DNA of 64,000 nucleotides from Ginglymostoma cirratum (Eukaryota). This document shows positions 1-64,000 of the stretch, piece after piece. The stretch spans positions 44,361,983-44,425,982 of the forward strand of contig JAHRHZ010000017.1 in the NCBI GenBank assembly GCA_024137785.1. The letters run 5' to 3'. Within the stretch, counting starts at the first letter, position 1; every line of letters begins with the position of its first letter. The notes under the pieces were generated by a model, which searched no databases, was not told the origin of the DNA, and saw only the letters and a list, made by a program, of their open reading frames with translations. A program made the position numbers and the translations under genes.

Positions 1-747
1 TATTGCGAATTCTGATTTTTAAAAAAAATCCAAACTGTTGGTGCAGATATAAGCTGTGAAAATTTTCAAGTCAGTTGGTTCAAATGAAAACAGTACTGCT
101 GCAAGCAGTGTCTATGTTTGAAAGGAAATGACTTCTAGATTTTCTCAGAAGACAACCATTATGGTAATCCCCATTTCTGTTTTAAGAACTGAAACAAACA
201 ATATAAACCATAGACAATGTAAATTGAAAAAGGACAATGTTGCTTTGCTTGGAGTTATTATTGGGTAGCCTTAGTGTAAGTTAAAATAGCCAAGTTAGAA
301 GCAGAACAGTGCATGCACACATGGAACCAACAAGCTTGTTTGCATTGAAGAAACATGAAAAGTCAAGGTGACCATTCAAATCAACACAATTTCGACACAA
401 TGGAGGAAAGAACTTTTCTTGTTTAGAACTATGTAGAATAACCAGCACCATAAGAGTTCATTCTGTTCAGGTAATCTGTGCTAGTAATGTACAACATTCT
501 TTCAATGCAAATTTTCAATAATAATGTTGAATGAATTTTAACAATTCACTGTATTCCTGATCATTCCCTCATTTAACATCAACTGGATGCTAAAGGGTGA
601 CTGAGTTCTGGTCTTGGTGAACAAGTCCTTGCAGATTGAACTCCAAATATACTCAGAAAGGAGAATAAATGATTTTCTGTGCATATCAATTCCAGTATTA
701 TGAATAAGGCATAAAATTTCTTTTGAACCTTGTCCTGTAACAAATAT

Positions 748-1638
748 GAATAGAATAGAATAGAATGTCCTTTATTGTCACCTGTACTCCAGTGCAGATG
801 TGCAGGAGTACAATGGAAAGTTTTTACAATTGCTGCCTTTAATGATACCATCTTAGGTACAAATACCTAGGTACAAATCTTACAGTGTTTAAAAAAAAAG
901 TGTTGTTATAGAGTAAAAAAGAATAATGATTAGCATGAAACAGTGAAAATGTCCAGAATGATAGTAAGTGACCATAAGGATATAAGTTCCAGCCTGTGCC
1001 TGTAGGCCCCAAAGCGTGAGCCCACGCCTCCATCCAGGACTCCATCCCCATGCCAGCCTCCATCCAAGACTTGCTCCGCTGCTGCTCTGGGAATCGTCCA
1101 TTAGCTCCACTGCGGGACCTAAACCGTGCTCCTCTGCTCTGCCCTGGCACTCGGCCCGTGCTCGCTCCGCTCCACTGCGGGACTCTGCCCGTGCTCGGTT
1201 CTGCTGCAGGACTCGGCCCGTGCTGGCTCCATTCTGCAGCAGGACTTGGCCTGTGCTCGGTTCCACTGCGGGACTCGGCCTGTGCTCGGTTCCGCTGCGG
1301 GACTCGGCCCGTGCTCTCTGCAATATGCTGCGGGACTCGGCCCATGCTCTCTCCGCTCTGCTGCGCAACTCGGCCCGTGCTCTCTCCGCTCTGCTGTGCA
1401 ACTCGGCCCGTGCTTGGTTCTGCTGCGGGACTTGGCTCGTCCATGGTTCCGCTGTGGGACTTGGCCCAGTGGCTGTGCTCAGCTGTGAGACATGGCCTGC
1501 TTCCTCTGCTCCTTGACTACACTGTCCAGGTAGGGCAGGGGGGAAGATAAGAAAAGCTTTGAAGAGGTGATAAAAAGGGAAGGGGATTCGCAAGCACAGG
1601 AGCTCCGACTGGAATGTCCTACTCTGCCGCCATCTTGG
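748..1638 (-). mobile_element. Putative non-autonomous non-LTR retroelement with internal minisatellite
   Basis: On the minus strand it starts CCAAGATGGCGGC and ends ACAATAAAG followed by (ATTCT)n; a similar tail recurs near 21168-21205. Confidence 0.5.
1110..1480. repeat. GC-rich minisatellite, ~29-34 bp units (GGGACTCGGCCCGTGCTCGGTTCYGCTGC)
   Basis: About 11 degenerate tandem copies visible; explains the overlapping repetitive ORFs on both strands. Confidence 0.9.
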
Positions 1639-3141
1639 AGTGTTACCCAACATGCTATCCAACATAGGTGGATCAGTGGACATCAGCTGTTAAGAAAGGC
1701 TTATTCAGTGTAACTCAATGCACCAAACATTTTGTTTCATGCTCCTGCAAGTTCTGCAATTCAGCTTTTTTAAAACCTTCCCAACTGGACATGCTTTGTT
1801 TCCTCTTCAAATTCCAAATTGGAGGATTGCATTAAGATGAAAAAGATTCCAATTCCAAACCAATGAGCTTATTTCCTGCCATGGTCCTTTTCAATTCTTT
1901 TCACTTTTTAAGACCCCTTTTCAAATGCACACACAAAAACAGAAGTTGCTGGAAAAGCTCAGCAGGTCTGGCAGCATCTGTAAAGAAAAAATTAGCGTTA
2001 ACGTTTTGGGTCCGGTGACCCTTCCTCAGAACTGTTTTGAGGAAAGGCTACTGTTTAAGGTGTAACCTTCCATCATCTGCAATACTCATTCAGTGTGCAG
2101 CTGGTGAATATCTTGCCATTTTCTTTTCTTCCACCTACCTGCACTAAAATATTGCTGGCATGCTGCTTGATATGTGCCTGACCTGTGTCGTCACAGCCAT
2201 CAGTATTCACATTATTTTGCAGGTCCTCTAAAAAGCTATGCAGAACACAAGGGGTCCACAAACTACATTTTGAGAATCACTGCATTAGCCAATTTTGAGA
2301 ACCAAGGAATCGGGTTGCTTAACTGATATACATTCCAGTGTGGTGTGGAAAGAATACTTTACGTTGTAAATTGTGGTAATATCAAAAGTGTAAGTGAATA
2401 AGGTCAAATTAAAATTTACAAGTACAAGAACTGATGTCTAAATTTTCTTTTCCAGCAATGATGTTTGTTGCTTTTTTCAAAGAATGTTTTACAATTTTGA
2501 TTGCAATTTAATGTTATTAAAAATCAATATTGATACTTTTTTTGTTCTTCGATTCTCAGTTTGGCTCAGTAGGTAACAATCCCACCTCTTAAGTCAAAAA
2601 TTAAGTGGTTTAAGTTGCACTCCAGTTTAAGTATGTATCTAAGCTACTACTCCAATGCACCATTAAGGTGTTGGATCAGTGAAACTGCTGAACTTTGTAA
2701 AAAGCATTACACAACGGACAGCCTACATTCAGAATTACGTTGAAGACCTCAAAGTATTAATTCCAAAGTCTGGTCAATATTTCTTCCATTAACACAAAAA
2801 CATAGCTTTTAGGAGATCTAACATGTGGAACACTGGAGTTGAATCTGCCTTCATGATCTCTTGTACATCAAAACTGTATGTGAAGCAGCATGTAGTGTTT
2901 TAAGTCACTGTTTTATCTTACATTTATACATGTCAGTAAATTCGTACAATTCCTATCTCTTTCCTGAAGAAATTTGAAAAGTTGTAAATGGGTTATTATT
3001 TTTACAATGTCCATATCAATGTTAAACAAATGTATTGTAAAGATTGCACAATACACTTGAATGTTACAAATACCGTTCAAATACAACCTTGAGCCATCCT
3101 GTTTACTGTTTTTTTTTTGTTATGTGATGTATTTTAATTAG

Positions 3142-3226
3142 GGTGGAGGAATAACTATGGAATATAGAATTACAATGTCTAATGGGAAAAATTTGTGGAG
3201 AAGACATTTTTCTGCCAATGAGATCG
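3142..3226 (+). CDS. TMEM145: TMEM145-like exon: GGGITMEYRITMSNGKNLWRRHFSANEI(G), end of GOLD-like luminal domain
   Basis: attttaattag acceptor, g|gtaagg donor, 85 nt; resembles [29 protein letters not shown]. Confidence 0.9.
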
Positions 3227-6200
3227 GTAAGGATGTTCGGAGATAATAAGAATTGCCGATGCTGGAGTCAGAGATAACACAGTGTAGGGCTAGAGGAACA
3301 CAGCAGGCCAGGCAGCATCAGAGGAACAGGAAAGTTGACGTTTCGGGTCGGGACCCTTCTTCAGAAATGGGGGAGGAGGAAGGGAGCTGGGAAATAAATA
3401 GAGGGTGGAGGGGTGGGGCTGGGGAAGGCAGGTGAGATGGTGATAGGTGAGTGCAGGTAGGCAGTGGTGGGCATTAGTCAGTGAGATGGAAGGAGCGGAT
3501 AGGTGGGAGAGAAGATGGATAGGTTGTGTCAGATCAGGGAGGCGGGGATGAGAGGGAGGGTTGGACATGCGATGTGGCCATGGGTGGGGAGATTTTGAAA
3601 CTGGTAAAGTCCACATTGAGACCATTGGGATGTAGACTCCCAAGGCGGAATATGAGGTGTTGCTCCTCCAGCTTGCGTGTGGTGTCATTGTGACACTGGA
3701 GAAGGCCCAGGATGGACATGTCACTGAGGGAGTGGGAGGGTGGAGTTGAAATGGTTCGCGACCGCAAGGTGTTGTTGTTTGTCACAAACAGAGCGCAGGT
3801 GCTCTACAAAGCAGTCTCCGAGTCTCCACTTGGTCTCCCCAATGTCGAGGAGGCCACGTCGGGAGCAGTGGATGCAATAGACCACATCGACGGATGTGCA
3901 GGTGAACCTCTGTCTGATGTGAAAGGTTTGTTTGGAGTCTTTGATGGAGGTGAGGAGAGGAGGTGTAGGGGCAGGTGTAGCACTTCCTGCAGTTGCAGGA
4001 AGAGGTGCCAGGGTTGGTGGGCATCGTGTGGAGCGGACGAGGGAGTCGCGGTCCCTACGGAAGGCAGATAGGGGTGGGGTAGGGAAATATATCTTTGGTT
4101 GTGGGGTCAGATTGCAGGTGGCAGAGAGTGATGATATGGCTGTGGAGGTTGGTGGGGTGATATGTGAGGACCAGGGGGATTCTGTCTTTGTTTTTGTTGG
4201 AAGGAGGGGATGTGAGTGCAGAGGTGCGGGAAAAGCAAGAGATGCGGTCGAGAACATTTTCAACCACCGGAGGGTGGAAGTTGCGGTTATTGAAATAAGA
4301 GGACATCTGGGATGTTTGCGAGTGGAACATCTCATCTTGGGAGCGGCGGAGACGGAGGAATTGGGAGGAGGGGATTGCATTCTTGCAGGAAGGTGGGTGA
4401 GAGGAGGTGTAGTCAAGGTAGCTGTTCAGTGTTCTTTTCAGTTTGTTAAGAAATGATCAGATGAAACTAAATTGTTTCCCTTTCTTTTCTAGGCATACTT
4501 GAAGTGCACATACTTTCAGTATTGTTGTTCTTAATTACACTTGGAGTTTGCATTTGTTTTGCTCGTAAGTCATGTGCTATTAAAGGCAGAGGTACCTCAT
4601 GTAACCTTATGGTGGTAATATAATTTTTTTAAGCTTTCAGCTTCATTTTTAATGTGTAGGTCATTTGAAGAAACGACACCTGCTACATTCAAGTTTTCAG
4701 ATGTTAATGGCCTCTGTAGGATCAGAAGGTGAGATAGTAATATATTGTGTCAGTATAGGTTTATTGCTGTAAATATGAGATCAATGATATGATATCTTAA
4801 TAACTATTAAGATACCTATTTACTGAGTTTGTTTGCCAGTGGCATTTAATCCTTTCCCCATAATGAAAGGAGTCTAACTTTTCTACCTTCACAACTTCTA
4901 ATGAAATTTTATACATGTTTAGAATGTGATGTAATACTGGTAAAAGTATTAAATGCCGACTGATCCATATCTATTTTTTAATCACTAATGGGATGTGGGT
5001 GTCTAGATTTCTAGCTTAATCTGAATGCCGCTTTGACGTGTAACTAGACACCCTCAATGAATGAACTCATGTGACAAGACAGCACAGAGTGCCAATGCCA
5101 GAACACAGCCATGTTTGACTCTATGGTGGTATTTTGATTTGTTCCCCATCATGATGTCATAGAAAGAAGAGATCACGTTGAGCAGCTTTGGCAGGTGGGG
5201 AGAGGAAATGGAAAGCTCAGCCAGTTCAAAGAAAACAAAGGAGAGAAAACCCTGTCCCTTTGCAGCTGATTGTCTTCGAATGCAGCCAATACGACCGAAC
5301 ATGCCTGGCCATAGTGGAGCTCCTGAGCCACATCAGGCAATGTTGAGCGCAGTTGACCACCAAGACATAGACAACTCTTCTACAAGTTGAAGGCTACCAT
5401 TTATGGAAACCATGGGAACCATATTGGTTCTTCAGCAAGAAATATACGTCTCACAGGTTCTCAAGGGCTTATATAAATTTAAAGAGAAGTTTTCCTTTGC
5501 AGCAAAAAAATAGTAAAGCAAAATCGCAGAGCTATAGGAAAATCCTGGGAGCAAGGGGCAGCATGTTGGCACAGTGATTAGCACTGCTGCCTCACAGTGC
5601 CAGGGACCTGGGTTCAATTCCACCCTCGGGCCACTATCTGTGTGGAGTTTGCACGTTCTCCCCATGTCTGCATGGGTTTCCTCTGGGTGCTGCGGTTTCC
5701 TCCCACTGTCCAATGATGTGCAGGCTAGGTGGATTGGCCATGCTAAATTGCCTGTAGTGTTCAGGGATGTGTAGATTAGGTGGTTTATAGAGGGATGTGT
5801 TTGGGTGGGTGTTCTGAGGGTCGGTGTGGACTTGTTGGGCTGAAGGGCCTGTTTCCACACTCTAGGGGTTCTATGATCAAGAAGAGTTCCACATGCCTTA
5901 CACTGGTTTGGACATGGCCGTGAAGATGCAGGATCAAAGTTGCAAGACTAAGCAAATATTTGAGCTGAAATTATCTGTCTGCCTCCTGGATCATTGGCAG
6001 TTGCCAAATAGCTAGGTGAGTGAGTGTGGTAAAACAAATGAAGTGACATGTATTCTTTCCAAGATCTGACAGCTGTGCACTAAGCAACTAAAGAATTTAC
6101 CACAGGTGTCACATTCGATCTTTTCCTTTCCCCTGGTGCTTCATGTATTAGCAGGGAAGACTGTACTCCACTTTCTGTCTGATTTCACTCATGTCTTCAA

Positions 6201-9200
6201 ACGCTGCTAATGTGCTCACTTATTGATTATTTCTGTCATCTTTTGCACTGTGGTAAACTGTTCACACAAAGTTGAAAGCCTTGCCCTTGTGTTGTGATTA
6301 TTCTCCTCACACACAACATAGGAGGACTCTGGTATGTAGGTTAGCTTTGTATTTATTCAAGCAATCTTAATCTTGGACTGGCTGAACAAAATTCCATCTA
6401 ATACCCTGTCCTAGCTCTGTTCCACTTATGTATTATCTCTGTCCAACATCAGTTTCTTATCAAAAGAAAACAAGAACATAAGAAATAGAGCAGGAGTAGG
6501 TCACCTGGCTTGTCAAGGCTGCTCCGCCATTCAATAAGATCATGGCTGATCTTTACCTGGACTCAGCTCCATTTACCCAGCATTCACCATTACCTTTAAT
6601 TCCATTGAAGTTCAAAAATCTATCTATCATTGCCTTAAAAACATTCAATGAGGAAGTCTCAACTACTTCACTGGGCCGGGAATTCCACAGATTCACAACC
6701 CTTTGGGTGAAGAAGTTCCTCCTCAACTCAGTCCTAAATCTGCTTCCCTTTATTTTGAGGTTATGCCCCCTAGTTCTAATTTCACCTGTCAGTAGAAACA
6801 GCCTCTTTGCTTTTATTGTATCAATTCCATACATAATTTTACATATTTCTATAAGTTCCCCCCTCATTCTTCTAAATTCCAGTGAGTATAGTCCCAGTCT
6901 ATTCAATCTCTCCTCATAAGCCAACACTCTCAACTCCAGAACCAACATAATCAACCTCCTGTGCACCCCCTCCAGTGCCAGTGCATCCTTTCTCAAGTAG
7001 TCATCAACCTTACTACACGTACATTGTTTACATTTCATTCTTGTTCAATAAACAAAAATCTTTCATTGTAGGTCTTTCTCTTATCCTGTCTACAGGAATT
7101 TGTTTGTACAGTAGTTTGCTCTCAAGGTTGATAGAAGCCTCAGGTTGTGTAAGGTTCCTCTCTAGGCATCTCTGCTGAGATGGACTCTAAGGGTATTCAG
7201 GGTCATGCTTGCTAAAGTGTGCCTTACAGTAATGGATGTCTTACTCCTGTTAGAACCCCATCTTATAAAATCGTGCTTAGTTCCCACTCCAGTTCCTCCT
7301 TTTTTATGTCTGTACATGTTCTGCTGTTTTGTGGAAAAGCATGCACACAACAGGTGGGACGCAACCAGCACAGGAGAAGCTCAGACCACTCCACAAACAC
7401 TGATCATTAATGGAGGGTTATAGTTTGCAATTCAAGGACGTGTTAAATGCTGTGGTAAGCTTGACAGACTGCAGTAGGTACTAGAAGTTCATTAAATAAC
7501 TGCTAAAGTTAACTAACATGCAAGCTTCATGTTGCTCACCAAAGGATAACAGAGAATGCCTTTCATAATGTTATAAGTCTAAGGCAATTTTAATTGCATA
7601 TGGATTGTGGGCAGTTGAAGAAAGAGTTTTCTTTTGGTTTATGTGTTCAGGGGATATGGTTGTCCTTTATTATGCATTGCTAATTGTTCTTGAAAAGGGG
7701 GTGATTAGACACATTCTTGAACCCATTCAGTCTGTGCAGTGCAGGTACTCTGACACAGGGAGTCCCAGCATTTTGATCCAGCAACTGTGATGGAATGGCA
7801 GGTATTTCTAAGTCAAAATGGTTTATGACTTATACTGGAACTTGCGTATAATGGTGCTATCATGTGCCTACTCCTTTTGTACTTCTACGCGAAAGACGCT
7901 GCATATTTATAGAATGACCTTTGGTGATCTGTTGCAATGCATCTTGTATACACTAATGATACTGTATGTTGGTTGTATCGGGTGGTAAAATTGCACCTGC
8001 ATTAATGACATTTCTCCATGCTGATTTCTGTATATTTCTAACACTTCCTACCCATTTAAAATTGGACCTGTGACTCTTGCAAGTTATTCATTTCTCAACT
8101 CATCATCCTGTACAAAACCAAACAAGTTCAGCAAACGGTTGAAGAATTATTTTCATTCTCCACATATATGATCAAATGATAAGTCAGGAGAGGACCAAAG
8201 TTGCAGCTACATTTTTGAAATCTAATGAATTGTAAATTTTGAACTATTATCACAGCGGCAACACAAATGAATTATTTGGAGCATATACCTACTCAAGAAT
8301 ATAAATGGATGTGTAGCCATGGAGCCAGAAGAATGAACGCTCAGGATTGCAGAGGGCCAGGAGGCACAATTCCAGAAGGTGCTGACCAAGTCAGCACATA
8401 GTACAATGTAATCAGCTGTATGGTTTTAGCAAAGATCACTATGTACTGAGGATTTAGCTCATCAGATCAGCTGTGATTGAGCTGTGCCACCTGAATTACA
8501 AAAGCTTCCAAAATCAACGAACCATATTCCGTAATATAAACAGAAAGTGCTGCAGAAACTCAGCAGGTTTGACGGCATCTACGGAAAGAGAGACAGAATT
8601 AATGTTTCGAGTTCAATATGACTCTTCTTCAGAACTAAAGCACTCTGAATTCTGCTGTCTCCTGCAGTGTTACTGCTTTAAGAGCTATGTTAATGTGCCA
8701 AGGACCTGGATTTATACCACATGTCCAGCAGCTATCAGGAGTGCGAACAGCAGCATTTTGGAGAAGGGTTGTGAACTTGCAGTTATAGAGCAACTTCTGC
8801 AATCAGTCTGTCTGTTAGATAAACCTGTTCTGAGATTTAAGTAAATTGAACCTACACTACTTGCCAATCCAGTAAGAGACCAGTAATCTGTGTCAAGGAA
8901 AACAGCAGAGGAACATAACATTCACTATGGCCAATGAAGTTCACCATTAATTTCAATGATGTGTGCCAGTCATTCAGAGGACGCACAGTAATCTGCCACT
9001 TGTTTGGCTTTTGCGGAACTTACACTTTATTCTTCCTCCATCATGAATGAATGAGATTGCAAGGTAAGCTAAAGGACAGTTAACAAATATTTGTATGTGT
9101 TTTGTATATTTTGCTGCTATTTTATCCCCGTGTGTATCATGGATCCTTTTCTTAACTGTCTATTTGCTGTACTACTCAATGCCCCCATAGTTGAAGAAGG

Positions 9201-12200
9201 GGTTTGATTGGATGGCAACAACATCAGTTGCAAGGAACTTAGAAGGTTTAGTACCAGCACAAATGCCTAACCATAATACAGCAACATCAGTTTCAAGGGA
9301 CTTCTTTGGCTCTGGAGTCGTTGCTTTCTGTAGTGGAACGTCCTTTGAGCATCCCAATGTGAAGACATAGCCTTTGATAAGTGGCAATTGACTGTTTCTG
9401 TACTGCTTCATGCACAGTGCTGCAGACTGATGGATGTGAGCATGGAACAGTAAGTCTCACTAGACTATGGTAATCTGCAAAGCTAGTTGTTAACCTCTGA
9501 CTGCATCCTTGTGCTAGGACCTCAAATCCTCATTCGCAACAGTGGGAAAACTCATCAAATAGACTCTTACTGGGTTTTTTTTAGCTTGTGTTACTGAAGC
9601 CTTCAGTACAAATAACACCATGTGTTCTTTGGTGCTGTACACAAACAACATTTTTCCATGATATTGTAGTTGGAAAATGGCTGTGAATAATCTGGATATT
9701 TCTGCCTATTTATTTTTAATTTGAAAAATATATAACAGAGAAATTTTGTGTGGCTGGTTTTTCAGTCTGACCTGCTTTTCATTGGGAGCACATAACCGGG
9801 GTTGTTATCAGTCACATTGAAAATTCCCTTGTCTGCTGCTACCAGTGATACTAATGTGAATTGATAATGACTGTTGTGGATAGATACGTATACGTTTTAA
9901 GGGAAAATTTGGTACTATTGGTTTTTCATTTCTTTTCAGTTCTAGGCCATTTCTTCCTTTCCATTCACTTGGGAATTTATGCATTGAATGGTGTAGGATG
10001 TGAATCAGTGAAAATAATTGGTAAGCATACAGCATTGATGAAAAATTCTTAATATTTCTGTTTAAAATATGACTGTCTTTGTCAATGAGCTAGAACTGAT
10101 TTCATACGCACAACTATGGGATTTCATGATGATTCACTGACACAGCATTAGAATCAGGACAAAATAGTTAGCATTAAAGTAGTATTGCACTGTAATTAGT
10201 GTACAAATCCATGACAGAATTATGTAATCTGTGTTTGTTTACTAATTTTTAGGACAACCCATTGTTTCAAATTGACTTTTCTCTAATGGCAAACATCTGA
10301 GTTGAAATAGCAGTTGAGGAGCATCGTACAGTTCCTCTGCTAATTATGTGCACATTCTCCCTGTGTCTGCGTGGGTTTCCTCCAGCTGCTCCAGTTTCCT
10401 CCCACAGGTGCAGGTTAGGTAGATTGGCTATGCTAAATTGCCCGTAGTGTCTAGGGATGTGCAGGCTAGGTGGATTAGCCATGGGAAATGCAAGGTTATA
10501 GGGATAGGCTAGGGTAGGGGGTGGGTCTGGGTGGGATGTACTTCAGAGGGGCAGTGTGGACTCAATAGACTGAATAGCTTTCATACTGTAGGGATTCTTT
10601 GACTCTAAGAGTGTACAATGCAACTTTCTTTAGTGCATTTTCTGCTCAATTCTGTAAATTATGTGCTAGTTTCTAGTGTAGCCATATTTTCTTTATGCAA
10701 TTTATTTCTTTTTTTAGGGAGGTTGCTACTTGTGATTAGCTACTTACTACTTGTTCCAATGCTGCTTCTGATCAGCCATGGATTTACAATTACAAGGTGG
10801 AGATTATTCAAGCATACTTTAGCAGAAGTGATGTGGCAAATTCATAAACATTTTTTAAAATATTAAGAATATAGAACTCTAAAGGCTGTGACTAGATTAT
10901 TAGCATGAGGACTATCTTTTGCTGTTGGTGGATAGTTTTAAATTACACACTTATCTTCCACGCCCACTCCTCCACGCACAGATCTCAGTGGAAATAATAA
11001 CATAATATGCATTGAATTAGATAAATCACAAAGATGGTGTAAAGAAAATAATTCCAAAATTTGTACTGCTTCTTTAAAAGAAAAACGGACATAACTGTGG
11101 TATTATGCATTTAAATAATAATGTATTCTGGGTTTGAGGCTATCTGCCACAGAGCTCTTTAGAGTATTATATATTAATGCTATTGAGCTAACTGTTGTTT
11201 CAAAGATTAATAGGGTAGCAGATGGACAGCTGTCAGATTTTAGACTAGTTCTGTTCTGAAGACAATGAGAGGAGAATAAAATGGTCTGGTGAACACAAGC
11301 ATTGTTCCTACTAAAACACTTCTAATTTGGGCTGAGTAGGATTCATTGCAAAGTTAGACTGGTTGATTCTACTCATTGAAGAGGGTAGAAACAGTTCATT
11401 TGAAAGCTGAAAATTGATTCAGATTCTTACGGAGAATAGAGAACTGCTAGAACAGGAGGTAATCGGGCTGCAAGGACAAATTCTCCCCCACTGGTCTTAA
11501 GGCGCAGATGAGTTCTTTTGTTTAAGTAAACACTTGTGTTTATTTGTAAAGGGATAGAATTGAAAAGTAGAGAAGTTATGCTCAGATTGTTTTGAATCTT
11601 GATGAGACTACACTTGGAGTTACTGTATGCAGTTATGCTTACCATATTGTAAAAAGGATACAGAGACATTGGAGAAGCCACAAATTTAGTCACAATGTTC
11701 AACAAATATATCAAAATTTGATTTTACCAGAATTGTATGGTGTATTTATCAGGAAAGGATGACTGGGTGGACCACTTTCTAAACAGAACAGGGAAGGCTG
11801 AAGGTTGACCTAATTGAGGTTTAATATTATGAAAAGTTGTGTTAGATGGATTATCTCTTGGAGACTGATAACGTTTAAAAGAAATTGAAATTTCCAGTTT
11901 GTAACTGAAAGAATGATGCTATAAGATTTCCTGTTTTGAGTCGTTAACTGTAGCAAAAGACTAAAAGCTGTAATAACCAGAAGCTATATTTGTAGGTCAC
12001 TTATACTTTACACCACAGAACAAAAACTCCCTGTTATATTTTCAGGATGACTGGAAAAGCACAGTTCACAGGCATGTGTTAGACTGTCCTAAAATCAGTC
12101 AAAAGTGATCGAAAAGGGTTTACTTCTTTTTGTTTCTCAGCCTGCTTGTTTCTGAACCTAGAGCCATCCTTCATAATGGGAGTACTACTGGAGATCCTCC

Positions 12201-15200
12201 TACCAGTGCAAGCTAGACAGACTTCCAGCTTTGTTTTAAATGCACACAAATTTGGCCTTTTCAATCCAAGCAGGGGCTGTATTCCTGCATAGTGAACCGT
12301 AGAGACTTCCAGCCTCTAGCTGCTCTGTCTCCTGGGCCCTAGCAAGCAAACCTGCCTGTGATATTCAGTGATATCTTAGCAAAGCCCGCAACCTATTTTC
12401 CCAGTAGCTTTCTGTATATCTTTTTCATTGCAAAGGAAAGCACTATGGCAGCATGAATCTCCTTGTATTCAGGTAGCAATGCTGATTAGCTGTCCATGAG
12501 AGCCCACCCTTATCATTTTGGATTTATTTGGACTGCTTAAGAACAATTATGTAAAATCCAACATTCTGAAAGCTTGGAGACTTGTGGTCTATCTGCTGTT
12601 AGCACACAGACTGCTGTCATTGTCTCCTAAAGCAAACACTTTGACCTTCTTCCCAGTTTCAAAAAATACTTTTTCTTAGTCTCTAATAGTCAGACCACAC
12701 AGGCCTGCTATTAGGCAGACTTCAACCAAGTTTATTCTACCATTAGTTAAAAATACAGCACTAAAACATCTTTAAACATCTCAAAAACCTCATATTTGTA
12801 ACAGAGTAGACATAAGAATGTCCGAGATAACAAGGTGTGGAGCTGGATGAACACAGCAGGCCAAGCAGCATCACAGGAGCAGGAAAGCTTGACGATTCGG
12901 GCCTAGACCCTTCATCAGAAATGGGGGAGGGGAAGAGGGTTCTGAAATAAATAGGGAGAGAGGGGGAGGCGGATAGAAGATGGATAGAGGAGAGGATAGG
13001 TGGAGAGGAGGCAGACAAGTCAAAGAGGCAGAGATGGAGCCAGTAAAGGTGAGTGTAGGTAGGGGGGTAGGGAGGAGATAGGTCAGTCCAGGGAGGACGG
13101 ACAGGTCAAGGGGGCGGGAGGAGGTTAGTAGATAGGAGATGGGGGTGGGGCTTGAGGTGGGAGGAGGGGATAGGTGAGAGGAAGAACAGGTTAGGGAGGC
13201 GGGGACGAGCTGGGCTGGTTTTGGGATGCGGTTGGGGGAGGGGAGATTTTGAAGCTTGTGAAATCCACATTGATACCATTGGGCTGCAGGGTTCCCAGGC
13301 TGAATATGATTTGCTGTTCATGCAGCCTTCGGGTGGCATCATTGTGGCATTGCAGGAGGGCCAGGATGGACATGTCGTCTGAGGAATGGGAGCGGGAGTT
13401 GAAATGGTTCGCGACTGGGAGGTGCAGTTGTTTGTTGCGAACTGAGCGCAGGTGTTCTGCAAAGCGGTCCCCAAGCCTCCACTTGGTTTCCCCGATGTAG
13501 AGGAGGACCACATTGGTAGATGTGCAGGTGAACATCTGCTTGATGTGGAAAGTCTGATTGGGGCCTGGGATTGGGGTGAGGGAGGAGGTGTGGGGGCAGG
13601 TGTAGCACTTCCTGTGGTTGCAGGGAAAAGTGCTGGGTGCGGTGGGGCTGGAGGGGAATGTGGAGCGGACAAGGGAGTCACGGAGGGAGTGGTCCCTCCG
13701 GAAAGCAGACAAGGGTAGGGAGGGAAAAATGTCTTTGGTGGTGGGGTCGGATTGCAGATGGTGGAAGTGTCGGAGGATGATGCGTTGGATCCGGAGGTTG
13801 GTGGGGTGGTACGTGAGGATGAGGGGGATTTTTTTTGGTTGTTATTGCGGGGACGAGGTGTGAGGGATGTGTTGCGGGAAATGCGGGAGACATGGTCGAG
13901 GGCGTTCTCGACCACTGTGGGGGAGATGTTGCCATCCTTGAAGAATGAGGACGTCTGAGATGTACGGGAGTGGAATGCCTCATCCTGGGAGCAGATGCGG
14001 CGGAGGCGAAGGAATTGGGAATAGGGGATGGCATTTTTACAGGAGGGTGGGTGGGAGGAGGTGTATTCCAGGTAGCTGTGGGAGTCAGTGGGCTTGAAAT
14101 GGACATCGGTTTCTAGGTGGTTACCCGAGATGTAGACAGAGAGATCCAGGAAGGAGAGAGAAGTGCTAGAGATGGTCCAGGTGAACTTCAGGTTGGGGTG
14201 GAAGGTGTTGGTAAAGTGGATGAATTGTTCGAGCTCCTCGTGGGAGCACGAGGCGGCGCTGATACAGTCATCAATGTAACGGAGGAAGAGATGGGGTTTA
14301 GGGCCAGTGTAGGTGTGTCCACTTGCAGGGAACAGGAAAACTAGAAACTTTAAATAAAGGATAATCCCCAAGAAATCAATACGGTATTTAAAAGAAACTC
14401 TAATAATGATATGGAGTTTACTACCAAAGAGAATAGTTGAGATGAATGATAAAGATGGCTTTAAGGGAAAACCAGATAATTATAAGGGAGAAGGAAAGAG
14501 GGTTGTGCCTATAGCATTAGATGAAACAGGATGGGAGGAAGCTCAAGTGGAGCAAAAATGTTGTCGTGGGCTGAATCTGGCAAAATAAAGGTTTTCAATG
14601 TTATATTCCAATGGAGACCACCTACTGAAATAGACTTGTGTAACTTGTGCTCTTATCTTAATTTATCCTCGCTGGGCTAGTACTAAGTTTTTTTTTGATT
14701 CCATCATCTGCACAAAAGTTCTAGAGGGCCATTTGTTATACCTGTTAAGTGCAGGATGATCTCAGTAAATTGATTCAACCATATCTTTTAACACTTTTCT
14801 CATGAAAGTGTTACATATTATCCCTCTGTTTCATCTCCGTTTCCCAAGTGACCTCTAATTACAAATTGATCAGTTAGTCAATATTATAGGCTATTTTTCT
14901 GTGAGTTTGCTCATTTTAAGTGATGAATTAACAGTCAAAATTAACTTACTTAGGACCCTTCTCCCTGCTGCAGATATTTTACCCATCTGTCCAGCTTACA
15001 TTTGGACTGTGACCCAAGTGTTGTACTTCATTTTACCACATAGTCTTGTTATAAAACGGGTGTTAGGTGTAGGCGCTGCAGATATTGGCCAACAGAACAG
15101 CAATTTTAAAAAAAACTTCAGAACTACATTAAAATAAAAACTGTGAACTTTGCTTAAAGCTGACTTTTCTTTTGAGACCAGGTCAAGAATTCATCGTTCT

Positions 15201-18200
15201 AGTGCTGTCAGTGTTTGTCTGTTGGTGATCACCTTTGCACTTATGTACTCCTGGTTCTTCATTAATGAGAAACATGTAAGTTGATAAAGAATATGAGTTT
15301 TGAAATTATTCTCTGTAAACTTAACAGAGTTTAATGTAATCAGATAAATTTATTTTGTTCACCATTTTGGTGTATTGTTTGTATGATTCTGATAGAATAT
15401 GCATCAAGCATTCAAACTCCAGTATTAGACAACTTATTCAATTTGAATATTTATAAAAAAGTTCAACCTTGTCTTGGAATTAGTCCAAAATATAATAGCC
15501 AATTAATTTAAAAACCATATTACATTATGTGTTGTCAAAATAATATTATTTTATTAATCCATAATTTAGACTTTATGTAAACAAATTATTATTGTGATAT
15601 ATTTTGGAGTGAGATGTTCTGGGAATCCTTAACATTGACTGTGGATTCCATGAAATTTTATGGGATCAGAACAAATATGGCAGAGAAACATCAAAATGAT
15701 CAATCTTCACCCACAAATCTCGGCTTCTGCTCAAACTGGCCAAGTCTTGAAAAATATATCTGCTGTAATGGCAAGTGCAAGTTTATGAGGGTACCTGCAC
15801 AAGAGAAATTCTATTTGTCTTCATCCTTATCTGTTTACCTGCCACAAGTACATTTGTCCTTGACTGTAGTGGTTGGAGTGACCATTTGAACTTCTCCTGA
15901 GTTCCCAACCATCACCGATGTCTGTTTTCAGCTAATTCAGTTTACTCCACATGAGATCAATAAATGGCTGAAGACGCTGGATTCAGCAAAGACTATGGGC
16001 TCGACAACATCACGGTTATGGCACTGAAATGTGACAAAGAATTAACCATGCTCCTAGCCAAGTTGTCCTAATACATCCAAAACACTAGCACCTATCCAAA
16101 AATAAGAGAATTTTCATAGTTATGCCCGACTCACAAAAAAGCAGGACAAATCCAATCTGACCAATGTCCTCCCCAATAGTCTACATTCAAGCATCAACAA
16201 AGTGATAAAAGATGCTGTCAACAGTGCTCTCAAATAGCATTTGCATGGCATCTATTCACTGATAAAAGCCGAAAGAACTGCGGATGCTGTAAATCAGGAA
16301 CAAAAACAAAGTTGCTGGAAAAGCTCAGCAGCTTCTGTGAAGGAAAGAAACAGAGTTAACATTAATGTTTCAGGTCCTGTGACCCTTCCTCAGAACTTCT
16401 TCTAGTTCTGAGGAAGCGTCACTGGACCCGAAACATTAACTCTGTTTTTTCCTTCACAGATGCTGCCAGACCTACTGATCTGCTCACTGATGTTGCATTT
16501 GGAGTCCACCAGCATATTCTGCTTCAGGAATAATACAGCCTTGGTCCAAGTGTGGACAAAAGAGCTGAATCCAAGAAGTGAGGTGAGAATGCTCTCCCTT
16601 AACATCAAAGCAGCATTTGAATGATTGTGGCATAAAGGAGTCCAAACTTAAAGTCAATGAGAATGGGGATATAACATCTCCACTGGTTAGAGTTATACCG
16701 AGCATAAGGGAAATGGATGTGGTTGTTGAAGGTCAGTCAAAGAAGCCTCAGAATATTTTCCCAAAGCCTTGTCCACCGTGTACAGTACAGGTGAGAAGTG
16801 TGATTGGATGTTGTCCATTTGCTGGATGTGTGCAGCTCCAACAACAGTCTGAGCTTGATAAGATCCAAGACAAAGCAATCTGTTTGTTTGGTGCTCCATT
16901 CAAATATTCAATGGCTTCACACAGGTGCATTATGGTTGCCACATGAATTATTGATAATATGCATTGCAGCTGTTCACCAAGACTTCTTCAACAGTGCCTT
17001 CCAAACTTGACATCTCTACCACTTAGAAGAGTGAGCAGTGTGAGGGTACTGTGCCTTTCGGAGAGATTTGCCCAGTGCTGTTTCTCTGCAGAGAGGTGTT
17101 GCCAGTGGTGAAAGAATGTCTGCTTCAGAAGTGGTGGGTAAACAGCTTTGAGCACCCTGAGTATGTTATAAAATTAGATAAAAGAAATACGAGTTAATGG
17201 GGTCAGGGCTGTCAGACCACGGAAGGCTTTAAATTTGATTTTCAGTTAGTGAGAAGGCTTCTGCTGACTGCTGAGCGAAAAGTTTGAGTTCCCAGCTGCT
17301 GGTGTGAAGTCTTATAGAGTGAGGCTTCTTCTTAAAAACCAATAAGGGGCATAGTATTTCTTTCTTCTGGTGTGGATGAGATAACGTGAGGAAAATCTGT
17401 TTTGCTGAATTTGCTTTTGCCAACGGTATGTTTACAAAATGCTGCTATTTTGGAACAGTTGATGATTAGTAGTTAAATAATATATTGTTTTATTGAGAAT
17501 TCAATAGAGTTAAAGTTATAGAGTCACAGAGTCATGCTGGATGGAAACAGGCCCTTCAATCCAACTCGTCCATGCCAACCAGGTTTCCCAAACTAAACTA
17601 GTCCCATTTGCCTGTGTTTAGCCCATATCCATCTAAGCCTTTCCTATTCACGTACCTATCCAAATGTCTTTTAAATGTTGTAACTGTACCTGCAATTACT
17701 GCTTCCATATACGCACCATCCTCTGTGTGAGAAAGGTACCCCACAGGTCCCTTTTCAATCCATCCCCTCTCACCTTAAAATTATGCAAGTTAAATTGTCC
17801 TGAAGAACTTGCGGATGCTGCAGAGGCAGTGCCATTGGAAGTGCTTTAAGTTCCACTGATAGGACTGCATCACAAATGCTGAAGTTCTGGAAATAGCCAA
17901 CGTCACCAGCATCAAGGCCATCCTCCGGCAAAGCCAAATGAGTTGGCCAAGTCATGTTGCACAAAACGATGATAGTCATCCATCCAAAATTGTTGTATGG
18001 AGGGCTCACCACTATTGAAAGGAACAGCAGGGCCACATGCAAATGTTTCAAGGAGGCCATGAAGAAGTCCCTCCCTGTACGTCAAATTGACAATCGCCAG
18101 TGGGACAGGCACCCTTTAGGTCATGTTGCCTAGAGATTCAACTTCAGAAATGCTACAGGCACCTTTGAGACTGGGCAAGGAGCCAGCATGAAAGAGGAAA

Positions 18201-21200
18201 GGAGAATGATAGATTCAATTTTCCTGGGCAGTGACTCTATTTATGCCAATTTTTTTGGTTTGTATTTCAACTGTGTTTTTAAAATACTGTGTTTTGCTTA
18301 AAGCCTGGTAGTGTAACCAATCAAATTACATCTGGAACACAGCACCTTACACTCACCTGTAAATAAAGTCTAGCCAACTCTTTGATACAATTTTTGAGGG
18401 TGTTTGGTCTGGCCCTTAACAACAGACTCATCAGAACACCACTACCTGCAAACCAGGCACCATGCTGACTTGAAACTAAGTTGGCATTCTTTCAGTCCTT
18501 CTGGGTCAAAATCCTGGAAGTCTCTTTGAAACAACACTATCGATGTACAGATACAATACATATGACAGCCGTTCAAGAAGGTCACCATTTTCAAAACAGC
18601 AGGTAGAAATAAACACTAACTTTGCTGGTGACCCCACATGTCACGATCAAATAAAATAAAAATGAGGTTAATGTTGTTTATTGGTAGTCTCCTTGGACAT
18701 GGAAATCATCGCAAGTTCCAAATTTTGATCAGGATATACGATTTCCACTGAAGGCCGCAGAGCAGCTTCCTTGCTTAACTTTCATCTCATGTGGCATTGA
18801 TACTAACTCCAACAGCAAAACCTGGGAGAGTGAACTTAGCACAGATGAAGGAGGGAATCTCAAAATTATTGCACCTGACACTTCAGTATCAAAAAACAGG
18901 GTGCCTTTACCACAGAGCCCTAATGTGCAGATGGTTACAGAGTGATAATATCGCTGGACTAGGAAGGCTGAAGGCTAATGTTCTGGGGATTTGATTTCAT
19001 ATCCCACCATGGCTGATTGTGGAATTTAAATTCAATTAATTAAATTTGGAATACAAATACACTTGATAGTACAGCGCTTGAGTGTTGCTAAGAAAAGAGA
19101 TACATTGGCTGAATTTTACCAGAAATCAGCTAAGCAGTTTTGGCAAATTTCATCAAGTGTTTCTGTGAGCTATAGCAAGTTTGCTCATGCTATCATCCAA
19201 ACTAGTTTCACTACCTATGCTGCACACCCCTGTAACACCCACTAGTTTTATTCTTCCACACACCACAAGCAGAACGCAGGCCACAACGAGGACTTCCTGG
19301 GATTCCTGGTATCACTATCATCTTTAGAGCCCGACTACGCACCTGGTCAAGTGCTGGAAGTCTGCTGCTGCCTTCAACAATTACTATCAATTGCCCCAGA
19401 AATGTTGGACAGAGGGCAATTGCTTTGCTAATTTGGACCTGGAGATCCTGGTGGCTGGGTGCTATTCTCTGTACATGTTGTGTGTGCCTAACATATTGAT
19501 GACTAGTGTCCAAGATGGAGAGCTGAAGAAGCTAAAGGTGAGCTGAAGTCACCAGGTAATCACTCTGACTTTCATGTCAGGAGTTGTCACTATCTAGTTT
19601 CTACTGAGTAGGTGGAAGATTAGGAAGCTGCCATCAATCAACGAGGAATAACATAATGATGAGGATTTGGTGCATGCTGAACATGCAAACAGGCTTTTCA
19701 CCGCTCACTAGCAAAAATCATGTCTTGTCGTTCAACACTTGCAAAATGGGACTTTTTGTTCTCAATGTTAGCAATCTCATTCCTACCAAGCTTACATGTT
19801 TCTCCCAGTTTTCTTGTCATTACCCACAGTCTTCACTGGCTGGGAAGATTCTGTCCATTTTGTCTAAGCTCTTTGTTTTCCATTTACTTTGATATTCCTT
19901 GTGAATCGTCCTAATCAGTGCAAAACTCTGTTCACAATAAGAAGATAACAAGGTGTGGAGCTGGATGAACACAGCAGGCCAAGCAGCATCATAGGAGCAG
20001 GAAAGCTTGACGTTTCGGGCCTAGACCCTTCACCAGAAATAAGACGAGACTGCTAACTGGCAAGTGAACTCTGGGAGAGGTGTTGCATCACTTCATGATG
20101 ACTGAGACGTAAACTGCATAAGTGTTGTTTAAATTTTAAGTACACATGCTGACTCTGTTTGCTTAGGCATTGCCTGAGAAATGAACCAGACTGTGATTTA
20201 TTTTGTCGAGTTGAATCAAGCACTGTGTGTGTGTGTATATTCTTTCTGTCTGCAAAAAAGTGGCCTACATGTTATTATATGTAGCTTCAACTCAGATAAA
20301 AATGCCGCACTGTAAACCGAACTGATAATCCTAAATTGGTTGTTAGTGTAATTTTTCACAATCTCAGATTTACTTTGAAAATTTTATTCTCTGGAACAGG
20401 TGGAGCTTGATCCCAAGTCATTTGTCCCAGAGGTAGGGACACTGTGCCACAAGACCCTTCCCTTAGTCAGTCATATCTACATGGGAATTGTGCATAACTT
20501 GGGCATTGTGTCAGGTATATCACAATCTCAAAGACTGCCTCAGTTCCAGGTCAGAGTGTGCTTAGTGATGCTCCAGTAATGATCTCCTTAAATACGGTCA
20601 TGAGGAAATAATCTCCAGGACTCCCTTGGAGTTAAGTCTAGCCTCTGAATAGGGTTGCCAGAATCCTAAACTGTGTAGAATAACAGGCCAATTGGTGTAA
20701 TCATTAGGATTTCAGAGGCTGCAATTTCTGCAACAGTTACTTTTAATGGAGACACCTGTCTCCACATAGTGGATACCATGTCATGCTGAGACCTGAGAAT
20801 TGTCATTTCCTGCTGGCAAATTAATTGAAAAGGCTTTAATGTATTGAACTTCAGCCCTCCTGCTGTGCAGCTGAATTGCTGGGCTTTTGCCACAGCAGGT
20901 AATCTGTGTGTAGGATGGAAAATTTCAGCCTATTTGCAGAACAGAGATGGATTGCCACGTAGGCTACTTAAGGCAAGCTACTTTTTCTGGATCAGTATCT
21001 GTTACCACTTGTAGCCCACCCTGGGAGAAACACAGGTGAGAACATGTGGTCAGTCTGTTCCAACACAATTTTGAGATTTCATTTCTTCCCTTACTCCAAA
21101 GCTGCCATCACAGGTAGGAAAAGTTCAACCCTAGATTTCTGACTTACTACTGTTCAAGAGCAAAAAGAAATAGAATAGAATAGAAATTTATTGCCGCATG

Positions 21201-24200
21201 TACATATACATGAAAAATACAGTGAAAGGTTTTATGAGTTGCCTCACCACAGCACCTACGTCAATGACAGAAGTCATAGATAATTTTTTAAAGAGTAAAA
21301 TTAGGACAAAGTTCATCAAGATTCAGTAGAATCACAGCAATAATAAATTCTTAACAAAAGATTGATTTCTGTTTGAACATTTATAACTGCAGCTTATAGA
21401 TCCAGGAAAAGTGCAGACTGTATTGGAGTCCTCTGTTGGCTATGCTGTAACCGCCTTGCAGCTTCTGGCAGCATTTTGGTTTTTGTGTTCAACATACAAA
21501 ATCGTACAACATCACCCTGAGAAACGGCCATTTTATCATCTCTTCTTTCCTGCATTTGCTTTATGGTGAGTCTGCTCGTAAGCATATTTGCAAGCAATTA
21601 AAAGGTTGCTATTTTATTGATAAAGGCAGTCAAGGGGAGCCCAGCGTCATTGTAGACCGATTATGTACCAGTGGCAAACTATGTGACCTCCTGATATTTT
21701 CCTGACACAAATTATATCATGTACTTGCTTTATAAGTGGAGTCAATATTGGAGATTGAAGCTGGTTCCCACTGTTTCTGTATGTAATTGTCAGAAGTCAC
21801 ATGACACCAGGTTGTAGTCCAACAGGTTTATTTGAAATCACAAGCTTCAGAGATGCAGCTTACTGAAAGCTTGTGATTTCAAATAAACCTGTTGGACTAT
21901 AACCTGGTGTCATGTGACTTCTGACCTTGTCCACCTCAGTCCAACACTGGCATCTCCACATCATGTATGTAATTGTGTGATGGCATATCTAACTATATGC
22001 TAGAAAAGAAGACTGCAAAATATTGCTTTGGAGAAGCTGGAACTCTTCTTCATAGAAAAGAGTAAGAGATTTGATGGAGTTATTCAAAATCATGAGGTGT
22101 ATGGACAGGGTAGATTGGGAGAAACTGTTCCACTTAGTGGAAAGTTAGAGGGCCAGAGGCCATCAATTTAAGGGGAATTGACAAAAGATAGAACTGCAAC
22201 ATAAGGAAAAGCCACTTTAATGCATCAAGTGATTTGGCTCTGGAATACACAGCTTGGGAGTGTGTTCGGGCAGATTGAATTGAGGCTTCAAAAAGGAATT
22301 GAATAATTAATTGATGAGAAAATGATGCATGGGAGGAGGGGAGAAAGGGGAAGGGGAATAGGTCTTGGGACATTGCTCTTCTGGGGAGCTGGTCCGGACA
22401 CAGTTAGCAGAATTCCTCCCATTGAGTTGTGACCAGTCTATAATAAATGCAAGTAGTCCATGTATTTTGTTCATCTTGCTAAAGGTTTTTATGAGGTTCA
22501 TCATGACTCCTTTCCTGAGAATTCTCTGTCTAGTTATAAAGTATTTTGAATTATGATATTTGATCAGACCTCTGAGGGTAAATTCTGATTTGCATTTTGC
22601 CTTGACAGGTTTTTTGCAGTGCCTATTAGTAGCCTTTTTGGAGAATTTATAATTGTAAACTGGAAACGTGAACGTATCATGAACACAGTCTCACTATTTT
22701 TGAAATTCTATGTCTATGTTGTTATGTTGGTAGGTATTCTTGGTGCTTAGTAGAAATAATGAGTTCTACAGTAACAATATCTGCTTGGAAGTATAGGTTT
22801 GTTTGAAAAATAAGTAATAACTAATAAGGCAGAACAAACAATACTAAAAACATTTCAAGGAAATTAATCATTAAAGAAGTCAAAGCAGATAGTGGGAAAA
22901 ACCAGAAAGGTCCTTTTTGAAATTGGGATAAACCTGGAGGGGGACAACACACAGTAAGTTAATAAACTTAATCACTGAAAATAAGATTTGGAAAGAGACG
23001 TATCCTCAACACACCTAGGCATGAAAATAACATGTTAATTACAGGGAAACACTGGAACTATCCAATCGATAAGAGGTGGCAAAAACCCTTATCAGGTTAT
23101 TATAATTACATACCAGGATCAGGCAACACTCAAAATCAGAAAAATGAAATATCGTCTTTACTGACATTCCTTTCATGAAGGATTCTTTTGAGATTGAAAG
23201 ATTGTGTGAGAGATGAAAGGAATATCCATACAATATTATGAAGCATCACAAGCAAATTGACTAGATAAAAGCTCACAAAGGAACCTTCACAAAATAATTA
23301 AGGAATAATATTAAAGGGTACAACATCACATCAAAGAGGGCGAAATCTATAAAGAGGTTTACCCCCATCATTTACAAAGCAGAAAGGATTGGAACAATAT
23401 GAAAGGAAGACTATTCAGAAATATTAGGTACCCTCATAATACTTCTGAAAAGTTATTTTCTCCCAGCAAAAGAAGTATTTTACTTGCTCAGAACTTTAAA
23501 TATGTTGATGGATGTTCTTTTCCTGATGTTGTTAGATATTTCTATCTGTTCTTAAATATTGTTGAGTAGTTATAAGTCACATCAAACTGGATTTTATTCA
23601 ATCTGGTATAAAATCCTTTGATAATTTGCCATAGTGGTGTACCTATCTAGTTAAAGTGTTAATTTCTGTAAATAAAGTTATAAAATAAATAAATCATCTC
23701 AAGGTTTCCTGTTACAACTGAAATGGATGCTACTCTCTGTAGACTTCTTGGGTTTGGGGGTTGCTTAGGTCATTTGGCCAGACAGCTGGTTTGCGATGCA
23801 GAATGATGCCAACAGTACATGTTCAATTCCCATACCAGCTCAAGGTCCCATCCTGTCAACTTTTCACTTTGCCTGAGGCATGGTGACCCTGAGATGAAAC
23901 CATTACTATCATCTCTCTCTAATGAGCGAGCAGGCTGTGATCCTCTGGGACTCTGGTGACTTTATTGTTTTTTTACATACCTCTTAAGTGGGAGGTATAT
24001 ATTTTGGAGAGAGTAATCTCACACGTTTAAAATATTTGGCATGTTTATAGTGTAGCTATGGCTTAATTGAAGTTACCAGATTATTTGAAGGAAGATAACA
24101 CTCTACTATCCAAAATTAAGTGTTTTGTGGGATTGACTAGCTTGAACTCAGCAGACTGAAGTTACAAGGGAAAGACTCCTAACCTAAATTAGCTCCAAGT

Positions 24201-26869
24201 AAGAGTTATAAAGGCTATGAATCACTTCATAGAATGTGCTTTTATTCACTGTTGGGTGGATACTAGAAGAAGAGGAAGGCCTTTTGGTTAAAGTTTCACT
24301 TATTTTTAATAAATCTGGTGCATTGAGAATGGTGGTTAAAAACCTTTGATAGAACACCTGCCAGTAAAACCTTTCTTAAAAATGTTTATAAAATGTTAAT
24401 CTACTGATGCTGCACCATTTCATTGCTCTATCACAGTGAACTCCAATTCAATCCAAACCGTATCTCATATTTAAGCAGGCTGTAAACAGATTCCGAGGAA
24501 GAATTATTGGAATGTTAAGTTTGATTTTTCTTGACGGATATTGCTAGACCTGCTGAGCTTTTCCAGCAACTTCTGTTTTTGTTCCTGTAAACAGAGATAC
24601 CTGGTATCCCAGTCATTGGGAATACCATATGCCATATCCTGAAATTCACACCACGTTATTGAAGATCAAATGGAGGAGGCATTTTGTATACTTTGTCCAC
24701 CTAAATTCAAATATTTAGACAACTGCCAACTCACCATCTGCAACCCGCTCCCCCACCCCCCCGCCTCCCAACCCTCCAAAGCCAGTCTATCACCTACAAG
24801 GAACAAGTCAAGAGTGTGGTGGAATACTCCCCGCTTGCCTGAATGAGTGCAACTTCAATAACATCCAGGACAAAACAGCCTGTTCAATTGGCACCCCATC
24901 CACCGCCTTAAACATCACTCATTCCACCAGTAATGCTTGAACATTTACGAAGGCTCGGACTTGAATAGAATAAGTAAATAATGACTTTGCCAAAGTTATA
25001 ACATCATAAATTTTCTGAACTAATTTTATTGAACTCTTTCAAAATCACAAGGACATTAAAAGCATACGAAGGACCTATGAATGAAAAGTGGAACTCATAA
25101 ACTAATTTAGTTCAATTCATTTATGTTCTCGTTTCATAAGTAGCCCTCAGCATCCTTCAAGTTCAGGTTGTGTTTTACTTTTTACACTTCAGACAACTAC
25201 CCTCTTTATCCACTTTTCTCTGCCTTACTTAATACACAGAAAAACTGGCACTCCTTTACAGCTTGCTCCTTGAACTCAACTGCAGACTAAAGAGTTGCAC
25301 GTCCCCTGAAGGATACTCACAATAGCCTAGTCTCTGTTCACACCTGGAGTGCTGGTCAGAAACCCAGGGTAAAGATCCTAATTTTTAACGTATTGGCTAC
25401 ATCCATCTGTAGCAGCAAGGAATAGAGGAAAGGCGCAGCTTTCTTACTTACCTTTGTCATGTGTTTGGAAACTGTGGCAATCAGTGATTGACTACTCCTT
25501 CCATGGTCAACTTTGAGAGATATCAAACAGGATGTCACTCCTCTTACCTTTTTGACTGTTCCGAGATTCCTCACAAATTACATATGTTTGATAAACATCA
25601 CACTGTTCCAAGGTCCTTGTAACGCTCACCATGATGAAATCAGAAGATTTGAGATTCCCTTGATGAATTTCTTCCAGACAGTGTCTTGCTAATACGGGGT
25701 ACTATCCCATTGACATGATTCCTACCCACTTTTCAATGGCTGCTTGACCGTTTTATTGTTTTTATCCTGTCAATAGGAATTCAGCATACTAATTTCCCAA
25801 CAAGTGTTGGAGAAATGACTTTTACTATTTTAGTTCCAATCCTTTAGCCCTAATGTTCCAAAGATCAAACTAGCAAATGAAATTAAGCACAATTACATTT
25901 AATCTCGCGGTGCCTTACATATAATTTACAACATCACGAGCATAACTGTAGTCATAAAGCCCAGCCAGAAATGACTCTGTTGCATTGTATCTTACGGCAT
26001 TTCAGTTTGTATTACACAATGCTGATAAACAGGGGCAGTAGTGGGTACCACATTGCAAAATGCATTGCACCTTTTTGCCAAGACTCCTTAGATAACACCT
26101 TCCAAATCCATGATCCCTACTACTTTAAAAGGACAAGGGCACCAGGCACGTAGAAGCACTACATCTGCAAGTCCTCGACAAGCCACACACCATTCTGACT
26201 TGGAAATATATCACCGTGTCTTCATTGTTGCTGGATATAAATCCTGGATCCCGCTTCCTAATAGTGCTGTGATTGTATCTGCACTAGATAGAATGCAGCA
26301 GTTCATGAAGATGGCTCACAATCACCATGATGCCTACATCCGTGAAAGAATTTTTTGAGAAAAAGTGGCATGATTAATATTTGATAACACAGTGTGGAGT
26401 TGGAGGATTATAGCAAGCCAAGTAGCATCTGAGGAGCAGGAAAGTTGACGTTTCGGGTCAGGACCCTTCTACGGAGATACTGAAGAAGGGTCCCGACCCA
26501 AAATGTCAACTTTCCTGCTCCTCTGCTGCCTGTCCTGCAGTGTTCCTCCAGCTCCACACTGACTCCAGCATCTGCAATTCTTGCTATCTCTGAATGATTA
26601 ATGTTTGAATTTGTTTGGTCATAAGTGTAACACAACCTCTTGTTTTTCAGTTTCTGACCAGGCCATTCCAAACAAATTTAAGGTTTCCCTATCACATCGA
26701 CACCTCACGGATTGCACTTATGAGATATGCATCAGAATCTCAGGAAAATCTAGAGAAGTTAGGACACCATGTTTACAGAAATATCAGTGTGACAAGTTTC
26801 ATTAATGACAGTTTCACAGCTCCTAATGTTCCCAATTCTAGTGGAGCAAACATATGGGGACTGCAAGAG
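3142..26869 (+). CDS. TMEM145: TMEM145-like (GPR180/TMEM145 family) 7-TM protein gene, partial; spliced span of nine exons (5' exons outside window, last exon uncertain)
   Basis: Exons 3142-3226, 4493-4564, 4660-4728, 9940-10020, 10718-10796, 15182-15275, 21393-21565, 22609-22729, 26651-26869. All have AG/GT boundaries and compatible phases (0-1-1-1-1-2-0-2-0-0) with no stops. The translation follows human TMEM145 as recalled: [61 protein letters not shown], MTRP...FPYHV. May be a paralog rather than the ortholog. Confidence 0.88.
3245..4422 (-). mobile_element. Penelope-like element (Neptune-type), 5'-truncated: RT thumb, Cys linker, GIY-YIG endonuclease and pLTR
   Basis: Frameshifted minus-strand ORFs give RIPLVLTYHP, CNCRKCYTC, FTCTSVDVVYCIHC...IGETKWRLGDCFVEHLRSV and EQHLIFRLGSLHPNGLNVDF; hammerhead core at 3337-3364. 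Confidence 0.9.
3337..3364 (-). ncRNA. Minimal hammerhead ribozyme-like core in PLE pLTR
   Basis: Reverse complement reads CTGAAGA-a-gggtc-cc-gaccc-GAAA-cGTC. Confidence 0.6.
4493..4564 (+). CDS. TMEM145: TMEM145-like exon: (G)ILEVHILSVLLFLITLGVCICFA, TM1
   Basis: tttcttttctag acceptor, c|gtaagt donor, 72 nt, phase 1-1, hydrophobic helix after GILE. Confidence 0.9.
4660..4728 (+). CDS. TMEM145: TMEM145-like exon: (R)HLKKRHLLHSSFQMLMASVGSE
   Basis: tgtgtag acceptor, g|gtgaga donor, 69 nt; resembles [22 protein letters not shown]. Confidence 0.9.
5555..5877 (+). mobile_element. tRNA-derived V-SINE (HE1-like)
   Basis: A/B-box head (ggcacagtgattagc...ggttcaattcc), V-domain tgtgtggagtttgcacgttctcccc and CR1-like tail; further copies at ~10345-10600, 44125-44428, 53897-54186, 57822-58400 and 61707-62018 (minus). 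Confidence 0.85.
6475..6992 (-). mobile_element. CR1-type LINE 3' fragment
   Basis: ORF 6553-7038: LEGVHRR...YEERLNRLGLYSLEFRRMRGELIE...FFTQRVVNLWNS. Confidence 0.9.
9940..10020 (+). CDS. TMEM145: TMEM145-like exon: (V)LGHFFLSIHLGIYALNGVGCESVKII
   Basis: ttcttttcag acceptor, g|gtaagc donor, 81 nt; resembles [27 protein letters not shown]. Confidence 0.9.
10718..10796 (+). CDS. TMEM145: TMEM145-like exon: (G)RLLLVISYLLLVPMLLLISHGFTIT(R)
   Basis: poly-T ag acceptor, aag|gtggag donor (weaker), 79 nt; GFTITR matches GFTVTR. Confidence 0.87.
12823..14320 (-). mobile_element. Penelope-like element (same family), 5'-truncated, with RT YIDD motif and GIY-YIG domain
   Basis: ORF 13106-14371 has LFLRYIDDCI, FLDLSV, KPTDSHSYL and IPYSQFLRLRRICS; ORF 13191-13712 has YIGETKWRLGDRFAEHLRSV; frameshifted. 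Confidence 0.93.
15182..15275 (+). CDS. TMEM145: TMEM145-like exon: SRIHRSSAVSVCLLVITFALMYSWFFINEKH
   Basis: ttttcttttgagaccag acceptor, cat|gtaagt donor, 94 nt, phase 2-0; resembles GRISHAGSVKLSVYMTLY...YEAE. Confidence 0.85.
15880..17035 (+). mobile_element. Old CR1/L2-group LINE RT fragment, interrupted by later insertions and resuming ~18422-18660
   Basis: Decayed RT motifs (PTHKKQDKSN, IKAAF, QVRSVI...AGCVQL, ELDKIQDKA); same family at 24785-24930, 26065-26340, 48780-49710 and 51880-53035. Confidence 0.7.
16264..16477. mobile_element. PLE-terminus hairpin mini-element, family A
   Basis: Inverted arms (cagagttaa...gacccttcctcagaac / ttctgaggaa...ttaactctg); TSD atct(at/gc)tcactgat at 16250-16263 and 16478-16491. 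Confidence 0.8.
21393..21565 (+). CDS. TMEM145: TMEM145-like exon: LIDPGKVQTVLESSVGYAVTALQLLAAFWFLCSTYKIVQHHPEKRPFYHLFFPAFAL(W)
   Basis: ctgcag acceptor, tg|gtgagt donor, 173 nt; DPG..ES..GY, PEK.PFY and LW motifs of the family. Confidence 0.92.
21791..21963. mobile_element. PLE-terminus hairpin mini-element, family C
   Basis: ~60 bp near-perfect inverted repeat gtcagaagtcacatgacaccagg...; perfect TSD tgtatgtaattgt at 21778-21790 and 21964-21976. Confidence 0.85.
22609..22729 (+). CDS. TMEM145: TMEM145-like exon: (W)FFAVPISSLFGEFIIVNWKRERIMNTVSLFLKFYVYVVML
   Basis: ttttgccttgacag acceptor, ttg|gtaggt donor, 121 nt; WFFAVP and W.RE.I.N motifs. Confidence 0.92.
26385..26593. mobile_element. 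PLE-terminus hairpin mini-element, family B
   Basis: Inverted arms matching the terminus of the 3245-4422 element; TSD atgattaat(a/g)tttga at 26370-26384 and 26594-26608. Confidence 0.85.
26651..26869 (+). CDS. TMEM145: TMEM145-like exon: FLTRPFQTNLRFPYHIDTSRI...HVYRNISVTSFINDS...GLQE, cytoplasmic tail
   Basis: tgtttttcag acceptor, gag|gtaagg donor, 219 nt; resembles [21 protein letters not shown]...HVYGNVTFISDS. Confidence 0.88.
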
Positions 26870-27232
26870 GTAAGGTAATAGCTATCTATTAAGTCTTATA
26901 ATATATTTAATGGAAGTTGGTCTTAGCACCTGTGATAGAATCTGACTCTGGTGGGAAATTTGATTTTTGTTTGGCTGCAACTCATTTATAGAATATGGTA
27001 AATAGTTGCCAATCTTCCAAGATTGGCCTGGAGTCTCTTGGCCTGCAGTTGGTTGAGATAAAATCAGAGTAATGTGAAGAAAGATGCATTTTCGTGTTAT
27101 TTTCCTTGAATAGGTTTCTTTACCAGACAAAGAAATATTGGAAGTTGGAAAGAAGCTTTGTCTGACCATTGAGCATCATCCAATTGGATATTGAGTCTTT
27201 TTGCTTTCTAATTAGTTTAGAAGAATGGACAT

Positions 27233-27348
27233 AAACAAAGTTGCTGGAAAAGCTCAGCAGGTCTGGTAGCATCTGTGAAGGAGAAAACAGAGTTAATGTT
27301 TCGGGTCCGGTGACCCTTCCTCAGCACTGAAAGGAAGGAAGGAAGAAA
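27233..27348 (-). mobile_element. Single-arm family A PLE terminus with hammerhead core
   Basis: Reverse complement CTGAGGA-a-gggtc-accg-gaccc-GAAA-catt at ~27295-27324; TSD ttagaag(a/g)atggacat at 27217-27232 and 27349-27364. Confidence 0.75.
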
Positions 27349-28479
27349 TTAGAAGGATGGACATGTTGGCCAACATTAATGACTGGACCCTGGGTGCACG
27401 TCATGTGATGAAACCTCTAGGAATACATTTCCTCACAACTGGCAACCTCAAAAGGTAGTGTTGAGCCAGTGAGGGATCATCTATAAAAAGCAAGACCATC
27501 AACAAGGACTAAAGTGATGCAAAGGCAGTGAGGATGCAGAAAGATAGGGCAGCGGGAATACAAGTGGCGCAGAGATAGCGGGGTGCAGTGGGAAAGAATG
27601 AAACCGTAAGCATATATAAAAACAGTGCAGAGCTTGTGAGAACATAGGAGGGGATCAAGAGGAAAGAGCAGGCTTACATTCTAAAGGAAAAAGGCAGTGA
27701 GGATAAAAGCAATGCAGAGATGGTGGGCACAAAATGTGGAAGAATGGGAAACAGCGAGACCAGCAGCGGATGTAAAAGCCATGCAGAGTCCGCGAAGAAA
27801 CAGCAGGGGAGCAATGGGCACTGCGCTGCCTTGAGGCACCAGATTGAGGTGTGAAAAAACGGGGTATCAAATAGGCAGTTCTGAAGAAAGATCACTGGAC
27901 TTGAAACGTTAATTCTTGTTTTCTTTCCACTGATACTGCCAGACCTACTGAGTTTCTGCAACAATTTCTGTTTTTGTAGCAAATAGGAGACTGACTGAGC
28001 GAAAAGCAGGGAGCTGAGAGGTTGACCCAACCACTTGATTTAACAGGAGAAGAAAGGGCAGCACAGAGAGAGGCAGAGTCAGTGTGGGAGAGGAGGCCCA
28101 GAGTCTGGTTGTGATGTTAAAACTAAAAGTATACAGGAGACGCAAGTACACTTGACATAAGTGGAAGATCTGAGAGCCAACTGTGAACAAGTAGCTTGCC
28201 GTCATGGCACAATGAACCTTGGCTGGTATTGGAGGTGCAGGTCCATATGGAACATCCTGCCTACTTTGTCACTGACCTACAAGCAAGCAGGACCATAGGT
28301 TCCTAGAATGGGGGAGCCTTGGGAAACAACGTGTGTTAGTCCGCATTGTGCAGCTATGTCAGGTCTTACATCATCTCGGTTATCCTACCATTGGACAAAG
28401 ATCATGCCGGGACCATGTGGTTATTGGTGTACAATGCGCACCTCAAGATCCCATGCACATGCATCTTCAATCTCTTCAA

Positions 28480-29020
28480 AATGAAGTTTGTGATTTGGAA
28501 TATCGGGACCCTCATGGACAATCCCAGAAGCGACAGACCTAACCATTACACTTCTATCGTGCCCTGGGAGCTCTAGTGCTACGATATGAACATTGTTAAC
28601 CTTAGTGAGACATCATGGACAGATGAAGGACAGCTCAAAGAACAAAGGGGAGGTCACAGCATCTTTTGGAAGAGTAAATCTGGGAACAACACCAAATCCA
28701 TGGGGTTGGTTTTGCCAGTGAGTCCATTTGTGGAATAAGCAAATGCCTCATGATTTTTAGGCTCATCAGTGCATACAGCCCGATCTGAGAAGCATTAGTT
28801 TGGGTGAAAGAGGAATTCTACTCCATCCTCAATCAGATGGTGAAGCCTGTCATCAGGGATACAGGTGGATTCTTCTTGGTGATCTCAATGCCAGAGTTGG
28901 GGTGGATATAAACCTATGGAGAGATGTGATCGGCAAGGAAGGTGCTAGGAATGTAGACAGTAAGGAATCTTCCTCCTGAGAAATGTGTACAGAATTGCCT
29001 GGTTACGCAAACACCCTATT
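28480..29020 (+). mobile_element. RTE-type LINE endonuclease fragment (decayed)
   Basis: WNIGTLMDNPRSDRP...LSETSWTDEGQLKEQRGGHSIFWK and LLGDLNARVG motifs of the AP endonuclease; other RTE-like pieces at ~5050-5200, 17790-18210 and 62560-63000. Confidence 0.75.
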
Positions 29021-30268
29021 TTGCTTCTTTGTATTGTCTTCTCATGTTAGCTGAATTGCTGACAGTTATAGGCAGATGACAAACGTCTTGTTCTGATTCC
29101 AGTCAACTTGGAATTGAGTCTCTGAGAATTGGTCTCAGTCCACTACTTCAGCTTTTACTAGGTAGAGAGAATACTGATATTTGGACGTTCTGTCAGGGTT
29201 GCAGAAACTTCTGCCAAGAACGGGATATCATAGAGAGCTTGCAGTTTCTAAGATACAAATTCTTTACTTGTTGACTTCTGGGTCTGTAGAACATAGCTCT
29301 AAGTCCGGAGGGATTTGGCTCAGTATCCCATTAGCATGTGGGCTTATAGCCCTTCAAAGCTGGGTTTCCCCAGTAATTAAAGTAATAAATCTTACCTCAT
29401 ATCGTTTTAAAAGCTTTGCTTGACTGCTTCACCAAAGTCACTATTTTTCAGCAAAAACAAGTTGGGGCTTCATTTTCAAGAAAAATCACACCTTAAAACT
29501 CTTTCCAATACAGAGAACATCCAAGTAATGCAAAATCTTTCAGATTTTTTCTTAAATATAAATATGTATTTCTAATAGTTTTCAACTTTCACTTGCTGAA
29601 AGAAAATGAAAAAACTGACCTGTAACTCTAAAATTGCCATGTTCTGGATGTGAGTGGTAACACCTTCAGACTTTTTTTAAACTTAATCTTAAAGAAAACA
29701 GGAAAATGGTGATGCAATGTACAAAACTTTATTTGATTGTACTTTGATTAATGGACGGAGCAGGATTTTTTTGTACAAATGCACCTTTTCAAAATAAGTA
29801 ACCAAAATGAAGGGCCACGACCTAAAGTTCAACCACCAGGGTTGAAGAGTGTAATGGAAATGATGGGGTAATAAAAACGTGGAGATTAAGGCTACCAATC
29901 TGCAGATTGTATCAGTAAGGAATGACCAACAGATGTAATAAATATTCCAGTTTTTATATCCTGAGAAAGATGTTTGAATCATAAATGGTGTGGAATGTTT
30001 TAACTTCAACATGGTAAAGGAGAAAAGTTGAAGCAAAGTGGTGAGTTTCAGGGGAATTGTGTTTTGTATTGTTGCTGAAGACCAGGATAATGTGACTGTA
30101 ATCTTATCCCGTATACTCCTTTCAAATGGAGATACAATTCCTAGGAAAACAATACTTTGTTGATTTTTGTTTTTCCTTAGAACCTTCTGCACAGCAGTTA
30201 GTTACTTAAGAATGGTGAATGACATACATTTGTAGAGTGATTGACCTTATCTTTCCTCACTTGTATAG

Positions 30269-30376
30269 GATACAGATTTCACTAGAGGTCTCTTAGAAAG
30301 AACCAAAAGTCCGATTGATTCCAGATTTGGATTCATTAAGAAGCTAGAGGTACAGGAATATAAATGCTACAACTAA
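30269..30376 (+). CDS. Candidate terminal exon of the TMEM145-like gene (DTDFTRGLLERTKSPIDSRFGFIKKLEVQEYKCYN*)
   Basis: Good acceptor ctttcctcacttgtatag, open in the required phase 0 up to TAA, followed by AT-rich sequence with several AATAAA (~30690-30995). No recognisable homology; an alternative candidate is 29702-29797. Confidence 0.35.
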   Translation, partial: DTDFTRGLLERTKSPIDSRFGFIKKLEVQEYKCYN

Positions 30377-31436
30377 AACATCAAGTTAAAATGAGAATTA
30401 TTACTCTAAGGATGTTTCTACCCTAACAGCTTGGAAGTCTGCTCCCTTACCGGTCCATATTTGGGGACCTCAGTCTTGGTTGTGATGTTAAGTTTCTCAA
30501 ATTAAGATGTATTTTTGAGGAAAGTCCTTGTAGATTGTCAGTCACTTGTGTATTTTTCATTCTTGTCCTTAGTTGGAGGTCAGAAAAATCAACAGGGTGA
30601 AGTTGGCTTTCTTCATATACATTTTAGACATTTTGAAAATTTTATATAGACACTTTTTTTTTTTACTTGTGGTTTATCCAAATTATAATAAATAACATTG
30701 TGGATGCAAATTGATTCTGTTAATCATATAAAAATTTCATGCATATTGGTTGTAAGCTATTGCTGTTTTAATTCGTGTTCTTAATTTCATGTACAAATGA
30801 CCTTTAATTCAGAACAGACTGTTTTCGCATAGTATACTTTGGAGAGAAGCCATCTTTATTTTCATATGTGGCATAATGATTCCTTGTTCACATGTCAATT
30901 TCTATATGTAACTGTACATTGTAAACTATGTGATCTATCCATTCATCATGGAAATAAATGGACTAGCTATAGATAATGAAAGTTTTAAAAATAAATCCTA
31001 GGTATGTGCAGCAGAAGTACACATGGCATGTAATATTTGTGTATTTAATGGTTCAATTTTAAACCCCACTGCTGCTGAAGAATCTTCTGCATAAAATTAG
31101 CGTGAGAGTTCCTTGTGATTTTAGTGTGCTATAATTTTTTTTATCATTCATTCATGGGAAGAGGGTGTTGCTGGCTAGGCCAGAGGGCTCTTAAGGGTCA
31201 ACCATATTGCTGTGGGTGTGGAGTCACTTGTAGACCAGACCAGGTAAGGATGGCAGCTTCCTTCCCTTAAGAAGGCTAGTGAACCAGATGGGATTTTCCT
31301 GACATCAACAATGGATTCATAGTCATCTTTAGACTACAAATTCCAGATTTCTTTTATTGAATTCAAATTCCACCATCTGCTGTCAAGGAATTCGAACCCA
31401 GATCCCCAGAACATTATTTGGGTCTTTGGATTAACA

Positions 31437-31649
31437 AAAACTGAAAGAACTGCAGATGCTGTAAATCAGAAGCAAAAACAGAAATTGCTGGAAAAGCTCA
31501 GCAGGTCTGGCAGCATCTGTGGAGAGAAATCAGAGTTAATGTTTCGGCTCTGGTTCTGAGAAAGGGTCATCAGACCCACAACATTAAATCTGATCCCTGT
31601 CCACAGATGCTGCCAGACCTGCTGAGCTTTTCCAGCAATTTCTGCTTTT
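31437..31649. mobile_element. PLE-terminus hairpin mini-element, family A, inserted into a SINE
   Basis: Inverted arms; TSD gtcttt(g/a)gattaaca at 31422-31436 and 31650-31664. Confidence 0.85.
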
Positions 31650-33495
31650 GTCTTTAGATTAACAGTCCAGCAGTAATACCATTAGGCCATTGCCTCACAT
31701 TTATATGTAAGATGAGGTTTGAGAAGCAGATACTGTTTCCTTATAGTTAAGTAGATTTACTAGAAGCTGTCAGAATTATGAAGGGTTTGATAAAGGAAAT
31801 GAAAACAAACTGTTTCCATAGTTATGAAAAGTAGTAACAATTGAATTAAAATGATTACTTCAACTGGAGACGTAAAGCAGCAGAAGTTTGTTGTATAAAG
31901 TGGAAATATGTACTATCTGGTAATTTTAAATTGATTCAATTTCATTTTCATTTTTTAATCAAGACAGACCGATGGATTTAGTGAAGATCTCCAAAGTTTG
32001 TCATCTGCAAGAAAGTCAGTTTTAAATGGATGCAACTTGTTGCTAAAAGTGAACATATAACATCCAGTACTGCAGCTTTACTGTTGAAATTCTAGCTGTG
32101 TGGACTTGCAACTTCATTTAGAACACTTATTATGTATGTTCTGGGTTGTCTACTTTAAGCATCATTTGAAGCATGTTTAATTACAGGAAATAAATTTCCC
32201 AGTTATCTTGGTGATATATTTATGTTTGTGTTGATAATTGAAATACTTGATTATAAATTATGCAGGAAAACAATATTAGAAAGGGAGTATTAATTCACAA
32301 AGCATGAGGAAAGAATGCTAATTGATTGGATCCTTTTTTTTAATAGGAAAAGTAATTTGTCTATGCATTGCACATTTTTCATTGAAGAGAATTATGGAGA
32401 CTGACAACCCCTGCTGCATTCCTCATGGCAATCTGACTAAATCTACTGGTCTGAGTTTAGTTAGCTAACAAAGATTGACAGTTAACATTTCCTGCTGCAT
32501 GTCCACACCTACTATGATGCAACCAATCAACACTTTTTATATAAATATGGAAATATAAACAAAAGCTTTTATAAAAGTAGTATAAATTGATGTTCCCTTT
32601 TTGTTTCTTGTGTACCAGTCCTGATCAGTGCAAGGCAAAAAGCTTTGGCTTTGTGTCTCTTTTTAAAAGTCCTTGAATTCTGTAAGCAATTATTAGTAGA
32701 TGTTTTTGTTCATGTGTTGTGGTGCCACAGACCAGCATTTATTCTCCATCCATAATAGCTCTCACAATCGAGATGATGTGGGGTTATGGGTGTTGGACAG
32801 TGGTGAACAAAGTCAGAAATCTCATGATGCCAAGTTATAGTCCAACAGATTCATTTAAAATCACAAGCTTTCAGAACGCTGCTCCTGCGTCAAGTGAAAT
32901 CGATAGGGAATTATGCCGGATGAAGTATGAATAAAAAATTAAGAACAGCCAAGAAGATTAAGGTCCAAATATGGTCTGGCCATTTCAGCTTCCCAGCAAT
33001 CTTTTTAAAATGATGTGAAATGTATTTAAAAACAGCATCAGTGAATTTAGGCACCACACCAGATTTACAGTAAAATCAAATCCTTCATAGGTATCAGAAT
33101 TATTGTCTGAGTTACTATCTTCCTCCTTTACAATAAGCTTCACTCTATCCAGATCATGTTTTTTGATCTCCTTCTCTCTTTGAAAATTCAAGTTTTTTTA
33201 AGTTCCAATTCCCTTTTGTGATCAAGTGACCACAGGCCCAAAATTGGACATTTTAAATTGACCCATAGCCGGAGAAATCGGGCCTGACAGACCACAGAGA
33301 ACAGTGGAAACCAAGACCATAGAGGTCACAAAGGTCTAGGCGGAAACCAGTTTACAACCAGCCCAAGGGTTGTGTTTTGAAGAAGTATTGATATGACTTT
33401 CTGGCACCTTGACTTCCAGCATTTTCTGTGTTTGTGATGGAAGTTTGATGGAAATTATCCATGTAAAAAACTTCACAATCTATCCCAGCTTCCTG

Positions 33496-34224
33496 TTGTG
33501 GTTGGTTTATTCACTGATCTGGTTTGTTAGTTTGCATATGTTACTTTAGCCTGCTGGGTAACATCATCAGTGTAGCCTCCGATGAAACGTTGTTGTGTTT
33601 TCCCACTTAATATTTAAACTCCAGGGTCCACTGGAGTTGATTACCTCATTTCCGGTTTTTCTTTGCAGTGGTGTGTACATAGGGTCTAATTCAGTGTGTT
33701 TATTGATGGCCTTCTTGGTGGAGAACCAGGCCTCTAGAAATTCCTGTGCTTATCTCTGTTTGGCTTGTCCTAGAATCCTGACATTGTCCCATCGAACTGG
33801 TGGTTCTCCTTGTCTGTATGTATGGAGACGAGTGAGTATTGGTCGTGTTTTTTTTGTTGCTTGTTGTTCATGTATTCTCATAGCCAGTTTCCTTCCTGTC
33901 TATCCAATGTAATGTTTGTCACAGGCCTTGCATGAAATCTTGTATATTACGTTGGTTCTGTCCATAATGGTAATCAATAAACACGTAGAATTAGACTCTA
34001 GAAGCGCATCACTGCAAAGAAAAACCGGAAATGAGGTAATCAACTCCAATTTAAACTCCAAAGTTTAAATAACAAGGGGGAAGACGCAGCTTTGTGGGAG
34101 GCTGCACTGATGATGTTACCCAGCAGGGTAATGAAATGTCTGCAAATTAATGAACTAGCTTGGTGAGCCAACCAACCACAGAATCCACAACCTGAGCTAC
34201 AATCTACTCAAGACCTTTAAATAT
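33496..34224 (-). mobile_element. Penelope/Poseidon-type PLE fragment: GIY-YIG remnant between inverted pLTRs
   Basis: Minus-strand translation NVIYKISCKACDKHYIG*TGRKL; 33974-34180 is an inverted copy of ~33500-33705; TSD ccagcttcctg at 33485-33495 and 34225-34235. Confidence 0.85.
34103..34144 (+). ncRNA. Minimal type I hammerhead ribozyme-like motif in PLE pLTR
   Basis: tgca-CTGATGA-tgttaccc-agca-gggtaat-GAAA-tGTC-tgca: catalytic boxes, 7-bp stem II, short stem I (tgca/tgca). Confidence 0.65.
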
Positions 34225-35194
34225 CCAGCTTCCTGCGTACTTGATTTGTCTATTATCTATGAATTCTCTTCTCTTTTTGGGAAGATATGTTGTTTATTCA
34301 GCATTGCAGTACTCCTGTACCTATTTGGATGGCAAACAAGCTGCCACTTGAATGAAAGACCTTGCACTATCTGCAATACTGGCTGCTTTAAGCTGCTAGT
34401 GCGCTTTTAATTTTACACCCAGAAGTACTATCACACACAACTGAGCAACTTTCCCACCATGCTAGGTTACTGTTATTCGTGGGCCTGTTGATAGGAAATT
34501 GATAGGAAATATCCAATGACAATTTGCGCAAATAAAGGCAAATTCCTGAAGAATAAATATAACTCAAAATTAGTTAAGTTTCAACAGGCACTGGTACATC
34601 AAAAATGTCAAACAGCATACAAAAAGCTAAAATTTATCAGGAAGCAATAACATTACTAGTTTTGAGGTAAGGGGACCCTATTTGTTAATTGTGTTGATGG
34701 GAGTGTTTACTGAACTCAGATGTAATTCAATCATCATTATGTTGAGCAGAGTATCTTGGACTTTGAATGAATTGGAACCCACTTTCGGAAATCAGAATCA
34801 GTTTTTATCTCCGCTTGTACGCCTAAAAATGGCATTGGGACAAACGTCCAGGGCATTCTGCAGCATGGAGCAGGAGAAAGAAGATCCCTGAGATAAAATA
34901 AAATTAATACTTAAAATATGAAAGTGACACACACTGGAAATCTGAAGTAAAAACAGAAATTGCAAGAGATGCTCAACAAAGCAGCATCTGCAGATTGAGG
35001 GAAACGTGAATTAACATTTTAGGAAAAGTTGCAGATCTGAAGTACATTGAAATTCTTGTTTCTGTCTGCTGGGCAAGCTGAATATTTCCAGCTTTGCCTG
35101 TTTTTATACAGGACGAACCAGAGTTAACTTTTCAAGTCCGGTACGGCTTCCTCAGAACTGAATTCAGATCAAAGGTAATATTTCCAATTTTAAG

Positions 35195-35660
35195 GGCTCT
35201 TTTGATGCAAAAGAAGTATCCCTACCTCTGAGTTAGGGAGCTGTTCTCACACGATAGTAGTGTCTGTACCTTTGAGTAGGAGGCCTGGGTTCAAGTCTCA
35301 CCAGGTCCAGAAGTGTGTCATAACATCTCTGCACAGGTTAATTAGGGAACACCTGGAAGCAGAGAACAAATGTAATATATCCAATATTAGGAGCTTTTGT
35401 AGTGTCCCTACCTCTGAGTTAGGGGCTCTTGTGCACAATGCTAATGTCAATGTCTCTGAGTTAGTGAGTTCTTGTGGCATATTAGTAATGGCCCTACCTC
35501 TGGGTTAGGGGTTCTTGTGGCACAATGCTCATGTCCCTACCTCTGGGTTAGGGGTTCTTGTGGCACAATGCTAATGTCCCTACCCCTGGGTTAATGAGGG
35601 CTGGGTTTAATTCCCGCCTGCTCCAGAGGTATGTAATAACATCCCTGAACTGGTTAATTT
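35195..35660 (+). repeat. Tandem array of 43-bp SINE-head units (TGTCCCTACCTCTGGGTTAGGGGTTCTTGTGGCACAATGCTAA)
   Basis: About 5 units in 35390-35595 plus two upstream; same family as dispersed copies at 20390-20460, 35680-36000, 38524-38625 and 40780-40855. Confidence 0.8.
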
Positions 35661-35755
35661 AAAAAAATCTAAACCTTTCTCAATCAACCTGTTCAGAGAT
35701 GTCATTACACACCTCTGGCACAGGTCGGACTTGAACCCAGGCCTCCTGGCTCAGA

Positions 35756-35965
35756 CATGGAGGTGCTGGTTTTGGTTTCGGACCGGGGTAGCCAAAGTCA
35801 GAAGTGACACGACACCAAGTTATAGTCCAACAGATCTACTTGAAATCACAAAGTTTGAAGCGCTGCTCCTTCGTCAGGTGAAGTCAGGGGCAATGCTTCG
35901 AAAGCTTGTGATTTCGGATAAACCTGTTGGACTACGACCTGGTGTCGTGTGACTTCTGACTTTGC
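35756..35965. mobile_element. PLE-terminus hairpin mini-element, family C, inserted into a SINE
   Basis: Inverted arms caaagtcagaagt...; perfect TSD cctggctcaga at 35745-35755 and 35966-35976. Confidence 0.85.
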
Positions 35966-36089
35966 CCTGGCTCAGAGGTAAGGACACTACCACTGCACCA
36001 CCTGTACAAATAGTACCATCCTGTCTTTATGAATGGGGATTAGTAGCTGGTCAGCTGCCACAATGTATCGAGAGGTTGTATCTAGTCCC

Positions 36090-36520
36090 TGGGTGAGTGT
36101 CCCACCCACTCCTCGCCCTGATACGCTGCTGCCTGGCGAAGGGCCGCTCTGTATGGCTAAGAGCAGTGTCAATCAGCAAGAACCGCGCAAGCCAGGGCGA
36201 AAGTGAAAGGAGCTGGGTTTCTGGAGTGGCCGGGCTTTCTGTTTGGCCTTTCTTTTTAAACGAAAGATACCTTTTGCAAGTCACTGGCAGGAGGGAAGAT
36301 TTGATTTTGGGCTGAAGATTATTTGCAGAGGTAGAATAAAGCTTTTCTGCGCGCGTTGCGGTTTAAGAGCAGCAAAAGAAAAGTGTTTGGAGGAGGCTTT
36401 ATTGCAGAGCCCTGCACAAAACCCAGAGCCCTGGCTAGAAATGCAGTGCTGTAAGCTCAAAGCAGTCTGCCTTCACATCACGCCGTCTTATTTTTGCTTA
36501 AAAGGTTTGTAGTCCCAGGT
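36090..36520 (+). promoter_or_regulatory. Probable HLTF promoter / non-coding first exon region
   Basis: Local CpG enrichment (ccgcgc, gcgcgcgttgcgg, gggcgaaa E2F-like) in otherwise CpG-poor, non-repeat DNA about 1.5 kb upstream of the first coding exon. Candidate donors gg|gtgagt (~36092) and cag|gtaaat (36518). Confidence 0.4.
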
Positions 36521-37936
36521 AAATGTCAAAAGCAGGGGCAGGCTGCAGGCGGCATGGAGAGAATGACTCACCAACAGCAAGCCTTGTTTTTGGGGCCTGA
36601 CATAGTCAGCCACAGCCAAGGGGAGATTTTGTTGTTGTGTTTTTTCTTGAGTGCATGACAACATTTCCAGAAAAACACCCACCAACACAGCGTTCATCGT
36701 CACTCCCAGCCTCAATATGTTGTTGCTTTTTAAACCATGAGCCTCTTACTCCCCGGTCTGTGATCTGGATCAAATCCAGGCGCTGGGTCAAAGATGCAAG
36801 TTTAAAGGGAACAAAACATATTGTTCAGGGAGGTCTCTGCACCCCATTGTTTAGCAAGAAAAGTGTTCAAATCTGCTAAAATTATCGGGTCCGTTTAGTG
36901 ATAAATAGCCAGGTAAACTTGTGTGATGGGTTTATGATAATCTGCTCCACAGTGGACCACCTACATAACTTAAGAAAAACTGAAAGAACTGCGGATGCTG
37001 TAAATCAGGAACAAAAACAGAAATTGCTGGAAAAGCTCAGCAGGTCTGGCAGCATCTGTGAAGGAAAAAAATTAAGAGTTAACGTTTAGGGTCCGGTGAC
37101 CCTTCCTATATAAGTTTTCCATGCCTAGGTATGTGAGGGACAAGTAAGACTGCCTGGCAAAATGGGTTTTATCTGCAGGATACCATGCTATGCCAAAACA
37201 TGGCTGAATAAGGGCTACGCAATCTGTGTAACATACCTGCATGCTAAATTCTACATGCCAGTTCTGAAGATGGGTCACTGAACCCAAAATGTTGACTCTG
37301 CTTTCTCTCTTCAGATGCTGCCGGACCTGCTGGGTTTCTCCCGCAATTTCTGTTTTATTACATCAATGTGCTAATTGTGTTCTAATGCGATTAGAGTGTA
37401 AGTAGGTAGCAGTTTCTTACTTGAAGTGTTAATTTTGAGCTGCTGAAGTTCGCTCCACTAGCGGTATAACAAACATGTTTTTACCCCTCCATTTTTTTTT
37501 TCCTTGGACAAAATCAGAAGTCACACGACACCAAGTTATAGTCCAGCAGGTTTATTTGAAGTCACAAGCTTTCAAAGCGCAGCTCCTTCATTTATTTTTT
37601 CTTGTAAAGTGTAAAATGCTCAGTGCTTCCAGATGATGTGGTAAAGCAATGCGTGAGACCAACTCATGCTGTCAGATAGGTGCCACCACTTGCTGATTAC
37701 AGTGTGTGCTCAGAGATGTAATTTTAGTGTGAAGGATCATGCTGCATTTCCAAAGCAAGCATTCGTTGGAATCTGTTTCTTTAATCTTGCAGGAGCTCTT
37801 AAAGCTGAGAGTTTGTGATGGGCACAGCAACAAAGATTTGCTAGGCTCGTGGACAGATGAGTTTTCTGTCAGTTTAAATACCTTGTCATTCTCCTGAGGA
37901 AGGTTACAAATCGTGGTTTTCTTTTGTTTCTGCAGC

Positions 37937-38164
37937 ATGTTGTTCTGGCGGAATTGGACTAATTCCCAGTATCTGGGTGGACGAACTGCATCCCAGTTTT
38001 CTGATGGCAGTTTTCTATTTGCTCCGGACCCTGAAGAGTCATTATCTCAGATGATAAGTCGCTCATTAACAGATGACACTGCGTCACCAGATGAGGATCT
38101 GGATTCTGTTTTATTTGGAAACCTACGTGGGAATGTGGTTGGGATGCGCTATTATACAGGAGTG
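37937..38164 (+). CDS. HLTF: HLTF first coding exon (MLFWRNW...DSVLFGNLRGNVVGMRYYTGV)
   Basis: Acceptor ttttgtttctgcag at 37935, ATG at 37937, gtg|gtaaga donor; start of HIRAN domain. Confidence 0.93.
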
Positions 38165-41100
38165 GTAAGACTTGTCTCTGCAATCCAGTGTGATATTAAA
38201 TTGCTGCTTTTAAATCTTCAATTTGCTATACATTCAGTTACCTATTTATTATTGATTTAACAGTTGGGATTCAAAAACATAAAGTACATTTATATAGTGC
38301 CTCTCTCACAGCAAAAAGACCTAAGTTGCTTCATGGGAATATTTTAAAGAGACTTAGCCCCTTAAGCCAATATTGGGACAGATGACCAAAGCAGTAGATT
38401 TTAAGGAGTGTTTCAATGGATGGAAGGGGAGGAGGGTAATGGACAGGTTACTGAAGAAATTGCCGAACTTAGACAGCTAAAGGCACTTCCACCAATTGTG
38501 GACCAATTAAAATTGAGGGAGGAGGGGCTCTGGTAGTGCAGTGATGGTGTCCTTTATCTCTGGTTGAGTCGACCCTGGTTCAAGTCCCACTTGCTCCAGA
38601 ATACTGACATCTCCGAATAGGTTAAGTTTGAAAGGAAAGTATCTCCATTAAAATCAGAGGTTCAAGAGGTCAGAATTAGATGAGTGCAGGTACACCAGAG
38701 GGTTGTGGGGCTGGAGTTGATGGTAGAGATCGGGAGGGGTCAGGCCATGGAGCGTCTTGAGAACTGAGATAAGAATTTTTAAGTGGCAACGTTGCTTGAC
38801 CCGACATCCGTGGTCCCTGGAGTGATGGGTGAATGGGACTCTGTACGAATAATGATGAGGATAGCAGAGTTTTGGACAATGTCAAGTTTATGGAAAAGTA
38901 GAATGTGAGAGGGCAGCTAAAAGTGTGTTGGAAAAATCAAGACTACGAGTAAAAACAATGAAAAGGGTTTGAGCAACATAGGAGTTGAAATGGGGGCAAA
39001 GTCAGGCATTTCACAGACGGATTTGATCCCAGTACATACATGGACATGTGGCTGAGATCTCATGTCAGGATGAATTCTGTCCCCCTGGATTGCACCGTCT
39101 GTTTTAATCTTGGACTCTTGCCAGGGAGAAGGATGGAACCAGGAGCAAGGGAGCAGAGTTTGTGATGGGAACCAAAGAGGGTGGCTTCAGCCTTTCCAAT
39201 ATTTAACTTCATGAAAGGCATTGCTTATTAGACATTCCAGACAAATTGAAGATATTGTGCATTTTGAAAGGTAAATGGGCTGAATGGTGTGGTGTGAAAT
39301 CTATAGTTTATTGTTTGTGAACAACTTCACTGATCTGATTACAACTTTGTATCCTTAGGAACAGAGTCTTATTTTCCTTTTTCTTAGAAGACCCTGATCT
39401 GTCCATTAATTCAATTTACTTACCTCTGATCCAGACCCCTGAATACTCTGACCTTTACATCTCAATCTAAAAATTCCACCCATATTCCTCCAATTTCTCC
39501 TGTTTGCTTGTGCACGAAGGTTGGGATGGGGAAGCAAGACTGCAGAATTGTCCTGATTTTACTCCTGAAGCTCTAATTTTTACTGTGCTCCCTGTGTCCC
39601 CTTCTCAGAGGGAATGCTACTCTTTATCTGCCTTTTAAATCACTTTCTCATTTTTAAGCAGCTCACATTAGCTCGCTCACAACTTTTGCTCAACTCTGAG
39701 AAATACAAACCAAGTGTATGTGACCTGTCTTCCTAATTTAACGCAGAGTGAAGTGTCGTTCTGGTTAATCTACCCATGTCATCTCCCGGGCTGGTTTTTA
39801 TCTTCCTGAGATGAAGTGTCCCATGTAGATTGCAGTGTCCGTGATGAGGTCAGGAGAAGTGTCTGGACAACTGAAGCACCCATTCCTTCATTTTTGAATT
39901 TCAGCCTCGTTGCAGTGAAAAGACCAACATTTTTATTTATGATGTTTTTGTATGTGCATCTGTTTTTCATAAATGAAAAGAACTGGTCAGAACCTTGCTG
40001 TTCTGTGGAACCAAGTAACTTCACAGGCATCTGATAAAGGCATCGATACGCCCAAAGAAGTACATTTTTAGTCATTAAATAAACTGAGCAGTCTTGATTT
40101 TAAATCAGCATTTCTTGTGAATTCTGACTGTGCCCAGTGTAAATGGGTTATAGCCACTCACTAAAATAGGTTTAATTAGAAATATCTAGGCTGATGAATT
40201 CTATTTCAGAACTAATAAGGAGCGAGTCTCCTGTACGCTGCACCATGCTACGTATAGATCTCGCAGAGAACTTTTATCAATTTTTTTTTTTCTTTCTGAA
40301 GCATGAAGGCATTATCAGAACTAATCTTCTTAGTCCATGATAGTCCAGGAATAAATTGTGAATGAAATGGTGTGCTTTCAAAACAAGCCAAAACAGAAGT
40401 TGCTGGAGAACTGCAGCAGGTCTGGCAGCATCTGTGCTGAGAAAGCAGAGTCAGAGTCCAGTGACCCTTCTTCAGAACTGGACTCAAAATGTTAATAAAA
40501 ACAGCATTTTCTGATTTATGGCATCCACATTTCTTTCGGTTTTTAATCTTGAAAAGTTAACTCTGTTTACTGTCTCCATATGCTGCTGAGGTTCTCCAGT
40601 TATTACTGGTTTTGTATATTTCAGATCTTCAGCATCCGCAGTTCTTTGTTTTCTTTGAGGGCTTTGTAGTTTGTTTTTGCTACGTACTTTTGCTGCTGTA
40701 ATTTCTGTGCCGATCATCTCCTAAAAAATTAATAGCTTAAAGTGGCGGTTCTAAATCATTCTGTGGAGGTGGGTTGAGTCACACCTCTGGAGCAGACTTG
40801 AAACAAGGCCTCCGGGCCCAGAGGTAGGGAGACTACCACTATGCCACACGAGTCCTGAGACTGGCTTCGAAGCCAATGTGGTTAACTGTAAATGACTGTC
40901 CAGTGCTGCCAACAAAAGCTGTGCTTATGAACCTCATTGTTTATTGGTGGATCTCGTGTAGATGGTGTTGGGGCTTACAGATGCATGCCCTTATAAAACG
41001 CGTGTGCAGGAGATACAACAACGTAACTGATCAATCTGGAAACGTCATTTCAGTAACAGTTAACTTTTAAAATTTGTGCCAGGTGAACAACAACGAAATG

Positions 41101-44100
41101 GTTGCTCTTCAGCGAGAACCAAACAACCCATATGACAGGAATGCAGTCCAAGTAAACAATGTGAATGGGATTCAGGTGGGACATATCAAACGGGAGTTGG
41201 CAGCCCCTCTGGCTTTTATCCTGGATAATAGACTTGCCAGAGTTGAAGGGTGAGTAAACATGCTCAGTTCTGAGCTATCACAATGCTAAGAGACGTTGTT
41301 CTGGTGAGTCTTTTGCAAATTCCAGTAAATGTGGGCTGTATTGAGCTTCAAATTTTAGTTATATATTCTACTATCAAAGCATGGGAAGGGAGACTATTAA
41401 CCTGTTTTGCTTAATTTGGAACTTAGAACTGTGGGTGCTGAGAGTTACTAAAGTAAACAGTTGGGATTCTCTGTGCATTTGATACATCAATGTACTGCAT
41501 TGTGAGTGATTAGATATTGGCAAGCCCCAAGATTTGCAAGTACAGGCTAGATATAAACTTGCTTTTTCACATATTGCCAGTTTGACTCCAGTTGTTATCT
41601 TTCTTTCTTTTGAGTCAGAAAGAAATGGGTTCAGGATTTCATCATCTCATCGAGGCTGATCCTCCAGTTCAGGGTGTGCTGCACTGTTGTAGTGACTGTA
41701 CTTTGGGTGATACAGTGTCACAGAGTCGTGCAGCATGGAAACAGACCCTTTGGTCCAACCAGTCCATGCCAAACGTAAGCCCAAACTAGACTAGTCCCAC
41801 CTGCCTGCACCTGGACCATATCCCTGTCCCCAAACCTTTCCTATTTGTGTCATTATCTAGGTAACTTTTACACGTAATTGTGCCCACGTCCCCTATTTCG
41901 TTAGGGAGTTCATTCCACATGTGAACTACCCTCTGTGTAAAAAAAAAAAAAATAAAATTTATCTCTCGTGTCTTTTTTAAAATCTGTCTCTTCTCACCTT
42001 AAAAAATTTGCCCCCTGATTTTGAAATCCCTCATCCTAGGGAAAAGACACCTAACATTAACCCTATTTATATCCCTCACAATTGTATAAACTTCTATAAA
42101 GTCAGCTCTCAACCTCCTTTGCTCCAGTGAAAAGACACCCAGCCTTTCTGTATAACCTAAACCTCCTGTACCCGGCAGCGTCCCGGTTAATCTCTTGTGA
42201 ACCCGCTCCAACTTAAAATAATATCTTTCCTAACCTTTTAAGTGTTTTGTATGGGCATTTAAAGAGCATTGCATCCTTACATAGCACACCCAATATTGCT
42301 CCCTCAATTAAGAATAACGAAAAAGAACTAGTCATTGATCAGAGCTTTATCAATGGAATCTTTCTGTGTGCGAAGTGTCAGCTGTGATTTCCTATATAAC
42401 AGCATTGACCAAACTTCATGAATGCAACTTGTAAAGTGCTTATGGACAGCTTGAGAAACATGCAGAGATGTTAAATGTGTAAGCTTCTTGCTTTAAGCAA
42501 CACCAAAATGTTCCCCCAGTACTTTTTGTCTGCTGTGTGCAATGAGACGATAAACACAATAAGGTTTACAGTCGATGCTCCTGAGTAAGTTGTTTGTCGA
42601 CATATTTTACATGTTTTTCTGCAGCAGCTACTGTAAGGGTGGTCACCAGCCTCAGAAATACAATGTTTTCCCCTTAGCAACCGTCCGTTGTAGCCTCTGT
42701 GAGTAAAGCTGCTAATTCTGAGCTGCTTTGTTAATGTTGCCTGGGGTCTGGGGGCAAAAAAACAACAAAATGGTCTCCTGGAGAAAAAAAGACCAAAGTG
42801 AAGGTTAGGGGTGAAGGTGAAAATGATCCTTGGTGAAAGCTCAAAAGGAGTCGTAACTAATCGGCAGTGTGATTTTTTTTTATTTAGTGAATCTATAAAG
42901 AAAATAGGCTGGCTTTAAACTGGCTCCTGATTTGCTATCTCAGTTCCTGCGCTGCTAGAAATTGAGATGAATTAATACATTGGTGTAGGTCAGAGTCTGG
43001 CAGTAAATGGTCTGAGGTGCTGCATTTCAGGTGCCGAAATAGACCAGTGACTTGTGATTCAAATGGGGCTCATTACTCTAATATTCCCAATCAGTTTGAG
43101 AAACATTTGAGCTTCTGTATTGCAGTGTTAGTTTCAGGAGAGGGAGCATGACCTGTCTGCTCTGTGGCTGCATATGTCGCGCTAATGTCTCTCGCTCCTT
43201 AGGTGTCCAGGCCAGAAGTGGAATCAGTAGTTTTTCCAGCGCTGTAACCACAGTGATGGGTGTGCCAACGGTTTTGTATGTCTTTCGTTTAAGTCTTGAA
43301 GGACCTGCACAGTTTCAGTTGCCGTTGTGCTGCAGTGGGAGCAGGGTCTGGGTCATTGCAGTGTCTGTATTTCTTTTCCAAATAGGGTGGTTCCTTACGG
43401 TGCTAACAACGTGTTCACCATGCCAGTGCAACTTTCATTCTGGGGCAGAGAAGAAAACCGTGACGCTGTTCTGGAAAGGTTAAAGAGACACGGGTTTAAA
43501 CTGGCACCTCCCACAAAAGGTAAATACAGGTTAACTGAAGTAGAGAACCACTTTTTTATTTGAATGAAGAAAATGGACGGTTAAGCTATTTTGGGACTCT
43601 GTGACAAAGTTCTTTGCCTTCTCCAATCTCACTACCTTAAAGTACAGACAGCAGGGAGTCTTCAGTGTGGGGCAAGAGGAGAGGATCCACAATTTCGGTC
43701 AAAGCACAGACATTGTGGTTTAGATGAGAACTAGCTGCCCCATACTGAAGACTGTTTTTCCCTTTCTCGGTCCTGCTTCCATTCACAGTGGAGTGGCTCC
43801 TACCACTAAGTCACATCTTCATGTCCTTTTGCACTCCAGGCACCTTCTTCCTCTGAGCAGCTTCTCCCTTATTGCCCTAATTCAGTTTTTAAGGTGGTCT
43901 TAGGCACTGGATGAATCTCCAGAAACAATCAGCCTTTCAATCTTCCACCCTTGGTTCAGAAGAAAGAAAAAAAATAAAACAAAGTGTATTCCTGTAGCAC
44001 CTTTCAGGGCACTTTGCAGCCAGTGGAGATATTTTTTGAAGTCCGCTCCCTGATGTAGTTTGGGAAATGTGCTAGCATTCGTGTGCAAAGGAACTTCCAG

Positions 44101-47100
44101 AAGCAGCAATTGATTAACTGAGCTGTGGCTCAGTGGTTAGCACTGCTGCCTCACAGCACCAGGGACCTGGGTTCGATGCCACCCTCGGGCGACTGCGTGG
44201 AGTTTACACATTCTCTCTGTGTCTGCGTGGGTTTCCTCCGGGTGCTCCGGTTTCCTCCCACTGTCCAAAGATGTGCAGGTAAGGTGGATTGGCCATGCTA
44301 AATTGCCCACAGTGTTCAGGGATGTGTAGATTAGGTGGATTAGACGGGTAGCGGTCTGGGTGGATGCTCCAAGGGTGGACTTGTTGGGCCAAAGGGCCTG
44401 TTTCCACACTTTGTAGGGATTCTATGATGATAATTTGTTTCCAAGGATGAGGGATAAACAATAGACGTGACACTCCAGAAAACACCTCTTCTATTGCTCA
44501 GAAAATTGCAGTGAGATCTCTTATTTCCCTTCTTAGAGGAACCTCACTTTAACATATTCAAAGGCTACACCCTCAGATTATACCTCAGTTTTGAAGAAGA
44601 GTCTTTGAACTCAATGTTAAATCTGTTACACCCTCCCTGTTGCTGCCAGACCTGCTGAGTTTCTCCAGCATTCTCTGTGTTTGTCTCTGATTTCCAGCAC
44701 CTGCAGTATTTTACATCAGACAATATGTTTTTTCCTCAGCACTGCTCTGTCAGATCGGGCTAGATTATGTACTTGAGTCCCAGAGGTGGCCGTGTATTTG
44801 GCAAACTTCTCGCCCCTTGCTTCCACTAAACCTTCGCTGTGATTACTCCTGTGCGTAGATCTGCCTTATCATTGTTGAAGAGGCTTCGACCATCTCGCCT
44901 AAACTCCCTCTTGACATAATGTCCCATTCAATCCATTCTCTACTTTCAAGAACTCCATGTCAGCCACCTTCAGTAATTTCGATCATTACTGCAGAGCACG
45001 TCCCCGACTGTATCCCTATATGAGAGTGGCACTTGACTGAAGCAGCTTGTAAAACTGTTATACTCTCATAAAAAATTTAAGCTGCTTTTGAATTGATAAA
45101 GTCCATGGTATGAGCAATATTGTATTTGTTTGGTCTGAACCAGTCTCATTTATATAGCAGTTTGGTTACAGGTTCCTTTTTAGGTGGTGGGATTGCTGAG
45201 GCGTGGTCTGGAATGAGATCGGCAAGACCTGGTCCCAGTTACAAAGCTCCTGTGCACACGGCTGTGCAGATGACAGTGGAACAGGTGAAGTGTTTTGTTA
45301 GCTCCTTAGCTGTTAACCGGATAATCTCGCGCAGCACCTCTCTCAAACCCGTTGGCCGTATCTAAATTGAATGAAAATGTATCTCTCTCGGTCGGAATTT
45401 CCGTGGAAGTTGTGAGTGGGTCAAAGTTGTAAGGTGGTACCTTAGCAGATGCGTGTGCAGTGGGGTGGTGAGATGAGCGGAGTCTGGGTGTATGGTTCCT
45501 CAGGCACGGGATACCTTGGCGCTATGATCGATCCTGTGTGTCCCTGGATAGTGAGTGTCGGTTAAGTAGTGTGCATTGCAGTTGAGCCTGTGTCTGACCC
45601 TAGCTGACCCAACATTGGCCCAACAACCCAAGCAGGGAGCATTGATTTGGTGATCAGCAGGCAGCTTGACTTTCTTCATATAAACTCCACTAATGCTTTG
45701 TCCTTGGTGAGATCACAGATTTACCAAAACGTTGCTGGGTACGGAAGGTTTGAGTTATAAAGAAAGGCTGGAGGGGCTGGGACTTTTTCCATTGGAGTGT
45801 AGGAGGTTGAGAGATGACCTTATAGAGGTTTGTAAAATCATGAGGAGTATAGATAGGGTTAATGATAGGTATCTTTTCCCGAGGATGAGATATTTCAAGA
45901 CCAGGGGGTACATTTTTAAGGTGAGAGGTGAGAGATTTAGAAAAGACATGAGAGACAATTTTTTTTATGCAGAGGGTGGTTTGCATGTGGAGTGAACTTC
46001 CTGAGGAAGTGGTGGATGTGGGCACAATTGCAACGTTTAAAAGACATTTGGATAAGTACATGAATAGGAAAAGTTTGGAGGGATATGGGCTATGTGCGGG
46101 CAGGTAGGACTAGTTTAGTTTGAGATTATGTTCGACCTGGACTGGTTGGACCAAAGTGTCTGTTTCCGTTTTGTATGACTTTATAAAACTGTAATGATCG
46201 GACGAGGGATGTCCTAGTCCCCAATTCAGTGTTAATGGCTCCTTTACCCCAAGGGTCCAGGGATAAAATAGAAAAGTATCATAATTGGGAAAGTTTGAGA
46301 ACCTAAGTCCGTTCTCTACCTTCAGTGGGTTTTGTCCTACATAGAGCCATAGAAAGCAGGAGTAGGCCATTCAGCCCTGTACAATCATCCAATAAGATCA
46401 TGGCTGATCATCCAACTCTGTCTCCTGTTCCTGCTTTCTGCCCCATGCTCTTTGACCCTTTCAGCCTTAAGAAATTGGGATTAAAATTTAAGTTTACATT
46501 TAAAATGTATGTTGCATAGTTTTCTGTACTTGTACGAATGTTAAAACTAGCACAGTTCTGTCCCTACAGAAGCTTGCTAACTGCTCCGTCAGAAATACAA
46601 TGACAGATTTTTGTTCTTGCAGCTCAAGAATGAATTTGACAAGTTATTTGAAGATCTGAAAGAACATGACAAGACTCGGGAAATGGAACCAGCTGAGGTC
46701 AGATGCACGAGTATTGCAGTGTTACTATTGGACAAGATTATGGGTCATTTAGATGGTCAACTAACAAACCAATGGGGAATTCAGGAATGGGCAGCTTACC
46801 AGCAATGCTGTTAGATATGGAGTTCCAGGATTTTAATCCAAAGTGTATTTGTATTTCCAAGTCAGAATGGAGGGGAGCGTGTAGGTCATGGTGTTCCGGT
46901 GTATCTACTAGCCTCGTCGTCTACAGGGTAGTGCTAGTGCGTTTGGAAGGTTCACCCTAAGGAGCTTTGGTGTGTTATTGTAGTGCATCATGTAGGTGAT
47001 ACACACTGCTGCTATTGTGTGTCAAGTTTCGCTGGGATAGCGAGATGTAAATCAAGCCCCACTGTACCCAGAGTCGTCACAAAAGTTAAAGGTTTTAAGA

Positions 47101-50100
47101 GGAATATGCAAAAGGCCCCAACTACCTGATTTTCAGACTGAGGATGATCAAAAGCATAGGCGAGGCATCTGTCGTTAACAATAAATCATTACTTATTACA
47201 AGCCATTAGGTTCTATCTATAGGTAAACAATTAAACTAAATTAAGCAATCTCTACACACCAAAAGTCTAACCCCCTAATAAACTCCCCCTTTCACATACA
47301 CAGACAAATCTAAGCACAGGGGTATAGGGAAACCTGGAAAAGCATTTCTCTAGAGATAAAAGGTACTGCAGATGCTGGAGAATCCGACATAACAAGCACG
47401 GGGCTGGATGAACACAGCAGGTCAAGCAGCATCATAGGAGCAGGAAAACTTGACGTTTCGGGCCTAANNNNNNNNNNNNNNNNNNNNNNNNNNNNNNNNN
47501 NNNNNNNNNNNNNNNNNNNNNNNNNNNNNNNNNNNNNNNNNNNNNNNNNNNNNNNNNNNNNNNNNNNNNNNNNNNNNNNNNNNNNNNNNNNNNNNNNNNN
47601 NNNNNNNNNNNNNNNNNNNNNNNNNNNNNNNNNNNNNNNNNNNNNNNNNNNNNNNNNNNNNNNNNNNNNNNNNNNNNNNNNNNNNNNNNNNNNNNNNNNN
47701 NNNNNNNNNNNNNNNNNNNNNNNNNNNNNNNNNNNNNNNNNNNNNNNNNNNNNNNNNNNNNNNNNNNNNNNNNNNNNNNNNNNNNNNNNNNNNNNNNNNN
47801 NNNNNNNNNNNNNNNNNNNNNNNNNNNNNNNNNNNNNNNNNNNNNNNNNNNNNNNNNNNNNNNNNNNTGCTTGTTATCAAAGCATTTCTCTAGTCTTTGT
47901 TCACAAAATCTATTGGGTTGGTTCTTGTTGATCTGAAATTTTCTCCTTGAATTTCCTTTTTCTGAATGCCTCCACTGGATTGCAGGAGGCACAGGGTGGC
48001 TACTTTCCTTTTGAAATGTCTCTGATGTATGCATTCCAAAGTCACGACTGACTAGAAGGAAAAGTAGACAGGTTTTCTTCAGGTTTAAAGTGGCTTCCTG
48101 CAGAGAACTATGTGTTTTGGCTGCTGCAGGTTTGTTATCTTCTGATCCGATAAAACTTCCCGCTATCTTGTTCAGCTGTTCTGCTAATTGGCAACCTCAT
48201 TATTGGTAGCTAAAGGATTTTTAAAAATTAATTAATTTATTCATTCACGGGATAAGGGGCGTTGCTGGAAAGGCAGCATTTATTGCCCATCCCCCATTGT
48301 CCAGAAAGATTCAACCACATTGCAGTGGCTCTGGAGTTACATAGGCCAGACCAGGTAAGGATAGCAGTTTCCTTCCCTAAAGGACATTCATGAACCAGAT
48401 GGGTTTTTCCGATAATTGACAACGGACTCACGGTCATCATTAGATTCCGAACTCCAGATATTTATTGAATTCAAATTCCACCACCTGCTGTGGCGGGATT
48501 CGAACCTAGGTCCCCAGAATGTTATCCGAGTCCCTGGATGAACCGTCCAGCGATAATACCACAAGGCCCTTGCCATTGGCCTTTAGTCAAATTGTCTTTG
48601 GTCCACAAACCACAAACAGGGTTCATAAAATGTTTCAAATACCTTACTTCCAAAACATGCAGCCATCTTTGTAAATCCCTGGGTTGCAAACCAATTCTTT
48701 CTCATTTCGTCCACGATTTAAAAAGAAAAACAAAATTCAAAAGACATGGCCTTTACATTGGTTGTCTGTGGTGCAGGAATTGAATTTCTGCAGTGCATCT
48801 TGTTGATGGCGCACACAACGGTTACTGAGTGTTGATGGTGGAGGAAGTGGATGTTTGTGGATGTAGTGTCAATCAAGCGGGCTGCTTTGTCCTGGATGGT
48901 GCCGAGCTTCTTGAGTGTTGTTGGAGAGACACCCATCCAGGCCAAGGGGGAGAGTTCCATTACACTTGTGACTTGTGCCTTGTCGATAGAGGACGAGCTT
49001 TGACGAAACAAGAGATGAACTAGTTGCTGCAGGTTTCCTAGCCTCTGACCTGCTCTTGCGGCCGCTGTATTTAATGGCTAGACCAGTTCAATTTCTGGTC
49101 AACGGTAATGTCCAGCTGTTGATTGAGTATTCAGCGATGGTAAAAATATTAAATGTCAATGGACTGATGGTTAGACTTTCCCCTCAAAGCTAACCACCAT
49201 CTACAAGGCACAAGGCAGGAGTGTGATGGAATGCTTCCCACTTGCCTGGATGGGTGCAGCTCCAACAACACTCAAGAAGCTTGGCACTATCCGGGGCAAA
49301 GCAGCCCCCGCTTGGTTGGCACCACATCCAAAAACATCCACTCCCTCCACCACCGACGCTCAGTAGCATCAGGATGCACCATCTACAAGATGCACTGCAG
49401 CAATTCACCCAAGTTCTCTTTAGACAGCACCTCCCAAACCCATGATCGCTAGCATCTAGACGGACGAGGGCAGCAGAGACACGGGAACACCACCACCTGC
49501 AAGTTCCCCTCCCAAGCCATTCTCCATCCTCACTTGGGAATGTATCACGGTTCCTTCAGCATCACTGGATCAAAATCCTGGAATTTCCACACTGATGGCA
49601 TTGCGGGTGCACCTACAGCACATGGACAGCAGCAGTTGAAGAAGGCAGCTCACCACCACCTTCCCAAGTGTTAGAAATGCTGGCCCAGTCAGTGATGCCC
49701 ACATCCCATGAGTCAATCAAGAAAGAATATAGACCTCACTTTAAAGTGTCATCTGAAAGGCAGACCAACAACAGCCTTTTATATGTGGTACAGCAGCACA
49801 ATGTTTATGTAGATCATGGATTGGGATATAAATTAATGACTTTGTTATGTGGAGACTAGGGTCGAATCCGACATCTTTCTGACTTTTATTGCCGCATTTT
49901 AAGCTTGAAAATCCTGTAGGTAGGTGGTTGCGGACGCAGAGCGTGGATGATTGATAAGTAGGTTTCTGAATTCTCCACCTGATTGAATCGCCATAACATA
50001 TGTTCGAGAAAACTAAACTGGCTTTGGGGTTGCCACTGACAAATGGCTTGCCTTTTCATGGGAGAAAAGTGTTTGGGGAAGTTCCTGCAGAGAGTTCAAA

Positions 50101-53100
50101 GAATCATACAATACATGGAAAGGCCCTTTGGCCTATTAAGTCTGTACTGCCAAAACTGCACTGAATCTACATTAGTCCCACCAGTTCTAATTGCGGCATA
50201 CAGATTCCCCCTTTTTATTGTTTATCTGTTGGATTCTTGTTTTCGCTATCGCGTGCCAATGTTTGGTTTCCCATGTGGACGTATTAGGACTGATTTTTAC
50301 AGTCAACGCAGGGAGCATTGGGTGGGAATTTGCAGATCTTGGGCATATTTTATGTTCGCACATTTAAAACATGATGCAGATGGTCCTATCACATCTTCAG
50401 GAAGCACTGCTGCGTTTGAGCACTGTTTGTGAGATTAGCCTTCAGAAAAGATTCAGCACCTCGTGTGACCCGGAGTTTTGAGTGGTTGGCGCTGCAAGTG
50501 TGCATTAGTGCTTCAAGATTCACAAAGGTGTCCTTCCCTCTCCTGACCCATGGATTGAATGTTCGTAACAATTTGCTTTTTGTGTTGTCAGGCTGTCTGT
50601 ACGCCCTTGCTCCCTCATCAGAAGCAGGCACTATCGTGGATGGTACTGAGAGAGAATAATGCGGATCTGCCTCCATTCTGGGAGCAAAGGAATGACATGT
50701 ATTATAACCTGCTGACAAACTTTGCAGAGAAAGAGAGACCCGAAAATGTTCGTGGAGGAATCCTGGCTGATGACATGGGCTTGGTAACTATATCTTTGTA
50801 AATGTAACTTAGGGACTGCACATTTTTTTTAAAAATTGTTATCCTATACTTGAATTGCCGAAGTAAAGCAACAGGCAGCCATCCCAACCCCACCAGGTTG
50901 ACAAAGCACAGGGAAGGAGAGACCCATCCATTGACAGAACTGGGGAAGGAAACAAACGAGGAGGGAGATGTAGAAAGATTGGATGGAGGGTAGGTGACTA
51001 TACTGAATGGGGAGAAAACAAAGTCTTAATAGTTTCAGTCAGGAAGTGATAATCTCTCCGCAGTCAGGAGCAGCTGATTCTATAAATTAAGGAAGAAATA
51101 CTTGTCTATGTCTAAAAAAAGAGTGGAAGCACTTTGCATTCAAATTTAATTCCACAAACACAGAAACAGGAGTAGCTATTCAGCCCCTCCTGACTTGCTC
51201 TCCAATTTGGTGAGATCATGACCAATTTGGTTTTTAGCTCCATTTACAAATTCTGACCCCCTTCTTTAAAACCGTTGCCTAAGAAAAATCAATCAATTTC
51301 AAGGAGGCCGTGATGGCCTAGTAATATTGTTGCTGGACTGTTAATCCTGAGACCCAGGTAAATTTTCTGGGACCGGATTCGAATCCTACCACGGCAGATG
51401 GTGAAATTTGATTTCAATGAAAATCTGGAGTTTGGAGTCTAATGATGACCGTGAAACCATTGTTGATTGTTGGAAAAACCCACCTGGTTCACTGATGTCC
51501 TTTAGGGAAGGAAACTGCCATCCTTACCTGGTCTGGTCTACATGTGACTCCAGACCCACAGCAATGTGGTTGAATCTTTCTGGGCAATTACGGATGGGCA
51601 CTAATTAATGGCTTAGCCAATGATGCCCTCATCCTATATGAATTAAGTTTTTAAAAAGTTTATCAGTTTTCTATTGACTGAACCTCAATAATGTATTTTG
51701 AGATGGAGAGTTCTGGAGTTCCATTAAGCTGTATGTGATGAAGTTTTCTTTGGCATCACCCATGACTGGCCTGGCTTTATTTTTAAGGTTATGCCTTCTC
51801 ATTTTGGATTTTCCCACAATAGAGGAATTAGTTTTTCTTCTAAAAGATACTGGCAAGCTCGATAAACGTCATAAACATCTCAGGACAAGGGCAGCAGATA
51901 CATGGGAACACTACCGCCTGCAAGTTCCCCTCCAAGCCACTCACCATCTGGACTCGGTAATATATTGCCATTCCTTCACTGTCGCTGGGTCACAGTCTTC
52001 TCCCTAAGAGCCTTGTGGGTATACCTGTAGCACATAGAACATAGAACATTACAGCGCAGTACAGGCCCTTCGGCCCTCGATGTTGCGCCGACCTGTGAAA
52101 CCAATCTGAAGTCCATCTAACCTGCACTATTCCATTATCATCCATATGTTTATCCAACGACCATTTAAATGCCCTTAAAGTTGGCGAGTCTACAACTGCT
52201 GCAGGCAAGGCATTCCATGCCCTTACTACTCTCTGAGTAAAGAACCTGCCTCTGACATCTGTCCTATATCTATCACCCCTCAATTTAAAGCTATGTCCCC
52301 TCGTGCTAGCCGTCACCATCCGAGGAAAAAGGCTCTCACTGTCCACCCTATCTAATCCTCTGATCATCTTGTATGTCTCTATTAAGTCACCTCTTAACCT
52401 TCTTCTCTCTAACGAAAACAGCTTCAAGTCCCTCAGCCTTTCTTCATAAGACCTTCCCTCCATACCAGGCAACATCCTGGTAAATCTCCTCTGCACCCTT
52501 TCCAATGCTTCCACATCCTTCCTATAATGCGGTGACCAGAACTGTACGCAATACTCCAAGTGCGGCCGCACCAGAGTTTTGTACAGCTGCAACATGACCT
52601 CACGGCTCCGAAACGCAATCCCTCTACCAATAAAACCTAACACACCGTACGCCTTCTTAACAACCCTGTCAACCTGGGTGGCAACTTTCAGGGATCTATG
52701 CACATGGACACCGAGATCTCTCTGCTCGTCCACACTACCAAGAATCTTACCATTAGCGCAGTACTCTGTATTCCTGTTACTCCTTCCAAAGTGAATCACC
52801 TCACACTTTTCCACATTAAACTCCATTTGGCACCTCTCAGCCCAGCTCTGTAGTTTACCTATGTCCCTCCGTAACCTGCAACATTCTTCCGCACTGTCCG
52901 CAACTCCACCGACTTTAGTGTCATCCGCATGGACTGCAGTAGCTCAATAAGACAGCTCGCCCTCACCTCTCCAAGGGTAACTAGGAATGGACGATCCATG
53001 TTGATCCAACCAATCATGCCCGTGTTCCACAAGTAAATTAAAAACAAAAGCTATATTGCCTCTTAATACTCAGGGGAATATAAACCCAGTCTGTGCGATG

Positions 53101-56100
53101 TGCCTTGACAGTTTTAATGATTTTAGCAGGGTTATATTCTGGTGAATCTGGTACACTGATTTCAAGGCTGAATGATTTGTGTTTTCTTGACCGATGCTTC
53201 GTGGCATGCTGAGTAATTTCTTTTTTGGCCTGAACCTCCGTTTTTGCATCTGGATATATAAGCAGTATTTCCATTATTGGCCACTTCAGTTCTGTGGTCA
53301 GAATCATTCACAACCCAGTGTCTTTTGAATGAATGGCTGACTACATTTGTGCAGGTTATTTTTAGCACCTGTGAATGGTTCTGGTTCTCTGTCAACCGGA
53401 ATTACAGAGTAATTTTTAGTCTTCACAACGTGAGTTAAACGGATATCATTAGTTAGTACCTTTTGAAGGGCTTTCTTTTGCAGGTTTTTAATTCAGGAAA
53501 ATAAAAGGGAGGCCCAAGATTGTTATGGGACTTGACTGGATTGGTGTGGAAAGTATGTTTCCCCTGTGGGAGAGTCGAGGACCAGAGGGCATAATCTCAG
53601 AATAAGGGGTCATTTATTTAAGAGAGAGACAAGGAGGAATCTCTTCTCTGAGGGGAGTGAATTGGTGGAACTCTGTATCACAGAGGGCTGTTCAGGCTCA
53701 GTCATTAGGTATATTCAAGGCTGAGGTAGATTACTCATTGGTAAGGGAATCGAGGGTTTTGGGGAAAAGGCAGCAAAGTGGATTTGAGGGTTATCAGCCA
53801 TGATCTCATTGAATGGTGGAGCAGACTGCAATGAGCTGAATGGAGCAGAAGTTGGCCAATGTCTTATGATCTTTAACCCCATGTGCAATGAAGATTCCAG
53901 CCTCGGGTGACTGTGTGGAGTTTGCACATTCTCCCCGTGTCTGCGTGAGTCACCTCTGGGTGCATCGTTTTCTTCCCACAGTCCAAAGACGTGTAGGTTT
54001 GGTGGATTGACCGTGCTAAATTGCCCATAATGTCCAGGGATGTAAAGGCTAGGTGTGTTAGCCACAGGAAATGCAGGGTCACAGAGATAGGATTGGGGTG
54101 GTGGGTCTGTGTGGGCTACTGTTTTCAGGGTTAGTGTGGACTAGATGGGCCGAATGGCCTGCTTCCACACTGGAGGGATTCTATGAAACATAATCTCAGC
54201 CTTATTCCATTGTTAACACCTGTACAGGATGGGTTGAAGGGCTAGAAGTTAATGATGATATTCAACAGCTGCATGAGAAAATAGATCGTACAGGATGGGC
54301 TAAAGGGCTAAAATTGTTGATGACACTCGACAAGCTGCATGACCTTGAGGCTACTTTCTTTTCATATCTCTGAATTGGAGGAAGAGTTGGATAGCAGCTT
54401 AATCACTGCGTTTTGATTCACGGCTACAGTTTGCTCATATTTGGGACAAAAATCTTTGATTATGGCTTTCCACGCCTCGTAAAGTGGATTTTTCTTTTTG
54501 CATTTTTCTAGGGAAAAACACTGTCGACTATTGCAGTAATCCTTACAAATTTTCACCAGGGACAGCCACTCCCCACTGAAAAGTTCACACGGGGACCAGT
54601 GGTAGAGGAGGTAAGAGTTAAAACAGATGCCATATTTATATTTATTTGCTTAATGAATAATCATAGAGAAGAATCTTGCTTCTTTTTGCGTGAATAATTT
54701 AGATGAATATCCATTAAACAATAAATGGATCACAGTGAACGTTGATGCGCTGTAGATTCCGCTCCTGTATCCCCTAGAATGGTCAGGGACAGGTCAATAC
54801 ACTGGTTCCTCCTGAAACAGAGATAAATGTTTTTCCAACTGACTTGTTCCCTGCGATGGATCAGCTGTTTATTACAGTTGGTGGTTTTCAATCACTGTGC
54901 AACCTCCTTCAGTTGTAATCCAAGCTGGGAGTGTAAGAGCACATTCCGCTCTGTGTCCGATCTTTCATCAAACATTATTTAAAAAAGGCTTGGACAGGCC
55001 TCTGGGACTGAGTGTGATGAGTGCTCCTGAGTAACCAATAGTGGACATTTCTCCTGTCTCCGACAAACAGGAGAATCTTGACCTCAATGCCTTTCCATAA
55101 AAGCTCAGTATTCCAACAGTTTAGACCTCTCCACCCACTGGCCCGTTTATGACTCACAAAACTGTTGAACTCCTTTTCATATGGTGGGCTTTCTTTGACC
55201 TGCACCATATTTTGCACATTGGCTGTGGCCACTGACAGGGTCAACTATACAAGTCATCAGCCTTCATGTCTACCTTTTATAAACAGATGGACTAATCTTT
55301 TAAAAGTAGCCATTTTTCTAAGTTAGCCCATCCTGTGTACTTGCGGGTTAGAGTAATTGGACAAAACAGTATGGCCACCACTCACATGGAGATGGGGTGG
55401 GACATCAGTGGACTGTGGCAAACCCTGAAGTATCTGCACCATCCTGCCTCAGTGAGGTCACATGTCCTGGGAAGGGACTTCAGCAGCAACATGTGCAGTC
55501 CCTCAGCCCACCTCCAGGTGGTGTCACCTCGACTGCTGCTCTGTTGTTGCTGTCCCCCTCCTTCTGCCCAGCCATCTCTAACCATCACACCTCCCTTCCT
55601 TTTCCTACCCGATCTGAGTAGCTGATAAGTTTTGATGGTACGGGGATAAGCAAATGCTGAATTCTTTTCTACCCTTTTTAAATGTAGGAACCACTTGGGT
55701 TTGCTGATGCTTTGGGGAAATCGTCTGCACATCAAGCTAACATGGAGCTATCCAGTACTTTCAAAACACAAACAGGTAAATTTGTTGTCTTTACCATAGT
55801 CATGAAAGGTAGTTGAAGGGGTTAGGCCCGAAACGTCAAGTTTTCCTGCTCCTATGATACTGCTTGACCTGCTGTGTTCATCCACCCCCATGCTTGTTAT
55901 CTCCGTTCCTCTGTGAAGTTGTTGGGGCGTTATTGATGTAGGAGACATGCTTTCTATGTACAGTCTTTGGTTCTTGTAACATTCTCCTTGATAGCAAGAT
56001 GGTCGAGGAGCAGAGATACCCTGAGCTCTATAATGTTGCCTCACAAGGTACCACTGGTTCTAAGACTATAAGGTCTTGTTATTTTTCTACTGTGTGCAGG

Positions 56101-59100
56101 TCTTGGAGCCAAGTAAGGATTCTGTGAGCTGTGAACTACGATATCATGATGGGTATCTGGAAGTGATTACAATGCTGTAGTCAGACTATTGATAAACTAG
56201 AAAAATTCTGATCAAGTCGTTCTTAGTTGTTAGCTAGACCCCTCATGTTAGTGTTTCTTTTTTCTTATGGTTCATGTTGAAACATAAGTTGTTTAAAAAA
56301 GAAATATGATCGGACAGTCATGGAGATAATAGACTCTGTATTCGTTGGTTCACTGACCAGCCAGCGCGGACTTTTAAGTGTTGACTTGAACTGTCATGTT
56401 TGAAGGAAACGAAAGGCTTTCTAGTAACTGGGTGTTTTGAGTGTCATATTGGGAGCAGTTTCTCTCTTTGACTCCAAAACTGCGGAATACTCTGTGAATG
56501 TGAGTAAGTTTATTTGAGAGGCTTGTGAACCTGGGGTTTGGGTGGCTGCCGTGCAGTATGTCTGTCTGTCTGTCTTACTGCGCTACAGTTGTATTGTGCT
56601 ACACCATCAATCTAGTGCTGATGGATGTCTTGATGGCAGGAGGGTCCCATCTCTGTGCTGCAGTGCAGTTGGCCAGTGCAGTCCCTTTCTACCTGAGAAT
56701 GTTAAATATCCATTCCCTTTTCATCATTGCAAATAATGTAGGTGCTGACAACAGGAACCAGGCCACTGTGATCGATACCACAGGAAGCATTAATTCCTCG
56801 GGATCGAAACCACTTGCGTCTTCATATCCCAAAAGGTAATGGACTGTCATTTTAACCTGCATCCTTGCTGCTAGTTACTTCCTTCTGCATTTGTATACTG
56901 AAGTTACAGCTTTTAATTTGCATAATTTTAAACAGTTTGTTTTTACACTTCACGGTTGTCTGTTGCTTGCTTAGCTCATCTTTATGAGCCAATTACTGGG
57001 GAAAAAAACAGAAGTTGCTCTAAAAACTCAGCAGATCCGGCAGCATCTGTGAAGGAAAAAATACAGAGTTACCGTTTCAGGTCCGGTGACCCTTCCTCAG
57101 AACCGGACCCGAAACATTAACTCTGTTTTTTGCCTTCACAGATGCTGCCAGATCCGCTGAGCTTTTCCACCAACTTCTGTTTTTGTTCCTGACTTATAGC
57201 ATCCGCAGTTCTTTCAGTTTTTACTAAGCTAATTACTGGAGGTGTGCTAGACAACATTCAACTCTGTTAAGCCTTTGCATAATGTGAATGCTGGCGCCTG
57301 GAGAGCTGTCATACTGGACTGGGGAGTGTTGAGTCTGTTTCTCTCTCCACAGATGCCGTCAGACCTGCTGAGTTTTTCCAGTAATTTGTGTTTTTATTTC
57401 TGTTCAAGCCTTTGTGTGCTGAATACCCTGGAAGTCACCAAGCGACTTTCTTCCACACTCCAAAGAATATAGACAATGAGGTGACTTTTTTGAAACATAC
57501 AGGATTTTTCGGGAACTTGACAGGGTAGATGTGGAGAGGTTGCTTTCCCTCCTGGGAGAGTCTCAGATCAGAGGGCATCATCTCGGAATAAGAAGTCACA
57601 TGTTTGAGACAGTAATAGTGAGGGTTTTCTTCTCACAGAGGGTTATGAATCTGTGGGATTCTTTACTGCAGAGAACTGTTGAGGCGGGGTCATTAAGTGT
57701 ATTCTTAGGAGACAGATTTTTAATCAGTAAAGGAATCAACAATTAAAAGGAAAAGGCAGGAAAGTGTGGTTGCCGATTCTCAGATCAGCCGTGAACTCAT
57801 TGAATCCTGTCATTGAGGCCAGGCGACACGGTGGCTCACTAGTTAGCACTGCGGCCTGCCAGCGCCAGGGACCCGGGTTCGATTCCACCCTCGGGTGACT
57901 GTCTGTGTGGAGTTTGCACATTCTCCCTGTGTCTGTGTGGGTTTCCTCCCACAGTCCAAAGATGTGCAGGTTAGGTGGATTGGCTGTGATAAATTGTCCG
58001 TAGTCCAGCAATGTGCAAACTAGCTGGATTAGCCTTGGGAAAGAATGTTCCAGATGTTGGGGAACTAGGGGCCACAATCTATGAATAAGAGGTAAGCAGT
58101 TCAGGACTGAGATGAGGAAGAATTTCTTCACTCAGAGTTGTGAACCTGTGGAATTCTGTACCACAGAAATCTGTTGGTCAAGAGGGAACTGGATGTGGCC
58201 CTTGTGACTAAAGAGATCATGGGGAGAGGGCGGGAATGGGATACTGAGACTGCACGATCCTATAGAATGGTAGTGCAGCCTTGAAGGGCCAGTAGGCCTC
58301 CTGCACCTATTCCCTGTGCTTACGGGAATAGGGTAGAGGTGGTGGGTCTGGGTGGGATGCTCTTTGGAGGGTCATTGTGGACTCGATGCGATGAATGGCC
58401 TACTTCTCCTATGTCTTGCGCTGTTCGGGGAGTCACTCACATACCTATTAATGTGGAACTTTTTCTACAGATACCAAGCCATCTGAAGTTCAGAGCAAAG
58501 CAGAAACAAAGCATTTACGCTGTGCCCAGCTGATCATTGCTTCAAATCTCTTCCGTTTAGGATACTCTGCAACACATCATGCCCATGACGTGTTTTCTTG
58601 AGTGCTAGAAAACTACTGACTCCCTTAGCCTGAGTTACCATTCTCCCCTCTGTGTGCTTCAGTTCCCATTCCAGAGAGTTGAGTACTAAACCCAGGCAGG
58701 TATTCCCAATACAAAACAGGGAAATGCTGCACTGTCGAAAGCACCATCTTTTGGATGAAATACTTCCCCAAGGCCAAGTGTTTTTTATTTTATTTCTTCA
58801 CGGGATGTAGGTGCCCAGCACTTATTGCCCATCCCTAATTCCCCAGAGGGTAGTTGGGAGTCATCCACATTATTCTGGAGTCACATGAAGGCCAGGCCAG
58901 GTCAGGATGGTAGATTTCCATCCCTGAAGGGTATTAGTGAACTCAGTCGGTTTTTCCACTAATCCACAGTAGTTCCTATTCGGCCAGATTTTTATTGAAT
59001 TCAAATTTTGCTATCTAATACGACGGAATTCAAACTCATTTCCCAGAACATGAACTTAGGGCTCTGGATAACTGCCAGTCTAGTGAAATTACCACTAAGC

Positions 59101-61498
59101 TGCCATCCCCCTTTAACCCTACCTTGCACAGGTGAATGCCTAAGATCCCACTGTTTTGAAGAAGGGCGGAGAAATGGTTTTGGTGTCCTGGTCAACTCTA
59201 ATCCCTCAACCCAACACTTCACAGCAATAGATAGTAGGAACTGCAGATGCTGGAGAACCTGAGATAACAAGGTGTAGAGCTGGATGAACACAGCAGGCCA
59301 AGCAGCATCAGAGGAGCACAAAAGCTGACGTTTCAGGTCAGGACCCTTCTTCTTTCTGAAGAAGGGTCTAGGCCCGAAACGTCAGCTTTCCTGCTCCTCT
59401 GATGCTGCTTGGCCTGCTGTGTTCATCCAGCTCTACACCTTGTTACTTCACAGCAATATCTTGTGAATTATTGTCTTGCTGTGCACAAGGCACAAGTTTT
59501 CTACATCATGACAATACCTACTGCCTCCTTTGAAACTACTGCGTGAGCTATAAAGGATAGGACCTGAGTTCATTATGTATATAAATTCAAGTCTTAGTTT
59601 TTCTTTTCATTGTGTTGGGGATCTCGAACTATAAAGAGAGGCTGAATAGGCTGGGGCTATTTTCCCTGGTGTGTGGGAGGCTGAGGGGTGACCTTAAAGA
59701 AGTTTATAAAATCATGAGGTGCATGGATAGGGTGAACGGCCTTTTTCTTGGGGTGGCAGAGTCCAGAACTAGCGGGCGTAGGATGAGAGGAGAAAGATTT
59801 TCAAGGGGCCTAAGGGGCAACTTTTTCACGCAGAGGGTGGTGTGTGTATGGAATGAGCTGCCGGAGGAAGTGGTGGCGGCTGGTACAATTACAACATTTA
59901 AAAGGCACCTGGATGGGTACATGGACAGGAAGGGTTTAGAGGGATGTGGGACTAGATTAATTTAGGATATCTGGTCGGCGTGGACAAGTTGGACCGAAGG
60001 GTCTGTTTCCCTGGTGTACAGCTCTATGACTGTGATGGTTTCTGAAGTTTTTGTGATCCTTTCTTTCGGCTTTTACTTTTTATATACGCTTTATCAACTG
60101 GAATGCTGTTTTGTGCAGGAAGAAAACAGAGAATGTTAAATACACGTACAGCAGTGATTCTGAAAAGGATGAAGAATGTATCTCCACAAAAAAGAAAGGC
60201 AAGTCTGTTAGCACGGATCCATTTCATTCACTAAATCTATTGGCGTTGTTTGTCAGGGCCCCAACTAAATGACTTAACCAACATGAACAACAAATTATTT
60301 GGTCATTTTGTTGTTAACAGTGGGGCTAACTGTTTTCTGTTGTAGATTTTTATTCCCACTTTCCCTGATCTGTCGGGTTTACTCTCGATATCAGTAACCC
60401 AAGGCAGTTCTAACAACAGACGATATCCTGTGTTGTTTATTGAAGCAAGGTACGCTACAAAAGACACTGCATTATGCTTACCTGTACAGTGCTGATAATC
60501 CCACCTGAAGCCTTTTACATGGACTTAGAGTCGTAGAGGTGTACAGCATGGAAACAGACCACAACCCTACACCTCCACGCTGAGAGGTTACTAAACTGAA
60601 CTAGTCCCATTTGCCTGCGTTTGGCCCATATCCCTCTGAACTGTTCCTATCCATGTACCTGTCAGGTGATCAGCTTACTCCTGTCTCAAATCCCAGCTGT
60701 TGATCTAACCACTTCCTCAGCAAGTTAGTTTTGCTGTGAGGCATTTTTTTTAAAAAATTCTCATTCTGTACAAAGAAATTATGTATCCAAACCATGCACT
60801 ATCCAGTCTCCAGTAAGTCGTCAGTTTGACCACTGGCAAATATCACAAACATGTCATCTACCACGGCCAGTTTAATTAATTAAGTAGGATTTTCTTGTGG
60901 TTCCTTGGAAAGAGATTTTTCTGTTGTTTTAATGAACTTCGGCTTTAACTTCTAACCACTTTAGTGTCATCCAGTCGACCATATGGTATTTACCCAGCAC
61001 AATTCCATAACCGTCACAGATTCAGCTGATAAATAGACACAGTATCACATCTGATTCATTTCCAGAGTTTCTGTGACCACTCAGTCCATTCCTGCTGAGT
61101 TACAGTGCTTGATGTTAAATCACATTTATAGAATCAGAGTCATAGAGCTTGGAGCTGACCCTTTGGTCCATTCCTTCAGCAAAACACAGAAATAGTTTAA
61201 AACCAGCGACCTTTTGAATCATTATGTCATCACTAGTCTTCTTACATTTTCTCCTCATTTAATTTGATTTTAATTCATCTCCATTTGGCTAAGCCAGCAA
61301 ATTTTAGGCGAACAGCACCTGTTAAACTACTTAATTTACTGTAAATTGTATTTTGAAACATCCGAGGTTGTGAAAGGCACTCGTTAAGTGTTACAAGCTC
61401 TTTCAAAAGTTGTGGCTTTTGTTTTGCAGTGAAAACGCAACAGAAAAGTGCAATGGCTAAGAGAACGGAATGGAGACCCACAAGTAGTGGGAGAAAAG
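37937..61498 (+). CDS. HLTF: Helicase-like transcription factor (HLTF/SMARCA3, Rad5 homolog), 5' part; spliced span of 11 coding exons, gene continues past the window
   Basis: Exons 37937-38164, 41083-41249, 43386-43519, 45184-45284, 46623-46697, 50592-50783, 54512-54610, 55688-55775, 56742-56835, 60119-60198, 61430-61498 are phase-consistent. They encode HIRAN (VVGMRYYTG, REPNNPYD, QVGHI), the Q motif (LLPHQKQAL) and Walker A (GGILADDMGLGKT). Confidence 0.96.
41083..41249 (+). CDS. HLTF: HLTF exon (VNNNEMVALQREPNNPYDRNAVQVNNVNGIQVGHIKRELAAPLAFILDNRLARVEG)
   Basis: ccag acceptor, gg|gtgagt donor, 167 nt; HIRAN core. Confidence 0.96.
41725..42230 (-). mobile_element. CR1/HER1-type LINE 3' fragment
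   Basis: ERVHKRLTGTLPG...FSLEQRRLRADFIEVY plus 3' UTR. Confidence 0.85.
43386..43519 (+). CDS. HLTF: HLTF exon (VVPYGANNVFTMPVQLSFWGREENRDAVLERLKRHGFKLAPPTK)
   Basis: ttttccaaatag acceptor, g|gtaaat donor, 134 nt. Confidence 0.96.
44125..44428 (+). mobile_element. tRNA-derived V-SINE (HE1-like)
   Basis: Near full-length copy with the same head, V-domain and tail. Confidence 0.85.
45184..45284 (+). CDS. HLTF: HLTF exon (GGGIAEAWSGMRSARPGPSYKAPVHTAVQMTVEQ)
   Basis: ttcctttttag acceptor (in-frame alternative 12 nt upstream), cag|gtgaag donor; resembles GRAGPSYSMPVHAAVQMTTEQ. Confidence 0.9.
45715..46180 (+). mobile_element. CR1/HER1-type LINE 3' fragment
   Basis: LSYKERLEGLGLFPLECRRLRDDLIEV plus 3' UTR. 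Confidence 0.85.
46623..46697 (+). CDS. HLTF: HLTF exon (LKNEFDKLFEDLKEHDKTREMEPAE)
   Basis: ttcttgcag acceptor, gag|gtcaga donor, 75 nt. Confidence 0.96.
47354..47878. mobile_element. Family B hairpin element containing the assembly gap
   Basis: Left arm ends gacgtttcgggccta at the gap, right-arm remnant tgcttgttatc; perfect TSD aaagcatttctctag at 47339-47353 and 47879-47893. Confidence 0.75.
47468..47867. other. Assembly gap (400 N)
   Basis: Run of n. Confidence 1.
48780..49715. mobile_element. Two copies of the same LINE 3' region in inverted, divergent orientation
   Basis: 48780-48990 (minus) is complementary to 49195-49405 (plus): tctacaaggcacaag...caacaacactcaagaagct. Confidence 0.75.
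50592..50783 (+). CDS. HLTF: HLTF exon (AVCTPLLPHQKQALSWMVLREN...RPENVRGGILADDMGL)
   Basis: tgttgtcag acceptor, ttg|gtaact donor, 192 nt; SNF2 Q motif and motif I. Confidence 0.97.
51303..51645 (+). mobile_element. Second tRNA-headed SINE family
   Basis: tRNA-like head (ggcctagtaa...gattcgaatcc) and core ggttcactgatgtcctttagggaaggaaactgcc; other copies at 31140-31700, 48237-48580 and 58790-59105 (all minus). Confidence 0.7.
52034..52926 (-). mobile_element. Young CR1 LINE 3' fragment (intact ORF2 C-terminus) nested in an older LINE
   Basis: Uninterrupted ORF MEFNVEKCEVIHFG...LYKTLVRPHLEYCVQFWSP...FFTQRVVRAWNALP; (ATGTTCT)n tail at ~52034-52050. Confidence 0.93.
53897..54186 (+). mobile_element. 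V-SINE (HE1-like), 5'-truncated
   Basis: V-domain and tail ending gggattctatga. Confidence 0.8.
54512..54610 (+). CDS. HLTF: HLTF exon (GKTLSTIAVILTNFHQGQPLPTEKFTRGPVVEE)
   Basis: atttttctag acceptor, gag|gtaaga donor, 99 nt; completes Walker A GKT. Confidence 0.95.
55688..55775 (+). CDS. HLTF: HLTF exon, variable insert (EPLGFADALGKSSAHQANMELSSTFKTQT)
   Basis: aatgtag acceptor after pyrimidine tract, cag|gtaaat donor, phase 0-1 bridges its neighbours; little recognisable homology. Confidence 0.7.
56742..56835 (+). CDS. HLTF: HLTF exon (GADNRNQATVIDTTGSINSSGSKPLASSYPKR)
   Basis: atgtag acceptor, aag|gtaatg donor, phase 1-2; LASSYPKR resembles human LSSSRPKR. Confidence 0.8.
57000..57226. 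mobile_element. PLE-terminus hairpin mini-element, family A
   Basis: Inverted arms aaaaacagaagttg.../...caacttctgttttt; TSD agc(c/t)aattactgg at 56987-56999 and 57227-57239. Confidence 0.85.
59230..59444. mobile_element. PLE-terminus hairpin mini-element, family B
   Basis: ~85 bp near-perfect inverted repeat; perfect TSD acttcacagcaata at 59216-59229 and 59445-59458. Confidence 0.9.
59356..59383 (+). ncRNA. Minimal hammerhead ribozyme-like core in hairpin element
   Basis: CTGAAGA-a-gggt-ctag-gccc-GAAA-cGTC. Confidence 0.6.
59612..60030 (+). mobile_element. CR1/HER1-type LINE 3' fragment
   Basis: YKERLNRLGLFSL...FFTQRVVCVWNELPEEVV; similar fragments at ~11490-11850, 17520-17780, 22030-22300, 53520-53870, 57470-57810, 60525-60660. 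Confidence 0.85.
60119..60198 (+). CDS. HLTF: HLTF exon (RKKTENVKYTYSSDSEKDEECISTKKK) ending at a GC donor
   Basis: tgttttgtgcag acceptor, phase 2; resembles RRKTAVQYIESSDSEE; ends aag|gcaagt. Confidence 0.8.
61430..61498 (+). CDS. HLTF: HLTF exon (VKTQQKSAMAKRTEWRPTSSGRK)
   Basis: ttttgttttgcag acceptor, aag|gtgaat donor, phase 1-1, open frame. Confidence 0.68.
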
Positions 61499-61706
61499 GT
61501 GAATCATTCAAAGTACAGTCTGATTAAAAGAGGATATTTTGCACATATTCATTGAAAATGATACCTCTTGTCGGAAAGATCCCCGAGTAAATTCTAAAGA
61601 CGGTAGTTCACTCTCTCTGTTTGGCCAAGGTTTGAGAGCCGTTGAGCCTATAGCACAGAAGAAGGTCCTTTGGCCCATCAAATATGTGCCGGTCAAAAGC
61701 AAGCAA

Positions 61707-62018
61707 TAGAATCCCTACAGTGTGGAAACAGGCCTTTCGGCACAACAAGTCCACACCGACCCTCAGAACATCCCACCCAGACCCATCCCCCTCTAACCCA
61801 CCTAATCTACACATCCCTGAACACTATGGGCAATTTAGCAGGGCCAATCCACCTAGCTGCACATCTTTGGACTGTGCGAGGAAACCAGAGCATCCGGAGG
61901 AAACCCATGCAGACATGGGGAGAATGTGCAAACTCCACACAGACAGTTGCCCGAGGGGGAATCGAACCCATGCCCCTGGTGCTGTGAGACAGCAACGCTA
62001 ACCACTGAGCCACCGTGC
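61707..62018 (-). mobile_element. tRNA-derived V-SINE (HE1-like)
   Basis: Reverse complement of the same family, from gggcacggtggctcagtggttagc to the tail. Confidence 0.85.
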
Positions 62019-63527
62019 CCCCCTCACTGTCCCTCTTCATCCAGGGATCATTGGATTTGTTGGTCTCACCTTTATCTTTATCTTTATTGGAAGTTGTGAG
62101 AAGTATAAACCTGTTTTCATTCCTGGGGATAGGACCATCCTCAGGTTGTCTATTGCTGACCGCTACTCGCCCTGAGAAGGTAGTGATGAGCTGTCACCTT
62201 GCATTGCTGAGGTATATATTGTGGGTCCTGTAGGTGGACCAGGATCCGAGAGCTGGAAACTTGCAGCAGCTCACTGGGTAGAATCTTTCCAGCCCCTGAA
62301 AGGATGGGGACACTGGAGGCTCAGTTGGTAAAGGCACTCTGATTGATGGGAACAGAGCAATGGGATAATCAACACTGAGGGAGAGACAAAAGTCCAGATT
62401 TTCCACCCAAAGTTTTAACAGTGAGACGGGAATCTTGCTAACCAATGGTGAGTGACCCATTTGCGCGCATTAACATCTCCTGATTAGCTCATCTCCCCTC
62501 ATTAGTATGATGTTTGCCATTTTACCAAGCAGTGGAGAGAAACCAGATGACGACAGTTCCCAAAATTAAAGCTGAAGCAGGTACTTGTCACTCCAGCGTA
62601 TTCCTTCAGCTATCCATTCTGGACAGTATTCCCCAAAACCTTTAAGGCACGGTCCATGACCCACAGCTTCCTTCAGTCTGCACTCATGAGGTTGGCATTT
62701 GCAAAGTACCAGCCTCGCCATGTCACCAGGCCACATTGAGGGCTCTGTTCTGATACATTTCAGCACTTTGGAGCTCACTGACCCATTCCAATGCCACACT
62801 CCTGCCGGGAGCAGGCCACCTGTCTCATGCATTGGAACCGGGTGTATCACTGAACTCTTAGCAACTCACTTTGTGCCTGTTCACTTTGGATGCTCACAAC
62901 ATCGCTTTTTATCACAGCCTGGAGGCCTGGCAGCTTGTCGTGTTTGACAGCAATGAGTGGTCAAGTGGGTCTGTTGTCTGTCTAGGTGCTGGTCATTTGC
63001 CAGTCAGAAAGGGTGGCTCCATATCTGGAGGAAACAGGAAGTGCCAAGGGCAGGACGGGTTAGTAGATAGGTGATGGTGGTGGTGGTCGTGGGTTGGTGG
63101 GTGGATGAGGTGGTGGGGGCCGTTGGATTAGTTGAGAACCATAGAGGGAAGATGCTGTATGCAGTATTGAGCATGAACCTTGCTGGGCCATAGGTGCAGC
63201 AGCAGAGTCAGAGCGAATGTGAGGTTGCAGAGAGAAGATGGTGGGGGTGGGGGGGGGAGCACCTACCCCTGTGGCAGTGTTTAAAAGACATTTGGACAGA
63301 TACACGAGTAGGAAAAACTTAGAGGGATATAGGCCAAATGCAGGCAAATGGGACGAGATTTATCTAGGATATCTGGAAGCGCGGATATCTGGAAACGCAG
63401 ATATCTGGAAAGTCTTTAACCACCTTGTGGCATCACTGTGTGCTTCTCAAAACTATGGACATTGCACTGATGGTGGCTACTTCAGACCAGACCAGCACTG
63501 TTTGATACAGTATGCAGCAGGCAGTTG

Positions 63528-64000
63528 GTCATACAGCACTGAAACAAACCTTTCGTTTCAACTCGTCCATGCTGACCAGATATCCGAGATAACTCTAGTC
63601 TCATTTGCCTGCATTTGGCCCATTTCCCTCTAAGCCTTTCCTATTCATGTATCTGTCCAAATGTCTTTTAAACACTGTATTGTACCAGCCTCCACCACTT
63701 CCTCTGGTAGTTCATTCTGTACCGACACCACCCTCTGTGTGAAAACGTTGGCCCTAAGCCCCTTTTAAATCTTTCCCTCCTCACCCTAAACCTATTCCCT
63801 CTAGTTTTGGACTATCCTACCCTGGGAAAAAGACCTTAGCTATCAGCATTATCTGTACCCCTCATGATTTTATAAATCTCTGTAAGGTTACTTCTCAGCC
63901 TCTGGTGCTCCAGTGGAAAAGTCCCAGCCTACCCAACCTTCCTTTATAACTCAAACCCAAGTCCCAGTAACATCTTGCGAATGTTTTCTGCACCCTTTCC
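63528..64000 (-). mobile_element. CR1/HER1-type LINE 3' fragment
   Basis: Reverse complement of the same 3' end family. Confidence 0.8.

Follow-up and report, generated by a model that had tools for sequence, protein, structure and literature searches.

The window analysed here is one 64-kb stretch of DNA from the shark Ginglymostoma cirratum, and the analysis covers this single window. One exon, at ~38087-38170, has its match (E=1.5e-8) in the HIRAN region of helicase-like transcription factor, and to judge from the sequence the setting of the insertions described below is probably intronic. All eight palindromic elements located in a preliminary description were recovered where it had placed them, each formed of two unequal inverted copies of one terminus, and the hairpins of 170-230 bp are genuine insertions consisting of two head-to-head, hammerhead-bearing ends of Penelope-like elements (PLEs). 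Target-site duplications (TSDs) were sought within ±12 bp of the element boundaries given in that description; flanking direct repeats were found at 8/8 elements, where they span 11-15 bp rather than up to the 16 bp first reported, and their scores were equalled by 0.002-0.032 of 400 random sites. The eight elements are as follows.

16264..16477: hairpin A1; TSD 16250-16263 / 16478-16491 (12/14 matches); both arms extend to hammerhead stem I, with a central 6-nt pyrimidine filler; the left arm carries the tail and the right arm is short
31437..31649: hairpin A2; TSD 31422-31436 / 31650-31664 (14/15); left arm tailed and ending in the loop of stem II, tail-less arm full
57000..57226: hairpin A3; TSD 56987-56999 / 57227-57239 (12/13); junction register of A2 in reverse orientation, with sequence variants other than those of A2
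26385..26593: hairpin B1; TSD 26370-26384 / 26594-26608 (14/15); both arms approximately full with both cores mutated, right arm tailed, variant type that of the coding PLE at 3241
47354..47878: B2; TSD 47339-47353 / 47879-47893 (15/15); left arm tailed, then a 400-N gap (47468-47867) and the 11-nt end of the inverted arm
59230..59444: hairpin B3; TSD 59216-59229 / 59445-59458 (14/14); left arm tailed and cut within CTGANGA, tail-less arm full, stem II variant differing between the arms
21791..21963: hairpin C1; TSD 21778-21790 / 21964-21976 (13/13); both arms truncated within the stem II region, CTGANGA on neither strand, right arm tailed
35756..35965: hairpin C2; TSD 35745-35755 / 35966-35976 (11/11); left arm tailed and full at its 5' end with a broken GAAA box, tail-less arm cut

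As the centre of B2 is a 400-N gap that hides its real length, junction and content, B2 is not callable as short.

Profile and BLAST searches, curated together with a reading of the window, gave ~27 loci of these termini in the 64 kb, or ~1 per 2.4 kb, so that the earlier estimate of roughly one per 5-8 kb was too low. Solo arms, which the preliminary description lacked, outnumber the hairpins with 13 loci, and three decayed or remnant hairpins (1933, 34915, 40385) and a 729-bp element of a further family, D, had likewise been absent from it. The additional loci comprise the following.

40385..40655: decayed A-type hairpin; A2/A3 junction register, right arm rearranged and tailed
34915..35160: strongly decayed A-type hairpin; left tail, 5' arm fragment at 35110-35160
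1933..2052: hairpin remnant; A arm (minus strand), then ~20 nt of the inverted second arm
24492..24587 (+): solo A arm; 11/11 TSD
27229..27349 (-): solo A arm; 15/16 TSD, 20 nt of pyrimidine-rich sequence ahead of the hammerhead
27876..27977 (+): solo A arm; 11/12 TSD, 5' end exactly 5 nt ahead of the core
36975..37107 (-): solo A arm with tail; begins within CTGANGA, with a TSD-like repeat short of significance
8536..8637 (-): solo A arm, older variant
37258..37356 (+): solo A arm
44586..44713 (+): solo A arm with tail
57312..57402 (+): solo A arm
19943..20040 (-): solo B arm; 3% from the terminus of coding PLE 12820, 7/7 repeat (borderline)
55814..55905 (+): solo B arm
32774..32900 (-): solo C arm with tail
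37505..37589 (-): solo C arm; 15/17 T-rich repeat
33496..34224: family D, head-to-head build, 729 bp; 11/11 TSD 33485-33495 / 34225-34235 (null 0.004); right arm with a 44-nt extension, hammerhead core at 34107 (+)
3241..4425 (-): coding PLE, 5'-truncated; family B end with tail, Cys-rich linker and GIY-YIG region, intact hammerhead at 3364-3341
12822..14330 (-): coding PLE 12820, 5'-truncated; RT YIDD motif, Cys-rich linker, GIY-YIG region and family B end

The left arm of the 40385 hairpin differs by 18-24% from the A2/A3 arms. A significant TSD was absent at 8/13 solo arms (that at 19943 being borderline), both coding PLEs and the three decayed hairpins.

The B arms match the termini of the coding PLEs at 3241 and 12820, as previously reported, with 3-23% mismatch among B arms; both B1 arms are nearest to PLE 3241, and B solo arms and hairpins lie within 3-17% of coding PLE ends. 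Families A and B had been treated as independent, and this separation did not survive nhmmer searches, where cross-hits show their arms to be homologous. Homology to PLE ends is thus direct for B and D and runs only via B for A, while C has no coding partner in the window. The Pfam GIY-YIG domain is present in relatives of the open reading frames of both coding PLEs, one named relative of the PLE protein being from little skate (P0031); when the PLE frames of the window were scanned directly against Pfam no match was obtained, and a PDB search likewise gave none. Both coding copies have a CxxxxCxxC-type linker, a form of motif attributed to the Neptune clade. By this Cys-rich linker family B may be Neptune-like, a clade described with a Zn-finger-like motif between RT and endonuclease (PMC8557442). 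The left arm of family D enters a GIY-YIG-like coding sequence (tblastn E=1e-6; Pfam E=0.06, below cutoff), whereas arms enter coding sequence in 0/18 A, 0/6 C and 2/9 B cases, so that for A and C an autonomous source is putative. Because family D has the build of a hairpin yet enters GIY-YIG-like coding sequence, the short hairpins are one end of a series that runs from solo arm through hairpin and long two-armed copy to long one-armed copy.

Arm polarity, tails and 5' ends

Taking arm polarity from the coding PLEs at 3241 and 12820, we found a head-to-head inverted, 5'-truncated pair in 7/7 gap-free hairpins, with B2 consistent; the hammerhead-bearing ends meet in the middle, and the outside of the pair is formed by element 3' ends. 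A tail of ~35 nt is present on exactly one arm in 11/11 scoreable two-armed loci, family D included, a pattern with a probability of at most 0.5^11 were the arms choosing freely, while a full tail occurs in 3/13 solo arms. The arm that is cut at its 5' end is the tailed one in A2, A3, B3 and 40385 and the tail-less one in C2, and in A1, B1 and C1 both arms are either full or cut.

True 5' ends were available for 28 arms, being 31 aligned arms minus the gap-limited B2 arm and two coding ends, with boundaries curated by eye. Of these, 18 lie 1-6 nt before the core, five at +3 to +8 and five at +13 or +14, and 0/28 fall at the predicted cleavage site (+28 to +30). Since the arm 5' ends do not match the predicted cut, the templates were likely not ribozyme-cut. 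This 5' boundary was also considered as either initiator-like or splice-acceptor-like; such a reading would suit A, and would suit B only in its initiator form; in D. virilis an intron terminates at helix I (PMC4209133).

Contigs from two related organisms pass out of the flank into the arm at 1933..2052, and among the 15 joints listed for these relatives, with 1773 more outside the list, eight reach the A boundary (2031-2034) and one reaches the B boundary (3367). The listed joints include collapsed contigs of high depth, namely 1359 (3324/3367), 537 (1990/2032) and 756 (1989/2044) against a unique flank of ~11-22, which indicates that some junction sequences are repeated many times, depth not being copy number. 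Summed contig depth in the DNA runs, which is again not a copy number, was 5-8 million in the arm bins, 0.04-1.8 million in the body and ~6-54 in unique flank. In the strand-change joints the 'from' sides (1977-1991, 3324) fall where the alignment of other variants ends, and they are therefore not true junction positions. Head-to-tail arm joints were also seen in the relatives, from 1981 back to 1933 in 4, 8 and 14 contigs and from 3367 back to 1933 in 3, 13 and 13 contigs.

Hammerhead cores

The pattern CTGANGAA-N12..16-GAAA occurs 10 times in the window against 0.32 expected, and 0/100 shuffles contained as many. This enrichment bears out the preliminary description, 9/10 occurrences lying in A or B arms. 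The proposal of a ribozyme core on either strand was not confirmed: 5/7 scoreable hairpins (A2, A3, B3, C1, C2) have one or both arms truncated within the core, and C1 lacks CTGANGA on both strands. An intact minimal hammerhead is found in 1/14 hairpin arms (B3 right, 59356) and the core is broken or absent in 13/14.

59354..59385 (+): sole intact hairpin-arm hammerhead, minimal type I; stem I of 2 bp, an additional A, stem II of 5 bp and the palindrome ACGT; cleavage predicted 3' of 59383

The majority cores of the families, the D copy and the copies at 59356 and 3364 fit a minimal type I hammerhead, with an extra nucleotide at 9/10.1 ahead of stem II, a stem II of 5-7 bp and a palindromic ACGT or AGCT (15.2-16.2), and the suggested PLE origin, with a minimal type I hammerhead and palindromic stem III in the parent sequence, is supported. 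Stem I, of 2-4 bp, varies in sequence among A, B, C and D yet keeps its pairs. As stems vary between families while pairing stays, the hammerhead has likely been under selection in the parent elements. In the copies themselves the catalytic boxes are not significantly better conserved than the rest (mismatches 30/279 vs 385/2875, Fisher p=0.23), which gives the proposed ribozyme-processed class no support.

When hairpin strands were folded, stem II had a pairing probability of 0.000 in 4/4, and a hammerhead-compatible fold would cost 22-38 kcal/mol; whichever strand is transcribed, the antisense arm precedes the core and is predicted in these models to bury it. Stem II is weak in isolated arms too (probability 0-0.42), and for this reason the parent's activity is not judged by folding alone. 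An Rfam search of the window returned 15 matches to E=10, with the hammerhead family absent from them and hairpin-shaped miRNA models, below gathering score, at the top. A hammerhead motif scan of viral contigs gave 0 matches, and scans of metagenome and prokaryote collections gave one match each, confined to the 22-nt motif and dismissed as chance. Among the sequencing runs searched, none contained half of the words sought, and the list of runs that contained any had no RNA run in it.

Junctions and the origin of the hairpins

The nine scoreable centres fall into seven junction types. A1 joins full to full with its filler, 1933 joins full to full, and B1, B3, C1 and C2 are each different, while A2, A3 and the 40385 hairpin (31555, 57103, 40480) share one register, set on 2-3 nt of AC(T) microhomology that lies in the loop of stem II at 14 nt from the end of the arm; 3/5 A-type hairpins thus have both junction register and tail polarity in common. 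It had been proposed that a unique inversion junction in every copy would tell against a propagating class; in the window the junctions mostly differ, with one found three times. A shared junction had in turn been offered as support for descent as a unit, a test that proves less decisive than was claimed for it. We compared arms in quartets from two hairpins, requiring a base in all four arms; five quartets reuse arms and three independent ones were counted. In these, 11 sites group arms within elements, one groups them by arm type and none is crossed (two-sided binomial ~0.006), with within-element versus arm-type sites at 6:0 for A2 vs A3, 3:0 for B1 vs B3 and 2:1 for C1 vs C2, while the A1 vs A3 quartet was uninformative (0:0, 1 crossed). 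A further 15 columns of A2/A3 that seemed to follow arm type reflect shared truncation and were dropped. Because tail arms fail to resemble tail arms, the repeated junction is no proof of unit descent, and the A2/A3/40480 junction has likely recurred. Only 5/14 arms have their own partner as nearest neighbour, and conversion between arms could mimic grouping within elements.

These observations make it likely that the hairpins are the shortest form of ordinary Penelope insertion, made anew at each landing, and not a self-cutting hairpin that spreads. The explanation we favour, with a probability of about 0.6, is that head-to-head PLE ends are assembled at insertion, with both nicks priming short cDNAs on uncut pLTR RNA. 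The PLE endonuclease would nick both target strands, and each nick would prime a short cDNA on this RNA, one strand beginning at an outer RT start site, so that the tail is kept, and the other at an inner, tail-less one. Both cDNAs would extend ~100-135 nt to a putative RNA 5' end just ahead of the hammerhead, or stall inside it, their 3' ends would join through 0-3 nt of microhomology or a short filler, and repair would yield the 11-15 bp duplication. Priming at the upstream pLTR copy of the RNA would give cDNAs ending near its 5' end, one-sided events would leave solo arms, and priming at the downstream pLTR would give long coding copies. The template would most likely be the 5' pLTR end of autonomous PLE transcripts, or for A and C possibly a non-autonomous, single-arm RNA, and the hammerhead would be passively carried and decay afterwards. 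The two stem II variants of B3 hint at two RNA templates, conversion being the alternative. Insertion by PLE RT/GIY-YIG, which the preliminary description had also suggested, is likely. There is a precedent in the anole, where the Poseidon protein PAc cuts and extends both strands and begins RT at two internal positions, by which the tail is defined; its RNA may stay uncut, hammerhead cleavage being unneeded (PMC11167929). We infer that this in vitro mechanism may transfer to family B with its Cys-rich linker.

Assembly at insertion might also proceed from a different template, a non-autonomous, SINE-like RNA of ~135 nt from a solo or tandem pLTR master that borrows the PLE RT and endonuclease, so that the moving unit is one arm; we regard this as possible and rather unlikely. 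The A and C arms, none with a coding extension, the fixed 5' ends and the head-to-tail joints in the contigs of relatives are all in its favour, and non-autonomous pLTR derivatives have been described (10.64898/2026.07.22.740005; PMC8557442). However, the closeness of B arms to coding PLE ends (3-17%), together with the coding sequence of family D, implies that autonomous elements yield the same structures, and the 20 nt of pyrimidine-rich sequence ahead of one solo A arm resembles the sequence upstream of the B hammerhead in the coding copies.

It is improbable that the second arm arises by self-priming, with the 3' end of one cDNA folding back and the product being trimmed at integration. 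Self-priming has been suggested for inverted pLTRs (PMC3846280), and both the recurrent A junction, on its microhomology 14 nt from the arm end, and the grouping of arms within elements would suit it. However, a copied arm cannot exceed its template at the outer end, which disfavours fold-back where the 5'-cut arm is the tailed one (A2, A3, B3, 40385), and the B3 arms differ in their stem II variant. The model of the preliminary description, in which the entire hairpin would be transcribed and reinserted as a non-autonomous unit processed by its ribozyme (retrozyme/MITE-like), is the least probable. In its favour are the one junction seen three times with the same tail polarity, the high-depth joint contigs of relatives and the single C-quartet site that follows arm type. 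Against it are the seven junction types among nine loci, the 11:1 excess of within-element grouping, 0/28 5' ends at the cut, an intact core in 1/14 arms, a core that the first-transcribed antisense arm is predicted to bury on either strand, and the absence of tandem arrays of the unit from the window.

Relation to known elements and meaning

Comparison with MITEs, which are non-autonomous DNA transposons with equal terminal inverted repeats, a fixed-length TSD and a uniform unit, led us to reject that identity, as the shark arms are unequal by the tail, the TSD is 11-15 bp and the centres differ. In L1 twin priming two nicks give two primed cDNAs, with the second primer at variable internal sites. 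Its inversions (PMC2837659) share the inverted truncated product with TSD, whereas both outer ends of the shark hairpins are defined element ends ~35 nt apart.

Insertions of EN+ PLEs (Adineta Pen2a/Pen3a; PMC3846280, PMC8557442) resemble the shark hairpins in the head-to-head inverted 5'-truncated copy, a 30-44 nt tail at one end, a TSD and a GIY-YIG partner. All four EN+ PLE features tested, namely the terminus of a coding element, the head-to-head copy, the one-end tail and the TSD, were found in the hairpins. In the shark, however, the body is usually absent and each arm ends at the hammerhead or within it, so that the hairpins measure 170-230 bp, the TSD is 11-15 bp against 8-10 bp in Adineta PLEs (PMC3846280), and there is ~1 locus per 2.4 kb. 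The minimal type I hammerheads described in metazoan PLEs (Cervera and de la Pena 2014, PMC4209133) share the core boxes, the extra nucleotide before stem II, the short stem I, the G10.1-C11.1 pair, the palindromic 15.2-16.2 and the occurrence as mostly solitary truncated copies. The same study reports opposite-strand hammerhead pairs 100-700 bp apart in Schistosoma, and its main text (results and discussion) contains neither mention of sharks nor analysis of opposite-strand pairs. The Anolis Poseidon system (Frangieh et al. 2024, PMC11167929) has in common the two internal RT starts that set the tail and the cutting and extension of both strands; it differs in probably belonging to another clade than family B, to judge by the Cys-rich linker of the latter, and its main text holds neither head-to-head products nor a fixed pre-hammerhead 5' end.

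Animal non-LTR retrozymes (PMC7229834; 10.64898/2026.07.22.740005) are, like these elements, non-coding, pLTR-related and co-occurring with PLEs, carry a type I hammerhead and are reported in one chondrichthyan. Their units lie head to tail in tandem and are released from one cut to the next as linear or circular RNA, whereas the shark hairpins are head-to-head and not cut-bounded, with the core mostly broken. The hairpins lack two features of retrozymes: no head-to-tail tandem units with a complete hammerhead were found in the window, arm joints of this polarity being seen in relatives only, and no unit bounded by cleavage sites was found (0/28 5' ends at the predicted cut).

A search of the open-access literature returned no description of these shark hairpins, and the chondrichthyan family table of the retrozyme preprint may overlap with them. 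They are a variant, without the body, of the known EN+ PLE insertion, and the evidence does not establish a new ribozyme system. The present analysis adds the link through family D, the rule of a single tail in 11/11 scoreable two-armed loci, a fixed 5' boundary of the arms and the recurrence of one junction in divergent copies.

The formation of tandem and inverted PLE ends has been termed undefined (PMC8557442), and the body-less copies retain nothing beyond the pair of priming sites, the stop at the 5' side and the joint. At ~1 per 2.4 kb, one shark assembly would be a very large natural sample for testing two-strand priming. Hairpins may give rise to assembly gaps, possibly that in B2, and annotation can confuse them with MITEs or miRNA precursors. 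Those in introns would be ready-made double-stranded RNA and likely ADAR substrates, by analogy with the lizard, in which Penelope is heavily edited (PMC5625713). A more tentative prospect, held to be rather unlikely, is that sharks harbour a very abundant SINE-like PLE partner, a ~135-nt RNA that has its start where an uncut hammerhead begins and is inserted by two-strand priming, each strand using a different one of the two RT start sites, as a solo arm or a self-complementary hairpin; if so, the one-tail rule together with the fixed 5' boundary would document in vivo the way in which PLEs form inverted pLTRs.

A fourth Penelope-like family and sequence upstream of an A-arm hammerhead

In addition to arm families A, B and C, the hammerhead-bearing ends of Penelope-like elements (PLEs), we identified a fourth PLE family, D, represented by one element:
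33496-34224, 729-bp insertion, head-to-head

This element is bounded by an 11-bp target-site duplication (TSD), carries a 44-nt extension and contains GIY-YIG-like coding sequence, and its hammerhead has a 7-bp stem II and a TGCA/TGCA stem I. No second family D copy was found within the 64-kb window.

In the solo A arm at 27229-27349 (minus strand), a pyrimidine tract followed by CAG (27329-27349) lies immediately 5' of hammerhead stem I, inside the TSD. This stretch resembles a splice acceptor or an initiator; it may derive from the upstream part of an unseen A parent.

Other repeats and a host exon

The window also contains the following features:
1124-1467, GC-rich minisatellite of 29-33 bp units, with long open frames on both strands
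5561-5877, 10349-10602, 44125-44428, 53893-54186, 57827-58042 and 61706-62018, repeat of ~310 bp (~6 copies), SINE-like by size
35203-35750, 43-bp tandem array of 4.4 copies, enclosed by the inverted pair 35278-35343 / 35682-35747
38087-38170, plus strand, exon from the HIRAN region of helicase-like transcription factor (PDB 2mzn matched at E=1.5e-8)
48781-49407, 59916-60659 and 63275-63677, inverted pairs inside LINE-like repeats, arms 80-90% complementary

The right end of the tandem array is the site of the family C hairpin at 35756-35965. For the LINE-like inverted pairs, which may be twin-priming inversions, no convincing TSD was found.

Arm joints and insertion age in relatives

Among the joints listed in contigs of relatives, arms were joined head to tail from 3367 to 1933 (3, 13 and 13 contigs) and from 1981 to 1933 (4, 8 and 14 contigs). 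The joint from 1933 to 3240, present in 1, 5 and 11 contigs, connects an A end with a B tail lying on the opposite strand. These joints could represent tandem arms, nested arms or retrozyme-like dimers.

At window 1961-3283, single contigs of two relatives, organisms A and B (letters unrelated to the arm families), run from unique flank into both the A arm at 1933 (minus strand, within the hairpin remnant 1933-2052) and the B end of the 5'-truncated coding PLE at 3241 (3241-4425, minus strand, with tail). Both insertions therefore likely predate the split of these organisms from the present species.
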